Shown here piece by piece: positions 1 through 64,000 of a DNA stretch of 64,000 nucleotides. The notes under the pieces were generated by a model, which made no database searches, was not told where the DNA came from, and saw nothing but the letters and a program-made list of their open reading frames with translations. Position numbers and translations under genes: made by a program. The stretch is from an uncultured Gammaproteobacteria bacterium (GTDB lineage: Bacteria; Pseudomonadota; Gammaproteobacteria; Steroidobacterales; Steroidobacteraceae). Positions within the stretch are counted from its first letter, which is position 1. Each line of letters starts with the position of its first letter. The stretch covers positions 42,779 through 106,778 of the forward strand of contig CAWIDH010000031.1 of NCBI GenBank assembly GCA_963834855.1, given 5' to 3'.

Positions 1-36
1 CCGAAACGCCAGTGCCGACTTGTCACCGGGCCATGT

Positions 37-963
37 TCAGCCCGGCTTGTGCTCCTCGCCCGGGCGCGTGGGCAGGAAGACCTCGGCGAGCATGCAGCGC
101 ACCGAACCTCCTCCCGCCTGCTCGATGTGTTGCACCTCGGGCACGACGATGCGGTCCACGCAGGCGGCGAGCGCATCGAGGTCACGCGCGGCAAGACCCG
201 CCCGGGCCCGCGCCGACATCACGAGCACGCCGGCGCCGTCGGCTGCGTGCAACTCGAGCATGTTGCCCGCGAAGGATTCGAGTTGATCGAAACCGATCTC
301 GATGACGGCCTGGCCGCCCTGCGCCAGGCGAGCGAGCAGGCGCGCGCGGTCGTCGGCAGCGACCGCCTCGGCACAGACCACGGCGCAGCGCTCACCGATC
401 GCGAGCAGCACGTTGGTGTGGTAGATGGGCGTGCCGTCGCGGCCGCGCGCATCGAAGATGCATGGCTCGTAGCCGAGCTCACCGCAGAACTCACGCAGCA
501 CCGCGGGATGCGTGCGCGGCGAGGGACAGGCGTAGGCGATGCGGCCGACGTGATCCAGCACCAGGCTGCCGGTGCCCTCGAGGAAGCGATTCTCGAGCTC
601 GTGGTGCGTGAGGTCGAGGAGCCGCGAGACCGCGTAGCCGCCGCGGGCAATCAGGTCCTGCAGCAGCTCGGGCCGTCGCTCCCGCCGCCGCGTCGGCGCG
701 AGCATCGGGTACAGGACCACCGTGCCGTCGTCGTGGAAGCTCACCCAGTTGTTCGGAAACACCGCATCCGGGCAGCGTGGTTCGAGCCGGTCGTCGAGTG
801 CATGGACCGTCACGCCTGCCGCGCGCAGCGTCGCGACCATCGCGTCGAACTCCGCGACAGCCACCTGTGCGGTCGCGGGATCTTCCGGGGCCACCCGCGA
901 CTGGAAGCGGTTGCTGTCCCGCGTTTCGACGTTCCAGCCGAAAGCGGCGGGCCGGATCATCAT
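37..963 (-). CDS. amidinotransferase-superfamily hydrolase (arginine-deiminase-related / CtlX-like)
   Basis: ORF 37..1029(-). The conserved body begins at MMIRPAAFGWNVETRDSNRF (ATG at 963). The C-terminal catalytic-Cys motif GGGSVRCMLAEVF is typical of guanidino-group-modifying enzymes. Confidence 0.75.
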   Translation of the reverse strand: MMIRPAAFGWNVETRDSNRFQSRVAPEDPATAQVAVAEFDAMVATLRAAGVTVHALDDRLEPRCPDAVFPNNWVSFHDDGTVVLYPMLAPTRRRERRPELLQDLIARGGYAVSRLLDLTHHELENRFLEGTGSLVLDHVGRIAYACPSPRTHPAVLREFCGELGYEPCIFDARGRDGTPIYHTNVLLAIGERCAVVCAEAVAADDRARLLARLAQGGQAVIEIGFDQLESFAGNMLELHAADGAGVLVMSARARAGLAARDLDALAACVDRIVVPEVQHIEQAGGGSVRCMLAEVFLPTRPGEEHKPG

Positions 964-1085
964 CGCCGCCGCGGCACATTGACGTCGCTCATTTGAACGG
1001 GCGTGACCCGCATCCCTCGCCTTGCTCATGCGGTGAGTTTAACCGCGATACAATCGCCCATTCGCCCCGAGCTGACCCACGATCA

Positions 1086-2318
1086 ATGACAACGATAATG
1101 AGCCTGGTCGGCATCGTCACGCTGTTCGGCCTGGCGCTGCTCCTGTCCGAGAATCGCAGACATCTCAACTTCCGCACGCTCGGAACGGCCTTCGCCCTCC
1201 AGGTCGCGATCGCGGCACTGATCCTCTACGTGCCGCGTGGCGACCTCGTGCTCAACGGGCTGGTGCAGGGCGTGCAGAACGTGATCGATTACGCGAACGT
1301 CGGCATCAAGTTCCTGTTCGGACCGCTCGGGGAGAAGAAGGAAGGCGTGCTGATCTTCGCGATCCACGTGCTGCCGGTGATCGTGTTCTTCGCCTCGCTG
1401 ATGGCGACGCTCTATTACCTCGGCATCATGCAGAAAGTCGTGTCGTTCCTGGGCGGGCTGCTGCACCGACTGCTGCAGACCAGCCGCACCGAGTCGATGT
1501 CGGCGGTGTCGAACATCTTCATGGGCCACACCGAGGCGCCGCTGGTCGTGCGGCCCTACCTCGCCGGGACGACGAACTCGGAGCTGTTCGCGATCATGAC
1601 GGTGGGCATGGCAACCATCGCAGGCGCGGTCATGGCCGGCTTCGCGGCGATGGGCGTGAGCCTCAAGTACCTGATCACGGCGAGCTTCATGGGCGCGCCG
1701 GGCGGACTCCTGATGGCGAAGATCATCGTGCCGGAGACGGACTACCGCGACCCGAAGCTCGATCACGCCCAGTACAGCGAGGATGCGAAGCCGGTCAACA
1801 TCTTCGAGGCCGCGGCCAACGGCGCGCGCGACGGACTGATGCTCGCGCTCAACATCGGTGCGATGCTGCTCGCCTTCATCGCGCTGATTGCGCTCGTGAA
1901 CGGCATGATCGGCGGCATTGGCGGCCTCTTCGGGCTCGAGGACCTGACGTTCCAGAAGATCCTGGGTTACGTGCTCGCGCCGCTCGCCTTCGTACTCGGC
2001 GTGCCGTGGAGCGAAGCGGTCGCGGCCGGCAGCCTGATCGGGCAGAAGTTCGTCGTCAACGAGTTCGTCGCTTATGTGAACTTCGTCGACATCCGCTCGC
2101 AGCTTTCGAACCACACCCAGGTCGTGATGACCTTCGCGCTCTGCGGGTTCGCGAACCTGTCGTCGATCGCGATGATGCTGGGCGGTCTCGGCAGCCTGGT
2201 GCCCCAGCGCCGCTCCGACATCGCGCGGATGGGCCTCAAGGCCGTCGTGGCCGGCACGCTCGCGAGCCTGATGAGCGGGACGCTGGCGGGTCTGTTCGTG
2301 TCGCTGCAGGCGCCCTGA
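1086..2318 (+). CDS. nupC: NupC/CNT-family nucleoside transporter
   Basis: In-frame ATG at 1086 inside ORF 777..2318 (MTTIMSLVGIVTLFGLALLLSENRR). Polytopic membrane protein with the NupC-like blocks FIFGP-like FLFGPLG and NEFVAY. Confidence 0.85.
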   Translation: MTTIMSLVGIVTLFGLALLLSENRRHLNFRTLGTAFALQVAIAALILYVPRGDLVLNGLVQGVQNVIDYANVGIKFLFGPLGEKKEGVLIFAIHVLPVIVFFASLMATLYYLGIMQKVVSFLGGLLHRLLQTSRTESMSAVSNIFMGHTEAPLVVRPYLAGTTNSELFAIMTVGMATIAGAVMAGFAAMGVSLKYLITASFMGAPGGLLMAKIIVPETDYRDPKLDHAQYSEDAKPVNIFEAAANGARDGLMLALNIGAMLLAFIALIALVNGMIGGIGGLFGLEDLTFQKILGYVLAPLAFVLGVPWSEAVAAGSLIGQKFVVNEFVAYVNFVDIRSQLSNHTQVVMTFALCGFANLSSIAMMLGGLGSLVPQRRSDIARMGLKAVVAGTLASLMSGTLAGLFVSLQAP

Positions 2319-2336
2319 GCCACGGGAGGGCAGACC

Positions 2337-3537
2337 ATGACGCGCGCCGTGATCCTCGTGCTCGACTCCTTCGGCATCGGCGCCGCCGCCGACGCGGGTC
2401 ATTTCGGCGACGTGGGCGCCGACACCCTGGGCCACATCGCCGAACGGCGCGCACGCGCCGGCCGGCCGCTCAAGCTCCCGAACCTCGCGCGGCTGGGCCT
2501 GCTGCACGCCGCGAGAGAGAGCAGCGGGCGCTTTCCCGAGGGCTGCGACACGGCGGTCACCATCACGGGCGCGTACGGCTATGCAGCGGAAATCAGCACC
2601 GGCAAGGACACGCCGAGCGGTCACTGGGAAATGGCCGGCGTACCGGTGCTCTACGAGTGGGGCTATTTCCGCGGCGAGCGGAACACCTTCCCGGAGCCGC
2701 TGCTCGCGAAGCTGATCGAGCGCGGCCGGCTGCCGGGGGTGCTCGGCAACTGTCACGCCTCGGGGACGGAGATCATCGAGCGGCTGGGCGAGGAGCACGT
2801 GCGGACGGGCAAGCCCATCGTCTACACCTCGGCCGACAGCGTCTTCCAGATCGCGGCCCACGAGGAAGCCTTCGGCCTCGAACGACTGCTCGATCTGTGC
2901 CTGGTCGCGCGCGAGCTGGTCGACGAGTACCGCATCGGCCGCGTGATCGCGCGGCCGTTCGTGGGGAGCGAGCGCGCGCGACTTCGTGCGGACCGGCAAC
3001 CGCCGCGACTACGCGGTGCCGCCGCCGGCGCCGACCGTGCTCGACAAGCTGGTCGAGGCCGGCGGCGAAGTGATCGGCATCGGCAAGATCCCGGACATCT
3101 TCGCGCACCAGGGCATCAGCCGCGCGATCAAGGCCACGGGGAACGCGGCCCTGTTCGACGCGACGCTGGCAGTGCTCGACACCGCGCCGGATCGAGCAAT
3201 GGTGTTCAGCAACTTCGTCGATTTCGACATGCTTTACGGCCACCGCCGGGACGTCGACGGCTACGCCACGGCGCTCGAGTATTTCGACTCCCGGATGCCG
3301 GAGCTCGTTGCCCGGCTCGGCGCGGACGACATCGCCATACTGAGCGCCGATCACGGCTGCGACCCGACCTGGCCCGGCAGCGACCACACGCGCGAGTACG
3401 TGCCGGTGCTCGCCTGCGGTCCGGGCGTGCCCGCAGGATCGATCGGCCGGCGCTCGACCATTGCCGACATCGGGCAGAGCCTCGCCACGCATTTCGGGCT
3501 GCCGGCGATGGGCTATGGGACCAGCTTCCTGCAGTGA
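2337..3537 (+). pseudogene. deoB: phosphopentomutase, one frame break near 2970-2985
   Basis: The N-terminal half is in ORF 2337..3605 ([16 protein letters not shown] ... [14 protein letters not shown] ... [10 protein letters not shown]). The C-terminal half is in ORF 2986..3537 ([13 protein letters not shown] ... [10 protein letters not shown] ... HTREYVPVL). The switch lies inside a gcgcgcgcg run. Confidence 0.85.
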
Positions 3538-3784
3538 TCGGCGGGTTCCGACTCTGCCACCGCGGGGGCGCCGGCATCGTTGGTTTTCATGGCCGCCTCC
3601 TTTGAAGCTTCACCTACGTCGCGGGTGCCTCAGCGTCACGACGGACAGCACGCGATCAACGTCGCCAAGCTCCCGCTAGGGCTTCCAGCTTCGGAAGTAC
3701 AGGAACCACTGAACGTACTCGGGCGTGACGCGCGTGGCGCAATAGGGCCGCGGAGCGGCAGCGAGGCGCCACGTCCAACCAGAG

Positions 3785-4090
3785 GTGGCACGTTCCCGCG
3801 GAAACGTTTTCGGAACAATTCTCATTCGCTCGGCCATGCGGGGCCGGCGCGACGAGGCTCGTGCCCTCCTGCAAGAGCTGCTCTCCCGCAAACAGCATGT
3901 CTCGCCGTTCTTCATCGCAGTGGCGTACACCGGCCTCGGAGAATCGACGGCGGCGATCGACTGGCTTGAACGGGCGTACGCGGACCGGGACTGGCTGCTC
4001 TGCGTGCTCAAGACCGACCCGATCTTCGATCCACTGCGCGGCGACGCGCGCTTTCAGGACCTGGTGCGGCGCATGAACTTTCCCACCTGA
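3785..4090 (+). pseudogene. C-terminal remnant of a TPR-repeat protein
   Basis: A 101-aa ORF carrying only a terminal TPR-like tail (AIDWLERAYADRDWLLCVLKTDPIFDPLRGDARFQDLVRRMNFP). No upstream body in any frame. It resembles the C-terminal end style of the TPR protein at 40750..42747. Confidence 0.4.
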
Positions 4091-4097
4091 ATGCTCT

Positions 4098-5559
4098 CTA
4101 CGGCGAAGCGACGCCCTGCTCCACAACGGAGGCGCGGATCTTCGCGGCCAGCGTCGCAGCCTCCGACTTCACGCGCACGACATCGACCGTCAGCACTTCG
4201 CCCTCGCGCATGAGGACCTTGCCGTCCACGACGACGGTTACGACGTCCTGCTCGTCTGCGACGTAGACCAGGTGCGAAATCAGGTCGTAGAGCGGCGTGA
4301 AGTGCAGGTCGTCGAGCGAGACCTGGATGAGGTCTGCCCGTCGCCCGACGGTCAATGAGCCGATCTGGTCACCGAGCCCGATCGCCCTGGCACCCTCGGC
4401 GGTCGCCATCCTGAGCGCCGTCTTTGCCGGCACGACCTGCGGATCCATCGTCGAGACCTTCTGCAGGAAGGCGGCGAGACGCATCTCCTCCCACAGATCG
4501 AGGTCGTTGTTGGTCGCCGCCCCATCCGTGCCCAGCCCCACCGCGACACCCGCCTCGAGCAGCTTCGTGATGGGCGCGACTCCCGAGGAGATCTTCATGT
4601 TCGAGGTCGGGTTGTGGATGGCCCCGACCTTGCGCCGCGCGAGGATCGGGATTTCCTCGTCCGTCGGATAGATGACGTGCGCGCCGATGGTCGGCCCGTC
4701 GAGAAACCCGATGTCCTCGAGCAGGTCGATCGGCGTCGTCGAATAGTTCTTCCGGGCGTAGTCGATCTCGAAGCGTGACTCGCAGAGGTGGATGCTGACG
4801 GGTACCCCCAGCTCGCGCGCCTTCGCGCGCACGGCCGTGAGCTGCGCCGGTTTCAGCGTGTAGACCGAGTGCGGGCCGATGACCGGGATGATCCGGTTGT
4901 TGCGGCCCTTCCAACGCGCGGCGAACTCCGCCGCGACCCGCAGTGAATCGGCGGCGTCGGCCGCATCCGGACTCTTCTGGTCGATGACCGTCGGCGCCAC
5001 CAGCGCGCGCAGCCCGCAGCGCTCGACCGCCTGCGCCACGGCGTCGGGGTAGTAGTACATGTCGACGAAAGTCGTCGTCCCGCCGCGGATCATCTCCCAG
5101 CAGGCGAGCTCGGTGCCGATCCGCACGAACTCCGCGTCGACGAAGCGCACCTCGGTCGGGAAGATGTAGTTCGCGCAGCCAGTCCATCAGCTCGCGGTCG
5201 TCCGCGATGCCGCGCATCAGGGTCATGGCGGAATGCGCATGCCCGTTGATCAAGCCGGGCATGACGACCCGCCCGTCGCCGGGCAGGGTCTCGCCGGCAC
5301 GATAGCGGGAGCCGATTTCGTCACGAGGACCGACAGCGACGATCCGGCCGTCGTCGACGACGACGGCGCCTGCCTCGAGGACCGGCTGGTCACCGTCCAT
5401 GGTAACCACGTGGTCGCCGAACACGATCAGGTCGGCGGGGATCCGGTCATCCGCCGGTTGCGCCGCGCAGCCGCTCGCGACGGCGATCGCGAGCGCTGTG
5501 AGCGCCGGGCACACGATCCGGCACGCGGTCGGGCGTGCCCTCCCCGGCCGGCCCATCAC
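4098..5559 (-). pseudogene. secreted/lipoprotein amidohydrolase (MTA/SAH- or guanine-deaminase-like metallo-hydrolase), one frame break near 5170
   Basis: The N-terminus is in ORF 4369..5559 (lipobox AIAVASGC; PGLINGHAHSAMT metal-binding HxH). The rest is in ORF 4098..5150 (EMIRGGTTTFVDMYY ... SIHLCES ... GLGTDGAATNNDLD). Confidence 0.8.
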
Positions 5560-5566
5560 CGGCGGC

Positions 5567-7862
5567 TCAGTCGAACCGCGCCCTGAACGACACGCCGATG
5601 ATGCGCGGATCGTTGTCGAAGCCCGTCAGGTTGTTGAAGTCGATGGCACCCTTGACGTTCTCTTCGTCGGTGATGTTGCGGCCGAACACCGCGAACTCGT
5701 ACTGGCCGTCGTTCATCGAGTAGCCGATGCGCAGGCCGCCCTCGTAGGTGTCGCTGCTCTTGAACTCCGTGGCCTCGTAGATGAAGAAATTCGTGTCGCC
5801 CTGGAAGGCCCAGTCCGTGAACACGAAGAACTCGCCGGCGTCGCCCACCGGCAGGCCGTAACGCGCGGTGACGGTCGCGATGTACTCCGGCGCCTGCGGG
5901 AAGGGGTTGCCGTCGATGATCGCCCGGCCGTTTCCGTCGAGCGGGTCGAGCACCGTGCAAAGCCCCGAACCGCAGGGGACTACCACCAGCTGGCTGTCCT
6001 CGATCTCCGTGTCGTTGTAGCTGAAGCCTGCCGTCAGCAGCAGCCGGTCGGTGACGAGGAACTCGCCGTCCAGGTCGAAGCCGACGCCGGTGCCCTGGTC
6101 GGCGTTTAGTACCTGGTTCAGGTTGCCGGCGCCACCAATTGCCGAGAGCTGCATGTCCTTGACCTCGTAGTAGAACACGGAGCCGTTCAGCCGCACGCGG
6201 TTGTCCGCGAGGAAGGACTTGAAGCCGGCCTCGATCGAATCGATGGTCTCGGAGTCGGCGATGGACGGCTCGAGCGAAGAACGCGACGTCCCGGCCCTGG
6301 ATGGTCGGCGCGCGGAAGCCGCGCGCGTACCGACCGTAGACGCTGGAACGTCGTCACTCACCCGAAAGAGCAGCGCTGATGTCGCCGCTCACCTGCTCGT
6401 CGGAGACGTTCTGCGGCGTGATCGGGAACAGCGGCGGCTTGGTGGCCGTCATGTCCTTGTCGTCGTCCGTGTAGCGCAGTCCGCCCGAGATCGTCACCGC
6501 ATCGGACACGTCGTAACTCACGTGCCCGAACACCGCCCACGCGGTGTTCTCATGCGTGACGGTAGTCGGCGTAAACAGGTCGTTCGGATCCGGTGTCAGG
6601 AAGTTCCCAATGAACGTGTTTGTCGTCACGGAGAACTTGGAATCGAAGTAGTAGACGCCCGCCTGCCAGAAGAGCTGCTCGGTCGCCTGCGATGCGATGC
6701 GTATCTCCTGCGTGAACTGGTCCAGGTCGTCGATGCTGTCCTGGCTGGTTGCAGGGAACAGTATGCATTGATCACCCGGCTGGCTGCCCGGCGGGCAGGG
6801 CCCGACGAACGGAGGAAATCGGCGCCGAAGCCGCCGTCGATGTCGCCGAGGCTCTGCTCTCGGTGTTCTCGTAGGCGGTGATCGAGGTCAGCGTCGTGTC
6901 GCCGTCGAAGTCGTAGTCAAGGCGCAGCGATCCGCCGAGGCCCTCGGCGGACTGCGGGTTGTTGCGGACTTGACCGTCCCAGTCGTAGGAGACGGAGTCG
7001 CGGTCGTAGTTCGAGTTGAAGCCGTCGCTGCCCGGGCCCAGGACGTTGGCGCGGAAGATCGACGCGGTGCCGTCGATGTCGCGGCCATGGACGTTGAGGA
7101 GCGCGCTGAATGACTCCGTCGGCTCGAGCAGGAGCTGTCCCCGCCAGGCGAACTCGTCGAAGCTGCCCATGGCGTCGCTCTCGGCCGGTGAAGGTGTTGT
7201 CGATCCAGTCGCCACGCGACTGGTAGAGCACCGCCAGTCGGCGCCGAGATCGTGTCGGACAGGCCCGCCGCCGATCGCGCCCTGGACGTTCGTCGTATCG
7301 AGCTCGCCATAGCTCAGGGCCACGTCGGCATCGAAGTCCTGGCTGGGCTTCTTCGTGTCGAACTTGACGATGCCTGCCGGGGTGTTGCGCCCGAACAGCG
7401 TGCCCTGCGGCCCGCGCAGCACCTCGACCCGCTCGATGTCGAAGAGCGGCGAGCTCTTCAGGATCACGTTCTCGAGGACGACCTCGTCGACGATGACCGA
7501 CACCGGCTGCGACGCGGCAAGGTCGAAGTCGGTGTTGCCGAGGCCGCGGATGTAGAACCGCGGCGCCAGGCGGCCGTTCGACGACTCGGCATAGAGGCTC
7601 GGAACCCGCGTCGCGAGCGCGCGTATGTCCTCGCCGCCCTCGAACAGCGCGTCCATCCGCGCGCCCTCGAGCGCCGTTACGGAGATCGGCACCTCCATCG
7701 AGTTCTCCGCGCGACGCTCGCGGTGACGATGACTTCCTCGAGCTGGCCCGCCTCCTGCGCCAGTGCGGTGCCGGTGCCGGCCGCGAGCGCGGCTGCTGCG
7801 AGCGTCTGCGCGCAGGCGCGCGCCAACGGCCGAATCGAAACGGTCTTCGGTGCCAAGGTCAT
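5567..7862 (-). pseudogene. TonB-dependent receptor, about 5 frame breaks (near 7710, 6855, 6795, 6355, 6285)
   Basis: Pieces are 7677..7862 (signal peptide, EEVIVTA), 6772..7698 (plug and barrel), 6354..6629 and 5567..6361. The YGRYARGFRAP motif is only visible in a third frame near 6300. Confidence 0.8.
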
Positions 7863-8051
7863 CTCCCCCCGTCAGGCTGTTTGTGGAGTTGCGCGCGGAT
7901 CGCGCGTCGCGAATGTGGCGGCGAGTATAGGCGGTCCTCGCGGGCCGAATCCAGAACGTGCCACGAAGGGGTCCGCCGTCAGGGCCGTCCAGCGTCCCGA
8001 TTCATCGGGTCGGCCATCGTGTGTAGAATCGACGACCCGCGCCAGTGATCC

Positions 8052-8765
8052 ATGGCAACCAAGCACATCAACGCCCAGCCGGGCGATTTCGCCGAGACCG
8101 TCCTGATGCCCGGCGACCCGCTGCGGGCCCAGCACATCGCCGAGCACTATCTCGAGGATGCCCGGCGCGTGAACGACGTGCGCAACATGTGGGGCTACAC
8201 CGGCCGCTACCGGGGTAAGCCGTGCTCGGTGATGGCCTCGGGCATGGGCATACCGTCCGCGTCGATCTACTGCCACGAGCTCTTCGCGGAATACGGGGTC
8301 AAGCGCATCATCCGCGTCGGCAGCTGCGGCTCCGTTCATCCCGCGGTCAAGTTGCGCGACATCGTGATCGCGATGGGCGCCTCGACCGACTCCGGCGTCA
8401 ACCGGATGCGCTTCCGCGGCTATGATTTCGCAGCAATCGCGAGCTTCGCCCTGCTGCGCGCGGCGGTTCGGCTCGCCGAAAAGGGCGGGCTCAGTTTTCA
8501 CGTGGGCAACGTATTCTCGGCGGATCTCTTCTACACACCCGAGCCGGAAATGTTCGACGTCATGCGCAAGTACGGCATCGTCGGAGTGGAGATGGAGGCC
8601 GCCGGCATCTACGGCGTGGCGGCGGAGTTCGGCGCCGAGGCACTCGCGATCTGCACGGTGAGCGACGACATCCCGGGCGGCGCGGCGCTGAGCGCGGCCG
8701 AGCGGCAGACGAGCTTCGACCAGATGATCCGCCTCGGCCTCGACACGGCGGTCGGCGCCTCATGA
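8052..8765 (+). CDS. deoD: purine nucleoside phosphorylase, DeoD type
   Basis: [27 protein letters not shown] ... [10 protein letters not shown] ... VGSCGS ... [10 protein letters not shown]. Full length, 237 aa. Confidence 0.92.
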
Positions 8766-8787
8766 GCCGCGGGCAGGAAAGCAGGTG

Positions 8788-9714
8788 ATGAGCACCGCCA
8801 TCGAAACTCTCGCTCCGCGGCTTCCGGCGCTCGACCGCGTCACGCGCGTCGACCAGGTCGGCGTCGAGGAGCGGGTCGCGCGCTTCTGCACCCGCAGCAT
8901 CAAGAAGGAATCGAAGGTCCACGCGCTCAAGCTCGCGCTCAGCATGATCGACCTGACGACGCTCGAGGGCCAGGACACGCCCGGCAAGGTGACGCAGCTC
9001 TGCCGCAAGGCGGCGCATCTGCACGATGCGCTGCCCGGGCTGCCGCACGTAGCGGCCGTGTGCGTCTACCCGACGATGGTCGGCGTGGCGCGCAAGGCGC
9101 TCGCCGGCCACGACATCAAGGTCGCCTCGGTCGCCACCGCATTCCCGAGCGGCATGGCGCCGCTCGAAATCAAGCTCGAGGAGACGCGGATCGCGGTCGA
9201 GGAAGGCGCCGACGAGATCGACATGGTGATCGCGCGCGGCGCGTTCCTGCAGGGCGATTACCAGCGCGTGTTCGACGAGATCGTGGCGGTCAAGGACGCC
9301 TGCGGCGCCGCGCATCTCAAGGTAATCCTCGAGACCGGCGAGCTCGGCACGCTCGACCGCGTGCGGCGCGCAAGCGTGCTCGCGATCCACGCCGGCGCTG
9401 ATTTCATCAAGACCTCGACAGGCAAGATCCAGCCCGCGGCGACGATGCCCGTCACGCTGGTGATGCTGCAGGCCATCCGCGACCACTTCCGCGCGACCGG
9501 CCGCATGGTCGGCATGAAGCCCGCCGGCGGCATCGCGAAGGCCAAGCAGGCGATCCACTACCTCGTCATGTTGCGCGAAACGCTGGGCGAAGCCTGGCTC
9601 ACGCCGGACTGGTTCCGGTTCGGCGCCAGCAGCCTCGCGAACGACCTGCTCATGCAGCTCGAGAAGCAGCGCACGGGCGTATACCAGTCGGGCGACTACT
9701 TCTCGAGGGACTGA
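8788..9714 (+). CDS. deoC: deoxyribose-phosphate aldolase (long form)
   Basis: ORF 8785..9714 with ATG at 8788. Motifs IDLTTLEG, VCVYP, IDMVI, and FIKTSTGK with the Schiff-base Lys. Confidence 0.88.
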   Translation: MSTAIETLAPRLPALDRVTRVDQVGVEERVARFCTRSIKKESKVHALKLALSMIDLTTLEGQDTPGKVTQLCRKAAHLHDALPGLPHVAAVCVYPTMVGVARKALAGHDIKVASVATAFPSGMAPLEIKLEETRIAVEEGADEIDMVIARGAFLQGDYQRVFDEIVAVKDACGAAHLKVILETGELGTLDRVRRASVLAIHAGADFIKTSTGKIQPAATMPVTLVMLQAIRDHFRATGRMVGMKPAGGIAKAKQAIHYLVMLRETLGEAWLTPDWFRFGASSLANDLLMQLEKQRTGVYQSGDYFSRD

Positions 9715-9716
9715 CG

Positions 9717-11186
9717 ATGGCGCGACCGGACACGAAGCTCAGGTTCGACACGGGCTGGCAGTACTCGCCGGCTCCCGAGAGCACCGATCACGTGCGGATC
9801 GATCCGCAGTACGAGCTCTTCATCGGCGGCGAGTTCGTGGCACCGCGCAAGAAGCAGTATTTCGAGACCATCAACCCGGCGCGCGCGCAGATGCTCGCGC
9901 GCGTCGCACGCGCGGACGCCGGTGACGTCGACCGGGCTGTCAAGGCCGCACGACACGCATACCAGCGCACCTGGTCCAGGACCCGGCCGGCCGAGCGCGG
10001 CAAGTACCTGTACCGCATCGCGCGCGCGCTGCAGGAGCGCTCGCGCGAATTCGCCGTAGTCGAGTCGCTCGACGGCGGCAAGCCGATCCGCGAATCGCGC
10101 GACGTCGACGTGCCGCTGGCGGCCGCGCACTTCTTCTACTACGCGGGTTGGGCCGACAAGCTCGACTATGCGTTCCCGGGCCGGCGCGCCGTGCCGCTCG
10201 GCGTCGCGGGCCAGATCATCCCGTGGAACTTCCCGCTGCTGATGGCCGCCTGGAAGATCGCCCCGGCGCTCGCCTGCGGCAACACGGTCGTGCTCAAGCC
10301 CGCGGAGACGACTCCGCTCACGGCGCTGAAGCTCGCGGAGCTGATGCGCGACGTCGACCTGCCGCCCGGCGTGGTGAACATCATCACCGGCGCCGGTGAC
10401 ACCGGCGCCGCGCTCGTCGAGCACGGGGACGTCGACAAGATCGCGTTCACCGGGTCGACCGAGGTCGGCCGCCTGATACAACGCAAGCTCGCCGGCACCG
10501 CCAAGCACTACACGCTCGAGCTCGGCGGCAAGGCCGCAAACATCATCTTCGCGGATGCGGCGCTCGACCAGGCTGTCGAGGGTATCGTCGACGGCATCTT
10601 CTTCAACCAGGGTCATGTCTGCTGCGCCGGGTCCCGCCTGCTGGTGCAGGAATCCGTGGCCGACGAGGTGATTGCCAAGCTCAAGGACCGCATGGAGACG
10701 CTGATCGTCGGCGATCCCATCGACAAGAACACCGACATCGGCGCGATCAACTCCGCGGCGCAGCTCGCGAGGATCGAGGACTATCTGGCGCTGGGGCAGG
10801 CCGAGGGCGGCGAGATGCACCAGAGCTCGGCGAGCCTGCCCGGAACGGGCTACTGGTGCCGGCCGACGCTCTTCACCGGGGTGTCGCAGTCGAGCCGCGT
10901 CGTACAGGAGGAGATCTTCGGACCAGTGCTGGCCATCCAGACGTTCCGGACGTTCCAGGAGGCGCTCGACAAGGCCAACAACACGCCCTACGGGCTGTCG
11001 GGCGGCGTGTGGACGGACAAGGGTGCGAAGATCTTCCGGATGACCCGCGCCATCCGCGCCGGGGTCGTCTGGGCCAACACCTTCAACAAGTTCGATCCGA
11101 CCGCGCCCTTCGGCGGCTACAAGGAAAGCGGTATGGGCCGCGAGGGTGGCCTGCACGGCCTCGATGCCTACGTGAGGCTGGTCTGA
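9717..11186 (+). CDS. NAD(P)-dependent aldehyde dehydrogenase
   Basis: 489 aa. IPWNFPLLMAAWK, FTGSTEVG, ELGGKA, and the catalytic-Cys block FFNQGHVCCAGSR. Confidence 0.92.
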   Translation: MARPDTKLRFDTGWQYSPAPESTDHVRIDPQYELFIGGEFVAPRKKQYFETINPARAQMLARVARADAGDVDRAVKAARHAYQRTWSRTRPAERGKYLYRIARALQERSREFAVVESLDGGKPIRESRDVDVPLAAAHFFYYAGWADKLDYAFPGRRAVPLGVAGQIIPWNFPLLMAAWKIAPALACGNTVVLKPAETTPLTALKLAELMRDVDLPPGVVNIITGAGDTGAALVEHGDVDKIAFTGSTEVGRLIQRKLAGTAKHYTLELGGKAANIIFADAALDQAVEGIVDGIFFNQGHVCCAGSRLLVQESVADEVIAKLKDRMETLIVGDPIDKNTDIGAINSAAQLARIEDYLALGQAEGGEMHQSSASLPGTGYWCRPTLFTGVSQSSRVVQEEIFGPVLAIQTFRTFQEALDKANNTPYGLSGGVWTDKGAKIFRMTRAIRAGVVWANTFNKFDPTAPFGGYKESGMGREGGLHGLDAYVRLV

Positions 11187-12082
11187 TGGCCACGCCGTCG
11201 CGCGCGCGCTCGAACGGCGCCCCGGCCCGCATGCCGGTCGCAAAGACCTACAAGCTGTACGTAGACGGCAAATTCCCGCGCAGCGAGTCGGGCCGTTACT
11301 ACCCGCTGCAACGCAACGGGGGACGCCTGATCGCGAATGTCTGCCGCGGCAGCCGCAAGGATTTCCGCGACGCCGTCGTCGCGGCCCGCAACGCGTTCGG
11401 CGGCTGGTCGCAGGCGAGTTGCTATCTGCGCGGCCAGATCCTCTACCGCGCGGCCGAGATGCTCGAGGGCCGGAGCGAGCAGTTCGTCGCCGAGCTCGGG
11501 CTGCAGGGCGTCGCGAAGCGCGACGCAGCGGCCGAGGTGACTGCGACGATCGAGCGACTGGTCTATTACGCCGGCTGGGCGGACAAGTACCAGCAGGTGT
11601 TCAGCTCGGTCAACCCGGTGAGCAGCTCGCATTTCAACTTCTCCGTGCTCGAGCCGACCGGCGTCGTCGCAATCATCGCTCCGGAAGCGAGCGGGCTCCT
11701 GGGACTGGTGTCGAACGTCGCTCCCGCGGTCGTCGGCGGAAACACCTGCGTCGTCCTTGCCTCGCAGTCGCTGCCGCTCGCCGCCATCAGCCTGAGCGAG
11801 GTGCTGCACGCATCCGACGTCCCCGCGGGCGTCATCAACGTGCTGACGGGGATGCGCGAGGAGCTGACGGAGCAATTCGCCTCGCACATGGACGTCAATG
11901 CCGTCGTGTACTGCGACAGTGATGCGCAGGTCGCGCGGCGCATCCAGGAGGCGGCCGCCGACAACATCAAGCGCGTCGTGCTGCGCGGCGCGATCGACTG
12001 GAACGACGAGGGCGCGCAGAACCCCTACCTGATCCGCGACACGCAGGAAACCAAGACCACCTGGCACCCGATCGGCGCCTGA
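11186..12082 (+). CDS. short aldehyde-dehydrogenase-like protein that lacks the catalytic half
   Basis: In-frame ATG at 11186 shares one nt with the upstream TGA (tgATGg). 298 aa with ALDH N-terminal/NAD-domain similarity (YKLYVDGKF ... YYAGWADK ... VVAIIAPE). No ELGGK or catalytic Cys block. Confidence 0.7.
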   Translation: MATPSRARSNGAPARMPVAKTYKLYVDGKFPRSESGRYYPLQRNGGRLIANVCRGSRKDFRDAVVAARNAFGGWSQASCYLRGQILYRAAEMLEGRSEQFVAELGLQGVAKRDAAAEVTATIERLVYYAGWADKYQQVFSSVNPVSSSHFNFSVLEPTGVVAIIAPEASGLLGLVSNVAPAVVGGNTCVVLASQSLPLAAISLSEVLHASDVPAGVINVLTGMREELTEQFASHMDVNAVVYCDSDAQVARRIQEAAADNIKRVVLRGAIDWNDEGAQNPYLIRDTQETKTTWHPIGA

Positions 12083-12090
12083 CGGCGAGC

Positions 12091-12117
12091 GGAAATTTGG
12101 CTCTGAGCCGAATTTCC
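12091..12117. terminator. stem-loop between convergent genes (no U-tract)
   Basis: GGAAATTTGGC-TCTGA-GCCGAATTTCC, an 11-bp stem with one G.U pair. It lies between the ALDH-like stop (12082) and the P450 stop (12129). Confidence 0.4.
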
Positions 12118-12128
12118 GAGGCAGCCCC

Positions 12129-13359
12129 TCACCAGGTGATGCGCAGGCTCTCGAGGCCGCGGAAGACGAGCCCCGGTCGGTAGCGCGGCGGATCGCCGGC
12201 CAGGTGCAGCTCCGGCAGCCGCTTGAGGAGCGTCTCGAACAGCACTTCGAGCTCGAGCCGCGCGAGCGGCGCGCCGAGACAGAAGTGCGTGCCGGCGCCG
12301 AAGGCGAAGTGCCGGTTCGGCGCGCGGCCGACGTCGAACTCATCCGCCCGGTCGAAGGCGCGCGGGTCGCGGTTCGCGGAGCCGTAGAGCAGGCCGACCT
12401 TGTCGCCCCTGGCGAGCCCGATCCCCTGGATTTCCATGTCCTCGAGCACGTAACGGTGAAAGAGCTGCAGCGGCGCGTCGTAGCGCAGCATCTCCTCGAC
12501 GGCGGCCGGAACGAGCGACGGCTCTCTTGCGCAGCCTCGCCAGCTCCCCGGGATGCTTGAGCAGTGCCCAGAGCCCGTTGCCGGCGGCATTCGCGGTCGC
12601 CTCGTGTCCGGCGTTCAGCAGCAGCATGCAGGTCGCGATCAGCTCGTCGCCGGAGAGCCGCTCGCCTTCGTCGCGGACCGACACCAGCGCGGAGAGCAGG
12701 TCATCGCGCGGCTCTGCGCGTCGCTGCGCGGCGAGGTCATCCAGCGCTGCCGCGAACTCGCTCGTTGCGCGCTCGGCCCGGACCTCGTCGTCGGTCGAAT
12801 GATCCTTCTCGTAGAGGCGCACGATCGCGGCCGACCAGGGACGCAGCCGATGGCGCTCGGCGTCCGGCCAGCCGAGCAGGTCCGCGATCACGTGCACGGG
12901 GAGCGGTGCCGCGAGATCGGCGATGAAGTCCATCCGCTGCTCGACCTGGTGGCGGTCGAGCAGCTCGTCGACGCGCGCCTGGATCCGGCCGCGCAGGTCG
13001 CCGATCCTGCGCGGGCCGAAAGCGGCCGCAACGAGGCGTCGCAGGCGCGCGTGATCGGCGCCTTCGGTCTCGAGCAGGTTGACGCGGACGTAGCGGTCGT
13101 AGTTCGGCAACCTGCCCCAGCCCGCGTCGCGTCGCCGCCGCTCGAGCTCCGCCGGCGTGCTCACATGATCCATGGTGCGGCCGAGCCGCGCGTCGAGCAC
13201 CAGGCTGCGGACGTCCCCGTGGCGCGCGAACATCGTCATCCCGATCCGCGCCGATCGGAAGATCGGGCATTCGTCGCGCAGCCTCGCGTAGGCGGGATAC
13301 GGGTCCGCGACGAACGCCGGGTCGTCGGGCCGGAAATCGACTTCGGGCGCGGTGCTCAT
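12129..13359 (-). pseudogene. cytochrome P450, one frame break near 12528
   Basis: The N-terminal part is ORF 12340..13359 (LLLNAGHEAT I-helix). The C-terminal part is ORF 12129..12590 (EEMLRY; heme loop FAFGAGTHFCLGAPLA). Confidence 0.85.
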
Positions 13360-13391
13360 GCGCTTGGGACCACGCCGGGCCGCCGGCCCGT

Positions 13392-13952
13392 TCAGGGCTT
13401 GAGCAGGTCGAGCACAGGGGCGAGCTCGGTCTTGCCGGCCTTTATCTCCTCGAACGTGAGGCCGGCGAGCTCGTGGGGGAACACGATCCAGGCGTCGGTC
13501 TGGTGCAGGTAGTAGTCCGGCACGAGCGTCGTCTGGTTGTTGCCCGGCTTGTACCAGGTCGTCGCGATCCGCACGTTTCGCGGCATGTTGAGCCGCATCT
13601 TCTCAGCCAATTCCTTCAGCAGCGCCTGGATGCTGTTGCCGGAGTCGAACACGTCGTCGACGATCAGCAGCGAGTCGTCCGCGTTCGCTTCTTCGATGAT
13701 GTAGTGCAGGCCGTGCACGCGGATCGCCTTGGACCGTTGGCCGATGCCGACGTAGGCCGACGTCCGCACGGCGATGTGATCCGGCCGGACGCCGACGTAC
13801 TCGAAGTACTCCTGGATTGCGATCCCGATCGGTGTTCCGCCGCGCCAGATGCCGACGATGAAATCGGGCCGGAACCCGCTCCGGTGGATCTTCGCCGCCA
13901 GCCGGAACGAGTCCTGCAGGAGGCTGGTCGCAGTGATGTAGATCTTGTCCAT
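13392..13952 (-). CDS. phosphoribosyltransferase (purine PRTase-like)
   Basis: ATG at 13952 (MDKIYITATSL) inside ORF 13392..14039. PRPP-binding motif LLIVDDVFDSGNS. Confidence 0.8.
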   Translation of the reverse strand: MDKIYITATSLLQDSFRLAAKIHRSGFRPDFIVGIWRGGTPIGIAIQEYFEYVGVRPDHIAVRTSAYVGIGQRSKAIRVHGLHYIIEEANADDSLLIVDDVFDSGNSIQALLKELAEKMRLNMPRNVRIATTWYKPGNNQTTLVPDYYLHQTDAWIVFPHELAGLTFEEIKAGKTELAPVLDLLKP

Positions 13953-14093
13953 GAGATGAGGACAGTCCGGCGGTGGCGGCGCACGATACCACTCCCGTAT
14001 GCCTGCCGCATTCCAGCCGTTTCCTGCGCCGCGATGCAACGACTATGATTGCGGCGGTTCTGGCACTTGCACCAGTGGCTCCCGGGAGTGCAG

Positions 14094-15107
14094 ATGCAAC
14101 GGATCGTGTGTTTCGGCGAGATGATGCTGCGGCTCAGCGCGCCGGGATGCGAACCTTTGCTGCGCTCGCCGTCCCTCGAGGCGAACTTCGGCGGCGCAGA
14201 AGCCAACGTCGCCGTCGCGCTCGCTGGGCTTGGACTCAGCACCTCGATGGTGACCGTCCTGCCGGATAACCCGATTGGCGACGCGTGTGTCGGTGAGTTG
14301 CGCCGGCACGGCGTGGACGTCCAGGACCTGATCCGGCAGCCAGGGCGGATGGGACTCTACTTCCTTGCGCGCGGCGCCCTGCTACGACCGGCCGAGGTCA
14401 TCTATGACCGGGCAGGTTCCGCATTCGCTGCCGCCGATCCGGGCACGTACGACTGGCGTTCGTTGCTGTCAGAGGCAGGCTGGCTGCACGTGAGCGGCAT
14501 CAGCGCAGCGCTCGGCGAGGCGAGCGAGCGAGCGCTGCTCGCCGCAACGGACACGGCAAACGAGCTGGGCGTCGCGGTCTCCTTCGACTGCAACTACCGA
14601 CCGTCGTTGTGGCGCGGGCGCGAACAGCAGGCCGCGCGCGCGCTGCGCGAGCTGGCCAGCCGGGCGCAGCTGCTGCTTGCGAACGCGCACGATGCCAGGC
14701 TGCTGTTCGACGTCGATACCGCCGGCAAGGAACCGCCGGAAGCATTCCGGATCGCAGCTGCCGCAGCATTCGCTGCGTGTCCGGGTCTGCAATTCGTGGC
14801 CGCCACGGACCGGGTCGTTCACAGTCCCGGTCACCACGACCTGACTGGCCACCTCGCGGATCGTAGCGGGGCCGCGTCGAGCCGTACGCTCGCGCTGGAA
14901 CAGGTCGTCGACCGCATCGGCGGCGGCGATGCCTACGCCGCTGGCGTGATCTACGGGATCAGCCAGCGTCTCGACCGCGCGCGAATCGCCGAGTTCGCGG
15001 TGACGCTCGCGGCACTCAAGCACGGCATGCCCGGCGACTTCATCGTCGCGCGCGCCGCAGACGTCTGGAGCGCGATGGAGTCCGGGCAGCGCGACTTGCG
15101 TCGCTGA
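14094..15107 (+). CDS. kdgK: 2-dehydro-3-deoxygluconokinase (PfkB family)
   Basis: ATG at 14094 (MQRIVCFGEMMLRLS ... NFGGAEANVAVALAGLG). C-terminal GGGDAYAAG motif. Confidence 0.8.
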   Translation: MQRIVCFGEMMLRLSAPGCEPLLRSPSLEANFGGAEANVAVALAGLGLSTSMVTVLPDNPIGDACVGELRRHGVDVQDLIRQPGRMGLYFLARGALLRPAEVIYDRAGSAFAAADPGTYDWRSLLSEAGWLHVSGISAALGEASERALLAATDTANELGVAVSFDCNYRPSLWRGREQQAARALRELASRAQLLLANAHDARLLFDVDTAGKEPPEAFRIAAAAAFAACPGLQFVAATDRVVHSPGHHDLTGHLADRSGAASSRTLALEQVVDRIGGGDAYAAGVIYGISQRLDRARIAEFAVTLAALKHGMPGDFIVARAADVWSAMESGQRDLRR

Positions 15108-15110
15108 GGC

Positions 15111-16242
15111 TCATCTCAGCCACTGGTAGATCGCGATGCCGACGAAGTTCGCGATGACGTAGCCCAGCATCCCGATCGTGATGGCGGGCGTGAGCAGCGT
15201 CTTCCAGCCCTTGGCGCTCGCGATGCCTGCCGACGCCGCCGGACCGACGATGGCCGCCCCCGACCCGATGATCACCTCGGCGAGGTCGAACTTGACGAGC
15301 TTCGACACGAGCAGCAGCACGATGAAGTGCACGACGAGCATGAACGTGCAATAGACGAACAGGATCGGCGCGGACCTGATGAACCCCAGCGCATCCGTGC
15401 CGGCACCGATCATGGCGAAGAAGGCGTACATGCACAGCATGCCGAGTGCAAAATCACCCTCGAGCTTCGCAAACTGCCGCGGCGCGACGTTGGCGAGAAT
15501 CACGGTGACGACCGTGATGACGAACAGGTTGTAGGTCTCGAGGCCGAGCCGCGCGCAGATGTGCTTCGAAACCGCGCAGATCGCGAAGCTGATCGCGATT
15601 GCGGCGGACACGTGGTCCAGCCGGAACCGCGGCAGGTCCTCGGCCTCGTGCGTGATCTCGGCCGCATCGGCCTGATCCATGATTTTCGACGGGATGTGAC
15701 GCCGTATGAACGGTATCGAAGGCAGAGTGACCAGGATCAGCAGGCCCACGATCGACGCCGGTGCGCTGGCGCCCAGGGAGACGCTGAATTCGGTGGGCGT
15801 CATCTGCACCGCCTGGGATATGGCCACGAAGTTCACGACACCGCCGATGAAGGCGCCGGCGTAGGTACCCGCGATCTTCGCGCCGGCCTCCCCGAGGTCG
15901 AACAGGAAGTAGCCGGACACGGCGCCGACCACGACGCCGACGCTCGCGACCAGGAACGTGGGCAGCACCCAGCCGCCCTGCGTGAACACGGTGCGCACGT
16001 TCGCCTTGAACAGCAGGAAGGGTACTCCGAGCGGCAGCAGGTACTGGCCGACGAAGCCGTACGCGGGCGACTCGAGCGGTATCACGCGCGTGTTGGACAG
16101 GATAAGCGCGACGGTGAGGACCCAGGGGACACCCGAGACCTTGCGGGTGTACCTGTTGCGATCGGCCCAGAACCCGAGCCAGGCCAGACCGAAGATGACC
16201 GCGGCCGAGCGCAGTCGTGTCGTCAGCGTCGATCAAGGACAT
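15111..16242 (-). pseudogene. DUF819-like polytopic membrane protein, one frame break near 16200
   Basis: ATG at 16242 gives MSLIDADDTTAL. The frame then shifts into the ORF 15111..16085 frame (AAVIFGLAWLGFWADRNRY ... VIPLESPAYGF ...). About 10 hydrophobic segments. Confidence 0.6.
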
Positions 16243-16466
16243 GCGAAGACCTTTGCGGCCCCGTCACGCGGCGGGTGACGGCGCGAATTGACCAGTTGTT
16301 GTCGCATCGGGTAGCGCATTCTCGCTCATCGGCGCGATTCGGGTCATGAGCAGAAATAATCGACGGATGAGCAACCCTAAGTTGTGGGCACCGGCCGCCA
16401 CGCCGATCATGTGCGGACCCATGGCCGACCGCCCGGCGCCGTCGACTGTCAGGGAGTGCGGTTTGG

Positions 16467-18038
16467 ATGTCGACGTTTGACGTGGTCGTGGCGGGAGGCG
16501 GCGTAAACGGGCTGGCATGCGCGGCAACGCTCGCGCGCGAAGGCCTGTCCGTGTGCGTCGTCGAGCGCAACGCCTGGGTCGGCGGGGGCGCGGTGACCCG
16601 GGAAGTGACGCTGCCGGGCTTCAAGCACGACCTGTACGGGTCGTCGCATGTCTGGATCCTGTGCAATGCCGACTTCAAGGCGATCCAGCCCGAGCTCGAG
16701 CGCCATGGCCTCCGGTACCTCTCGCCGGCGGATCACATCACCGGTCATCCGGACCGAAGCGGCGGTCCCGGGATAGTCATCTACCGCTCGATCGACAAGA
16801 CCTGCGACAGCATCGCTCAGTACTCGAAGGCCGATGCCGCCCGTTATCGCCGGGTCCACGACGATTTCGCGCTGGTAAAGGACGGGTTCCTGAAGGCGTT
16901 CTTCTCGCCGCCCTCCCCGCCATCGACGATGGCGCGCGCGCTCGAGACGAGCCACGCCGGCTTGAGGCGGCTGCAGGAGTTCTCCCTGTCGGCGCGTGCC
17001 TGGGTCGAGATGAACTTCGAGAACGACTTCGTCAAGGCAGTGATGCTCAACTGGGCACTGGCCCCTCAGATTCTCCCCGACCAGGAAGGCGCCGGTCAGT
17101 CGTTCTACATCATGATTCCTGCGATCCACGTCTACGGGCAGGCGATACCCGAGGGCGGCAGCCAGGAGCTGCCGAAGGCGATGGCGCGCTATGTCGAGGC
17201 GCACGGCGGCCAGGTACTCACCGGGTGCCCGGTCGCGGAGATCCTGGTCGACGACAACCAGGCACGCGGCGTGCGTCTCGATGACGGCCGCACGATCGCC
17301 GCACGACGGGCGGTCGTTTCCGCGCTGGAGCCGAGGCAGACCTTCCTGAGGCTGGTCGGGGAGCGCAAGCTGGCGCCGGACTTCACCGATATGGTGCGTA
17401 AGTTCTCCTTCGGCCGGATCAGTATCTGCCGGTTGCAGCTTGCGCTTCGCGAACCGCCGAAATTCCTGAACGGCGCCGACATGAGCGCGTGCCTTTTCCA
17501 TCGAATCGTCGACTCGACTGAGCAGATGAGACGCTTCTATGCCGAAATTGCGATGGGCGTTCCACCTGGCGATCCATTCCTGTGGTGCGCCTGCTGGACG
17601 CTGCTCGATCCGAGCCGTGCGCCCCCGGGAATGCACACGCTGATCCTCGATACGTTCGTGTCGAACTGGCTCGCCGACGGCCGGACCTGGGCGGATATCG
17701 GCGACGCTTACGCGAACAATGTCCTGTTGCCGAAGCTGCGCCAGTACGCCCCGAACATCGATGACGAGAACATACTCGGCAGCTATGTTCAGACCCGGGA
17801 GACGCTCGAGTCCGACAATCCGTGCTTCGTCGAGGGCACGACGAACGGCGGCGAACGAATAGCCGCCCAGCTCGGCTACTTCCGACCCTTCCCCGGCTAT
17901 GCGCATTACCGGTCGCCGGTGAAGCAGCTCTACATGACGGGGCCGCACTGCCATCCGGGCGGGGGCATCTCGGCGATGGGCACCATCACGGCACGAGTCA
18001 TGCTGGACGATATGGGACTCAAGCCAGCGAACTTCTGA
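16467..18038 (+). CDS. FAD/NAD(P)-dependent oxidoreductase, phytoene-desaturase (CrtI)-like family
   Basis: N-terminal dinucleotide fold FDVVVAGGGVNGLACAATLAREGLSVCVVERNAWVGGG. 523 aa. Confidence 0.8.
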   Translation: MSTFDVVVAGGGVNGLACAATLAREGLSVCVVERNAWVGGGAVTREVTLPGFKHDLYGSSHVWILCNADFKAIQPELERHGLRYLSPADHITGHPDRSGGPGIVIYRSIDKTCDSIAQYSKADAARYRRVHDDFALVKDGFLKAFFSPPSPPSTMARALETSHAGLRRLQEFSLSARAWVEMNFENDFVKAVMLNWALAPQILPDQEGAGQSFYIMIPAIHVYGQAIPEGGSQELPKAMARYVEAHGGQVLTGCPVAEILVDDNQARGVRLDDGRTIAARRAVVSALEPRQTFLRLVGERKLAPDFTDMVRKFSFGRISICRLQLALREPPKFLNGADMSACLFHRIVDSTEQMRRFYAEIAMGVPPGDPFLWCACWTLLDPSRAPPGMHTLILDTFVSNWLADGRTWADIGDAYANNVLLPKLRQYAPNIDDENILGSYVQTRETLESDNPCFVEGTTNGGERIAAQLGYFRPFPGYAHYRSPVKQLYMTGPHCHPGGGISAMGTITARVMLDDMGLKPANF

Positions 18039-18079
18039 AACGAAGCGCCGGCGACGACGCCGGCCGACCGGAGACGACA

Positions 18080-19234
18080 ATGAGCCGCAAGATAGAAAAG
18101 TACACCGCCCTCGTGATGCAGCCCCACGTCGTGGTGGCCGAAGATCGCGACGGCATCAAGGAGAACGTCGAACGCGCGCTGCGCATGATCGACTTCGGCG
18201 TCGGCTATTTCTGGGAACTGCCGGCAAAGCTGGTCGTCTTCCCGGAGTACTTCATGCAGGGCGTAACGACGCCCGGCAAGGGTGAACACGCGATCGACAC
18301 CTTCATGAAGAAGGCGATCACCTTCGACGGACCGGAGTTCAGGGCGCTTTCGGACAAGGCGCGCGAGTACGGTCTCTATATCGCAGGCGGGGGCATTGTC
18401 GAGAAGGTTCGCGAATTTCCCGATCGCTGGTTCAATTCGGCATTCATCATCGGGCCCGACGGCGAGCTCGCGCTGCGATATCACAAGTGGCACATCCCGG
18501 CCTCGATCGGGCTCGGTACGAGCCCGCACGACATGCTGGAGGAATACCAGGCCGTTTTTGGCGCCGATATCAAGACGCTGTTCCCGGTGATCGATACCGA
18601 GATCGGCAAGCTCGGCACCATGACCTGCCATGACGGATGCACGCCCGAGGTGTCGCGCGCGCTGGGCTACAACGGCGTCGAAGTGATCTGCCACCCGGTG
18701 GCGCTCCAGGAGGTCGAAGGCGTGGCCGAACCCTGGGACTTCTGGATGTTCACCCGCCGCACCCGGGCGCACGACAACATGGCATATCTGCTCGGTTCGA
18801 ACTGGGGCACGGTCGACTATGCGTACTATCCCAGGGCGTTCTGTCCGGGATACTCGTTTGCGATCGACTACACCGGCATGGTGATGCGTCACGCGCCCTA
18901 TCCGCAGGAGCAGGTGCTGGCGGCGACGATCGACATCGAAGCGCTGCGCGAGCATCGTTCGCGCTGCAATCACAACACCTGGGTGGACCTGCGCACGGAG
19001 GGGTTCCGGCAGATCTACGAGAAGCCGATCTATCCGGCGAACCAGTTTCCCAAGGGCCGGCCGCCACGAACACTGGCCGACAAGATGGGGCCACTCAAGC
19101 GCGTGTTCGAGGACCTTTACGGGCGTGGTCAGTTCGAGCCACCGGCCGGGATGACCGTCGCCGACATGGGCAAGCTGCACGAGAAGCGCGTTCGCAGCGC
19201 ACAGGAACGCGGTACCCTCAGGAAGGACGGCTGA
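18080..19234 (+). CDS. carbon-nitrogen hydrolase (nitrilase/amidase superfamily) with a long C-terminal extension
   Basis: ATG at 18080 (MSRKIEKYTALVMQ). Candidate E-K-C triad contexts are VVFPEYF, RYHKWH and GTMTCHDG. Confidence 0.8.
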   Translation: MSRKIEKYTALVMQPHVVVAEDRDGIKENVERALRMIDFGVGYFWELPAKLVVFPEYFMQGVTTPGKGEHAIDTFMKKAITFDGPEFRALSDKAREYGLYIAGGGIVEKVREFPDRWFNSAFIIGPDGELALRYHKWHIPASIGLGTSPHDMLEEYQAVFGADIKTLFPVIDTEIGKLGTMTCHDGCTPEVSRALGYNGVEVICHPVALQEVEGVAEPWDFWMFTRRTRAHDNMAYLLGSNWGTVDYAYYPRAFCPGYSFAIDYTGMVMRHAPYPQEQVLAATIDIEALREHRSRCNHNTWVDLRTEGFRQIYEKPIYPANQFPKGRPPRTLADKMGPLKRVFEDLYGRGQFEPPAGMTVADMGKLHEKRVRSAQERGTLRKDG

Positions 19235-19248
19235 GAGGAGATCTCGCG

Positions 19249-19542
19249 ATGAAAGTCCGCTCAGCGCTTGCGGACATGGACGTGGTCGTCGGCGACGTGC
19301 GCCGCACGGGCAACGACCTCGTATTGACCTCGGGGCCGGACAGCTCGATAGAGGCGATCATCACCGTGTCCGCGCGTGAGGTGGTCGCCACGCTGGTCAA
19401 GATCCTGACGAGCCCGTCGGGCCTGCTGTTCCTCGTCGGCCTGCCGTGGTTCTGGCTACGGCAGACGCTCGGGCACGGGTCGTCGCCGGGCACGACCACC
19501 TCGCCAGCCACCCGACCGGCCGACATCAACAAGCCCTGGTAA
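19249..19542 (+). CDS. small hypothetical protein with one hydrophobic segment
   Basis: ATG at 19249, preceded by gagaggag 9 nt upstream and 15 nt after the CN-hydrolase stop. 97 aa with hydrophobic stretch GLLFLVGLPWFW. No family recognised. Confidence 0.4.
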   Translation: MKVRSALADMDVVVGDVRRTGNDLVLTSGPDSSIEAIITVSAREVVATLVKILTSPSGLLFLVGLPWFWLRQTLGHGSSPGTTTSPATRPADINKPW

Positions 19543-19554
19543 AGGGCCCGACTC

Positions 19555-20226
19555 TTGCCCACACACGCGGAAACGGACCCGGTCCTCGAGAGCATGGCAC
19601 GCACGGCTATCGTGCCGGTGGTCATCATCGAGGACGCGCGCGACGCCGTCCCGCTTGCGGACGCGATTGCCGCCGGCGGTTGCCCGCTGGTCGAAATAAC
19701 GCTGCGCACGCCCGCCGCCCTGCCGGCGATTCAGGCGCTGGCGAGTCATCCGGCGATCATCGTCGGCGCGGGGACAGTCTTGAACGCGGACCGCGCCCGG
19801 GCGGCTCACGCGGCGGGCGCACGCTTCATCGTCGCACCGGGCCTCGATGCCGAGACGGTGACGGTCTCGCGCGCGCTCGGACTGCCCGTGCTGCCGGGTG
19901 TGGCCACGGCGACCGAAGTCCAGGCGGCGTACAACCTCGGGCTTCGCATCGTGAAGTACTTTCCGGCTGGCTCGATGGGCGGGTCGCCTGCGTTGCGCGC
20001 GTTGGCGGAAACATTCCGCGACATGCGCTTCATGCCGACCGGTGGCATTCGCGAGGCCGATCTACGCGAGTATCTCGCCATCACCTCGGTCATCGCTTGC
20101 GGCGGCAGTTGGCTTGCACCCCCGGAGCTGATCGCGGCGGCCGATTACGCGGGGATCACCCGCCGCGTCGCGACGGCGGTGTCGATCGCGCACAGCGTGC
20201 GCGCGGGGAAGGCGTCGATCGTGTGA
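19555..20226 (+). CDS. eda: KDPG / 4-hydroxy-2-oxoglutarate aldolase
   Basis: VPVVIIEDA ... GGCPLVEITLRTPAAL ... GAGTVLN ... FIVAPG ... PGVATATEV ... VKYFPA ... FMPTGGI. The start is either TTG at 19555 or ATG at 19594. Confidence 0.88.
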   Translation: MPTHAETDPVLESMARTAIVPVVIIEDARDAVPLADAIAAGGCPLVEITLRTPAALPAIQALASHPAIIVGAGTVLNADRARAAHAAGARFIVAPGLDAETVTVSRALGLPVLPGVATATEVQAAYNLGLRIVKYFPAGSMGGSPALRALAETFRDMRFMPTGGIREADLREYLAITSVIACGGSWLAPPELIAAADYAGITRRVATAVSIAHSVRAGKASIV

Positions 20227-20242
20227 GCACCACCGTCCGGGC

Positions 20243-21733
20243 TCAGACCCGCATCATCACCGATTTTGCTTCGGTGTAGATCATGAGCCCTTCCCTCCCA
20301 TGCTCTCGTCCCCAGCCGGACTGCTTCATGCCGCCGATCGGCATGCTGAGCTCCGGTATCCCGTGGCTGTTGACCCAGACGATACCGGCCTTGATCGCCG
20401 CCGCTGTGCGATGCGCGAGCGACAGGTCCCGCGTCCATACGCTCGCGGCGAGGCCATAGATCGAGTCATTCGCGTGGCGAACTGCCTGGTCGACATCGTC
20501 GAACGGCATCACCGTGACGACCGGACCGAAGATCTCTTCCTGCAGGACGGGCACACCGCCGTGCTCGCAGGCCATTACCGTCGCCGGATAGAAGAACCCC
20601 GCCCCGGCCGGTGTTTCGCCGCCCGACAGGACACGCGCGCCGTCGGCGCGCCCGCGCTCGACGATGTCGTGGATGCCTTGCCGATGCGCCGCAGAGATGA
20701 GAGGGCCCAGCTGCGAATCGGCGTCGAGCCCGGGCCCAACCTTGAGCGTCGACGCCACCCGGGCCAGGCCGGCGCAGACCGCCTCGTGGACGCGGCGCTG
20801 TGCATAGACACGCGAACCCGCGACGCACACCTGGCCAGCGTTGGCGAAGATCGCCGCGGCTGCCGCGGGTATCGCCTCGTCGAGGTCCGCGTCCGCGAAG
20901 ATGATCGTGGGCGACTTGCCACCCAGCTCGAGCGACAGGCGCTTCAGGTTGCCCTGTGCGGCGGCGAGCAACTGTTTGCCGACGGCTGTCGAACCGGTGA
21001 ACGCGATCTTGTCCACGTCGGGGTGCTCCGCAAGCAGTCGTCCGAGCGTCCGCCCGCTGCCAGTCACGATGTTGACGGTTCCCGGCGGGATGCCGGCTTC
21101 GAGCAGCTTTTCGCCCAGCAGCAGCACCGACAGCGTCGATAATTCCGCGGGTTTCAGCACGACCGAGCAACCTGCGGCGAGCGCGGGCGCCAGCTTCCAT
21201 GCCGCGGCCACCAGCGCGCCGTTCCACGGGATGATCTGGCCCACGACGCCGACCGGCTCGTGCCGAACGTAGCCGTGAAAATCGAGACCCGGCACCGATG
21301 CATCGAAAAGATGGCCGTCCAGTTTCGTGCACCAGCCGGCGTAGTAGCGGAACGTCTCGGCCGCGTGCGGCACCTCGTGCTCGAGCGCCGATGTGTACAG
21401 CTTGCCGCCGTCGAGGCATTCCAGCTCGGCAAACTGCACGGCTGCCCCATCGATCAGCTCCGCCACCCGCCAGAGCAGCTGCTGGCGGCGCGCCGGGGTC
21501 AACCGGCGCCAGCGACCGTCGTCAAAGCTCCTTCGGGCCGCGGCGACGGCATCATGCAGGTCCGAATCGCGGCCGGCCTGGAAGCTGCCGACGGCCTCCC
21601 CGCTGGCGGGATCGATGACGGGCGTGTGGTTCGCATCGCCCGTGTGGATCCATCGCTCTCCGATCAGAAACGGCCGTGGGCTCGCAAGGTAGTCGCGCGT
21701 GGACTTCGAGACCGGATGCAGCTTGGCCATCAA
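20243..21733 (-). CDS. NAD(P)-dependent aldehyde dehydrogenase
   Basis: 496 aa. IPWNGALVAAAWK, FTGSTAVG, ELGGKSP, NAGQVCVAGSR. Confidence 0.92.
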   Translation of the reverse strand: MMAKLHPVSKSTRDYLASPRPFLIGERWIHTGDANHTPVIDPASGEAVGSFQAGRDSDLHDAVAAARRSFDDGRWRRLTPARRQQLLWRVAELIDGAAVQFAELECLDGGKLYTSALEHEVPHAAETFRYYAGWCTKLDGHLFDASVPGLDFHGYVRHEPVGVVGQIIPWNGALVAAAWKLAPALAAGCSVVLKPAELSTLSVLLLGEKLLEAGIPPGTVNIVTGSGRTLGRLLAEHPDVDKIAFTGSTAVGKQLLAAAQGNLKRLSLELGGKSPTIIFADADLDEAIPAAAAAIFANAGQVCVAGSRVYAQRRVHEAVCAGLARVASTLKVGPGLDADSQLGPLISAAHRQGIHDIVERGRADGARVLSGGETPAGAGFFYPATVMACEHGGVPVLQEEIFGPVVTVMPFDDVDQAVRHANDSIYGLAASVWTRDLSLAHRTAAAIKAGIVWVNSHGIPELSMPIGGMKQSGWGREHGREGLMIYTEAKSVMMRV

Positions 21734-21754
21734 CGAATGCTGCGCGCTCTGCGC

Positions 21755-22882
21755 TCAAACTGCCATGTATTCGGCCAGTACCCGCAGTACGGCGTCGTTC
21801 TCGTGATTGAGGCCCACGGTGATGCGCAGGCAATCGGGGGGGCCGCCGGCCCCGACAGGCCGCGGGATGATGCCGTTGCGCTCGAGCGCGGCTGCCGCGC
21901 CCTCGGGCGTGTGGCTGCCGTCGACAAACCGCAGCAGGTAGAAGTTGGCGAAGCTCGGCACGAACTCGATGCCGGTGCCGAGCTTACTTACCGCGCTTTC
22001 GATGCGCTGCAGCTCCCGGTTGTTGTAATCGCGAACCGACTGACTGTAGCGCACGTCGCGCACCGCGGCCGCCGCGGCCGCCATCGCGGCAGCCGACGCA
22101 CTGAACGGCGTGCGGATGCGCGTAACCGCGTCGACGATGTTGGGCGGCCCGTACATCCAGCCGATTCGCAGCCCGGCAAGGCCATACAGCTTGGAAAACG
22201 TCCGGGTCATCACGGTGTTCGAGCCGGCCTCGACCAGCGACCGGCCGGACTCGAAATCCTCCGCGACGACGTAGTCGGCGTACGCGGCATCGATGATCAA
22301 CACGGTATCGGCGGGGAGGTCGCGCCGCAGTCGCCACAACTCGTCGCTCGGCATGTATTGCCCGACCGGATTGTTCGGTGACGCGATGATCACGATGCGG
22401 GTTCCGGGCGTCACGGCCGCAAGCAGGCTGTCGGTGTCCGGCCGGAGCTGCGGCTCCTCGGCGTGGATGAGCCGCGCGCCCTGCGCCGTGGCGTGCACGT
22501 ACGCCATCGCAAAGGAGTTGCGGCTCAGGACGACGTCGTCGCCGGGACGCACGTACGCGCGGATGAGAAGCTGCAGCAGCTCGTCCGAGCCGTTGCCGCA
22601 GACGATGCCCTGGACGGGCAGACCGAACGTCTCCGCGATCGCGCGTCGCAGCTCGACCTGCGCGCCGTCGGGATAGCGGAACAGCTCGGTGGCGCAGCGC
22701 CGGTACGCCTCCGCGGCAGCGGGCGACGGACCATGGTGCGATTCGTTGGCTGACAGCTTGATCGGGTTCATTAGACCGGGAATCTCACTCTTGCCCTGCC
22801 GGAACGGCACGAGACCGTGCAGCCCGGGATTCGGCTCCGGCACCGGCCCCGCCGCGCTGCTCCGCTCGCGTTGCACGATCAT
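21755..22882 (-). CDS. class I/II PLP aminotransferase (histidinol-phosphate/aromatic type)
   Basis: ATG at 22882 (MIVQRERS...) overlaps the upstream stop as ATGA. KLSANE, NPNNPVG-like ASPNNPVG, and the PLP-Lys context RTFSKLYGLAGLRIG. Confidence 0.85.
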   Translation of the reverse strand: MIVQRERSSAAGPVPEPNPGLHGLVPFRQGKSEIPGLMNPIKLSANESHHGPSPAAAEAYRRCATELFRYPDGAQVELRRAIAETFGLPVQGIVCGNGSDELLQLLIRAYVRPGDDVVLSRNSFAMAYVHATAQGARLIHAEEPQLRPDTDSLLAAVTPGTRIVIIASPNNPVGQYMPSDELWRLRRDLPADTVLIIDAAYADYVVAEDFESGRSLVEAGSNTVMTRTFSKLYGLAGLRIGWMYGPPNIVDAVTRIRTPFSASAAAMAAAAAAVRDVRYSQSVRDYNNRELQRIESAVSKLGTGIEFVPSFANFYLLRFVDGSHTPEGAAAALERNGIIPRPVGAGGPPDCLRITVGLNHENDAVLRVLAEYMAV

Positions 22883-24507
22883 GCGGCGCCATGCACGGGC
22901 GGCTTGATGATGAATGGCCACGGACTTGCCATGTCGCCGCACGGCACCTCGATGAGCACTGGTGCGTCGAGGTCGAGCGCCGAGCGGATCTCGCGCTCCA
23001 GCGCCTCCGGTCCGTCGACGCGCAGGCCGCGGACGCCGAAACTCTGCGCGTACTTCACGAAATCCGGGTTGCGCAGGTCGGAGCCGATCACGCGGCCGCC
23101 AAACCATTCCTTCTGCTGACGCTGGACGTTCTGGAACTTCCCGTTGTTGAACAGCACCGTAACCAGCGCGATGTTGTACTGCGCCGCGGTTGCCATTTCG
23201 TTCGATGTGAACAGGAACCCGCCGTCGCCGGCGATGTTCACGACTGGCTTGCCAGGATTCGCGACCTTGACGCCGAGCGCCGTCGCGTAACCGTAGCCGA
23301 GCGTGCCCTGGTACCCGCAGGTCACGAGGCGGCGCGGCTCGTAGACGGGGAACCCGTACCACGACGCGTAGCCCACCTGCGTGATCTCGTCGACGAAGAA
23401 CCCGTCCTCGGGCAGGGCGCGGCGAATGGCTTCGAGGTATCCGAGCTGAGGTTGCACGGCGCGGATCTCGCCTCCGACCCTTGCCTTGAGGTCGGTGAGC
23501 TCCTGCTCGCGCGATGCGCGCCGCGTCGACCGGCCGAGCGCCGCGGTCAGGGCGACGACGGCGGCCTTCGCATCGCCGTGGATCGCGACGGCCGGCGACT
23601 CGATCCGGTCGAACTCATCCGCATCGATGTCTACGCGGATGACCTTCATGCCGGGCGTCGTCTTCCAGTGCAGCAGCTGCTGCTCCATGCGGGTGCCGAT
23701 GCCGAGCGCGACGTCCGCGGTCTTCCATAGCTCGTACCCGGCCGGCAGGACCTGCGACAGGTAGTGCCTGTCCGAGATCACACCCCGACCGCTGCGGAAT
23801 GACACGACCGGTGCCTGCAGCAGGGTCGCCAGCTCGAGCAGCTCCGCGGATGCGTCGACGGCTCCGCCGCCGACCACGATCATCGGCCGGACGGCTCCTG
23901 CCAGAATCCCGGCAGCAGCCTCGACCTGGTTGGCATCGATCGCGGGTGGCGCGTGCATGCGCGCACTATCGAGCAGGGTGACGTCGGCCCTGGTGCCCAT
24001 GGTGTCCATCGGCATCTCGATCGACACCGGCCCGCGACGCCCGCTGCCGAGCCGTGTGAACGCCTCGTTGACGACGGCCGGCGCATCCTCGGGGCGCATG
24101 ATCCGCTCGGCCCAGCGTGTCAGCGATCGCATCGTCGCGAGCTGATCGGGCAGTTCGTGCAGGAAACCGATGCCGCGCCCGATGGCGGCGCTCGGTATCT
24201 GCCCGGCCAGGCAAAGCACCGGCGTGTTAGTTGCGTACGCGGTCGAGAGCGCCGCCGTCGTATTGAGCACTCCGGGTCCAGGCACGACCGCGTATACGCC
24301 CGGCCTGCCCGTAGAGCGCGCGTAGCCGAGCGCCATGTAAGCAGCCCCCTGCTCATGTCGGGAGCCGACGAATCGCACGCGCGCCGAGTCGCGATACATG
24401 GAATCGAAGAAGTGGTCGAGCTGCCCGCCGGGCAGCCCGAAGATCATTTCGACGCCGTTTGACAGCATCTGCTGCAGGAGTGCGTCGGCTCCACTCATCA
24501 AGGCCAT
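22879..24507 (-). CDS. thiamine-diphosphate enzyme (acetolactate-synthase/2-oxoacid-decarboxylase family)
   Basis: 542 aa. N-terminal PYR domain (IFGLPGGQLDHFF ... RHEQGAAYMALGYAR) and C-terminal TPP motif IAGDGGFLFTSNE. Confidence 0.88.
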   Translation of the reverse strand: MALMSGADALLQQMLSNGVEMIFGLPGGQLDHFFDSMYRDSARVRFVGSRHEQGAAYMALGYARSTGRPGVYAVVPGPGVLNTTAALSTAYATNTPVLCLAGQIPSAAIGRGIGFLHELPDQLATMRSLTRWAERIMRPEDAPAVVNEAFTRLGSGRRGPVSIEMPMDTMGTRADVTLLDSARMHAPPAIDANQVEAAAGILAGAVRPMIVVGGGAVDASAELLELATLLQAPVVSFRSGRGVISDRHYLSQVLPAGYELWKTADVALGIGTRMEQQLLHWKTTPGMKVIRVDIDADEFDRIESPAVAIHGDAKAAVVALTAALGRSTRRASREQELTDLKARVGGEIRAVQPQLGYLEAIRRALPEDGFFVDEITQVGYASWYGFPVYEPRRLVTCGYQGTLGYGYATALGVKVANPGKPVVNIAGDGGFLFTSNEMATAAQYNIALVTVLFNNGKFQNVQRQQKEWFGGRVIGSDLRNPDFVKYAQSFGVRGLRVDGPEALEREIRSALDLDAPVLIEVPCGDMASPWPFIIKPPVHGAA

Positions 24508-24714
24508 GAGTTCATCACCTGTCGCCGGCAGTACGCATTAGCGCGCGGCCCCCAGCAACAGGCAATTCACCAATTTTCATCGCATCATTAGCAGGCCTTA
24601 TTCAGCATCGGGCCGCGGCATGCGGCGCCGCACGACGAGCGCGATTACGACGCCCATGACATTTTCTAATCGGGCTGATTACCGGGACGCGATTGTCGGC
24701 GCGGACGGGCGCGC

Positions 24715-25671
24715 CTAAGCTGACCCAGACGGACTCGAGCGCCCGGTCGCGCCGGCGATGGCGTCCTGGGCAACCTGCGACTGCCCGCCCTCTTCGATCA
24801 GCCAGTCACGAAACGCCATCACTACAGGGTCATCCGCCGAGCCGTGCGAACACACCGCGTAGTAGGCGAACGAGCACGGCAGCGACAGCTCGAAAGGCTT
24901 GATCAATTCGCCACGCTCGATGGCGTCGGTGACCAGCGCGCTGCGACCGAGCGCAACACCGTCGCCATTGATCGCCGCGGCGGTCACGAGATGCGAGTGA
25001 TTGAAGCCGGGTCCGCTCGCGACGTCGACACCGGTCGCTCCCGCCGCCTCGATCCACGTGCGCCAGTCGACGGTCAGCACGTCGTGCAGCAGGGTGTGGT
25101 GCCTCAGGTCATCGGGCGTGCGGAGTGGCCGGTCCCCGGTAACGATGCGCGGGCTGCACACCGGATAGATGACTTCGGTCATGAATCGCACGACCTGAAG
25201 TCCCGGCCAGTCGCCCTCGCCGTAGCGCAGGTCTATGTCGACTTCGCCCATGGCAAGCGCATCGTCGTCGAGATCGGCGGCGAGAATGCGCACGTCGATA
25301 CCGGGATTCCGGCTGAGGAACCGCCGCAGCCGCGGCAGCAGCCACAGCAGGCCGAAGGAATCGAGCGTCGCGACGTTCAGCACGCGCTGGCGGCGCTTGT
25401 CCATGACGGCACTGGTCGCGCTGCGGATCGACTCCAGAGCTCCGTTGATGCGCGGCAGGTACGAGCGCCCGGCATCGGTCAGCGCGAGACCTCTGCCACG
25501 CCCCACGCGATGAAACAGCGGCACGCCGAGCCACTCTTCGAGCGCCTTGATCTGGTGGCTCACTGCGGCCTGCGTCACATGCAGCGAATCGGCCGCCCGT
25601 GTGAAGCTCAGGTGACGCGCAGCCGCCTCGAATACGACCAGGGCATTGAGCGGTGGCAGTCGCGTTGCCAT
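24715..25671 (-). CDS. LysR-family transcriptional regulator (GcvA-like)
   Basis: wHTH region LNALVVFEAAARHLSFTRAADSLHVTQAAVSHQIKALEEWLG. Divergent from manD, and co-directional with and upstream of the TPP-enzyme operon. Confidence 0.9.
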   Translation of the reverse strand: MATRLPPLNALVVFEAAARHLSFTRAADSLHVTQAAVSHQIKALEEWLGVPLFHRVGRGRGLALTDAGRSYLPRINGALESIRSATSAVMDKRRQRVLNVATLDSFGLLWLLPRLRRFLSRNPGIDVRILAADLDDDALAMGEVDIDLRYGEGDWPGLQVVRFMTEVIYPVCSPRIVTGDRPLRTPDDLRHHTLLHDVLTVDWRTWIEAAGATGVDVASGPGFNHSHLVTAAAINGDGVALGRSALVTDAIERGELIKPFELSLPCSFAYYAVCSHGSADDPVVMAFRDWLIEEGGQSQVAQDAIAGATGRSSPSGSA

Positions 25672-25778
25672 GGGCGATACTTGCGGCGGGGAACCCCGTT
25701 TGGTGTCGCAAACTATAACAGGGGCGGCCCGCGGACAGGTGTCGCCATGCCTGCGGCGAATTCCAGGAGTCCGCTGCC

Positions 25779-26987
25779 ATGAAGATCGCTGACGCCCGCG
25801 TGATCGTCACCTGTCCAGGCAGGAATTTCGTGACGCTCAAGATCGTGACCGACGACGGGCGACACGGCATCGGTGACGCGACGCTGAACGGCCGGGAGCT
25901 CGCCGTCGCCGCATACCTGGGCGAGCACGTGATCCCGTGCCTGCTCGGTCGTGACGCGCACCAGGTCGAGGATATCTGGCAGTTTCTCTACCGCGGGGCG
26001 TACTGGCGGCGCGGACCGGTGACCATGGCGGCCATCGCTGCGGTCGATACCGCACTGTGGGACCTGAAGGCCAAGGCGGCCGGCCTGCCGCTGTACCAGC
26101 TGCTTGGCGGCAGGAGCCGGTCGGGCGTGCTGGTTTACGGCCATGCGAACGGCCGCGACATCGCCGAGACGGCTGACGAAGTCGCGCGCTACATCGACCT
26201 CGGCTATCGCGCCATACGCGCGCAATCGGGCGTGCCGGGTCTCGCCTCAACCTATGGCGTGTCCGGCGACAAGATGTTCTACGAGCCCGCCGACGCGAAC
26301 CTGCCGAGCGAGAACGTCTGGTCCACCGAGAAATACCTCGCGCACGTTCCGAAGCTGTTCGAAGCGCTGCGCGCGCGGTTCGGCGCGGAGCCACACCTGC
26401 TGCACGACGTGCACCACCGGCTGACGCCGATCGAGGCCGCACGGCTGGGCAAGGCACTCGAGCCTTTCCACCTGTTCTGGATGGAGGATGCGACGCCGGC
26501 CGAGAACCAGGCGAACTTCCGCCTGATCCGCCAGCATACGGTGACGCCGCTCGCGGTGGGCGAGGTGTTCAACACGATCTGGGACTGCAAGCAGCTCGTG
26601 GAAGAACAGCTGATCGACTACATCCGCACCACCGTCGTGCACGCCGGCGGGATCACGCACCTGCGCCGCATCGCGGACTTCGCCGGCCTGTACAACGTGC
26701 GCATGGGCTGCCATGGCGCGACCGATCTGTCACCGGTCTGCATGGGCGCCTCCCTGCACCTGAACACCGCGATCCCCAACTTCGGCATCCAGGAATACAT
26801 GCGCCACACGGACGAGACGGATGCCGTGTTCCCGCACGACTATCGCTTCGACGCTGGCCGGCTGCACGCGGGCGAGACGCCCGGACACGGCGTGGACATC
26901 GACGAGAAGCTCGCGGCGCGCTACCCGTATCGACGTGCCTACCTGCCGGTCAACCGTCTCGAGGACGGCACGCTCTGGCACTGGTGA
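25779..26987 (+). CDS. manD: D-mannonate dehydratase, enolase-superfamily ManD type
   Basis: [47 protein letters not shown] ... [27 protein letters not shown]. 402 aa. Confidence 0.88.
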
Positions 26988-27008
26988 CGGCCGGGGCGTC
27001 CCCCCAGG

Positions 27009-27042
27009 AAAAAGCCGCCCCGTCAGGGGGAGACGGGGCGGC
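27009..27042 (-). terminator. rho-independent terminator for the minus-strand TonB receptor (also a hairpin after manD)
   Basis: GCCGCCCCGTC-AGGGGGA-GACGGGGCGGC, a perfect 11-bp stem. On the minus strand it is followed by TTTTTCC. Confidence 0.7.
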
Positions 27043-27080
27043 TCCGGCGCGAGCGATCGCCGCGCCGGCCTGGGAGGTTC

Positions 27081-29502
27081 CTAGAACCGGAAACCGAGCT
27101 GGGCGCCGTATGTCCGCGGATGCGGCCGCAGGCGGATGCCGCTCAGCCCGAAGTTCTCCTGCGTGCCGGTGTAGTACTCCTCGTCGGCCACGTTCGCCAC
27201 GTACAGCGTGATCGACGCATGTTCCCACTGGAACCCGCCACGCAGGTTGAATACGTCGAACGACGGCACCTTGTACGGGAACTCGTCGTTGCCGACGACC
27301 CGGACCAGATTGAAGGGCCCGTCCGGATTATTGAGGCCATTCGGCGAAGGGCCGCGGGTCTGCAGGTTGGTCAGCGCCTCGATGTCCGAGTACTGGCTGT
27401 CGCGATGGATGTACTCCGCGCGCAACCAGGCCTCGTTCGTGCCGATGTCCCAGCGGTATTCGCCGAACAGCGTTGGCCGTGAGCTCGGGCGCCTTGGGCA
27501 TCTCGAGTCCGACCGCGGTGACGTTGAACCCGCCGGTGATCTGGATGCACGTCCCTAGAGCGGGGTTGGCGTCGCACGGCGGCTCGTCCGTGATCTCGGT
27601 ATCGAGATAGCCAATCGAACCACCAAGGGTGAAATTGTCGGTCACCGCCGCGAGCAGCTCGACCTCGGCGCCGCTCGCTTCGGCATCGACGTTCACCGTC
27701 TGTTCGAAGTTCGACGACAGGTCCCCAGGCGTCAGGAACCGGAATGCCTCGACCTGCAGTCCTTCCCAATCCATGAAGAAGACGGACGCGTTCAGGCGGA
27801 CACGCCGATCGGCGAGCTCGGTCTTGATACCGAGCTCGTAGTTCCACAGCGTCTCCTCGTCGTATTCGACGTTGAACGTCGGGGATCCCGGGGCATTGGT
27901 GTTGTTGCCGGTGCTCGTGCCACCGGCCTTGTAGCCCTTCGAGATTGTCGCGTACACGCTGGCCGAGTCGCTCCATTCGTAGCGGATTCCGGCGCGCGGG
28001 GAGACGTCGTCGAAGGACGTGTCGCCGCTCGCCGGCGGACGCTCGAAGTTGATGAAGCTCGGGAAAAAGGCTGGGTCCGGCGGCCCGCAACCGCAGGACG
28101 GCGCGATGCCAAACGAGGTACGCGCGTTCAGCACGTCATCCTCCGTGTAGCGTGCACCGGCGATCAGGTCGAGGCTGTCGGTCACGTGCCAGGTCGCATC
28201 GGCGAACACCGCGAGGCTCTCGACCTCGAAGTTCTTGGTATTGCGCGCGAGCCCGAGCCCCTCGGGGAATGGCGGCAGGAAGCCGACGCCGTTGAACGTG
28301 GCGGTCGGGTCGCTCGACACCGCCACGTTGTTGAACTGCTCCTGCTGGTCCTCGGCGTAGAGCGCGCCGACTACCCAGTCGATTGAATCACCGGTCGATT
28401 CGAGCCGCGCCTCGATGCTCCAGGAGTCGCCCTCGTAGTCGTTGGTGCGCTTCAGTACGTCGAGGTTGCCGATCAGGTCGTTGTCGAACAGGCGCTTCTG
28501 GCTTGCGTCGATCAGCCCCGCGACCGCCTTGAACGTCAGACCGTCGGAAATCTCGTGCGTCAGATTCCCGATGGCGATCGTGGTCTCGAGCTCGTTCGAC
28601 TCATCGAGATCATGGCTCAGCTCGTTCTGGTTGTTCGGCCAGAACCCCGTGCCGGGATCGAAGCCGATTCCGGGCTGAAACCCAAAAGTATCAATCGTGT
28701 CGAGGTCGACGAAGCCCGAAGGCACGTTCTCGTCCGTGCCCTGGTCCTGGTCCGAGTAGATCACCGTGAATCCGAGCGACGTGGCGTCACCGAGCTCCCA
28801 GACCGCGCGCAAACGCAGGTCCAGCCACTCGTGACCGCTGTCGCCGGTTCCGGGACCGATGTTCTCGACCAGGCCGTCGCTGTCCTCGTAGAAGGCAACG
28901 GCGCGTACCTTGAACGCGTCGCTGAGCGGAGCGTTGAAGATGCCGGTGACGTTGTACATCTCACCGGCGTCCTCGTAGGACTCCATCCCGAGCACCACTT
29001 CGCCTTCGTACTCATCGGTCGGCGCGCGCGTCGTGATGTTGAGCGCGCCGCCGAGCGAGTTGCGACCGAAATAGGTGCCCTGCGGGCCGCGCAGGACCTC
29101 GACGCGCTCCATGTCGATCAGCATCGGGTTCGCCACACCGTTGGGAACCGACGCGATGCTGAACCCGTCGAGATAGTTGCCGACGGAATTTACGAAGGCG
29201 TTTTCGCCCGACACGAGGTTGTTGACACCGCGGATTGCGACGCCGATTCCGCGCGCGCCGGACTGCGCGTCCTCGGTGAAGCTCACGTTCGGTGTCTGTG
29301 CGAGGTAATCGACGGCACCGCGCACGTTGCCCTTTTCGAGCGTATCCGCCGAGAAGACACTGACGCTGATCGGGACCTCCTGCAGGTTCTGCTCGCGGCG
29401 CTGCGCGGTCACGATGATCTCCTCGAGGCCACCCGTGTCCTGGGCGAGTGCTCCGAGTGGTGCCGCGACGAGGCTCGCGGCAACTAGCGAGGACTTCTTC
29501 AT
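27081..29502 (-). pseudogene. TonB-dependent receptor, one frame break near 27470
   Basis: ATG at 29502 (MKKSSLVAASLVAAPLGALAQD, LEEIIVTAQRR). The body is in ORF 27328..29535. The C-terminal barrel end is in ORF 27081..27425 and finishes YGAQLGFRF. Confidence 0.88.
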
Positions 29503-29613
29503 TGGACCCCCCATGTTGTGGCGTCGAAACAGCACGATGGCGCGATAAGCCTTCGTGCCTGCGTGGCGGGCCGATTGGAAAACAGTTCGACGCCGCCGAA
29601 CAAGCTATCGTTT

Positions 29614-29697
29614 CTAATTCGTCACATGACCATAACTTATTGCCGTCGGCTGCCCCCCTGCAGCGACACTAATCCTGTCGATAAGAACATTTCATGC
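29614..29697 (+). promoter_or_regulatory. two conserved non-coding boxes upstream of the arm-A oxidoreductase operon
   Basis: Box1 is 29614..29644 (CTAATTCGTCACATGACCATAACTTATTGCC). Box2 is 29670..29697 (TAATCCTGTCGATAAGAACATTTCATGC). Both recur almost unchanged upstream of the arm-B copy, while the spacers differ. Confidence 0.55.
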
Positions 29698-29770
29698 GGC
29701 GCAACAGACGCGCGCGGCGCATGCTCTATCCTGATCCGCGTTTGAGAAACGATCAACCGAGGTTGCCAAC

Positions 29771-30804
29771 TTGCCGGAACGCGTGCGCTGGGGAATCCTG
29801 GGCACTGGTCGGATGGCCGCGACCATCGCTGCCGAGCTGGCGACGATGCGCGACGACGGACACGATCTCGTCGCCGTCGCTTCCCGGCAGCATGCAAGAG
29901 CGGTGGAGTTCGCAGCACGCCATCGGGTACCGCATGCACTGGGACAGTACGAGGAGCTGACGCGGGCACCTCAGAGTCGACGCCATCTACGTCGCCACAC
30001 CCCACAGCCTGCACGCCGCGAACATGCGCGCCTGCCTCGCCGGTGGCATCGCCGTGCTGTGCGAGAAGCCGTTCACGCTCAACGCCGGGCAGGCGTTGGA
30101 GGTGATCGCGGAAGCACGACGCAAGCGCCTCTTCGTGATGGAGGCGATGTGGACGCGTTTCCTGCCCGCGATAGACGCGCTCCGTGGGCTGCTCGCCGGG
30201 GACGCGATCGGACGTGTGCGCCTGGTGGTCGGCGGCGGCGCCTTCATTCCCGGACCGCACGGCCGGCAACTACCTGTTCGACAAGTCGCTCGGCGGCGGC
30301 GTCTTGCTCGACGCCGGTGTCTACCTGGTGTCGATGGCCTCGATGATCCTGGGCACACCGGTCCAGGTTCGGGCGGCAGCAAGCCGCGGCGACACCGGCA
30401 TCGACGAGCAGACCACGATGCTGCTCGAACATGCTGACGCCTCGTCAGCCGTGCTCTATGTATCGTTGCGGGCGCGGCGATCGCCGGACCTCGAGATCCT
30501 GGGTGAACGGGGCCGGATCCGGATCGAGGCGCCCGTCTTCAGACCCGCGGCGCTGACGGTCTGGGATGAGGCCGGCAACCCGACGACACGCCAGTACCCG
30601 GTGGCAGGCAGCGGCCACGCATACCAGCTGCGCGAAGTGGCCGCGGCGCTCCGCACCGGTCGTCACGAAAGCCCGATCATGCCGCTCGATGAGACGCTCT
30701 CGATCATGCGCACGATGGATGCGGTGCGTGAGCAGATCGGGGTGCGGTATCCCGACGACGACGCGCCGCCTGCCTGGAGGACCACGTCATGTCCATCGTG
30801 TTGA
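29771..30804 (+). pseudogene. Gfo/Idh/MocA-family oxidoreductase (arm A), two frame breaks near 29960 and 30250
   Basis: Three pieces in frames 29771.., 30024..30437 and 30184..30804. Together they align collinearly with the intact paralog at 61883..62920 (RVRWGILGTGRMAATIA; VLCEKPFTLNAGQA; GGGVLLDAGVYLVSMASMILG). Confidence 0.85.
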
Positions 30805-31661
30805 TCACCGGGTGCAGCAGCGGCATGGGCCACGCTGCGGCGCTCGCCTTCGCGCGGGCCGGAGATACGGTCATTGCATCGATGCGGGATACGGGCAAGG
30901 CGACGACGCTTCGCGCGGCCGCAGAGGACGCGGCGCTCGACGTCCGGATCGTGGCTCTCGACGTGACGCAGCCGGCGACGTTCGCCCGCACGATCGAGTC
31001 GATCGTTACCGACTGCGGACGACTCGACGTCCTGGTCAACAATGCGGGGGTACTCCGGGCCGGTGCGCTCGAGGACCTGGGTGAGCGCGGGCTGCGCGAG
31101 GTCATGGAGGTCAACTTCTTCGGTCCCCTGCTCCTGACCCGGGCCGCGCTTCCCCAGATGCGCCGGCAGCGCAGCGGCTGCATCATCATGATCAGCTCGT
31201 TGTCGGGTATCGCCGGGTTGCCGGGCGACGTGGCATACACGGCCAGCAAGTTCGCCGTCGAAGGCGCGACCGAGGCATTGCGGCACGAGGTCGATCGCTG
31301 GAACATCAGGTTGGCGCTGGTAGAGCCGGGGCTCTACGCCACGCGCATCTTCGATTCGAGTCTGCCCGGTGCCAACCCGCTGCCCGCGGCATATCCCGCC
31401 GACTCACCGTACCGGGTGCTGGTCGAGCACCGGCTGCGCGAGCTGCGCGCCCGGCTACCACAGGCATTCGACCCGCAGCAGGTTGGCGAGCTGCTCGTGA
31501 CCATTTCCCGCTCGGACGGCCGCCAGCTGCGCTGGCCCGCGGACGCAACTGCACGAAAAGTGCTCACCACGATGTTCGCTCAGGACGACGCGGCACGCGA
31601 CGCCTTCCTGCGCGGCGTGTCGGGAACGGACTGGTGGAGCGAAGGCGGAGCGCCGCCGTGA
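30789..31661 (+). CDS. short-chain dehydrogenase/reductase (arm A, SDR-1)
   Basis: VLITGCSSGMGHAAA, NNAG, and SSLSG...YTASKFAVEG (catalytic YxxxK). 290 aa. Confidence 0.9.
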   Translation: MSIVLITGCSSGMGHAAALAFARAGDTVIASMRDTGKATTLRAAAEDAALDVRIVALDVTQPATFARTIESIVTDCGRLDVLVNNAGVLRAGALEDLGERGLREVMEVNFFGPLLLTRAALPQMRRQRSGCIIMISSLSGIAGLPGDVAYTASKFAVEGATEALRHEVDRWNIRLALVEPGLYATRIFDSSLPGANPLPAAYPADSPYRVLVEHRLRELRARLPQAFDPQQVGELLVTISRSDGRQLRWPADATARKVLTTMFAQDDAARDAFLRGVSGTDWWSEGGAPP

Positions 31662-32650
31662 ACCGCCGAATCGTCTTTCCCGCCAGGGGCCAGGTACAGC
31701 TGGAGCCGTTCGAATCGCGCGCGCCCGGCGCGACCGAGATCCGGGTGCGCACGCTCTACAGCCTGATGAGTATCGGCACGGAAACGACGATCCTGCACGC
31801 GAAATACGACCCGGGAACGCACTTCGCGGCGCGATTCTCGTTCCCGCAGCTGAAAACCGGTGTGCAGGCGGTGGCGCTCGTCGAGGAGTCCGGCGCGGGC
31901 GTCACGGAGTTCGAAACCGGCGACCACATTTTCATGCGCATGGCGCACACCTCGCACTGGACGCTCGATGCCGCGCAATGCTCGCGCGTGCCGGACAGGA
32001 TCGATCTCAAGTCGGCCTGCTGGTGCGGCCTCGCCAAGACGGCGTTTCGCACGGCACATGCCTCGCCGTTCGCCCTGGGCGGCACGGTGTTGATCGTTGG
32101 AGCCGGCCCAGTCGGCCAGATGGCCGTGCGCTGGGCACGCTGCTCCGGGCTCGCGAGGATCGCGGTCGTCGACCTGTCCGAGCTTCGACTGCGGCTGGCA
32201 GAGCGCGGCGGCGCGACCGAATGTCATCGCGGCGGGCTCGGTGACCTTCAAGGTGTATTGCTGGATTCGAGCCAGGGGGAGGGCTTCGAGCTCGTCGTCG
32301 ACACGACCGGCAACCCCGCCGTGTTTGCCGCGGCCTTGAGCGTAGCCGCGCCCTTCGGCAAGGTCGTGCTGCTCGGCGACACCGGGTATCCGTCGCAGCA
32401 GCACTTGACCTCCGACCTGATGACCAAGGGACTGACCGTCGTCGCCACACACGACCACCATGATCGCGGGGGCTGGACGCAGCGGCGGATCGACGAGTTG
32501 TTCTTCAAGCTCGTACGCGACGGCGCATTCACGCTCGATGGCCTGATCACGCACGAGTTCGTGCCCGAGGATTGCTCGGCCGCGTATGAGCTCGTCTCGG
32601 ACCGCCGCGACGAGGCCGTCGGGGTGCTGTTCGACTGGACACGGGGTTGA
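31634..32650 (+). CDS. MDR-superfamily (zinc-type alcohol dehydrogenase-like) oxidoreductase (arm A)
   Basis: 338-aa ORF with Rossmann motif VLIVGAGPVGQMAV. A GTG at 31658 overlapping the SDR stop (GTGA) is an alternative start. Confidence 0.85.
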   Translation: MERRRSAAVNRRIVFPARGQVQLEPFESRAPGATEIRVRTLYSLMSIGTETTILHAKYDPGTHFAARFSFPQLKTGVQAVALVEESGAGVTEFETGDHIFMRMAHTSHWTLDAAQCSRVPDRIDLKSACWCGLAKTAFRTAHASPFALGGTVLIVGAGPVGQMAVRWARCSGLARIAVVDLSELRLRLAERGGATECHRGGLGDLQGVLLDSSQGEGFELVVDTTGNPAVFAAALSVAAPFGKVVLLGDTGYPSQQHLTSDLMTKGLTVVATHDHHDRGGWTQRRIDELFFKLVRDGAFTLDGLITHEFVPEDCSAAYELVSDRRDEAVGVLFDWTRG

Positions 32651-32660
32651 GGGAGGCGTC

Positions 32661-33086
32661 GTGATCAAGCTGGCACACGTCTGTATCGAATCGGCCGACC
32701 TCGATGCGACGGAGCGGTTCTACGCCTGCCTCGGACTGCGCCGCCAGTTCGAGTTCCGCAATCCCGCGGGGCTGCTGATCGGCTTCTACCTCCGGTTCGA
32801 CGACGAGACCTTTCTCGAGGTCATCCGCGTCGAACGCGTGCGCGGTGAGGGCGCCGTCCGCCACTTCGCGATCGAAAGCGACGACGTCGGCGTCCTGCGC
32901 GCCCGGCTGCTCGGCGCCGGATTCGAGGCTTCGGAGAAACAGCTCGGCGGCGACCAGACGTGGATGGTGACCTGCCGCGACCCGAACGGCGTGTTCATCG
33001 AGTTGCACGAGTACGGCACGATGAGCATGCAACGGCACGGTGGCACCTGCGTGATCGATTACGTGCCGAGGCCGGCGCAGGCATGA
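32661..33086 (+). CDS. VOC/glyoxalase-family protein (arm A)
   Basis: GTG at 32661 preceded by gagggagg. 141 aa (IKLAHVCIESADLDATERFY ... HFAIESDD ... DPNGVFIELHE). The stop overlaps the next start as ATGA. Confidence 0.8.
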   Translation: MIKLAHVCIESADLDATERFYACLGLRRQFEFRNPAGLLIGFYLRFDDETFLEVIRVERVRGEGAVRHFAIESDDVGVLRARLLGAGFEASEKQLGGDQTWMVTCRDPNGVFIELHEYGTMSMQRHGGTCVIDYVPRPAQA

Positions 33087-33854
33087 ATGCCGACGCTCCG
33101 GTGTGCATCGTGACCGGCGGCGGCGCAGGCATCGGGCGAGCCTGCGTCGAGCTGTTCGCGCAACGGGGCTATCGGGTGGTCGCAGCCGACGTGGATGCCG
33201 CGGCGGCGCAGGCTTCGGCGGAAAGCGCACGGGACAAGCATGGTGTCGATGCGATCGGTGTCGGCTGCGACGTCGCCAATGCGCGCGCGTGCGAATCGAT
33301 GGTGGGAGAGGCGATCGGCCGCTGGAGCCGCGTCGACGTGCTGGTCGGCAATGCCGGAATCCAGACCCCGGGGCGGCTGCTCGATGCGACCGAGTCCGAC
33401 TGGGAACGGCTGGTCGCAGTCAACCTCAAGGGCATCGTGAATTCGTGCCGCGCAGTGCTGCCGGCGATGATCGAGCGCCGCGACGGGCGCATCGTGCTCG
33501 TGTCGTCGATCAATGCCCTGCTCTCGCCTGCCCGGGATGACACTGTACGACATGACCAAGACCGGCGTGCTCGGCATCATGCGCAGTCTCGCCGTCGACC
33601 ACGGGCGCGACGGGATACGTGTCAATGCGGTCTGCCCTGGGGCGACCATGACCGATCATCACATCCGCGCCGCGGCGGCGCGTGGCTTGACCGAAGACGA
33701 GCTGCGTCGCCGCACCGCCGGTTACGCGTTGCTCGGGCGCGTCGCCGAGCCCTCCGAGATCGCCTCCGCCATTCAGTTCCTCGCGAGCGACGCGGCATCC
33801 TTCGTCACCGGCGCGACGCTGGTGGTCGACGGCGGATTCACGGTCCGCGGCTAG
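33083..33854 (+). pseudogene. short-chain dehydrogenase/reductase (arm A, SDR-2), one frame break near 33525
   Basis: The N-terminal part is in the ORF 32960..33928 frame from ATG 33083 (CIVTGGGAGIGRA ... GNAG). The C-terminal part is ORF 33513..33854 (YDMTKTGVLG ... VNAVCPG). It is collinear with the intact paralog at 58830..59597. Confidence 0.85.
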
Positions 33855-35148
33855 AGAGGTCGTCGTCCTTCGTCTCGCGCGCCGCTGCCAGGCCGGCCAG
33901 CGTCAGGAGCGCCGCGCCCGCGAGGTAGTAGCCGACGAACTGCAGTCCGTAGTTCGTCGCGAGCCAGGTAGCAATGTACGGCGCGAGCGACGCGCCGAAG
34001 ATGCCGGCAAGGTTGAACGTGAGCGAGCTGCCCGTATAGCGGACAGAGGTTGGAAACAGCTCCGACAGCACGGTGCCGAGCGGGCCGTATGTCAGTCCTA
34101 TGAGTGACATCCCCAGGATCATCGCGACCACCGTACCGACGAAGCCCGATTCGAAGAGCGGCGCCATCACCAGCCCGAAGGCGCCGATGAGGACCGCGAC
34201 CCAGATGAGCATGCGGCGGCGTCCGCGCTCCGCGAGCCTGGCCGCGATCGGGATGGTGACGCCGAAGGCGATGACGCCGAGCTGCTGTATCAGCAGGAAC
34301 TGCTCGCGCGGGTAGCCCAGCCTGCTGGTGCCCCAGGAGAGCGCGAACACGGTCATGAGGTAGAAGAGCACGAAGGCGACCAGCGAGATGAGCGTGCCTA
34401 CGACGAACGTCCGCGGATGGTCGCGCAGGACGGTGAGCATCGGCACCGGGACGCGCTCGTGCCGGCTGACCGCTTCACGGAACACGGGCGTCTCGTCGAT
34501 CGAGAGCCGCACGTAGAGGCCCACGAGCACGAGCACCGCGCTCGCGAGGAACGGGATGCGCCACCCGAACGAGAAGAACTGCTCGTCGGTGAGCGATCGG
34601 GAGAGCACTATGAAGACGCCGGCCGACAGGAAAAATCCGATAGGGGCGCCGAGCTGCGGGAACATGCCGTACCAGGCGCGCTTTTCCGGCGGCGCATTCT
34701 CGATCGCCAGGATGACGGCGCCTCCCCACTCGCCGCCGAGGCCGATGCCCTGGCCGAACCGGCAGAGCGCGAGCAGGAGCGGCGCCGCAAAGCCGATCGT
34801 CGCATATGTCGGCAGCGCGCCGATCGCCACCGTCGATATGCCCATCGTGAGGAGCGCCGCCACGAGCGTGGTCTTGCGGCCGACGCGGTCGCCGAAGTGG
34901 CCGAAGAGCGCCGACCCGACCGGCCGCGCCAGGAATGCGATCCCGAAGGTGGCGAGCGACGCGAGGGTGGCCGCCGCCGGGTCCGACGCCGGAAAGAACA
35001 GGCGGGGAAAGACGAGGACCGCGGCGGTCGCGTAGATGTAGAAGTCGAAGAACTCGATGGTCGTGCCGACGAGGCTGGCAAACAGCACCTGTCCCGGCCG
35101 GTTTGCCGGCCGGACGACTCCGCTCGTCGAAGACGGGGACGACACCAT
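33838..35148 (-). CDS. MFS transporter, metabolite:H+ symporter (MHS) type
   Basis: 436 aa. VGTTIEFFDFYIYATAA, GHFGDRVGRKTTL, and 12 predicted hydrophobic spans. Present only in arm A. Confidence 0.88.
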   Translation of the reverse strand: MVSSPSSTSGVVRPANRPGQVLFASLVGTTIEFFDFYIYATAAVLVFPRLFFPASDPAAATLASLATFGIAFLARPVGSALFGHFGDRVGRKTTLVAALLTMGISTVAIGALPTYATIGFAAPLLLALCRFGQGIGLGGEWGGAVILAIENAPPEKRAWYGMFPQLGAPIGFFLSAGVFIVLSRSLTDEQFFSFGWRIPFLASAVLVLVGLYVRLSIDETPVFREAVSRHERVPVPMLTVLRDHPRTFVVGTLISLVAFVLFYLMTVFALSWGTSRLGYPREQFLLIQQLGVIAFGVTIPIAARLAERGRRRMLIWVAVLIGAFGLVMAPLFESGFVGTVVAMILGMSLIGLTYGPLGTVLSELFPTSVRYTGSSLTFNLAGIFGASLAPYIATWLATNYGLQFVGYYLAGAALLTLAGLAAARETKDDDLSSRGP

Positions 35149-35235
35149 GCAGCGTTCGGACTCTCGGGCGTCCCCGGACCAGTCTCGGATTACAGCATAC
35201 GTCTTGAACGGCGGTCTGCATGCCGAGCCCTGCCC

Positions 35236-35272
35236 AAAGAAAAACCCCCGCCGGATCGCTCCAACGGGGGTT
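35236..35272 (-). terminator. rho-independent terminator downstream of the RRM-protein gene
   Basis: On the minus strand: AACCCCCG-(14 nt)-CGGGGGTT followed by TTTTCTTTGGG. Confidence 0.7.
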
Positions 35273-35289
35273 CTGCAGGCCCGAGCCCT

Positions 35290-35325
35290 GGGTACGCGGG
35301 TGGCGCTCGCGCCGCCCGCGTACCC
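35290..35325 (-). terminator. strong GC stem-loop immediately 3' of the RRM-protein gene
   Basis: GGGTACGCGGG-(14 nt)-CCCGCGTACCC, a perfect 11-bp stem 20 nt after the stop at 35345. No U-tract. Confidence 0.45.
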
Positions 35326-35344
35326 GGAGCGATAACCGGGACGA

Positions 35345-35608
35345 CTAGAAGCGTCGCGGCCGATCGGATTTCGCCTGTGCCTCGTTCACCTTGAGTGCAC
35401 GACCGTCCATCTGGTAGCCGTTCAGGCTCTGGATGCTGCGGGCGGCATCCGACGGTGACATTTCGACGAAGCCGAAGCCGCGCGGCTGTCCGGTATCGCG
35501 GTCGGTGATCAGGGCGACCGATTCGACGGTCCCGTGCTGCGAAAACAGCGCGCGGACGGCCGCTTCGTCGGCGGAGAAAGGCAGGTTGCCTACGTAGATC
35601 TTTGCCAT
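35345..35608 (-). CDS. RRM-type RNA-binding protein
   Basis: 87 aa. RNP2 is KIYVGNL and RNP1 is RGFGFVEM. Confidence 0.9.
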   Translation of the reverse strand: MAKIYVGNLPFSADEAAVRALFSQHGTVESVALITDRDTGQPRGFGFVEMSPSDAARSIQSLNGYQMDGRALKVNEAQAKSDRPRRF

Positions 35609-35953
35609 TGCAAGTTACTCACTGACTGAAGGCCTGGCGACCGATCCGGGTTGGATGAAGGGCGCAGCATGGCCAGGAAACGAAAAAGCGGGAGCCACCG
35701 CATCCGCCCGTCGATTCGCCAGAAAGCGGGAAAGGCGTATGCAACGCGGCCCCTGCCGCGTGGATCAGAAACTCTTCGACTCGGAGGGGACCTGAGGCGG
35801 GTGTTCGCGCCGGTGCGGCGCTGGCCGTCAGGGACAGACAAGGAGAAGGGTCGCTACCCGCGGGCAGTATACACGCTGACGGTCGGCCGCGCTTGGGGGT
35901 GGACAAGCTAGACTGTGCTTGCGATCGATGCGCTACCGACGTTCGTCCGAAAT

Positions 35954-36943
35954 TTGAACGTTCTCTTACTGAACGAGCACGAGATCCGCCGGTGCGTCTC
36001 GATGACGCCCCAGGCAGCGGACGCCGTGGCGAAAGGCTTTGCGCGCTTGTCGGAAGGCCGTGTCAGCATGCCGCCGGTCGTGCGCGTGGACATCCCGAGC
36101 CATCGAGGCGAGGTCGACATCAAGACCGCCTACATCGAGGGGCTCGACCAGTTTGCGATCAAGGTTGCCTCGGGCTTCTTCGACAATGTGTCGCTGGGAT
36201 TGCCGTACGGCAGCGGGCTGATGCTGCTCATGAGCGCCCGCACGGGTTTGCTCGAGGCCGTCCTGCTCGACAACGGTTATCTCACCGACCTGCGTACGGG
36301 CATTGCCGGGGCGATCGCCGCGCGGTATCTCGCGCCGCAACGCATCGATACGGCGGGCGTCATCGGATCGGGTATGCAGGCCCGCTATCAGCTGCGCGGA
36401 CTCAGGCTGGTGCGGGAGTTCCGGCGCATACTCGTGCATGCACGCAATCCGGCGGCCGCCTCACGCTACGCCGACGAGATGCGCCGCGAGCTGGACGTGG
36501 AGGTGGCGGTGGCCGCGAGCATGGAGGACGTCGTGCGGCAGAGCCAGTTGGTCGTCACGACGACACCGACGCGCGACCCCTACCTTCGCGCCGAGTGGCT
36601 GCACCCAGGCCTGCACGTGACCGCGGTCGGCGCGGACGGTGAGCACAAGCAGGAGCTCCACGCCGACGTGTTCGCGCGTGCCGATCGTATCGCCTGCGAC
36701 AGTCGCAAGCAGTGCTTCAAGCTCGGCGAGCTCCACCACGCGGTCGATGCCGGAATCGTCCGCGCCGAGGGCGAGGTCGTCGAGCTCGGCGAGCTCATCG
36801 GCGGCTCGCAGCGCGGCCGCGCCAGCGACGACGAGATCACCATCTGCGACCTGACCGGCGTCGGGGTGCAGGACACGACGATCGCCGTTCAGACATTTCA
36901 GACGGCCCAGGAGCTGAAGCTGGGCACGTCGTTCGAGACTTGA
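35954..36943 (+). CDS. ornithine cyclodeaminase / mu-crystallin family protein (arm A)
   Basis: ORF 35915..36943. The TTG at 35954 gives MNVLLLNEHEIRR, which matches the arm-B start MSVLILDEQEIRR. Rossmann motif GVIGSGMQAR. Confidence 0.85.
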   Translation: MNVLLLNEHEIRRCVSMTPQAADAVAKGFARLSEGRVSMPPVVRVDIPSHRGEVDIKTAYIEGLDQFAIKVASGFFDNVSLGLPYGSGLMLLMSARTGLLEAVLLDNGYLTDLRTGIAGAIAARYLAPQRIDTAGVIGSGMQARYQLRGLRLVREFRRILVHARNPAAASRYADEMRRELDVEVAVAASMEDVVRQSQLVVTTTPTRDPYLRAEWLHPGLHVTAVGADGEHKQELHADVFARADRIACDSRKQCFKLGELHHAVDAGIVRAEGEVVELGELIGGSQRGRASDDEITICDLTGVGVQDTTIAVQTFQTAQELKLGTSFET

Positions 36944-36992
36944 GGGCTGTCGAGGACCGGCCCGTGGCCGGGATCCCCGTTCTGGAGGCTGC

Positions 36993-38153
36993 ATGCAGAT
37001 CGAAAGGTTTGAAATGGAGCGCACCCAGTGCCTCTATGAAAACGTGGTCGAGCTCAATCTCTCGGAGAGCGGCGTGCTGCCGCTGCGAGCCGACGAGCTG
37101 GTCGAAACGGCGGACGACCGAGAACGGTTTCTAGCCAACTCGCTGTGGTACTGCGAATCGGACGGCTCCCACGTTCTTCGCGAGCGCATCGCCCGGTTCT
37201 ACCCGGACTGCGAGGCCGAGAACGTCACGATCACCAACGGGGGCGCCGAGGCGAACTATGTGACTCTCTGGGCGCTCCTCGGCCGTGAGAATCGGCTCGC
37301 CTGCATGCTGCCGAACTACCTGCAGGGGTGGGGCCTGGGCCGGGCCTACGCGAGTGCAGCCGACGCGTTTCACCTGACGGTGCGTGAGGAGCGCGGCATC
37401 CGCCGGTGGGCGCTCGACCTCGATGCGCTCGATCGCGCAGTGACGCCGCAGACGAAAGTCGTGCTCGTCACGAACCCGAACAACCCGACGGGCGCCGTCC
37501 TGAACGAAGCGGAGATGGACGCGGTCGTCGCCGCCGCACGGCGGGTCGGCGCCTGGCTCGTGGCGGATGAGATCTACCGGGGCGCGGAGGTCGACACCGA
37601 TACGACGACGCCGACGTTCTGGGGCCGCTACGAGCGCGTCATCATCACATCGGGCCTGTCGAAGGCTTTCGGACTGCCGGGCCTGCGGATCGGCTGGATC
37701 GTCGCTCCGCCGGAGTTCATCGAGCAGGCATGGATCCGGCACGATTACCTGACGCTGACGCCGGGTCTGCTCAACGACCGGCTCGCCGCGATCGCGATGG
37801 AGCCGGCGCGCCGGGAGACGATCCTGGCGCGGACGCGAGGCCTCATCCGGAAAAACCTGCCGGCGGTCGAGGACTGGATAGGCGCGCGCCGCGATCTGTT
37901 CGACTACGTGCGGCCGGTCGCCGGCGCCATCGCTTATCTCCAGTACTCGTTCGAGATGGATTCCGTTGCGCTCTTCGACGAGCTGCGCCGCGAGCATTCG
38001 GTGCTGGTGACGCCGGCCGGGCACTTCGGCGCTGCGAACGGCCTGCGCTTCGGTTTTGGCTACGACGTGCAGAAAACGATGGCCGGGCTGGCCAGGCTGG
38101 ATGAGCTGATTGCGAAGCGAGGGCTGCGCGACCGTCGCCGGCGCGAGGCCTGA
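36993..38153 (+). CDS. class I/II PLP aminotransferase (arm A)
   Basis: 386 aa. NPNNPTGAV and the PLP-Lys context SGLSKAFGLPGLRIGW. Confidence 0.88.
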   Translation: MQIERFEMERTQCLYENVVELNLSESGVLPLRADELVETADDRERFLANSLWYCESDGSHVLRERIARFYPDCEAENVTITNGGAEANYVTLWALLGRENRLACMLPNYLQGWGLGRAYASAADAFHLTVREERGIRRWALDLDALDRAVTPQTKVVLVTNPNNPTGAVLNEAEMDAVVAAARRVGAWLVADEIYRGAEVDTDTTTPTFWGRYERVIITSGLSKAFGLPGLRIGWIVAPPEFIEQAWIRHDYLTLTPGLLNDRLAAIAMEPARRETILARTRGLIRKNLPAVEDWIGARRDLFDYVRPVAGAIAYLQYSFEMDSVALFDELRREHSVLVTPAGHFGAANGLRFGFGYDVQKTMAGLARLDELIAKRGLRDRRRREA

Positions 38154-38341
38154 TGGTTGCGTACGGGCAGCAGGCAACACCGCGTCCCCTGGGGACTCTG
38201 CTACGCAAATGGTCGACATATTCGACATATTCATCAGCTACGCCAGGGGCGAGCTACCGCCCGAGAATGTGCCACAGATCCCGACAACTGGAACCGACTT
38301 GCAGCAATCTCAGCAATTACAGATCTAGACCAGGTGGTCAT

Positions 38342-40702
38342 TTGGGTAGGTTCCGGGGAGGGAACATTCGTAGGCGTCTCCTGCTGTCCACCGGCCTTCT
38401 CTTGGCCGGGCTCGTGCTGGCGGGCTGCGCATCGCAGGAAACACCCGAGCCCTCCGCGTCGGCGCCCGACAGTGAACCTGCAGGCACGACCCCAAGTGAC
38501 TCGCCATCGCCCGCCGCTCCAGCCCCTGCTGCCCCCGCAGCCGGCACCATCGCGATTTCTCTTCCGAATTCGGGTACGTGCACACGACTAACATCCGAAT
38601 TGCCGCAAAGAATGTGGGAGACCGCCGCCACATTCGATCCTGAAACCGGTGAACTAGTACACCACGGTGGGCACGTCAAATACGAACAAAGCAGCTACAC
38701 CTATCTTTATCATCCTGATAACGGAACCATCAGACGCGCGAAGCCACGACGGACACCGCCGCGAGCGTGCTTACAGGATGGTGCGTATGCTGAATCGCGC
38801 AGAGTTTCGGTCTTTGCGCACGGACTATCAGGCCATGGCTCCATGCCACCCGGTGAATTCAAAAATGGAATTTACACTTCCCTAAAAATCGCCGACGAAA
38901 CCGGACCCTGGCTTTACGACAGTGCCAAGGACAATTTCGAATATGCCCGTACCGTCGGTAATCGCTTTACCTCTTTCTATCATGCGCCGATGGCCTACGA
39001 TGCAAGTAGCGATGTTGTGTATTCACTCGGTGAAACTGAACTCTTCATTTATTCGGTGCAATTGAATAGGGTCTTTCGTCGGGCTTTACCGATCGAATTG
39101 CACCGCCGTCGCAACTATGGCGCGGCCGTTGACCCGATTCATCGCAAGCTGGTGATCTTCGGCGGGGTATCGCCGACACAATGGCAATACATCAGGAATG
39201 ATCGCGGATTACCCGACAGCGAATTTCAGAATCACGTCATGAAAGACACCTGGATGTATCGTCTTGAAGACGACACCTGGGAAAAACTACCGCAAACCGT
39301 CCAACCGCCCCGCGGGTACCCTGGTTCTGACTTCATCAAATACATGATGGTGTATGAACCACGTAACGGGAATATCCTCTTGCGGGTTACGCCCATTGAA
39401 GACGTCGTTTACGACCGTAGCCAATGGCCTCGCGCCGAGACCTGGGCCTTCAATGCCTATTCTCAACAGTGGAAAAAGCTGACGCTCAACGGCGAACCAC
39501 GCTTCCCAGGCTTGACGACTTATGATTCCAGGAATCATCGCCTGGTGATCATGGGCGGCGGCGACGATGTGGCGAAACAGAATAACGAGGGTGTACCGGC
39601 AAACTTGCGGCCCGCTACAAGCCGCGAACTCTTTGTTTGCGATTTGCCCACTCAGCCGGATGCTCTCCCGACGACCCATCCAAAGACAATAGATCTCTAT
39701 ACGCGCAAGACCACAATCACTGATCCAAAGACTGGCATTAAGAGAACTGAGTATTCAAATCAACTGGAATGGTCAGCACAAGCCGGTCAGAGCTACACGA
39801 TTTATCGTGCCGAAGCCAATCCGCTGCCGGGAACCTTTGAGAAGATTGGGGCGGTAACTGCCAATACTTACATCGATCGCACTGCGCTCAATACCAAGGT
39901 TTATGCATATCGAGTGTCGCCCACTCAGCCTGTCGTAGAAAAACGAGTGTACTCAAACGTGGCTTTCGATCAGCCCAGCCGACCGGCTGGTCTAATGGCT
40001 TCAGTTGAAGGCGCGAACCTCGTCGAACTGCGCTGGGACAAAGCGACCGGCCCTGACTTTGCTGGTTACAATGTTTACCGTGCCCGCGGAAACGACGTGC
40101 GTATCGAAGGCGCCGGCGAGAGAATAAATTCCAGCTTGATCAACAGTCCCACCTACATTGATGCGACTGTTGATTTATCTGATTCGGTCGCTCGCTTTTA
40201 TTGGGTAACCACCGTCAATCAGGCCGGCAAAGAGAGTGGTCCAAGCCCTTACGCGATGACATTTCCGGATGCGCCCCTGGCGGCCAATATCGACCGACAC
40301 GAGACGCTGCCGGCACCAACCAACCAGATCAAGATCTGGTGGGAATGGCCTGAGGACATGAAGGTCAAGGGATTCAATGTTTACTTTGTTGATAATCACA
40401 TGAACACGCACGGTAAACCCGCCGAAGTGGTGAATGCGTGGTATGCCTCATGGGCCAAAGCCAACTCGGCACCGATCGTGAAACTGAGTACGAGGACCGC
40501 CGCACCGGGACACCTCAGTTACGAATACACCTTCACCATTCCCGCTGACAGCACCGCTCCACATTATTACTTCTTCGTTCGTGCGGTGAACCTATTGGGA
40601 CAAGAGGGACAGAAGACCGACATTCTTTCGAGAACATCAGATGCGTTCGGTCCGCACATCAGCGACCAATGGGGACCTGGCACACAGCGGGCTCAGTTTT
40701 GA
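38342..40702 (+). CDS. low-GC lipoprotein with a Kelch-like beta-propeller region and three FN3-like modules
   Basis: Open frame 38153..40702. The only sensible start before the signal peptide is TTG at 38342 (MGRFRGGNIRRRLLLSTGLLLAGLVLAGC, lipobox LAGC). A Pro/Ala/Ser linker follows. Propeller-like blocks include KLVIFGG and RLVIMGGGD. FN3-like blocks include YTIYRAE...YAYRVSP, LRWDKATGPDFAGYNVYRA...YWVTTVNQAGKESGPS, and IWWEWP...FNVYFV...FFVRAVNLLGQEG. Confidence 0.7.
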   Translation: MGRFRGGNIRRRLLLSTGLLLAGLVLAGCASQETPEPSASAPDSEPAGTTPSDSPSPAAPAPAAPAAGTIAISLPNSGTCTRLTSELPQRMWETAATFDPETGELVHHGGHVKYEQSSYTYLYHPDNGTIRRAKPRRTPPRACLQDGAYAESRRVSVFAHGLSGHGSMPPGEFKNGIYTSLKIADETGPWLYDSAKDNFEYARTVGNRFTSFYHAPMAYDASSDVVYSLGETELFIYSVQLNRVFRRALPIELHRRRNYGAAVDPIHRKLVIFGGVSPTQWQYIRNDRGLPDSEFQNHVMKDTWMYRLEDDTWEKLPQTVQPPRGYPGSDFIKYMMVYEPRNGNILLRVTPIEDVVYDRSQWPRAETWAFNAYSQQWKKLTLNGEPRFPGLTTYDSRNHRLVIMGGGDDVAKQNNEGVPANLRPATSRELFVCDLPTQPDALPTTHPKTIDLYTRKTTITDPKTGIKRTEYSNQLEWSAQAGQSYTIYRAEANPLPGTFEKIGAVTANTYIDRTALNTKVYAYRVSPTQPVVEKRVYSNVAFDQPSRPAGLMASVEGANLVELRWDKATGPDFAGYNVYRARGNDVRIEGAGERINSSLINSPTYIDATVDLSDSVARFYWVTTVNQAGKESGPSPYAMTFPDAPLAANIDRHETLPAPTNQIKIWWEWPEDMKVKGFNVYFVDNHMNTHGKPAEVVNAWYASWAKANSAPIVKLSTRTAAPGHLSYEYTFTIPADSTAPHYYFFVRAVNLLGQEGQKTDILSRTSDAFGPHISDQWGPGTQRAQF

Positions 40703-40749
40703 GGTAGGCGGCGCTGGCGATGGAGCGGCTGCCGCGCGAGGCGCGTTCC

Positions 40750-42747
40750 TCAGCCGCGACGGAGCAGCTCGCGATACCGCGAGTCGTCCGCGAGGCTCGA
40801 CATGTTCCAATCGTGGCGCGCCCACCACGCGTGACGCCAACCGCGGGCGATGGCCTCGTCGAGCCCTTGCAGAGCGAGATCGCTACGTCCCAGCACCGCG
40901 TGAGCGCTCACCGCCCAGTACGAGAGACTCATGTTCACGATCCCTTGAGACCGGACATCCTCGAGTTGCGCGAGCAGCTGCTCCAGGCCGTGCCGCCCGC
41001 TTTCCTCGCCGGCAACGACTCGCAAGTGAGCATGGTTGACGATATGCGGCAACCGCCAGACCCAGTTGTCGTTGATGGCATCGTCGATGGCGAGGCGGGT
41101 GTCAGGCGCCTGCAGGTCGTAAAGCGCCCGAGCCGCTTCCAGGTTGCCGAGTGCCAGATGGGCCTGCGCGCGCTGTGAGGGTGAGTAGCTGCGGTCGGTC
41201 TGGCCGTCCGCGATGCGCGCCAGCTCGGAACGGTCGTCGCGCACGATGCGCAACGCGACCGCGAGGTCCGAATCGTAGGCATTGTCGGGGGAGCTGCGAC
41301 ACGCCGACTCGATCAAGGCAGCGGCTGCCTCATCCTCCCCGGCCTGCAGCAGCACGAGGCCTTTGCGGGCGAGATAGAATGCGCGCGTCGGAGCGCGCTC
41401 GATGGCCTGGTCGATCCAGCGCAGCGCATCCCCAAGCGCGCCGCGCGTCGAATTGAGCTTCGCCATGCCGGAGTACGGCACGGCGAACCCGGGGTCGATC
41501 TCGATCGCCGCCGCGAACCGGGCCGCCGCCTCGGTCTCATCGCCGAAGCGCAGTACATCGAAACCCGCGTTCGTATTGGCGATCGGCGACAGGGGATCGA
41601 GCCGGAGCGCCTCGCGATTGCGCGCAGCCGCCTCGCGGTAGCGACCTTGCGCCGTCAGCACCAGGCCGAGCCACACGTGCGCCATCGTGTAGCCCGGGTT
41701 GAGCGCGAGCGCGCGCTCGAGGGCGGCTTCCGCCGCGACGAGATCGTCCTGGTTGTGGTGGATCAGCCCAAGCGACGCGTGCGCCTCGGCAAGGTCCGGC
41801 GCCAGTTCCAGCGCACGGCGGGCAGCGGGCAGCGCGTGCGTGATTGCGCGGGTCGCCGGCATGTTGCCGTAATAGCCCGCGCTCAGGAGCGTGTATGCGT
41901 CGGCGAGGCCCGAATACGCGAGGGCGTAACCGGAGTCGCGTTCGATGGCCTGCTCGAAGTAGGCCACCGCGCGTTCCAGCGATGCCTCCGTGCGCTTGTG
42001 GAAATGATGGCGGCCGAGCAGGTAGAGGTTGTACGCGTCCACGCTCTGCGTGGCTGGAGGCGATGGCGCACGCTCCTCGCCGGTCCTGCGCGGGCCGATG
42101 GCTGCAATGACGGCCGATGCCACTTCGCTCTGCAACCGGAAAATGTCATCCAGGCGTCGCTCGAAGGTCTCTGACCAGATCTGGTAGCCATCAGCGGCGC
42201 TCACGAGCTGGACATCGATGCGCACGGTGTCTGCCTGTTTGCGGACACCACCTTCGAGCACAGTCGCGACACTCAGTCGACGTCCGATCTCCCGCACGTC
42301 CTCGTGCCGGCCCTTGAACGCGAACGACGACGTGCGCGCCGCCACGCGCAGTCCCGGCACGCGCGCCAGTTGGTTGCGGATTTCCTCCGACAGGCCGTCC
42401 GAGAAGTACTCGTTCTCCACGTCCTGGCTCAGGTTCGCGAACGGCAGCACGGCGATCGAACTCTCGGGCGCGGCCGGCGGTGGATCCGCCGGCTCAGGCC
42501 GATCTGGCGTGCGCTCGATGCCGGAGGGAGTGATGTCGAACACCCACGCAAGCACCAGCGCAACCGGCAGCCCGACGGCCAATCCGGCGACGACGAAGCG
42601 CATGTACTGTGAGGCGTCGAACGCGTCGAGCAGGAGATCGACCGCCTGCGCCAGTATCCATGCACCCGCGATGTAGAAGACCGCGACTCGCACGACCCGG
42701 CGGCGCAGCAGTTCCTTCCAGAATCGTTTCGCATCCGGGTGCGCCAT
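40750..42747 (-). CDS. membrane-anchored TolB_N-like / TPR-repeat protein
   Basis: 665 aa. The N-terminal TM region is RVAVFYIAGAWILAQAVDLLL. SIAVLPFANLSQDVENEYFSDGLSEEI is the TolB-N/CsgG-like module common to this family. Multiple TPR-like helices follow. Confidence 0.75.
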   Translation of the reverse strand: MAHPDAKRFWKELLRRRVVRVAVFYIAGAWILAQAVDLLLDAFDASQYMRFVVAGLAVGLPVALVLAWVFDITPSGIERTPDRPEPADPPPAAPESSIAVLPFANLSQDVENEYFSDGLSEEIRNQLARVPGLRVAARTSSFAFKGRHEDVREIGRRLSVATVLEGGVRKQADTVRIDVQLVSAADGYQIWSETFERRLDDIFRLQSEVASAVIAAIGPRRTGEERAPSPPATQSVDAYNLYLLGRHHFHKRTEASLERAVAYFEQAIERDSGYALAYSGLADAYTLLSAGYYGNMPATRAITHALPAARRALELAPDLAEAHASLGLIHHNQDDLVAAEAALERALALNPGYTMAHVWLGLVLTAQGRYREAAARNREALRLDPLSPIANTNAGFDVLRFGDETEAAARFAAAIEIDPGFAVPYSGMAKLNSTRGALGDALRWIDQAIERAPTRAFYLARKGLVLLQAGEDEAAAALIESACRSSPDNAYDSDLAVALRIVRDDRSELARIADGQTDRSYSPSQRAQAHLALGNLEAARALYDLQAPDTRLAIDDAINDNWVWRLPHIVNHAHLRVVAGEESGRHGLEQLLAQLEDVRSQGIVNMSLSYWAVSAHAVLGRSDLALQGLDEAIARGWRHAWWARHDWNMSSLADDSRYRELLRRG

Positions 42748-42909
42748 TCCGGCTATTGTCCGCGAGTCGCGCGCAAGCCGCGAGGGCGCCCTCGGTCACG
42801 CAGATCAGCACACCGACCTTCAATTCGACATCGACAGGCTGGGGGAATCGGTGTCACACTGACCAATCTCCAGGGAAGGATCCAGAGGCCATCCTTGGGG
42901 GGTTGGAAC

Positions 42910-45878
42910 GTGCAGCAAGCACGAATCGTGCTGTCCGGATTCTGCGTTCTCGCCGGAATCACCTGCCAGCTCTCCGCGCGAGCTGACGACCAGGTACTCG
43001 AAGAAATCGTCGTCACCGGCTCGCGCATCCCTCGTCGCGACTTCGAGTCGGCGAGCCCGATCGTGTCGGTGCCCCAGGCGGCTTTCGAGCGCACCGGGTC
43101 CGCCACCGTCGAGACGACGCTGAATGCACTGCCGCAGTTCGTCCCGTCGCTCACCAGCACATCCAACATAGGCCCTGGCTCAGTCGCCGGCGGGGAGGCG
43201 AATGTCGACCTGCGCGGCCTCGGCACAGCACGCACGCTGGTCCTGGTGGACGGAATGCGGTTGATTCCGGGCAACGGCGACGGGGTCCCGGATCTCAACA
43301 TCATCCCCCCCGCCCTGATCGAGAGCGTCGAGATCATCACGGGCGGCGCGTCGGCGGTGTATGGATCGGATGCGATCAGCGGTGTCGTCAACCTCAAGCT
43401 GAAAAAAGAGTTCGAAGGCATCGAGTTCTCGGGGCGCTGGGGCCAGACCGACCGCGATGACGGCGAGCAATACGATCTTGCGTTGACCGCGGGAACGTCC
43501 TTTGCCGAGAGCCGCGGCCGGGTCATCGGGTTCGTCGGCCATTCGAGTCGCGAGCAGATCGATCGCGTCGCGCGGGACTTCGCCGTGGTCGATCTCGTCT
43601 ACAAGGGGTGGATCGACGCGCCTGAAGGTGAAATTGGCCCGGGCAACAATTACTTTGCCTTCGCAAAATATCTTTATTGAAGAGGGTCGCGTCGGTGGGG
43701 TCGACGCCGACGAAACAGTCTTCGAGAGCCTCTTCGAGGAGTCCTACGGCTACACCGTGTGCAGCTCGCCGACTGAAAGCGACGAATGCGTGCCCTACCA
43801 GGACGCTTTCGGCTTCAACACGGACGGGACACTGTTCACGACCGGCGACTTTATTCTTGCCGCCGGGCAGCGTGGCGAACTTCAAAGGCGAGATCGATCC
43901 TGCGCTCGAGAACGGCGGGCGGTTTTACGGTTACAACACCGCTCCGAGTTACGCGCTGCAGCTGCCGCTCGAACGTACCTCACTCTTCCTGGTGGGGAGT
44001 TTCGACCTCAACGAAGTCATCAACGTCTATGCGCAGGGGCTTTACACGGACTACACGGCGAATACTCAGGTGTCGCCTGTGCCGTTGCAGGACGTGACGA
44101 TGCCGGCGAGCAACCCTTTCATCCCACCCGACCTGAAGCGGCTGCTCGATGCGCGCCCGGATCCGGCGGCACCCGTGGACTTCCAGAAACGGATGACGGA
44201 AATCGGACCGCGCATCCAGGAGAACCAGTCCGACACGTACCAGGTCACCGTCGGCGTGCGTGGCACGGTTCTCGGCGACTGGAGCTTCGATGCCTACGCG
44301 CAGCACGGCGAGAGCGACCAGACGATGAAGCAGTCCGGCGCCGTGCGCCGCTCGAAGGTCGAGGAGCTGACCTACGCCCCGGACGGTGGGCAATCGCTCT
44401 GCGCCGGCGGCTTCAATCCGTTCGGTATTGGCGCGCTGTCCGCCGAATGCGCCGCTTATGTCTCGGTCAACTCCGTGTCCACGGAAAGTATCCGGCAGAC
44501 CGTCGCCGAGGCGTCGGTAGGCGGAAGACTGCTGACGCTGCCGGCCGGAGACTTGGGAACCGCGTTCGGCGTGATGTATCGCAACGATAGCTACCAGTTC
44601 CGCGCCGACGACCTTCTCCGCACGTTCCTGCCCGACGGCCGTGCCGACAACGCAGGCGGCAACGCGTCCGACAATATCGACGGCGGGGACCACAACGTCG
44701 ACCTCTACGCCGAGGCGCTGGTGCCGGTTCTCGCGGACAGGCCGGGCGTGCGCTCGCTCGAGGCCGGCTTCGGTTATCGCCGTTCTGACTATGCGATGGA
44801 TCGGCGTGCCGATACCTGGAAGGCCGAGCTCATCTACCAGCCGGTCGAGAGACTGCTGACTGCGAGGCTCGTACCAGCGTGCCACCCGGGTGCCGAGCAT
44901 CGACGAGCTCTATAGCCCACAGGTGCCGGTCTTGGTCGACATCGGGCAGCTGGATCCCTGCAGTTTCAATAGTGATGAGCGCGAAGGCCCGGATCGCGCC
45001 AGCGTCGAGGCGCTTTGCCTCGCACAGGGCCTCCCGGCCGCGCTGCTGCCGGACTTCGCGACTCGCCATCTTTGTGGAGGGAGTGTCTGGGGGCAATCCG
45101 GATCTCGAGCCCGAGGATGCGACGACCCAAACGCTGGGCGTCGTGTTCGGCTCGCCAGTCGATTCCCGGCTCTGGTCGGACCTGCAGGTGTCGCTGGACT
45201 GGTACCAGATCAAAATCGAGGACGTGATCACTTTCGTGTCCGCCGAGGAGTTCATCTTCAACTGCTACGACCCCGCATTCAATCCCGAGTACGCCGCCAG
45301 TAACCGCTGGTGCTCGAATTTCGGGCGCGATGCCGATTCAGGGGAGATCGTCGACACGATCGAGATCAACCAGAACCTTGCCGTGCTGGAGACGTCCGGG
45401 ATCGACCTGCAGCTCAACTGGAACATCGACGTCGGGCGCGGTGAACTGGGGGTCGCGTGGTACGTCGGATGGGTCGATTCGTTCGAGCGGCAATCGGATC
45501 CGGACGTCGCGGGCGAAGAGCAGGTCGGCACGATCGGCGGCTTCGCCGGCGCGTATGCCGAATGGAAGTGGAACTTCGAATTGAGCTACGCCGTCGGCGG
45601 CCTCGGCCTGAACGGCGTCTGGCGCTACGTCGACTCGATGCACGACATAAATTTCCCGGAGTACGAGACTATCTCAATACGATTGCTTCGATCTCTACGC
45701 GAGCTACACGGTCAAGGACGGTCCGCTGGGCGGCATCATCCTGAGCGCCGGTATCGAGAACCTGACGGACGAGGACCCGCCGATCTTTCCGACCTGGTCG
45801 AATGCGAATACGGACGCCTCGCAGTACGACGTCCTCGGTCGCCGCTTCTTCGTCAGCGTCCGCTATTCCACATTCTGA
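42910..45878 (+). pseudogene. TonB-dependent receptor (core copy 1), about 5 frame breaks (near 43665, 43855, 44865, 45060, 45680)
   Basis: GTG at 42910 (signal peptide ...CQLSARA, LEEIVVTGSR). Pieces lie in the frames of ORFs 42739.., 43502.., 43677.., 44890.. and 44879.., plus a final unlisted frame ending DVLGRRFFVSVRYSTF-stop at 45878. Confidence 0.85.
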
Positions 45879-48800
45879 AGCTGCGCATCAGCGCGCACTC
45901 CGATGTAGGCGGCTGCGACCTCCGGCATCATCCCCTCGCGCGCGAGCAGACGGGCGAGCGTGGCGCGGCGATAGCGCCAGTCTTCCCATGCGTCGTCTGG
46001 CCAGTCTTCAATCTGGGCGCGCTGGGCAGCGGCGGCGTAGGAAGCGAAGGCCTTGAGCAGGAGTGCGTTCTTCTTCTGCGGCGAGCTCTCGGTAACGGCG
46101 GCCGCCTCGTCGCGCTCGCCGAATCGTGCGAGCGCATTGGGCTCGCCGATATCGGCGCCCTTTCGATACCAGGACCAGGCCTTCGATGGGTCCGGCTGAC
46201 GTGCAACAGGCGTCGCCGCGCCCGCGCCCGGAACTCCCTGCTCGTAGAGCTGGCCCAGCTCGAATGCAGCGATCGGCACGCCGTCCTCGCCAGGCCTTTT
46301 CGTAGAGCGAAACCGCGCGGCCGGGATCGGGCGTTCCGGCGGACGCATCGGCGAGCAGGCCTGCCAGATCGACTTGCGCGGCACGATAACCGCCCGACAC
46401 TGCGCGCTCGAACTCTTGTCGCGCGCCCTTCAGATCGCGCTTCGCGACCAATGCGCGGCCCAATTGATAGGCCAGTCGCGGTGCAGTTCCCGACTCCGCG
46501 ATTTCCTGCGTACAGGCATCGCCGGCAGAGTCAGCGGAGATCTTCCCTTGTGCGACGCCCGACGCCCGACGATCGGGATCGTAGGGCGCTGCAGCCGCGG
46601 AATCGCATTTCGAGGCATCGTCGGGCCAGGCCCTGACCCGCGCATCCCGCGGCAGGCCCAACCGGGACCGCTCCAGCTCCGAGAGCTCGTCGATTTTCGC
46701 AGCCTGTGACCACGCAATCTGTGTGTCCAGGTCCGCGGCAACGTCCGCGTCCCAGATGCGCGCGGTTCCGTCCTGCGAGGCGGTGACGATGCGCCGGCCA
46801 TCGGGGGACCATGCGGCCGACCAGACGACCTCGCCATGGCCGGAGAGGACGGCGAGCTGCACGCCGCTGTCCGCATTCCAGATGCGCACCGTCCGGTCCT
46901 CGCCGGCGGTGACGATGTGCCGCCCATCGGGCGAGAACGCGGCACGTCATAACGGCCTTGCCATGGCCGGAGAGGACGGTGAGTGGCTTGCCCGTGTCCG
47001 CGTCCCAGATGCGCGCGGTCAGGTCGTCGGAGGCAGTGACGATGCGCCGCCCGTCGGGCGAGTACGCGGCGGAGTGGACCCCATCGCGATGGCCGGTGAG
47101 CATGTTGACTTGCCGGGCGGTGTCCGCGTCCCAGATGCGCGCGGTCCAGTCAAAGGAGGCGGTCACGATGCGCCGCCCGTCGGGCGAGAACGTGGCGGTG
47201 CGGACGTTGGCGGCTCCACGAGCCGAGGCGCCCTCGCCATGGCCGGACAGGACGGCGAGCGGCTTGCCCGTGTCCGCGTCCCAGGTGCGCGCGGTAGAGT
47301 CGTTGGAGGCGGTGACGATGCGCCGCCCGTCGGGCGAGAACGCCGCGCTGGCGAAAGTACCGCTACCGCCAGGCACGTCGTGATGGCCGGAGACGACGGC
47401 GAGCGGCGCGCCCGTATCCGCGTCCCAGGTGCGCGCCGTCCAGTCGTTGGAGGCGGTGACGATTCGCCGCCCGTCGGGCGAGTACGCGGCGCTGCGGACT
47501 TGAACGTCATGGCCGGAGATTTCGGCGATCGGCCTCGCCGTGGCCGCATCCCAGGTGCGCGCGGTCCCGTCCATGGAGGCGGTGACGATGCGCCGCCCGT
47601 CGGGCGAGTACGCAGCGGTCTGGACCGAATCGCCATGGCCGGTGAGCATGTCGAGTTGCCCGGCCGCGTCCGCGCCCCAGATGAGCGCGGTGCGGTCAAA
47701 GGAGGCGGTCACGATGCGCCGCCCGTCGGGCGAGAACGCGGCGCTGCGAACGACGACGCTATGGCCGGCGAGGACGGCGAGCTGCGTGCCCGTCTCCGCG
47801 TCCCAGATGCGCGCGGTCTTGTCCTCGCCGGCGGTAACGATGCGCCGCCCGTCGGGCGAGAATGCGGCGCCCAGGACACCACCGCCGAACCCGCCTGGGC
47901 CATGGCCTGAGAAGACGGTGAGCGGCTTGCCCGTATCCGCGTCCCAGGTGCGCGCGGTTCCGTCCATGGAGGCGGTGACGATGCGCCGGCCATCCGGCGA
48001 GAACGCGGGTGACATGACGGACGTCGTCGTGACCGGAGAGTGTGGCGAGCGGCCTGCCCGTAGCCGCGTCCCAGGTACGCGCGGTCCCGTCCTGGGAGGC
48101 GGTGACGATGCGCCGGCCATCCGGCGAGAACGCGGCACCCAGGACGCCCTCGTCGTGGCCGGAGAGGACGGTGAGCTGCTCGCCGCTGGCCGCGTCCCAG
48201 ATGCGCGCGGTCTGGTCGTCGGAGGCGGTGAGGATGCGCCGCCCGTCGGGCGAGAACACCGCGGAGAAGACACGATCGCCGTGGCCGGAAAGCACCGCGA
48301 GCTGCTTAGCTGTGGCCGCCTCCCAGACGCGCGCGGTCTTGTCGGCGGAAGCGGTGACGATGCGCCGCCCGTCGGGCGAGAACTCGGCCCAGATGACGGC
48401 ATCGACATGGCCGGAGAGCACGGCGAGCTGCTTAGCCGTGGCCGCATCCCAGATGCGCGCGGTCTGGTCGTCGGAGGCGGTAACGATGCGCCGCCCGTCG
48501 GGCGAGTACGAGGCGAACGGCACGCCACCGTCATGGCCGGAAAGTACGGCCAGCCTGGTGTCGGCCGCGCGCGCTTCCTGGAACACGTTGATTGCCGAGG
48601 CGGACCGCGCACTCGGGTTCGCGAGGACTTCGACGATGATTGCCTGCGCGCCCGGAACGTCGCCGTCCGCCAGATGCCGGGCCGCCGTGTCGGTGACCAA
48701 CCGCAGCTGGGCCGCCAGCGCCCGTTGCGCCTGGGACTCGGCCTCATGCTGCTTTCGCAAGGCGATCAAACCGGCTCCGGAGGCAAGCAGCGCAAGAACG

Positions 48801-51013
48801 GTCACGACGCCGGCGACCAGAGCCAGCACGCGTACCGAGCGGCTGCGTATGCGCCTGTCATCGGCCTGCGAGCGCTCGATGTAATCAACGAGATGGGCTT
48901 CGGTGTCCGCGCGATGCTCGCGCAGGAGACGCTGTCCGTCGATCAGGTCGAGGTCCGTGAGGAGTCCCGGTTCGTGGCCAAGACGCGCGCGCCAGGCGGC
49001 AAATCTCGCGCGTAGCGTTGCTTTGCGCTTGTCCTTGGTGGCGAAGTCCTCGCCGGAGTCCTTTGACGCGCGCCACAGCGCATACCGCTCCTCGATGCGG
49101 CGGCGGATCTTGAGGGCTTCGGCATTGTCCTGCACGAAATCGCGCGCCCGGGCCCATCGCGTGATGAGCGCTTCGTGGGCCACACGGACGGTCGGGCCGC
49201 CACCCGTTTCAGCATCGCTGACCAGCAGGCGCGCATCGGAATGGAGCAGCGCCTCGACCAGCCTGCGTTGCGCCGTGCCCGGCGGAAACGTCGACAGAGG
49301 CACCCGCCTGGAGATGGCGCGGTCGACGTCGCCGTCGGTGGTGCCCATCTGGACCAACGCGAACAGCACCGAACCGAGCGCCTGGCGATCCTCGGGCGCG
49401 CAGCTCTCCAATACCGCGTCCGCCCGGGTGGCGATCGCGCCTCCCAGCCGGCCGAGCCGCTCGTAGGTCGCAAAGGTCAGGGCGGTGCCCTGGGCCTCGA
49501 GCACATCGCTGCGATAGAGCTGGTCCAGGAGATAGGAGAGCAGCGGCAGTGCCCCGGCTTCGTGGGCGACTTCCTCTGCGATGATCTCGTTGAGCGGCAC
49601 GTCGGTCGTCGGGTGGTGCTCGAAGCCGACCCCCGCCGCGGCCGCGGGACGCCGGATCATCTGGCTCAGCTGCGTCTGTGTGGGTGGCAGGAGCTCGAGT
49701 CGACCGTCGCGCTCGGCCATTCGTACGAGCTCCGGCGTGTCGTCGGCCTGGTGCCAGAAGTCCTTGCGCATCGTGGCAATGACCCAGACGTGACCCGAGC
49801 GCACCAGGCCCGCGACCAGGGCGATGAAGCGTTGCCGCTCCAGAGGCGTCAGCAGTTCGTTCGTGAACAGCTCTTCGAGCTGATCCAGCACGAGTACGAG
49901 TCGCGCGGTCTCGTACTCCAGCATGCGGCCACTCTTGCGCGCGGTGACCGCCAGCTGTCCAAGCACCGCAGCGATCGGATAGGCGGGTTCGGCCGTGGCA
50001 TTGCGCAGGTGCGCGGCAAGACCCGAAACCGATTGGCCCGGCCCGATGAGTTCCGACAGACCTTCGTCCGCGGAAACCTGCATCGTGAGCCTGCGCGCAA
50101 GCGCATCAAAGAGATCCTCGCCCTCTTGCGCATCGCTGGGGCGGAAAATGACGCGCCGCAGGAACGCGACGCCCGGTATGCGTCGCGGCACGAAGAGCTT
50201 CGGAACGATGCCTGCCTTCACCAGCGACGACTTGCCGGAGCCGCTGGCTCCCAGCACGAGCAGGAACGGCGAGCCTGCCGCGGCGCTCGCCACGAGCTGG
50301 ACCATGGCCTTCGTCAGGGCATCGTCCTGGCCGAAGAAGATCGGCGCGTGCTCGAACTCGTAGGATTCCAGTCCGCGAAACGGCGCCTGCGTCCATATCC
50401 GGGTTCCCTGTTCGTGACCGGCCGAGGCCAGGGGTGCAATGCGCTTCTCGATGAGCTTGCGCAGGTGCTTTTCGAATGCCGCTGCAAACTCGGTGCCGTT
50501 TGCAAACTCGGTGTAGGCGCCGAGATAGGTTCCCTGGTTGGCGAAGTGCCGTGACCAGAACCGGTCGAGCTCCTCGAGCTGCTCGATGTCCTTCCGCCGG
50601 TGCTCGGAATCCAGGGTGTTTACGCGGGCGTACTCGCGGCTGCGGTAGACGAGGAGATCCGGCGTTCCGACCTCCCGGGTAGCTTTCAAGGCTTCCTCGT
50701 ACTCCCACTCTGTTCCGGTCACGGGCGCGCGCCCGTCGATTCCGCGGTACTCACGCACCTTCGTGCGCTCCGGCAGAGGCGTGCCCAGCCGCGACCAGAC
50801 GATCAGCACGACGATGTCGAATGCGCTCGGCGGCTCGATCGAGTCCTGGAAATGCCCCGAGGCGACCATTGCCTCGTATTCCCAGAGATAAGGCTCGATC
50901 GTGAAGAAGCGCGCGTAGTCCTGCGCCAGGCGTTCGATGGTGAGTGCCGCGATCTCGCGCGTCGCACTGACATCGCCAGGCGAGGAAAGGAAGATCCTCA
51001 GCCGCTTGATCAC
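45863..51013 (-). pseudogene. DUF4062 (TIR-like) - nSTAND1 P-loop NTPase - TM helix - 14x WD40 - Sel1-repeat protein; about 1,716 codons, three frame breaks (near 47995, 46940, 46292)
   Basis: Collinear pieces are 47759..51013, 46531..48747 (WD part), 46008..46889 and 45863..46384. Motifs: RIFLSSPGDVSATRE / DIVVLIVWSRLGT / TGTEWEYEEA; PFRGLESYEFEHAPIFFGQDDA; Walker A GASGSGKSS (50233..50259); Walker B LVLVLDQLEELF; TM VRVLALVAGVVTVLALLASGAGLIAL; SPDGRRIVTAS x14; Sel1-like AAFELGQLYEQG...AWSWYRKGADIGEPNALARFG. Confidence 0.85.
46745..48560 (-). repeat. tandem 126-nt coding repeats (14 WD40 units) inside the STAND gene
   Basis: The unit SGH-x-V-x-SAAFSPDGRRIVTAS-x-D-x-TARIWDA-x-TG-x-L-x-VL recurs 14 times. 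Three units carry short insertions after SGH. Confidence 0.85.
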
Positions 51014-51056
51014 GGGCGGCGGACACTACGGCATTGGATTGGCACGGTCCAGCGCG

Positions 51057-54008
51057 TCAGAAGCGCAGCGCCAGCGTGACGTAGTAGCGTCGCCCCAGCA
51101 CGTCGAACTGTGACGGGTCCGTGTTCGCATTGCCCACGCCGGAAAGATCGGGGGCTGCTCGTTAGTCAGATTCTCGACCCCGGCGCGGATCGTGAGATTG
51201 TCGAACCAGCCGTCATCGAACGTGTAGCTGCCGTCGACGTCGAAGTAGTCCCTGTGCGGCACGGTCATGTCGGTCGTCTTGAATCCGAATCGGGAGGTGT
51301 CGACCGTCGAGTCGACGTATTGCCAGCTCAGCCCGACGTCGAAATCACGCCACGTGTAGCGCAGGTCCGCGAGCCACTTCCATTCCGGATAGGAGCCGCC
51401 AAAGCCACCGATCGTTCCGGCGAACTGGTCCGCAGGTACGGCGCTCGTCGTCTGGAGCTCGAACCTATCCAGCCAGCCGACGTACCAGCCGACGCCGAGC
51501 GTGCCGGGTCCGACGGGCAGGCTCCAGTCGACCTGGAAGTCGACGCCCGACGTCGTCTGCGTGGCGAGGTTATAGAGCGTGTCAACGGCGCCGACGACCT
51601 CCCCGGTGGCCGAATCGCGGCCGAACAGCGTGCACCAGTAGTTGTCCGCCGCGTAAGCCGGATTGTAGACGGGGTCGAAGCAGTTCAGGACGGCGGTGCC
51701 TGCGTCCACGAATGTGACCACGTCGTCGATCTCGATGCGATACCAGTCGATGGTGAACTGCAGGTCACGCACCCAGGGCGATTCGAACCCGGGGCGCACG
51801 ACGATGCCGGCGGTGACCGTGTCGGCGGTCTCGGGCTCGAGATCCGGGTTGCCGACGACGGTCGTCAGGATATCGGAAGCGGAGTAATCGGGCAGCAGCT
51901 CCACCGGCATCCCCTGCTCGACGCACAGTGCCTCGACCAGCTGCGCGTCGGGACCGTTCCGCTGATCGCTGTCCACGCTGCAGGGCTCGGGTGGGAACAA
52001 AAAGACGAAGCTCGACGTTCCGGGCAGGAACAACTCGAAGATGGAAGGCACGCGCACCGCGCGCTGGTAGGACCCACGCAGGCGTACGGCGGTCATCGGT
52101 TGATACAGCAGCTCCGCCTTCCACGCGTCGACCCCGCCCGCGGATGCGTAGTCTGAATACCGGTATCCGAACACCGATTCGAGCGACTCGACGCCCGGCA
52201 GGTCCGCCAGGAGCGGGATCGCGGCCTCGACGTAGACGTCGGTGTTGTGGTCCTCGCCATCGATGTCGTCGGCGGCCTCGGAGCCGACGATGTCTGGACC
52301 GCCGTCCGGCAGGATCGTCCGCAGGGCTTCGTCCGCACGATACTCGTACTCGTCGCTGCGATACTGCACGCCGATCGCCATCCGCAGATCGCCCGCGGGG
52401 AGCGCGAACGGCGCACCGTGGGCCGAGATCTCGGCAATCACTTGCCGCGACGTCGGCCTCGATGCCGGCGTCGACGGCAATGTAGTCCGCGCATCCGGGC
52501 AGGACCGAGCCGACGCCGAAGGGATTGAAACCCCCGCAGATGGAGACGCCGCCGTCCGGCGCGAACGTCAGTTCCTCGACCCGCGAACGGCTGACATTGC
52601 CGGTCTGGTACTTCCACTGGCTGCTCGCACCGTATTGCGCATAGACGTCGAAGTCCCAGTCGCCCGGCAGGCGGCCGCGCGCCCCGGCCGTCAGCTGGTG
52701 CATGTCGTAGTTGTTCTCGTGCACTCGCGGTCCGCGCTCGGGCAACCGTTTGCCGAAATCAAACGGAGCGTCCGGGTCCTGGCGCGAGTCGAGCAGGCGC
52801 TTGAGGTCCGCCGGGATGAACGGATTGGTGGGTGGCATGACGACAGACTGCAGCGGGACCGGTGCGACCTGGCTGTTGACCGTGTAGTCGGCGTAAATAC
52901 CCTCGGCGTACAACTCGAGGTCGTCGGTCAGGTCGAAGTTCGCGGACGCGTAGGCCGACGTCCGGGTCAGCGGCATCTGCAGGGCGACGAAATTCGCGAA
53001 ATTGTAGTTGTGGAAAAAGGAGCTCGAGGTCAGTGGATCGCCCTGACCGCGGAAGTTTGCGACGCTGTCCGGCTCGACGTTGCCCATCGTGAACACGGTC
53101 CCGTCGGTGTTGAACCCGAAGTCATGATTGCCCTCTTGCGGTACCGTTCCGGCGGGATATCCGTAGGATTCGAACACGCGTCGAATACCTCCGGATCCGC
53201 GTCGATTGTCACCGTCAGAACGCCACGCCTTCCTCGGTGAAACTCGACCCGATGCCCACGTAGGCGTTGCCGGGGCCGGTGATGCCCTCGCCAGGCCCGA
53301 CATAGAACAACGGCGGCCCGCGAAAACTCCCGCGCCGGCTGATTGATCTGGGCACGATCGTAGTAGCCGACATAGCCCATGATCGATCCGCGGCCATCCG
53401 CGAAGCCCGTGCCGGCCGTAAGCGAGATGTCGTATTCCTCGCCGTCGCCGCGATCGGTCTGACCCCAGCGCCCGCCAAGCTCGACGCCGTCGAATTCACG
53501 CCGCAGCCGGAAGTTGACGACGCCCGCGATTGCGTCCGACCCGTAGACGGCCGAGGCCCCGCCGGTGACGACCTCTACGCTCTCGATCAGCGCCGGAGGA
53601 ATGACGTTCAGGTCCGTCTCGCCATTGGCGTTGACCGGCGTCAGCCGCCGGCCGTCGACGAGGACCAGCGTGCGGTTGTCGCCGAGCCCACGAAGGTTGA
53701 GGCCCGCCCTGCCTTCGGAGTAGCTGTTCAGAGTTCCCCGCATCGTTGGATGTGCCGGTGTAGCTCGGCACGAACTGCGGATATCGATTCAGCGTCGTCT
53801 CGGCGGTGCCCGACGACGTACGCTCGAATGCTGCGGCCGGCACCGCCACGATCGGGCTCGCTGCCTCGAAGTTCGGCCGTGCGATGCGCGTGCCGGTCAC
53901 GACGACTTCCTCGAGTGATTGGTCGTCAGCTCTCGCGGAGAACGGGCAGGCGATCACGGCCAGCAGACATGATCCGGACAGCGCGATTCGAACTGGCCCC
54001 ACGTTCAA
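51057..54008 (-). pseudogene. TonB-dependent receptor (core copy 2, paralog of 42910..45878), about 6 frame breaks (near 53745, 53330, 53215, 53175, 52450, 51105)
   Basis: Signal peptide and LEEVVVTGTR are in ORF 53496..54008. Further pieces are 53030..53743, 53215..53499, 51765..53303 and 51026..52480. The true end, DVLGRRYYVTLALRF-stop at 51057, is in another frame. Confidence 0.85.
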
Positions 54009-54665
54009 CCCCCAGAGTTGACGTCAGCGCGCCGCCGGCTCACCGAGGCGTTCGATGTCCGATGGCAGCAATTCAGGCCGCGCCAGGAATCTTCTTCGTT
54101 CGCCGTCCGCCACCGAACGCAACCGGGCGACGATCGCCTCGAATCGACGCGGACCTCGGATCGTTCGTCGCAGGCCGGTACGTGGCCAGTCTCCGCCAGC
54201 CTCCGGCGTGATGCCCCCTTTCCGGTTCGATCATGGACTGTCGGTGTTCCCGGCGCAAGCGAGCCAGCGACGCCGGCCGGCTTCGTGGAATCGCGCACCG
54301 CGCCGGCAAGGATCGTGCTGAGCGCACTGGTCGTAGACACACATCGACGACTGCCGGATCCGGAGTCGCGTGCGCGAAGGAAGGGAGTCTGGACAGTGAC
54401 CGTGTTTCACCAAGGAGGGTGAGCGAACGTTCGGAGCTCACAATTAGATTCATTCTGGAGTTCGTCGCGCAATACCCCGGCCGCTTGTGGACGACGTCGG
54501 CGCGATTCTCGCCGTGATCTGTGACTTGTGTCGGGCGGTTCGGCTCGCGTGATGGTTCAATGCGAACACGCGCGATCGCGGCGTTGTCTTGCCATATCTC
54601 GTTATGCCCAGCCCTCCACGGCTGCAGGTGTATCGCGGGCAGCGCTGCGGTCGCGCGACCACGGC

Positions 54666-55508
54666 CTAGGACGCACGGGTGGCCGCCGGCCGCACGGCCT
54701 CAACGAAAGCCTCGATCGACTCGTGCGCCATGCGCGCAATCGCGGCTTCGGTCGCGTCGAACGTGATTCGCGCCTTCACAAAGCAACCCCGGCGTGTCGT
54801 GAGCAGGGCCGAGGTCATCTGCGAACCTGGCAGGTCGATGATGGTCATCAGGCAGCGCTGCCTGCCCGCGGGATCTAGAAACCGCGCCTCGTGCTTGACC
54901 CTGGCGCCGGGGCTCGCGTCGATCACCGCCGCGACGACCTCAGCGTACTCGGCAACGACGCGTTGGTCCGCCAGATCCTCCGATGGCAGCGGCTGGCCGT
55001 TGTCGTACACGGAGACTATCGCTTCGATTCGAAGCCCGGCATACGACACGCTGCTTCCCAGTCCCGGCTTCTGCGGCTCGTCGTCCGTGGCATTGAAGAA
55101 GTGCAGCCAGCCCAGTTGGGTGGGCAGCCGCACGCCCGATCGCCGATCGACGAATTCGCGCGGAGCCGGAAGGTCGATCGATGTGCTGTCCGTAGCGAGG
55201 GCATCGAGCGCGAAATAGACGCCCTCCCGAAGGACAACATACTGCTGGTCGACGAGCTGCAAGGTCTCGATGCCCGCGCGGACGAGCTTCTTCTCCGGCG
55301 AAACGATTTCGAGATCGACCAGTCGCCAGCCGATCCTGCGCGCGACCCCCAGGCACCGCAGCACGACCGCCATGACTTCGACAGCGACCGGCAAGGCGGG
55401 CGCGGCTACGACGACCGGCGTGGCCTCGTTGCCGTCCCCGCCGCGTATGGGCAGGTCGACCTGGAAGGCCCGCTTCAGGAAATCACGAAGCGCGAATTCG
55501 TCCGGCAT
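54666..55508 (-). CDS. hypothetical protein, no recognisable domain
   Basis: 280-aa ORF with strong GC3 bias in this frame. The ATG at 55508 overlaps the 3' end of the arm-B aminotransferase by 26 nt. No TM segment or signal peptide seen. Confidence 0.55.
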   Translation of the reverse strand: MPDEFALRDFLKRAFQVDLPIRGGDGNEATPVVVAAPALPVAVEVMAVVLRCLGVARRIGWRLVDLEIVSPEKKLVRAGIETLQLVDQQYVVLREGVYFALDALATDSTSIDLPAPREFVDRRSGVRLPTQLGWLHFFNATDDEPQKPGLGSSVSYAGLRIEAIVSVYDNGQPLPSEDLADQRVVAEYAEVVAAVIDASPGARVKHEARFLDPAGRQRCLMTIIDLPGSQMTSALLTTRRGCFVKARITFDATEAAIARMAHESIEAFVEAVRPAATRAS

Positions 55509-56638
55509 GCGCTCGCCCGATGAAGGCGTCCAGCCTCGCGAGGCCTGCCACCGTCTTGTTCGCGTCGTAGCCGAAGCCCACCCGGATGCCGTTGCTCGCG
55601 CCGAAATGACCGGCGGGGACGAAGAGCACGGAGTGCTCGCGTCGCAACCGGTCGATCAGGTCAACGGAGTCGAAGTCGAACGAGTATTCGAAGTAGGCGA
55701 TCGCGCCGGCGCGCGGCCGCACGTAACTGTAGACGTCCCGGCGCTCATCGAGCCAGTCCTCCACGGCCGGAAGGTTCTGCCGGATGATGCGTCGCGTGCG
55801 CGCGAGGATGGCGTCGCGTCGCGCCGGCTCCATCGCGATGGCCGCGAGACGGTCGTTGAGCAAGCCCGGCGTCAGCGTCAGGTAATCGTGGCGAATCCAG
55901 GTCTGCGCGATGAACTCAGGCGGCGCGACGACCCACCCGATGCGAAGGCCCGGCATTCCGAAGGCCTTCGAGAGACCGGATGTGATGATGACCCGCTCAT
56001 AGCGTCCCCAGAAGGTCGGCGTGATCGCGTCGGCATCGACTTCGGCGCCACGGTAGATCTCGTCGGCGATGATCCAGGCTCCGACGCGCCGTGCAGCGGC
56101 GATGATCGCCGAACATTTCCGCCTCGGTCAGCACCGCACCGGTCGGGTTGTTCGGGTTGGTTACGAGGATTGCCGTGGTCGTTGGCTTCACGGCGCGATC
56201 GAGCGACTCGAGATCGAGTGCCCAGCGCCTCACACCGCCGTCGTCGCGCAGCACGAGACGGAACGCATCAACCGCGCCGGCGTATGCGCCGCCCAGGCCC
56301 CAGGCCTGCAGGTAGTTCGGGAGCATGCACGCCAGCCGTCCCTCGCTGCCGAGCAAGGCCCAGAGCGTCACGTAGTTGGCTTCGGAGCCGCCGTTGGTGA
56401 CCGTGACGTTCTCTGCAGCACAGCCCGGATAGAACTGCGCGATGTGATCCCGGAGCCTTCGCGACCCATCGGATTCCGCATAACAGAGACCTTGCGCGAG
56501 AAAACGCTCGCGCGCCTCGGGTGTTTCGAGGAGTTCTTCCACACGCAAAGGCAATACGCCGCTCTCCGAAAGATTGAGCTCGACCGCGTGCTCGTAGAGG
56601 CACTGCGTGCGCTCCATCTCGAAGGTTTCGATCTGCAT
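55483..56638 (-). pseudogene. class I/II PLP aminotransferase (arm B), one frame break near 56108
   Basis: The N-terminal part is ORF 55997..56638, good up to NPNNPTGAVLTEAEM. The C-terminal part is in the frame of ORF 55483..55956 (AIIAAARRVGAWIIADEIYRG ... SKAFGMPGLRIGW). It is collinear with 36993..38153. Confidence 0.85.
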
Positions 56639-56680
56639 ACAGCCTCCTGGGGGTTTCGCCCTGTGTCACTCGCCGGCGGG

Positions 56681-57670
56681 TCAGGCCTCGAACGGCCGGC
56701 CGAGATTCAGCTCCATTGCTCTGCGAATCGCCTCGACTGCGATCGTCGTGTCCTGCACGCCGACGCCGGTCAGGTCGCAGAGGGTGATCTCGGCGTCGTT
56801 CGCGCGGCCGTCCCGTCGGCCGGCGGTGAGCTCGCCGAGCTCGGACACTCGCTCGACGTCGCCGATGACACCGGCGTCGATCGCGTGGTGCAGCTCGCCC
56901 AGCCTCGCGCACTGCCAGCGGCTGTCGCACGCGATGCGGTCCGCGCGCGCAAAGCAGGTGGCATGGATCTCCTGCTTGTGCTCGCCGTCCGCGCCAACGG
57001 CAGTGATGTGCAGCCCGGGATGCAGCCATTCCGCGCGCAGATACGGCTCGCGCGTCGGCGTCGTGGTGACGACGAACTGGCTCTCCCGCACGACCTGCTC
57101 GACGCTCTCCGCCACCGTCACCTCCACGCCGAGCTCGCGGCGCATCTCGTCGGCGTAGCGCTCGACGGCCGCCGCGTTGCGCCCATGCACGAGTATGCGT
57201 CGGAAGTCGCGGACCAGGCGCAGCCCGCGGAGCTGAAAGCGCGCCTGCATTCCGGAGCCGACGACGCCAGCGGTGTCGATCCGTTGCGGGGCGAGGTACC
57301 GTGCGGCGAGCGCGCCCGCGACCCCGGTGCGCAGGTCGGTGAGGTAGCCGTTGTCGAGCAGCACGGCCTCGAGCAAACCTGTGGTGGCGCTCATGACGAG
57401 CATCAGGCCGCTGCCGTAGGGTAGTCCCTGCGACGGATTGTCGAAGAAACCTGACGCGACCTTGATTGCAAACCGATCGAAGCCCTCGATGTATGCCGTC
57501 TTGATGTCGACCTCGCCACGATGCGCCGGAATGTCGACGCGCACGACCGGCGGCATGCTCACGCGTCCCTCGGACAGCCGTGTGAACCCGACGGCTACGG
57601 CCTCGGCCGCCTCGGGCGTCATCGAGACGCACCGGCGAATCTCCTGCTCATCCAGGATGAGTACGCTCAA
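56681..57670 (-). CDS. ornithine cyclodeaminase / mu-crystallin family protein (arm B)
   Basis: 329 aa, about 80% identical by eye to 35954..36943. Confidence 0.88.
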   Translation of the reverse strand: MSVLILDEQEIRRCVSMTPEAAEAVAVGFTRLSEGRVSMPPVVRVDIPAHRGEVDIKTAYIEGFDRFAIKVASGFFDNPSQGLPYGSGLMLVMSATTGLLEAVLLDNGYLTDLRTGVAGALAARYLAPQRIDTAGVVGSGMQARFQLRGLRLVRDFRRILVHGRNAAAVERYADEMRRELGVEVTVAESVEQVVRESQFVVTTTPTREPYLRAEWLHPGLHITAVGADGEHKQEIHATCFARADRIACDSRWQCARLGELHHAIDAGVIGDVERVSELGELTAGRRDGRANDAEITLCDLTGVGVQDTTIAVEAIRRAMELNLGRPFEA

Positions 57671-57678
57671 GGACGAGC

Positions 57679-58755
57679 TCAGGCCAGCCCGAGCCGGACG
57701 AGGCTCTCCGCCATGGCCGACGCCGCGTCGCCCGCCGGGATGAAGCTCATGCCGAGCGCCTGGCGGGTGCGGGTGTTGTCCACGCCATACCAGCGACCGA
57801 GGTCGGGGACCGCCTGGCGGGCGACCGGATCGAACATCGCGACGAGCTTGACGGCCCAGTCGGGAAGCGAACGCGATGGTACCTTTCGTGCGGCCGGACC
57901 CAGCGCAGAGCGGATCGACTTCGCCATGTCCAGCATCCAGATCGACTCCGATGCGGCGAGGTACCGCGCGCCGGACGTCACGTCGGCCTCGAGCGCGAGC
58001 CGATGCGCGCGTGCGACGTCACGCACGTCGACGCAGGGAAACGACAAGCGCGGGCAGCCCGGATACTTGCCCTTCAGGAACATCTGGATGATCTCGGCCG
58101 AGGCGCCGACGTCCCGGTCGAGCGCCGGGCCCAGGACTAAGCCGGGGTTCACGGACGCGTAGCGCATGCCCGAACGATCGCTGGCCATGAACTCCCGCGC
58201 CGCGCGCTCGGCGAGCGTCTTCGACTTCGCGTAAGCGGTGATGCCCGGGGAGTCGACCCGTGTCCAGTCCGCCTCGGTGTATGGCGTCGTCCGCTCGCGC
58301 GGATGCCCGTACATGATCGCCACCGTCGAGGAGGTCTGCACGAAGCGCTGCACGCCTGCAGCGGCCGCCGCACGCAGGACCCGCAGGCTGCCGTCGACAG
58401 CGGGACGGATCAGCACGCTCTCGTCCTTCGGCTGGGCGCTGGGAAACGGGGACGCGACGTGCAGCACGGCACTGCAGCCCTCGACCGCGCGCGGCCAGTG
58501 ATCGTCCTGAAGTAGATCCGCTTCGACGAACTCGAGAGCGGATGCGTCCGCATGCTGTCCGAGAGTGGTGCGGACCTTGTCGCCTGCTCCCGCTGAGCGC
58601 ACCGTGCCCCGCACGCGGTAGCCGGCGTTCAACATCTCGACCGCGCAGTGCTTGGCGATGAAACCGGAGATACCGGTGATGAGGACTCGATCGGTTGTCA
58701 TCGTGGCCCAGCCAAAAGGGGCGCCGAGGACGATATCGGCGCGCAGTCGGGGCAT
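57679..58755 (-). CDS. NAD-dependent epimerase/dehydratase (dihydroflavonol-reductase-like extended SDR); arm B only
   Basis: ATG at 58755 with GGAGGT 6 nt upstream (alternative ATG at 58701). VLITGISGFIAKH and YAKSK (YxxxK). The listed 633-aa ORF 57679..59580 is an out-of-frame upstream extension. Confidence 0.8.
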   Translation of the reverse strand: MPRLRADIVLGAPFGWATMTTDRVLITGISGFIAKHCAVEMLNAGYRVRGTVRSAGAGDKVRTTLGQHADASALEFVEADLLQDDHWPRAVEGCSAVLHVASPFPSAQPKDESVLIRPAVDGSLRVLRAAAAAGVQRFVQTSSTVAIMYGHPRERTTPYTEADWTRVDSPGITAYAKSKTLAERAAREFMASDRSGMRYASVNPGLVLGPALDRDVGASAEIIQMFLKGKYPGCPRLSFPCVDVRDVARAHRLALEADVTSGARYLAASESIWMLDMAKSIRSALGPAARKVPSRSLPDWAVKLVAMFDPVARQAVPDLGRWYGVDNTRTRQALGMSFIPAGDAASAMAESLVRLGLA

Positions 58756-58829
58756 CTTATTACCTCCGACAGCGACGCGACGAAACTTCTTTTGTGGCCG
58801 GTCGAACGACCGGCCGGGATGTAGTCGGC

Positions 58830-59597
58830 TCAGCCGCGGACCGTGTATCCGCCGTCGACAACGAGCGTCGCGCCAGTGACGAACGATGCCGCATCGCTCG
58901 CGAGGAAGTGAATGGCGGAGGCGATCTCCGCCGGCTCGGCGACCCTCCCGAGCAGCGCGTAACCGGCGGTACTGCGACGCAGGTCCTCCTCGGTCACCCC
59001 GCGCGCCGCCGCCTCGCGGATGTGGTGATCGGTCAGCGTGGCGCCAGGGCAGACCGCATTGACGCGAATTCCGTCCCGCCCATGATCGACAGCGAGGCTG
59101 CGCATGATGCCGAGGACGCCGGCCTTGGTCATGTCGTACAGCGTCATGCCAGGTGGCGCGAGCAGGGCATTGATGGATGAGACGATCACGATGCGACCAT
59201 CGCGCCGTGCCGCCATCGCCGGCAGCACGGCGCGGCAGCAGTTGACCACCCCCTTGAGGTTGACTGCGACGAGTCGCTCCCAGTCGGACTCGGTCGCGTC
59301 GAGCAGTCGGCCGGGCGTCTGGATACCGGCGTTTGCCACCAGGACATCCAACCTGCCCCAGCGGTCGGTCGCCTGGCGCGCCATCGATTCGCAGGCGTCG
59401 GCCTCGGCGACATCGCACCCGATGCCGATTGCATCGACACCATGCATGTCGCAGGCCCGCGCCGCCGAAGCCCGCGCGGCCGCGGTATCCCTGTCGGCGG
59501 CGACGACCCTGTAGCCATGCTGCGCGAAGAGCTCCACACAGGCTCGACCGATCCCGGCACCGCCGCCAGTGACGATGCACACCGGGGCCGTGGTCAT
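58830..59597 (-). CDS. short-chain dehydrogenase/reductase (arm B, SDR-2, intact)
   Basis: 255 aa. CIVTGGGAGIGRA, ANAG, YDMTKAGVLG, VNAVCPG. Confidence 0.9.
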   Translation of the reverse strand: MTTAPVCIVTGGGAGIGRACVELFAQHGYRVVAADRDTAAARASAARACDMHGVDAIGIGCDVAEADACESMARQATDRWGRLDVLVANAGIQTPGRLLDATESDWERLVAVNLKGVVNCCRAVLPAMAARRDGRIVIVSSINALLAPPGMTLYDMTKAGVLGIMRSLAVDHGRDGIRVNAVCPGATLTDHHIREAAARGVTEEDLRRSTAGYALLGRVAEPAEIASAIHFLASDAASFVTGATLVVDGGYTVRG

Positions 59598-60019
59598 GTG
59601 TGCGCCGGTCTCGGCACGTAATCGATCACGCAGGTGCCTCCATGCCGCTGCATGCTCCTTGTATCGTACTCATGCAGCTCGATGAACACGCCGTTCGGGT
59701 CGCGCGTCGTCACCATCCACGTGTGGTCGCCGCCCAGCTGCTTGTCCGAAGCCTCGAACCCGGCGGTCAGCAATCGAGTACGGAGCGCGCCTATATTGTC
59801 GCTTTCGATCGCGAAGTGGCGGACCGCGCCCTCGCTGCGGACGCGTTCGACTCGAATGACCTCGAGGAACGTTTCGTCGTCGAACCGCAGGTAGAAGCCG
59901 ATCAGCAGCCCCGCCGGGTTGCGGAACTCGAACTGACGACGCAGGCCGAGGCAGGCGTAGAACCGCTCGGTGGCACCGAGGTCCGCCGATTCGATGCAGA
60001 CGTGAGCCAGCTTGATCAC
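59594..60019 (-). CDS. VOC/glyoxalase-family protein (arm B)
   Basis: 141 aa, about 87% nt identity by eye to 32661..33086. Confidence 0.8.
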   Translation of the reverse strand: MIKLAHVCIESADLGATERFYACLGLRRQFEFRNPAGLLIGFYLRFDDETFLEVIRVERVRSEGAVRHFAIESDNIGALRTRLLTAGFEASDKQLGGDHTWMVTTRDPNGVFIELHEYDTRSMQRHGGTCVIDYVPRPAHT

Positions 60020-60029
60020 GACACCTCCT

Positions 60030-61046
60030 TCAACCCTGCGTCCAGTCGAAGAGCACGCCGACGGCTTCCTCGCGGCGCTCCGACACCAGCGCGTAGGCCG
60101 CCGCGCAGTCCTCGGGTGCGAACTCGTGCGTGATCAGCCCATCGAGCGCGAACACCCCGTCGTGCACGAGCTTGAAGAACAGCTCGTCGATGCGCCGCTG
60201 CGTCCAGCCGCCGCGATCGTGGTGGTCGTGGGTGGCGACTATGGTCAGACCCTTGGTCATCACATCGGAGGTCAGGGACTGCTGCGCGGGAAATCCGGTA
60301 TCGCCGAGCAGCACCAGCTTGCCGAACGGCGCAGCGACGCCGAGCGCCGCGGCGAACACGGCCGGGTTGCCGGTCGTGTCGACCACCAGTTCGAACCCCT
60401 CGCCCTGGCTGGTATCGAGCAAGGTATCGCGCAGGTCGGCGAGACCGCCGCGATGGCAGTCAGTGGCACCGCCGCGCTCTGCCAGCCGCAAACGAAGCTC
60501 GGAAAGGTCGACGACCGCGATCCTCGCGAGCCCGGCGCATCGGGCCCAGCGCACGGCCATCTGTCCCACCGGACCGGCGCCGACGATAAGGACCGCGCCG
60601 CCGAGCGTGAACGGCGCGGCATGCGCCGTTCGAAACGCCGTCTTGGCGAGACCGCACCAGCAGGCAGATTTGAGATCGATTCCGTCCGGCACGCGCGAGC
60701 ATTGCGCGGCATCGAGCGTCCAGTGCGAGGTATGCGCCATGCGCATGAAGATGTGGTCGCCGGCTTCGAACTCCGTGACGCCGGGGCCGAGTTCCTCGAC
60801 GATGGCCACCGCCTGCACACCTGTCTTCAGCTGCGGGAACGAGAATCGTGCCGAGAAATGCGTTCCCGGGTCGTATTTCGCGTGCAGAATCGTCGTTTCC
60901 GTGCCGATGCTCATCAGGCTGTAGAGCGAGCGCACCCGGATCTCGGTCGCGCCGGGAGCGCGCGGCTCGAACGGCTCCAACCGTACCTGCCCTTTGGCAG
61001 GGAAGACGATCCGGCGATTCACGGCGGTGAACCGCCTTCGCTCCAC
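60030..61046 (-). CDS. MDR-superfamily oxidoreductase (arm B)
   Basis: 338 aa, about 90% identical by eye to 31634..32650. Confidence 0.85.
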   Translation of the reverse strand: MERRRFTAVNRRIVFPAKGQVRLEPFEPRAPGATEIRVRSLYSLMSIGTETTILHAKYDPGTHFSARFSFPQLKTGVQAVAIVEELGPGVTEFEAGDHIFMRMAHTSHWTLDAAQCSRVPDGIDLKSACWCGLAKTAFRTAHAAPFTLGGAVLIVGAGPVGQMAVRWARCAGLARIAVVDLSELRLRLAERGGATDCHRGGLADLRDTLLDTSQGEGFELVVDTTGNPAVFAAALGVAAPFGKLVLLGDTGFPAQQSLTSDVMTKGLTIVATHDHHDRGGWTQRRIDELFFKLVHDGVFALDGLITHEFAPEDCAAAYALVSERREEAVGVLFDWTQG

Positions 61047-61892
61047 CAGTCCGTGCCCGACACGCCGCGCAGGAAGACGTCACGTGTCTCGTCATCCTGC
61101 GCGAACATCGTCGCCAGCACCTTGCGTGCCGTGGCGTCCGCGGGCCAGCGCAGCTGCCGGCCGTCGGAGCGGGAGATCGTGACCAGCAGTTCGCCGACTT
61201 CGCGCGGGTCGAACGCCTGCGGCAGCCGGGACCGCAGCTCTCGAAGCCGGTGCTCGATCAGGGGTCGGTACGGCGAGTCCGCGGGCATACTCGGCGGGCA
61301 GCGGACCGGTGGCGGGAAGGCTCGAATCGAAGATTCGCGTCGCGTAGAGCGCGGGCTCGACGAGCGCCAGCCTGATGTTCCAGCGATCGACTTCGTGGCG
61401 CAGCGCCTCAGTCGCGCCTTCGACTGCGAACTTGCTGGCGGTGTATGGCACGTCGCCCGGCAACCCGGCTAGTCCTGAGAGCGAGCTGATCATGATGATG
61501 CAGCCGCTGCGCTGCCGGCGCATCTGGGGAAGCACGGCCCGGGTCAGGAGCAGGGGACCGAAGAAGTTGGTCTCCATGACCTCACGCAGCCCACGCTCGC
61601 CGAGATCCTCGAGCGCACCTGCCCGCAGCACGCCCGCATTGTTGACCAGCACGTCCAGCCGGCCGCAGTCGGCAACAATCGACTCGATCGTGCGCGCGAA
61701 TGAGTCCGGGCGCCTTACGTCGAGCGCGACGATCCGGATGTCCAGCCCGGTCGCGTCTGCGGCCGCGCGTAGTCCGATCCCCTTGCCGGTATCGCGCATC
61801 GAGGCGATGACGGTATCTCCCGCGCGCGCGAACGCGAGCGCCGCGGCCTCGCCCATGCCGCTGCTGCACCCGGTGATCAACACTACGGACAT
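61019..61892 (-). pseudogene. short-chain dehydrogenase/reductase (arm B, SDR-1), one frame break near 61290
   Basis: ATG at 61892 (MSVVLITGCSSGMGEAAA) in the frame of ORF 61092..62051. The C-terminal 89 aa are in ORF 61019..61288. It is collinear with the intact 30789..31661. Confidence 0.85.
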
Positions 61893-62920
61893 GACGGATA
61901 CCTCGGGGTAGGGCGAGCGCCTTCGTCGGGATAGCGCAGACCGATCTGCTCGCGGACCGCGTCCAGGGTCTGCATGATCGAAAGCGTCTCGTCGAGCGGC
62001 ATGACCGGGCTCTCGAGACGGCCGGTGCGCAGCGCAGCGGCCACCTCGCACAACTGGAAGGCGTGGCCGCTGCCCGTCACCGGGTAATGGCGTGTCGTGG
62101 CGTTGCCAGCCTCGTCCCAGATGGTCAGCGCTACGGGCCGGAACACCGGCGCCTCGATGCGGATCCTGCCTCGCTCGCCGAGGATTTCCAGGTCCGGCGG
62201 TCGGCTTGCGTGCAACGAAACGTACAGCATGGCCGCCGAGCCGTCCGCCTGTTCGAGCAGCACCGTGGTCTGCTCATCGATGCCTGTGTCCCCGTGGATC
62301 GCAGTCGCCCGTACCCTGACCGGCGTGCCCAGGATCATCGACGCCATCGACACCAGGTAGACACCCGCGTCGAGAAGGACGCCGCCGCCGAGCGACCGGT
62401 CGAACAGATAGTGGCCAGCGGGGCGGTCGGGGATAAAGGCGCCGCCGCCGACGATCAGTCGAAGGCGTCCGATCGCTTCCTCGGCGAGCAGCCGGCGGAG
62501 CGCGTCGATTGCCGGGAGGAAGCGGGTCCACATCGCCTCCATGACGAACAGGCGCTTGCGCCGCGCGACCGTGATTACGTCCGCTGCCTGTCCGGCGTTG
62601 AGCGTGAACGGCTTCTCGCACAGCACGGCCGTGCCGGCGGCGAGGCAGGCGAGCATGTTCGCGGCATGCAGGCTGTGTGGCGTCGCGACATAGATCGCAT
62701 CGACTCGTCCCTCGCGTGCCAGCTCCTCGTACTGTTCCAGCGCGGAGGGTATCCCATGGCGCGCGGCGAACTCCGCGGCCCTCGCATGTTGCCGCGAGGC
62801 GACGGCGACGAGCTCGTGACCGTCGCCGCGCAACGCGGCGAGCTCGGTGGCGATCGTCGCCGCCATTCGGCCAGTTCCGAGGATTCCCCAGCGCACGCGT
62901 TCCGGCAAGGTGGCGGCCAC
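61883..62920 (-). CDS. Gfo/Idh/MocA-family oxidoreductase (arm B, intact)
   Basis: 345 aa. RVRWGILGTGRMAATIA and VLCEKPFTLNAGQA. Confidence 0.9.
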   Translation of the reverse strand: MAATLPERVRWGILGTGRMAATIATELAALRGDGHELVAVASRQHARAAEFAARHGIPSALEQYEELAREGRVDAIYVATPHSLHAANMLACLAAGTAVLCEKPFTLNAGQAADVITVARRKRLFVMEAMWTRFLPAIDALRRLLAEEAIGRLRLIVGGGAFIPDRPAGHYLFDRSLGGGVLLDAGVYLVSMASMILGTPVRVRATAIHGDTGIDEQTTVLLEQADGSAAMLYVSLHASRPPDLEILGERGRIRIEAPVFRPVALTIWDEAGNATTRHYPVTGSGHAFQLCEVAAALRTGRLESPVMPLDETLSIMQTLDAVREQIGLRYPDEGARPTPRYPSCP

Positions 62921-62983
62921 GGCTGCCTCGATTCTCAGGGTGCGTCAGGATAGGCCATGCGGACGCCGCGCGACGGTTGCACT

Positions 62984-63063
62984 GCATGAAATGTTCTTAT
63001 CGACAGGATTACCGCCACGCAGGTTGACCGGTGGCGATAAGTTATGGTCATGTGAAGAATTAG
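62984..63063 (-). promoter_or_regulatory. arm-B copies of the two conserved non-coding boxes
   Basis: The reverse complement of 62984..63011 is identical to Box2 of arm A (28/28). The reverse complement of 63033..63063 matches Box1 at 29/31. Confidence 0.55.
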
Positions 63064-63298
63064 AGTGGATGGTAGTCACTGATCATGACGCCCGGTCACG
63101 GCCGTTGCGGATGACCTCGGGTTCCCATCATCGCAGTGGTTCGCCACCGTCTTCCGCCTGCCTTGGCGCGAGGTCATGCGCGACGATCGCCCCTACGACG
63201 CCTGCGGACACCTCGTGGCGCGTCTATGATGCACCGTCCTCATGGCGCCGTGTGCGCGTGAACGACTATCCCGTACAACCGACCATGCCGAGGGAGCC

Positions 63299-64000
63299 AT
63301 GCCCGTGAACGCAGTTTCCACCGCAGAGTGTGCTGCCGGTATCCGGGCTGCCCAGGTCGTCGTGCCGTGCGCCAGCCTGGCGCGGACGATCGAGTGTCTC
63401 ACCGATCTCGGTTTCATCGTCGATACAGTGGTGCCGGCGGATTCGCCGACAATAGTCATCGTCTCGGGACACGGCGTGACTCTGCGTCTGGAACAGGGCG
63501 GCGTCGAACGGGCGCCGCCCGTCACCCTTCGCCTGCTGTGCGACCCCGTGCCGCAACTTCGCGATGCCATGCAGCGCGCGCTCGCCGCAAATGGCATCGA
63601 CGTCCAATTCGCCGAGGCAGATCCGGCGGTGGAGGTTCCCGCCGCAGTGCAGCAGTTCGTGGTGACACGCCTCGAGGGCGAGCAATCCTGGCACGTCGGG
63701 CGCGCTGGCATGCTCTACCGCGACCTGATCCCGGACCGCCTGGGCGGCTGCGTCATCGCCTCGCACATTCGCGTCCCCGGTGGTGGCGAAGTGCCGGACT
63801 ACGTTCATTACCATCGCATTCGCTTTCAAATGATCTACTGCCGGTCCGGTTGGGCGAGACTGGTGTATGAAGACCAGGGCGAGCCTTTCCTGTTCAGCGC
63901 CGGGGACTGCGTGCTGCAGCCACCCGAAATCCGGCATCGAGTACTGGAGACGTCGGCGGGATTCGAAGTCATCGAAGTCGGTTGCCCGGCCTTGCATGCG
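63299..64000 (+). CDS. cupin-domain protein, 3'-truncated by the window edge
   Basis: Not in the supplied ORF track because there is no stop inside the window. ATG at 63299 is preceded by gagggag. My translation: MPVNAVSTAECAAGIRAAQVVVPCASLARTIECLTDLGF ... VPDYVHYHRIRFQMIYCRSGWARLVYEDQGEPFLFSAGDCVLQPPEIRHRVLE (cupin HxH...E / PxxxxH pattern). Confidence 0.65.
   Translation, partial: MPVNAVSTAECAAGIRAAQVVVPCASLARTIECLTDLGFIVDTVVPADSPTIVIVSGHGVTLRLEQGGVERAPPVTLRLLCDPVPQLRDAMQRALAANGIDVQFAEADPAVEVPAAVQQFVVTRLEGEQSWHVGRAGMLYRDLIPDRLGGCVIASHIRVPGGGEVPDYVHYHRIRFQMIYCRSGWARLVYEDQGEPFLFSAGDCVLQPPEIRHRVLETSAGFEVIEVGCPALHA

Follow-up and report, generated by a model that had tools for sequence, protein, structure and literature searches.

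The window, i.e., the whole stretch of 64,000 nucleotides that was analysed, contains two long arms in inverted orientation, arm A and arm B, flanking a central region with two TonB-dependent receptors (Table 1). Self-BLASTN of the window resolves the arms into two blocks, collinear and in opposite orientation: 29613-33852 against 63064-58832 (83.9% nucleotide identity over 4247 nt) and 35954-38101 against 57670-55529 (78.1% over 2155 nt), which confirms the 33-kb inverted similarity proposed in an earlier sequence-only reading. Pfam assigns the arm genes to the Gfo/Idh/MocA, SDR, MDR, VOC, SDR, OCD and class I/II aminotransferase families, and these seven follow one another in the same order in both arms, as that reading had held; the arms are not identical in content, since a non-homologous middle section between the second SDR and OCD genes breaks their collinearity, holding MFS and RRM genes in arm A only and an NAD-epimerase gene in arm B only. 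The identities it had estimated by eye agree with the measured ones (OCD 79.9% and MDR 88.8% in amino acids, VOC 86.5% in nucleotides), and the limits it had drawn stand as well, the similarity beginning at two conserved boxes and stopping 15-17 codons short of the aminotransferase stop codons. The longest perfect match between the arms is 52 bp. Both boxes are kept in arm A, in arm B and in two related assemblies (L009 and L017) and, with up to three mismatches allowed, are unique in the window to the two arm starts, except for a weak box-2-like match at 24655.

Table 1. Features of versions A and B of the locus, in window coordinates.
Feature	Position	Strand	Basis or remark
LysR	24715-25671	-	Pfam; left flank of version A
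MR/MLE-family dehydratase	25779-26987	+	Pfam; left flank of version A
TonB receptor TBDR_up	27081-29535	-	Pfam; one frame break near 27330-27425
Arm A promoter-region boxes	TCTAATTCGTCACATGACCA 29613-29632; CGATAAGAACATTTCATG 29679-29696	+	Conserved sequence
Arm A module 1	29613..33854	+	Self-BLASTN, Pfam
Gfo/Idh/MocA, arm A	~29781-30804	+	+1 insertions at 29974 and 30247
SDR (first), arm A	30789-31661	+	Pfam
MDR, arm A	31634-32650	+	Pfam
VOC, arm A	32664-33086	+	Pfam
SDR (second), arm A	33083-33854	+	Pfam; +1 insertion at 33529
MFS metabolite/H+ symporter	33838-35148	-	Pfam, NCBIfam; arm-A-only insert
RRM RNA-binding protein	35345-35608	-	Pfam, NCBIfam; arm-A-only insert
OCD-family cyclodeaminase OCD_A	35954-36943	+	Pfam, NCBIfam PRK08291; module 2
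Class I/II aminotransferase AT_A	36993-38153	+	Module 2; homology to arm B stops at 38101
Kelch-like gene, 849 aa	38153-40702	+	Downstream half of version A; 52-59% GC
TPR gene, 665 aa	40750-42747	-	Downstream half of version A
TonB receptor TBDR_A	42910-45878	+	Downstream half of version A; at least 2 frame breaks
nSTAND1-WD40 NTPase	45863..51013	-	Single gene; at least 2 frame breaks
TonB receptor TBDR_B	51057..54008	-	At least 3 frame breaks
Spacer, 405 nt	54258-54663	-	Position of MFS gene in L042 and L043
hyp280, conserved 280-aa protein	54666-55508	-	No family match; always 3' of B-type aminotransferase
AT_B	55483-56638	-	Arm B module 2; +1 insertion at 56113
OCD_B	56681-57670	-	Arm B module 2; module homologous to arm A over 55529-57670
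NAD-epimerase	57679-~58755	-	Pfam; arm B only
Arm B module 1	58830..63064	-	Self-BLASTN, Pfam
SDR (second), arm B	58830-59597	-	Pfam
VOC, arm B	59594-60019	-	Pfam
MDR, arm B	60030-61046	-	Pfam
SDR (first), arm B	61019-61898	-	Pfam; +1 insertion at 61288
Gfo/Idh/MocA, arm B	61883-62920	-	Pfam
Arm B boxes	62985-63002 and 63045-63064	-	Same conserved boxes as arm A
Bicupin	63299..64000, leaves window	+	Right flank of version B; 391 aa in L045; divergent from Gfo_B

The region between the arms is partly mirrored, as had been recognised, through the paralogous receptors TBDR_A and TBDR_B (50-69% in amino acids), which match by self-BLASTN at 42898-43580 against 54013-53325 (73%) and 44001-45855 against 52937-51077 (66%); tblastx shows no further mirrored sequence in the core beyond the two receptors. 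The STAND NTPase gene, which includes WD40 tandem units at 46743-48554, converges on TBDR_A and forms with it the centre of the palindrome. A "Sel1-like" reading frame at 45863-46384 is not a gene of its own but the C-terminus of this STAND-WD40 gene, and the gene to the right of arm B is a bicupin on the forward strand. Gene content is complementary on the two sides of the centre too, hyp280 being found on the B side only and the Kelch-TPR pair on the A side only.

Among the arm enzymes, OCD_A passes the cut-off of the NCBIfam model PRK08291 "cyclodeaminase" (456.5 bits against 408) and falls under that of the EutC model (398 against 472). Scores of the arm enzymes against equivalog models (IolG, Tdh, VioD/GntC and others) are all far under the cut-offs, so that enzymes other than OCD are assigned at superfamily level only. 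Searches of the window for tRNAs and Rfam RNAs gave no hit, domain searches of the genes between 27 and 64 kb showed no recombinase, integrase or transposase, and self-BLASTN revealed no direct repeats at the borders, consistent with the unmarked borders described earlier. Both arms and the B side match the flanks in GC content (64-73%), with a drop confined to the Kelch-like gene (38-41 kb), and GC and GC3 are even across both arms; the locus thus lacks the integrase, tRNA, border repeats and deviant composition of a genomic island or integrative element. A phage-integrase fragment adjoins the hyp280 block in L043 only.

Related assemblies show that each half of the palindrome has relatives of its own. 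Those of arm A (L009, L041 and L047) are single-copy clusters in Steroidobacteraceae-like metagenome-assembled genomes. The left flank of the A side (24715..29535) is collinear with L009 (85-88%), L040 (84%) and L047 (95%), the whole of arm A recurs in L047 at 95%, and the downstream half (38153..45878) is found in L044 (96%), L040, L046 and L047, with Kelch, TPR and a receptor trailing the cluster in L040, L044 and L047. One A-type cluster each, adjoining TBDR_up, is present in L009 and L047, and one B-type cluster each, in differing contexts, in L040 and L042. On the B side, hyp280, TBDR_B and STAND, in places with an MFS gene, trail the cluster in L042 and L043; the MFS gene of L042, which sits between hyp280 and TBDR_B, is 86.8% identical to that of arm A. 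Arm B matches L040 at 89.6-93.8% and L042 at 92.9%, as opposed to arm A at only 78-84%, and the bicupin stretch to its right is ~99% identical to L045. The core is therefore not an accessory insert between two copies, as had been supposed; each of its halves continues one of the versions downstream and is syntenic with relatives, which within the stretches compared carry one version only.

An assembly chimera of two related populations, one with arm A and one with arm B, joined through a shared centre has to be weighed. The contig was assembled from a metagenome, with the proteins of the window recorded on a contig of 163,051 nt, and indel errors are numerous in the close relatives, which were assembled from Nanopore reads only. 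Among the assemblies compared, both arms occur together in the window alone: L044 and L047 end short of arm B, and where arm A would be expected the L042 contig has a transposase of the IS630 type and a further STAND gene. A chimera is nevertheless very unlikely. The TBDR_A/STAND junction recurs in L044 and L046 at 95-96%, and positions 42.8-64 kb are reproduced on a single 764-kb contig with an additional second STAND copy and MFS gene. The L044 contig includes the inner half of arm A and runs via TBDR_A and STAND into sequence matching that upstream of the second STAND gene of L042, and the L042 contig covers TBDR_A, STAND, TBDR_B, arm B and then the bicupin; independent assemblies that overlap thus cover the whole structure. 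Moreover, the uniform GC and GC3 over both arms speak against a chimera, and a fold-back read artefact would not leave arms that differ by 16-22%.

The phylogenies of the paralogue pairs, which the sequence-only reading had called for, show that neither arm has the other as its closest relative and that the two split long ago. In the module-1 tree, arm A groups with L009 (82-85% bootstrap) and arm B with L040 and L042 (100%), the pairing of A with B being weakly preferred (70%) when L040 and L042 are left out; in the OCD plus aminotransferase tree, A groups with L041 and B with L040 (100% each). In the flank tree, the window groups with L009 (89-93%), followed by L040. The earlier proposal of an old duplication-inversion is thus upheld as to age and not as to origin in place: dS between the arms amounts to 0.35-0.96, and the two versions parted before this organism diverged from several of the sampled lineages.

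An ancient in-place fold-back duplication of the whole locus in a common ancestor with differential gene loss, in which most lineages lost one copy and the B cassette later entered L040, is rather unlikely, although several observations would fit it. These include the complementary gene content, with hyp280, Kelch, TPR and receptor all in one series in L040, and dS values that lie close together for the receptors (about 1.0) and the aminotransferases (0.96). Both outer flanks are also ancestral neighbours of the cluster on its upstream side, the bicupin of L017 lying between MR/MLE and TBDR_up; L045 has LysR', MR/MLE' and a receptor, TBDR816, past the bicupin, and a second LysR gene, 95% identical in amino acids to that of the window, lies on the same 163-kb source contig. 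However, besides the tree positions of the arms, the identity of TBDR816 to TBDR_up is only 76%, while a co-duplicated flank should reach at least 84%, given that TBDR_up changes less rapidly than module 1 (89% against 85% between the window and L009). TBDR816 groups with L017 (97.5%) outside the clade of A, L009 and L040, a position different from and much deeper than that of the B cassette, which falls inside this clade at 84% identity. Flank and body thus do not have one common history, a discord also seen between L040 and L045 (79% in the flank, 92-94% in the cassette) and between the window and L045 (~99% to the right of 62934, ~93% inside the cassette). A fold-back would further require separate loss of one copy in L001-L003, L009, L017 and L040, and additional transfers.

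Both arms are under purifying selection, dN/dS being 0.09-0.25 in all correctly framed pairs, and the two operons have drifted to complementary gene content without homogenising each other. A shared-derived-site test found 19 sites common to A and B against 6-16 in five controls, i.e., no significant excess indicating concerted evolution between the arms. Five of the 19 cluster at 31650-31900, where identity is 0.91 between A and B and 0.82 between A and L009. The suggestion that homologous recombination between the arms inverts the 17-kb core, changing the genes behind each promoter, might draw on the long inverted repeats, with their perfect tracts, and on this possible short conversion tract, yet an active invertible segment is highly improbable. 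At 78-84% identity, recombination through RecA is orders of magnitude less frequent, the region encodes neither an invertase nor an integrase, each core gene has an orientation and apparently a promoter of its own, and shared derived sites are not significantly in excess. The orientation of the centre relative to the arm carried is identical in the window and in four related assemblies (L042/L046, L044 and L047), which makes an invertible core unlikely.

The five frame breaks of the arms (Table 1) are private +1 insertions, absent from L047 and L040, whose genes are intact at 90-95% identity, and are probably Nanopore consensus errors; the MFD genomes are Nanopore-only assemblies polished with Medaka (PMC12313526). 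If these frameshifts were real, both arms would be incomplete, with every broken gene intact in the other arm, and the breaks are about twice as dense within the palindrome as at 1-29 kb. Decay of redundant copies, with real breaks in Gfo_A (two), SDR2_A, SDR1_B, AT_B, the core receptors and STAND and with arms that complement each other, is nonetheless improbable. In the arm genes dN/dS is 0.1-0.25 and GC3 is kept on either side of each break, further breaks lie beyond the palindrome (in P450 and TBDR_up, at 9717-12082 and at 16467-19234), and the single-copy cluster of L009 has eight private 1-nt insertions in 4.3 kb.

Taken together, the locus probably consists of two homeologous versions, separate in descent, of one catabolic locus linked to a TonB receptor, joined tail-to-tail in a soil gammaproteobacterium. 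Each version would comprise a divergent promoter with two boxes, the Gfo/SDR/MDR/VOC/SDR operon, the cyclodeaminase and aminotransferase, and a TonB-dependent receptor. Version A (24.7-45.9 kb, forward strand; LysR, MR/MLE, TBDR_up, operon, Kelch, TPR, TBDR_A) would be the copy in the ancestral neighbourhood, and version B (63.3 to 45.9 kb, reverse strand) would run from the bicupin through the operon with the epimerase, hyp280 and TBDR_B to the STAND NTPase. The early split and the relatives with single versions indicate a pair of old, stable paralogues or xenologues and not a recent duplication. It most likely arose when a homeologous locus was juxtaposed or laterally acquired and an operon cassette was exchanged: a second copy of different descent would have been brought next to the resident locus, through lateral acquisition or through rearrangement, and an operon cassette of ~8.5 kb may afterwards have passed between lineages, one of its breakpoints lying at the operon 5' end. 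The inverted layout would then be a by-product and not a switch. From family-level annotation, each version may import and oxidise or transaminate a related but distinct substrate, with LysR-type control possibly acting via the shared boxes. More tentatively, the ~8.5-kb operon (boxes through hyp280) could be a discrete exchange cassette that moves between homeologous loci in different species, its breakpoint recurring in the 5' control region. The 33 kb would then lie inside a larger palindrome of 55-60 kb, in which two complete loci, both equipped with LysR, dehydratase and receptor, are kept through functional complementarity.

The feature is of an ordinary kind, with an instructive history. 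It resembles the CUT loci described in Xanthomonas, i.e., gammaproteobacterial catabolic loci linked to TonB-dependent receptors, in combining in each version a receptor, an MFS transporter (in arm A and L042), cytoplasmic enzymes and a nearby LysR; in contrast, the enzymes here are oxidoreductases, a cyclodeaminase and an aminotransferase and not glycoside hydrolases, and the locus is present twice, inverted. Tandem inversion duplications studied in Salmonella, which are recent, nearly identical and unstable, share the close multi-kilobase copies in opposite orientation and the asymmetric losses, whereas the copies here are diverged, are not closest relatives and surround a non-repeated centre of two convergent genes. 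Sex-chromosome palindromes, which undergo arm-to-arm gene conversion, likewise have large inverted arms with functional genes around a spacer, but here there is no concerted evolution and the arms are about as divergent as orthologues of different species. Xenologous or paralogous catabolic operon pairs arising from lateral transfer are similar in that the second copy differs in phylogenetic affinity from the resident one and cassette and flank identities are discordant, except that the borders here lack an integrase, tRNA, IS or compositional signal and the second copy brings a whole homeologous neighbourhood directly adjoining the first.

Striking long-range symmetry can therefore mislead: it suggests a duplication-inversion and a flip-switch, while relatives show two separately descended versions and also point to operon-level exchange between species. 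For the annotation of long-read metagenome-assembled genomes, alignment of paralogues together with a 95%-identical contig of short-read type (L047) exposes private +1 insertions that are better taken as consensus errors than as signs of pseudogenes. Finally, the Gfo/SDR/MDR/VOC/SDR genes, with or without the epimerase, and the cyclodeaminase and aminotransferase form a widely conserved, uncharacterised operon, which in Steroidobacteraceae-like soil bacteria is tied to TonB receptors and is a candidate pathway for substrate assignment.

Self-BLASTN of the window, which has 66.4% GC overall, recovers the two inverted arms described in the sequence-only reading as two collinear inverted blocks, together with a more weakly mirrored pair of TonB-dependent receptors (TBDR). 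Pfam agrees with all seven earlier arm gene assignments (Gfo/Idh/MocA, SDR, MDR, VOC, SDR, the cyclodeaminase OCD and the class I/II aminotransferase AT), and the arm-to-arm identities estimated by eye prove accurate (88.8% aa for MDR, 79.9% aa for OCD and 86.5% nt for VOC). The claim that both arms carry the same genes in the same order holds for these seven but not for the middles of the arms, which are mutually unrelated (in arm A, opposite-strand genes for an MFS symporter and an RRM protein; in arm B, one for an NAD-dependent epimerase). Both arms do begin with a pair of conserved boxes (TCTAATTC.TCACATGACCA and CGATAAGAACATTTCATG), found at these two places only apart from a weak box-2-like site, and end 15-17 codons short of the aminotransferase stops; arm B is followed on its right by a + strand bicupin gene. 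The core, read as partly mirrored, is so in its receptors and nowhere else, as tblastx between its inner parts finds no other mirrored sequence. Consistent with the reported lack of a tRNA at the borders, the window contains no tRNA genes and no Rfam matches, and its GC skew has no switch attributable to inversion. A short inverted match between two aldehyde-dehydrogenase paralogues is unrelated to the palindrome.

Features of the window and homologous loci (L numbers) in related genomes and MAGs. Module 1, Gfo/SDR/MDR/VOC/SDR; hyp280, 280-aa protein after the B-type AT; TBDR_up and TBDR_A, receptors of version A; TBDR_B, receptor of version B; primes, flank copies in L045; PRTase, phosphoribosyltransferase.
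Feature or locus	Window position	Identity	Position in relatives	Content, gene order or remark
Inverted block	29613-33852 vs 63064-58832	83.9%		4.2 kb
Inverted block	35954-38101 vs 57670-55529	78.1%		2.15 kb
Mirrored TBDR pair	42898-45855 vs 54013-51077	66-73%
Boxes	29613/29679 and 63064/63002
Box-2-like site	24655-24672 (-)			CGATTAGAAAATGTCATG, 3 mismatches
Aldehyde-dehydrogenase match	10190-10573 vs 21260-20874	70%
nSTAND1-WD40 NTPase	45863-51013 (-)		L042 12973-22424; L046 467-5641	~1720 aa when intact
WD40 tandem units	46743-48554			126 nt each
Kelch/TPR region	38153-42747		L040 13260-20205; L046 7144-14152; L041 6649-8790; L047 6851-11998
Post-Kelch receptor of L047	51052-54013	83.6%	L047 3801-6752	- strand as stored
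P450 + PRTase	12128-13988		L009 12284-14140; L041 4136-5957
Truncated B-type AT			L043 5522-7129
Private +1 insertions	29974, 30247, 33529, 61288, 56113			arm genes
Apparent single breaks	9717-12082, 16467-19234, 27081-29535			three long genes outside the arms
L009	21628-33854	85%		TBDR_up, module 1, P450, PRTase, RRM, epimerase, OCD, AT
L047 (JGI contig)	28200-38153	95%		all of arm A including MFS/RRM insert, TPR, Kelch, receptor, convergent STAND; all genes intact
L044	33939-51015	93-96%		collinear; spans centre junction
L040	arm B	89.6-93.8%		MR/MLE, TBDR_up, B-type cluster, hyp280, kinase, Kelch, TPR, Kelch, receptor
L042/L045/L046 (one 764-kb contig)	arm B; bicupin side	92.9%; ~99%		LysR', MR/MLE', TBDR816, about four metabolic genes including AA permease, luciferase-like and Aminotran_5, bicupin, B-type cluster, hyp280, MFS, TBDR_B, STAND-1, STAND-2, convergent TBDR_A (95%), inverted Kelch/TPR, IS630-type transposase

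Scans of public genomes and metagenomes find module 1 once per locus in many gammaproteobacterial MAGs, Steroidobacteraceae-like and other, and a divergent TonB receptor usually accompanies it. Judged by the gene order in these relatives, each version contributes its downstream half to the core, with Kelch-TPR-TBDR_A coming from version A and hyp280-TBDR_B-STAND from version B. Both arms are joined on a single molecule in the window only, and a second genome carrying both was not found among the public genome and metagenome contigs scanned, as might be expected of an assembly chimera; such a chimera is nevertheless unlikely, because overlapping independent assemblies tile the entire 28-64 kb structure. 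Downstream of AT, L009 has no counterpart in the window. In L043, a B-type aminotransferase reduced to its last ~250 nt is accompanied by hyp280 and preceded by a phage-integrase fragment.

In neighbour-joining trees with bootstrap, module 1 of arm A groups with L009 (82-85%) and that of arm B with L040 and L042 (100%), with L017, L001 and L002 outside both, while OCD and AT together pair arm A with L041 and arm B with L040 (100% each), and the left flank unites the window with L009 (89-93%) next to L040. These trees indicate that arms A and B are not each other's nearest relatives, and that they split before the window organism's lineage diverged from those of L009 and L040. The old duplication-inversion proposed earlier is thus old, but appears not to be a simple duplication in place, as the arms cluster with different relatives and flank and cassette (the operon from the boxes through hyp280) are discordant. 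L040 and L045 are only 79% identical in MR/MLE-TBDR_up, as opposed to 92-94% over the stretch that runs from the boxes through hyp280. Over 62300-64000, divergence between the window and L045 drops from 7-10% to less than 1% (8/1066 nt) at 62934, ~15 nt before Gfo_B starts, which has the appearance of a sharp recombination breakpoint at the 5' end of the operon. Because cassette and flank histories disagree, they would show that the cassette was exchanged between lineages at least once. The same discordances argue against a single fold-back event duplicating flank and cassette together, as does the B-flank receptor TBDR816, which groups with L017 (97.5%) and is only 76% identical to TBDR_up, although, between orthologues, module 1 is the faster to evolve and TBDR_up the slower. 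The directions of transfer, and the route by which the two versions came to lie tail to tail, we infer.

Both arms are under constraint, since dN/dS is 0.09-0.25 in every arm gene (comparisons A-B, A-L009 and B-L009, leaving out SDR2 for A-B, where the block is in the wrong frame). The A-B dS is ~0.5 in module 1, 0.66 in OCD and 0.96 in AT, and the receptor pair has a dS of ~1.0 and a dN/dS of 0.36. In a five-taxon test, the arms share 19 derived sites against 6-16 in five control pairings, with a sole cluster at 31662-31873, and their longest perfect match is 52 bp; thus, there is no concerted evolution between them, and homologous recombination has little substrate. Inversion of the core through the arms, which had been put forward from their length, is not plausible as a switch, given so short a match and the identical orientation of all related assemblies.

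Frame breaks affect the arms five times (Gfo_A twice, SDR2_A, SDR1_B and AT_B), all being private +1 insertions relative to L047 (95% identical) and L040, in which the genes are intact. Further breaks occur in both core receptors, STAND, TBDR_up, the P450 gene and two more genes outside the palindrome, and break density outside the arms is about half that within the palindrome. The single-copy cluster of L009 has eight private insertions of the same kind in 4.3 kb. L009 and L001 are MFD MAGs by record names, and such MAGs are Nanopore-only assemblies with one Medaka polish (PMC12313526); we infer the same for L040, L042 and L044 because their contig names are Flye-style. Consensus error appears likelier than real breaks, because GC3 and dN/dS are intact on either side of each.

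The neighbourhood modules shuffle among relatives. The Kelch-like gene (52-59% GC against 66% in the genome) occurs twice in L040; in L046, this gene and the TPR gene are both inverted and adjoin an IS630-type transposase. The TPR gene (665 aa) is placed differently with respect to OCD/AT in each of L041, L047 and the window. The genes for P450 (its frame broken in the window) and phosphoribosyltransferase are separated from the cluster by 20 kb on its upstream side in the window, are part of it in L009, and adjoin RRM in L041. The receptor after Kelch in L047, co-directional with arm A in the window's orientation, is TBDR_B-like and not TBDR_A-like (66-76%), and receptor alleles at this position have apparently been swapped between close strains. 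Relatives carry one to three STAND paralogues, and in the window gene a body resembling STAND-2 (96%) follows an upstream region resembling STAND-1, the pattern that a deletion fusing two tandem copies would leave. A 'Sel1-like' ORF was rejected as a gene of its own, being the C-terminal end of this gene. The sole match in a PADLOC scan of the core proteins is a weak one of the STAND N-terminal 188 aa to PDC-S60, and no defence system is claimed.

The boxes shared by both divergent promoters suggest that these may be regulated in common, and the box-2-like site, which precedes the TPP-enzyme gene, might extend their regulon to a third member. Outside the window, the 163,051-nt source contig has a record of another LysR protein (P0331), with 95% identity to the window's own, which hints at a B version with its own regulator and a symmetry reaching past 64000; identities of 95.4-96.2% in all LysR pairs do not discriminate the flank type of this second copy. 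The cyclodeaminase passes NCBIfam PRK08291 and every other equivalog model is far under cut-off, so that only superfamily-level assignment of the arm enzymes is justified; no equivalog-level NCBIfam name emerges besides the cyclodeaminase. A named pathway (inositol, ectoine or capreomycidine-like) is not adopted. The neighbourhood (LysR, MR/MLE dehydratase, TPP enzyme, aldehyde dehydrogenase, KDPG-type aldolase, MFS symporter and TonB receptors) would fit a receptor-linked catabolic locus for the oxidation and transamination or deamination of an imported small molecule. The structure is a pair of such loci, paralogous or xenologous. Pairs of this kind are ordinary, but the tail-to-tail arrangement of this one is unusual and its mosaic history informative.

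Follow-up and report, generated by a model that had tools for sequence, protein, structure and literature searches.

The window, i.e. the whole stretch of 64,000 nucleotides analysed here, carries on its minus strand one large gene which is split by probable single-base sequencing errors. Four open reading frames (47759..51013, 46531..48747, 46008..46889 and 45863..46384) are collinear pieces of this gene, and the deletion of one base each at about 48019/48020, at 46947 and at about 46287-46289 restores a single open frame from a GTG start at 51013 to a TAG stop at 45863-45865, as was expected from the original prediction that the four pieces join into one protein. The repaired gene lines up collinearly with P0010, P0012 and P0020, three intact homologues, and the order of the parts is conserved in intact homologues from short-read assemblies. 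As listed in Table 1, the product consists of a DUF4062-related head, an nSTAND1 NTPase, a hydrophobic helix, 14 WD40 repeats and a Sel1-like helical tail in this order. Our literature search found no paper on such an architecture, in agreement with the earlier statement that no experimentally characterised system is known with this domain order, membrane insertion and TonB-receptor context.

Table 1. Features of the repaired gene and of its product, with positions in the window
Feature	Position	Strand	Residues	Basis or remark
Whole gene	45863..51013	minus		1,715 codons plus stop after three single-base removals
Head	50399..51013	minus	1-205	divergent DUF4062-like, TIR-like α/β domain, then two long helices
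TGTEWEYEE	50693..50719	minus	99-107	N-terminus of predicted helix C
nSTAND1 STAND NTPase	49058..50383	minus	211-652	PF20703
Walker A, GASGSGKS	50228..50251	minus	G255-S262 (K261)	sequence reading, within nSTAND1 match
Walker B, LVLVLDQLEELF	49865..49900	minus	L372-F383 (D377, E380/E381)	sequence reading, within nSTAND1 match
Predicted single transmembrane helix, VLALVAGVVTVLALLASGAGLIAL	48758..48829	minus	V729-L752	hydrophobicity maximum
Fourteen WD40 repeats	46692..48556	minus	~820-1440	PF00400, 14 stretches
C-terminal tail	45866..46691	minus	1441-1715	all-helical
Conserved cysteine pair	46512..46607	minus	C1469 (46605-46607), C1500 (46512-46514)	tail alignment
Sel1-like repeats	46118-46472	minus	~1514-1631	family profile and predicted fold
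Frame break 1	48019..48020	minus		extra C in GACGTC[C]GTCATG
Frame break 2	46947..46947	minus		extra A in GTTATG[A]CGTGCC
Frame break 3	46287..46289	minus		one extra base in TGGCG[A]GGAC

The profile search of the repaired protein, which had been suggested together with the original prediction, recovered both nSTAND1 and the 14 WD40 stretches. For the predicted nSTAND1 core, Pfam PF20703 is matched with 286.8 bits (cut-off 27.1; E 5.2e-85) over profile positions 1-376 of 379, and the P-loop (Walker A, GxxxxGK[ST]) and the acidic residues of Walker B, the core of which reads LVLVLDQLEE, are intact. In fact the motifs quoted by the earlier reader, namely RIFLSSPGDV, VTGTEWEYEEALKA, GASGSGKS and LVLVLDQLEELF, are all present. 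Among the precomputed domains of close relatives PF20703 and PF13191 are found, with PF05729 listed for one relative only. The profile assigns the module to nSTAND1 and not to the NACHT clade, to which the NTPase of the TEP1/NWD type belongs.

As for the head, a Pfam search of residues 1-218 gave no match at E<=1, and the gathering score of PF13271 was not reached. Among 42 head relatives with pairwise identity <=62%, however, 36 match PF13271 (best E 3.4e-6), which is the sole recurrent family, and through these relatives the full profile (1-82) is placed on residues ~5-103 with 22-23 bits against a cut-off of 24.7. By such sequence comparison the head is related to DUF4062 as an outlier and falls short of membership at the Pfam threshold, so that the DUF4062/TIR-like assignment made earlier stands for the relatives, while the head itself lacks a Pfam match. 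The structural comparison came out in a similarly divided way: the AF2 model (pLDDT 94.9) has five β-α units with the conserved Glu at helix C, but Foldseek against the PDB gave weak flavodoxin-like and TIR matches (TM <=0.48), with the RPS4 TIR domain ranked 18th (E 0.018, TM 0.40/0.48), and the PDB copy searched gave no match to a DUF4062 structure. All 42 heads have F8 and E102, while E104 and E106 are kept in 90% or more of them, and E104 is followed by Y or F (Y105 in the window protein). When compared with the motifs in two 2026 preprints, the segment TGTEWEYEE matches the T-E-x-E-Y stretch with the catalytic Glu of DUF4062 described there (10.64898/2026.06.25.731849; 10.64898/2026.05.01.722283). 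The same preprints describe DUF4062 as a TIR-like NADase with a catalytic Glu, so that the domain is no longer uncharacterised, and the head is probably NAD-cleaving. The head alone finds 3,327 cluster representatives at E<=1e-3, hence the domain pattern is not a matter of chance.

The repeat array is matched by PF00400 (E 4.3e-141) in 14 separate stretches of the repaired protein, with SPDG anchors spaced 42-50 residues from 837 to 1402 and with loop insertions in repeats 5, 9 and 10; judged from the sequence, this is enough for two seven-bladed propellers, the arrangement that had been predicted. The repeat number differs among homologues sharing one tail type, the variation within the array is concentrated at loop positions, and dN/dS is 0.45-0.72 in the array against 0.10-0.19 in the head and the NTPase, a mode of evolution which looks sensor-like. 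For the tail, a direct scan with Sel1 PF08238 gives 22.4 bits and stays under the Pfam cut-off of 30.7, while the family profile A2 compared with the PDB picks out 4bwr (E 5e-19) among the solved Sel1 proteins, which are hit with E-values from 5e-19 to 1e-5. Moreover the AF2 tail model (pLDDT 91.9) has as its twelve best Foldseek matches eleven Sel1-like repeat proteins and AlgK, the closest folds being secreted or periplasmic Sel1-like proteins; the Sel1-like tail seen by the earlier reader is thus upheld by family profile and fold.

TEP1 and NWD1 are built in the order DUF4062-NACHT-WD40 (10.64898/2026.05.01.722283; 10.64898/2026.06.25.731849). Like TEP1, NWD1, NWD2 and the bacterial TEP1-like proteins, the window protein begins with a TIR-like domain of DUF4062 type, has a STAND NTPase in its centre and carries WD40 propellers towards its C-terminus. 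It would also share the logic proposed for the TEP1-like proteins in the same two preprints, with sensing by the WD40 part, oligomerisation of the NTPase and activation of the head; however, its NTPase is nSTAND1 and not NACHT, its head is a DUF4062 outlier, a predicted membrane helix lies between NTPase and repeats, its tail is Sel1-like with a Cys pair, and it has no TROVE domain. Swarozyc and Evangelion, which are single-gene DUF4062 anti-phage NADases (10.64898/2026.05.01.722283; 10.64898/2026.06.25.731849), have in common with it the DUF4062-type core, the N-terminal aromatic residue (F8 here) and the T-E-x-E-Y acidic motif, and their activity is gated by a variable C-terminal part, as it would be here. 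They are small (core plus AUX region), soluble and without NTPase, their genes lie on plasmids or in defence islands, and the phage portal activates them, whereas the window protein is 1,715 residues long, contains a STAND switch and lacks a defence-island context. The nSTAND1-centred conflict systems, as they appear in passages of Kaur et al. 2021 (PMC8195603), share the NTPase clade by profile and the layout of an N-terminal effector with C-terminal superstructure-forming repeats; the term DUF4062 is absent from the paper, and in these passages neither a membrane-spanning version nor a WD40 array with a Sel1 tail is mentioned. With Toll-like receptors the likeness is by analogy only, in that both would have an ectodomain made of repeats, a single membrane helix and, in the cytoplasm, a TIR-type domain working by induced proximity; the ectodomains are not homologous (WD40/Sel1 versus LRR), the predicted orientation is opposite here (N-terminus inside), and an NTPase switch lies in between. 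The window protein would share the effector-switch-sensor logic of APAF-1 and of the antiviral STANDs (Avs, bNACHT). In these proteins ligand-triggered oligomerisation activates the N-terminal effector, and they are cytoplasmic and respond to intracellular ligands, namely phage proteins or cytochrome c, while the window protein has no PADLOC match to Avs or NLR.

Our proposal, which in our judgement has an even chance of being right, is that the locus holds one functional gene, its frame broken by assembly errors, and that its product is a single-pass inner-membrane STAND NTPase with a ligand-switched TIR-like head. By analogy to APAF-1, TEP1/NWD1 and the antiviral STANDs, the binding of a ligand by the outer repeats would release the NTPase, which upon NTP binding would oligomerise and cluster the heads; the clustered TIR-like heads would then become active in NAD+ hydrolysis or in producing an NAD-derived signal, and the outcome might be growth arrest or cell death in a conflict setting, or else a change of state. 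In cyclase-fused relatives the same switch would pair two cyclase domains.

It is possible, although we consider it rather unlikely, that the same structure is a housekeeping or environmental signalling receptor with no part in immunity or cell suicide. In that case the outer repeats would respond to a cue from the periplasm or the envelope, the STAND switch would give a non-lethal output, for example a second messenger, and the head would either help oligomerisation as an adaptor or process nucleotides as a regulated enzyme. The composition of the family agrees with such a receptor, as it is very abundant in free-living soil Proteobacteria, its commonest relatives have a membrane helix and a TPR C-terminal half, and variants carry a class III cyclase ahead of the head, which is kept in them and for this reason may be an adaptor instead of the output; yet the head retains the TE-x-E-Y/F acidic motif of the DUF4062 NADases, a caspase-like peptidase accompanies one relative, and nSTAND1 has been defined in counter-invader systems (PMC8195603). 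The genomic surroundings are likewise divided. Ten flanking ORFs have no match in PADLOC, intact homologues often lie among housekeeping genes (spoT, gmk and rph are among the neighbours at locus L006), and over 80 loci from different species there is no shared neighbour gene and no recurrent neighbour family, so that the TonB-receptor context included in the original prediction is not conserved; on the other side, the locus is rearranged among near-identical strains. In the protein itself PADLOC found no validated anti-phage system, the only matches being the defence candidate PDC-S60, which covers head residues 1-188 (E 3.5e-6) and speaks against a purely signalling role, and a weak P-loop match to mad8. 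The lack of a link to defence regions, which had been named beforehand as telling against the conflict-system reading proposed earlier, is found in part, given the flanks without PADLOC matches and the housekeeping neighbourhoods. The immune reading is a reasonable analogy and not a result.

The membrane topology in our proposal starts from the segment V729-L752, where the Kyte-Doolittle mean over 19 residues reaches 2.46, the highest value in the protein; the helical region and the hydrophobic helix expected after the core are both supported. The segment has 24 uncharged residues with charged flanks on either side (6 Arg in the 15 residues on the N-side, 3 Lys/Arg in the 15 on the C-side), and a hydrophobic segment occurs at equal relative position in close and distant family members. 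We infer a single-pass topology in which the head and the NTPase are cytoplasmic and the ~960 residues past the helix, comprising the two propellers and the tail, extracytoplasmic, on account of two invariant cysteines, of the cyclase variants, of a lipoprotein partner and of the secreted or periplasmic proteins to which the tail fold is closest. More specifically, all 108 aligned tails carry C1469 and C1500 (100 of them have exactly two Cys), the sole other Cys in the protein being C538, and a disulfide would stabilise the extracytoplasmic part; the cyclase domain of the variants is always N-terminal, i.e. on the NTPase side; and the gene that follows a short-form relative codes for a lipoprotein having Sel1 repeats plus a caspase-like peptidase. 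To our knowledge, the STAND sensors with WD40 or TPR arrays studied by experiment are all cytoplasmic, and a buried or peripheral helix would leave the whole protein in the cytoplasm as in classical NLR/Avs proteins, but this seems improbable in view of the long uncharged and charge-flanked stretch, its position kept across distant relatives, the invariant Cys pair and the Sel1 lipoprotein accompanying the short form. It is unusual, however, for 728 cytoplasmic residues to precede an exported C-terminal domain of 960 residues.

The frame breaks are most likely long-read errors, as had been suspected, since two of the three are absent from the 97.8%-identical contig L002, other genes of the window are broken as well, and dN/dS of the repaired frame against L002 copy 2 is 0.23 overall. 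Break 1 is missing from L002 and appears with two extra bases in L089, so that 0, +1 or +2 bases stand at one spot in three assemblies; break 2, which after repair reads GKAVMRAAFSPDG, is missing from both. Each related assembly has further 1-nt indels of its own, L002 included, with at least 8 in 2.2 kb of L089, and single-base breaks run throughout the window and occur in related long-read assemblies, hence the suggested tie between the breaks and the repeat array does not hold. Break 3 is common to the window, L002 copy 2 and L089, which come from different samples, and at this site a real lesion is possible. Nevertheless a true pseudogene, or at least a genuine shared frameshift truncating the protein within the Sel1-like tail, is very unlikely: the extra base is identical in the three assemblies and both flanking TonB-dependent receptor genes are in pieces too, but past break 3 the repaired frame shows 8 synonymous against 5 non-synonymous differences, a dN/dS of 0.20, the private indels and the variable break 1 are of the kind just described, the TBDR1 orthologue is one 802-residue ORF in L089, and housekeeping genes are fragmented in sister assemblies. 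After repair break 3 reads YEKAWRDGVPIAAF, while paralogues carry TGGCGGGAC there and intact homologues read AW-x-x-GV-x-IAAF.

The head of the STAND protein defines a unit some 195 residues long, to which 3,327 cluster representatives belong at E<=1e-3. The direct Pfam scan of the window head gave no match, and the head family profile matched no PDB sequence at E<=10. Among 42 diverse heads, 36 match DUF4062 (PF13271) with no second family recurring, and in the members examined all 82 positions of PF13271 align to residues ~5-103 at 22-23 bits against a cut-off of 24.7; the window head probably misses the profile because of its longer insert, PLPERTKVREYRGIDGRAPV. Its AF2 model (pLDDT 94.9) has five β-α units followed by long helices, for which Foldseek returns only weak generic α/β matches in the PDB, a plant TIR domain standing at rank 18. 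Across the heads F8 and E102 are invariant, E104, kept in at least 90% of members, precedes Y/F, and the acidic residues sit at the start of predicted helix C. According to two preprints, DUF4062 is a TIR-like NADase in which an N-terminal aromatic residue goes with a catalytic Glu that sits in a T-E-x-E-Y-like motif, and TEP1, NWD1, NWD2 and bacterial TEP1-like proteins are built as DUF4062-NACHT-WD40 (10.64898/2026.05.01.722283, 10.64898/2026.06.25.731849). Considering its own missing Pfam match, the matches of its relatives, the conserved residues and these preprints, we treat the head as an outlying DUF4062 relative and not as a threshold member, and we infer that it has NADase activity. 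In PADLOC the head matches the defence candidate PDC-S60 (E 3.5e-6), on which a literature search found nothing relevant.

Behind the head, Pfam detects nSTAND1 at E 5e-85, the Walker A motif being GASGSGKS and the Walker B motif LVLVLDQLEE. By profile the protein is a member of nSTAND1, and it is no more than a marginal one of DUF4062; it belongs neither to Avs/bNACHT nor to the NACHT-type TEP1 group. The hydrophobicity peak of the protein is a single helix of 24 uncharged residues between the NTP-dependent half and the repeats, and close as well as distant relatives have a corresponding hydrophobic segment in the same relative position. The repeats comprise 14 WD40 stretches in Pfam, each 42 residues long with loop insertions in repeats 5, 9 and 10, while NCBIfam gave nothing but sub-threshold TolB-like propeller matches. 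Variation in them clusters at S-x-D-x-T and at the positions following GH, and dN/dS rises to 0.45-0.72 in the array against 0.10-0.19 in the head and NTPase. As for the tail, the window sequence by itself has a sub-threshold Sel1 match, a profile of 26 tails matches solved Sel1-like repeat proteins from E 5e-19 downward, and the AF2 model is all-helical (pLDDT 91.9), its best structural matches being Sel1-like repeat proteins (including LceB, LpnE, HcpC and c5321) and AlgK.

The module of head, nSTAND1 and membrane helix occurs with differing partners: most commonly TPR arrays, and otherwise WD40 arrays of varying repeat number followed by the same tail as in the window protein, a short stub, or a class III cyclase placed ahead of the head. 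The tail is seen only after WD40 repeats. P0011, P0025 and P0036, three homologues of the cyclase type, carry a class III adenylate/guanylate cyclase before the head and have a helical, non-WD40 C-terminal half. The short-form relative has 872 residues made of head, nSTAND1, membrane helix and stub. Behind it lies a gene whose product combines a predicted lipoprotein signal (LLGSC) with Sel1 repeats and a Peptidase_C14 domain of caspase-like type; in one contig the stop of the short-form gene overlaps the start of the lipoprotein gene, and the pair is possibly a two-gene version of the system. Carriers are mainly soil Proteobacteria, such as Steroidobacteraceae, Xanthobacteraceae including Bradyrhizobium, Methylocapsa, Methylobacterium and Reyranella, with some Acidobacteriota and Eremiobacterota; cultured ones include Bradyrhizobium sp. 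AT1, Methylocapsa sp. S129 and Methylobacterium haplocladii.

In the best-supported mechanism, an outer WD40/Sel1 sensor would bind a ligand, the cytoplasmic nSTAND1 would oligomerise in an NTP-dependent manner, the TIR-like heads would thus be brought into induced proximity, and NAD+ hydrolysis or signalling would be the output. The raised dN/dS of the repeat array and the variable repeat number fit a sensor tracking changing ligands. The main rival is a signalling receptor without immune function, for which speak the existence of the cyclase variants and the lack of defence context. More tentatively, and rather doubtfully as it stands, the family could be one of outside-in bacterial receptors fusing the logic of Toll-like receptors (repeat ectodomain, one membrane helix, cytoplasmic TIR-type domain) with that of NLRs (STAND switch), in which a periplasmic ligand is sensed and a TIR-like NADase is clustered across the membrane; the extracytoplasmic WD40/Sel1 or TPR repeats would be the sensors, and the ligand would be, e.g., a phage component, a bacteriocin or an envelope fragment. 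In its mode of action the architecture would resemble TEP1/NWD1, APAF-1 and the antiviral STANDs. Its novelty lies in joining a DUF4062-like head to nSTAND1, to a predicted membrane helix that would externalise the repeats, and to a WD40-specific Sel1-like tail bearing a Cys pair. A literature search found no paper describing the head-nSTAND1-helix-WD40-Sel1 architecture, in agreement with the original prediction that no experimentally characterised system is known to have this domain order, membrane insertion and TonB-receptor context, and found nothing relevant on membrane-spanning STANDs; the architecture is abundant.

An N-in/C-out topology is reasonably probable, and several features point to it. 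By hand count, six Arg lie in the 15 residues before the helix of the window protein and three Lys/Arg in the 15 after; in the variant proteins the cyclase is on the N-terminal side of the helix; and the Sel1 module of the short-form relative comes as a predicted lipoprotein. The protein has three Cys, two of which, C1469 and C1500, are kept in all 108 aligned tails, a pattern to be expected of a disulfide made outside the cytoplasm. The proteins structurally nearest to the tail are secreted or periplasmic. A fully cytoplasmic protein is the less likely case. If the predicted topology is true, STAND/NLR-type switches are not limited to surveillance of the cytoplasm, and a very large soil-bacterial family, with more than 3,000 head clusters at 50% identity, has a TIR-like enzyme inside the cell linked to a repeat sensor outside the cytoplasm. 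Activation across the membrane, both of a STAND and of a DUF4062-type NADase, would then become directly testable. Should the topology prove wrong, the gene is nonetheless a new counterpart, built on nSTAND1, of the TEP1/NWD1 architecture.

The gene lies in four overlapping minus-strand ORFs, each carrying on the amino-acid pattern of the preceding one in a different frame, and taking out three bases gives a single frame of 1,715 codons; the coordinates and codon count in the original prediction, which had joined the same four collinear pieces, are correct. The copy in L002, an ENA long-read metagenome contig, is 97.8% identical, and against the window it shows five single-base indels and none longer; it is without the extra bases at breaks 1 and 2 and has three private indels. 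In L089, a third contig, which is syntenic with the window, at least eight more private indels occur within 2.2 kb. At break 1 the window has one extra base, L002 none and L089 two. The extra base of break 3, in TGGCG[A]GGAC, is common to all three contigs; paralogous copies read TGGCGGGAC at this site, and intact homologues from short-read assemblies have an uninterrupted AW-x-x-GV-x-IAAF there. Between window and L002 the repaired frame has an overall dN/dS of 0.23, with 0.10 in the head, 0.15 in the NTPase and 0.20 downstream of break 3 (8 synonymous, 5 non-synonymous changes). Moreover, housekeeping genes such as glnE are also fragmented in sister assemblies, and metabolic genes of the window have partial profile matches only (a GFO/IDH/MocA gene by its C-terminal domain alone, a short-chain dehydrogenase at adh_short positions 2-140 of 195, an aminotransferase at Aminotran_1_2 positions 38-167 of 361), which point to further frame breaks. 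The suggestion that the breaks are sequence errors thus gains from the two sites clean in L002, while their supposed tie to the repeat array falls with the breaks in other genes. The most economical reading is an intact STAND gene in an indel-prone long-read assembly, a pseudogene being less likely and a real lesion at break 3 quite improbable; the breaks are a warning that in places the window holds about one indel per kilobase. Between the assemblies, several indels of one or four bases, break 3 among them, sit at CCWGG motifs (alignment A3 of window 45863-48100 with L089 and L002, columns 232, 254-257, 758 and 1836-1850) and may be methylation-linked nanopore errors; this siting is not counted as evidence because CCTGG recurs in many WD40 repeats as well.

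Positions of the features in the window, in its protein and in the comparison loci
Feature	Location	Position	Strand
STAND ORF, first piece	window	47759..51013	-
STAND ORF, second piece	window	46531..48747	-
STAND ORF, third piece	window	46008..46889	-
STAND ORF, fourth piece	window	45863..46384	-
Break 1, extra base	window	~48019/48020	
Break 2, extra base	window	46947	
Break 3, extra base	window	~46287-46289	
nSTAND1	protein	residues 211-652	
Hydrophobic helix	protein	residues 729-752	
TonB-dependent receptor gene TBDR1	window	42739-45878	+
TBDR1 stop (TGA)	window	45876-45878	+
Overlap of STAND and TBDR1 ends	window	45863-45878	
TonB-dependent receptor gene TBDR2	window	51057-54008	-
Ends of L002 homology	window	45863-45903, 51015-51057	
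Metabolic genes with partial matches	window	29771-33928, 55270-56638	
849-residue ORF	window	38153-40702	+
Cyclase-type homologue P0036	L005	10001-14242	
Short-form relative with lipoprotein gene	L003	10001-14280	
Short-form relative with lipoprotein gene	L004	572-4851	
TIR_2-TPR protein and PemK-like toxin fragment	L007	2170-4269, 4495-4617	

In 80 GTDB loci of different species, nothing recurs but the gene and the ORFs read antisense or out of frame within it, and therefore the TonB-receptor context, which had been named along with the domain order, is dropped as a family feature. PADLOC gave no match on the ten ORFs flanking the window gene. Among the loci inspected the only defence-like neighbourhood is L007: there a TIR_2-TPR protein and a fragment of a PemK-like toxin are encoded some 4 kb away from an intact homologue of the WD40 type.

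The two receptor genes on either side of the STAND gene, in inverted orientation, are paralogues with 66-73% DNA identity; each is broken up into three or more frame pieces, one of them with its Plug domain spread over two frames, and the L089 orthologue of TBDR1 is a single 802-residue ORF. The homology with L002 breaks off at a distance of about 40 nt or less from either end of the STAND gene. Compared with L002 and L089, TBDR2 is inverted: in those contigs it is divergent from the STAND gene and has a second STAND paralogue beyond it. The window has no second copy, and the difference reflects either a genuine rearrangement or a join made in assembly. The STAND and TBDR1 stops overlap by 16 nt, the latter closing the canonical ...RRFFVSVRYSTF, and the last 13 STAND codons, which lie antisense to the 3' end of TBDR1, differ from L002 and are shared with L089. 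Further off, the 849-residue ORF has weak Kelch-like propeller matches and 55.7% G+C against ~67% elsewhere, and is kept beside a TPR gene in L089 and in L001, another comparison locus.
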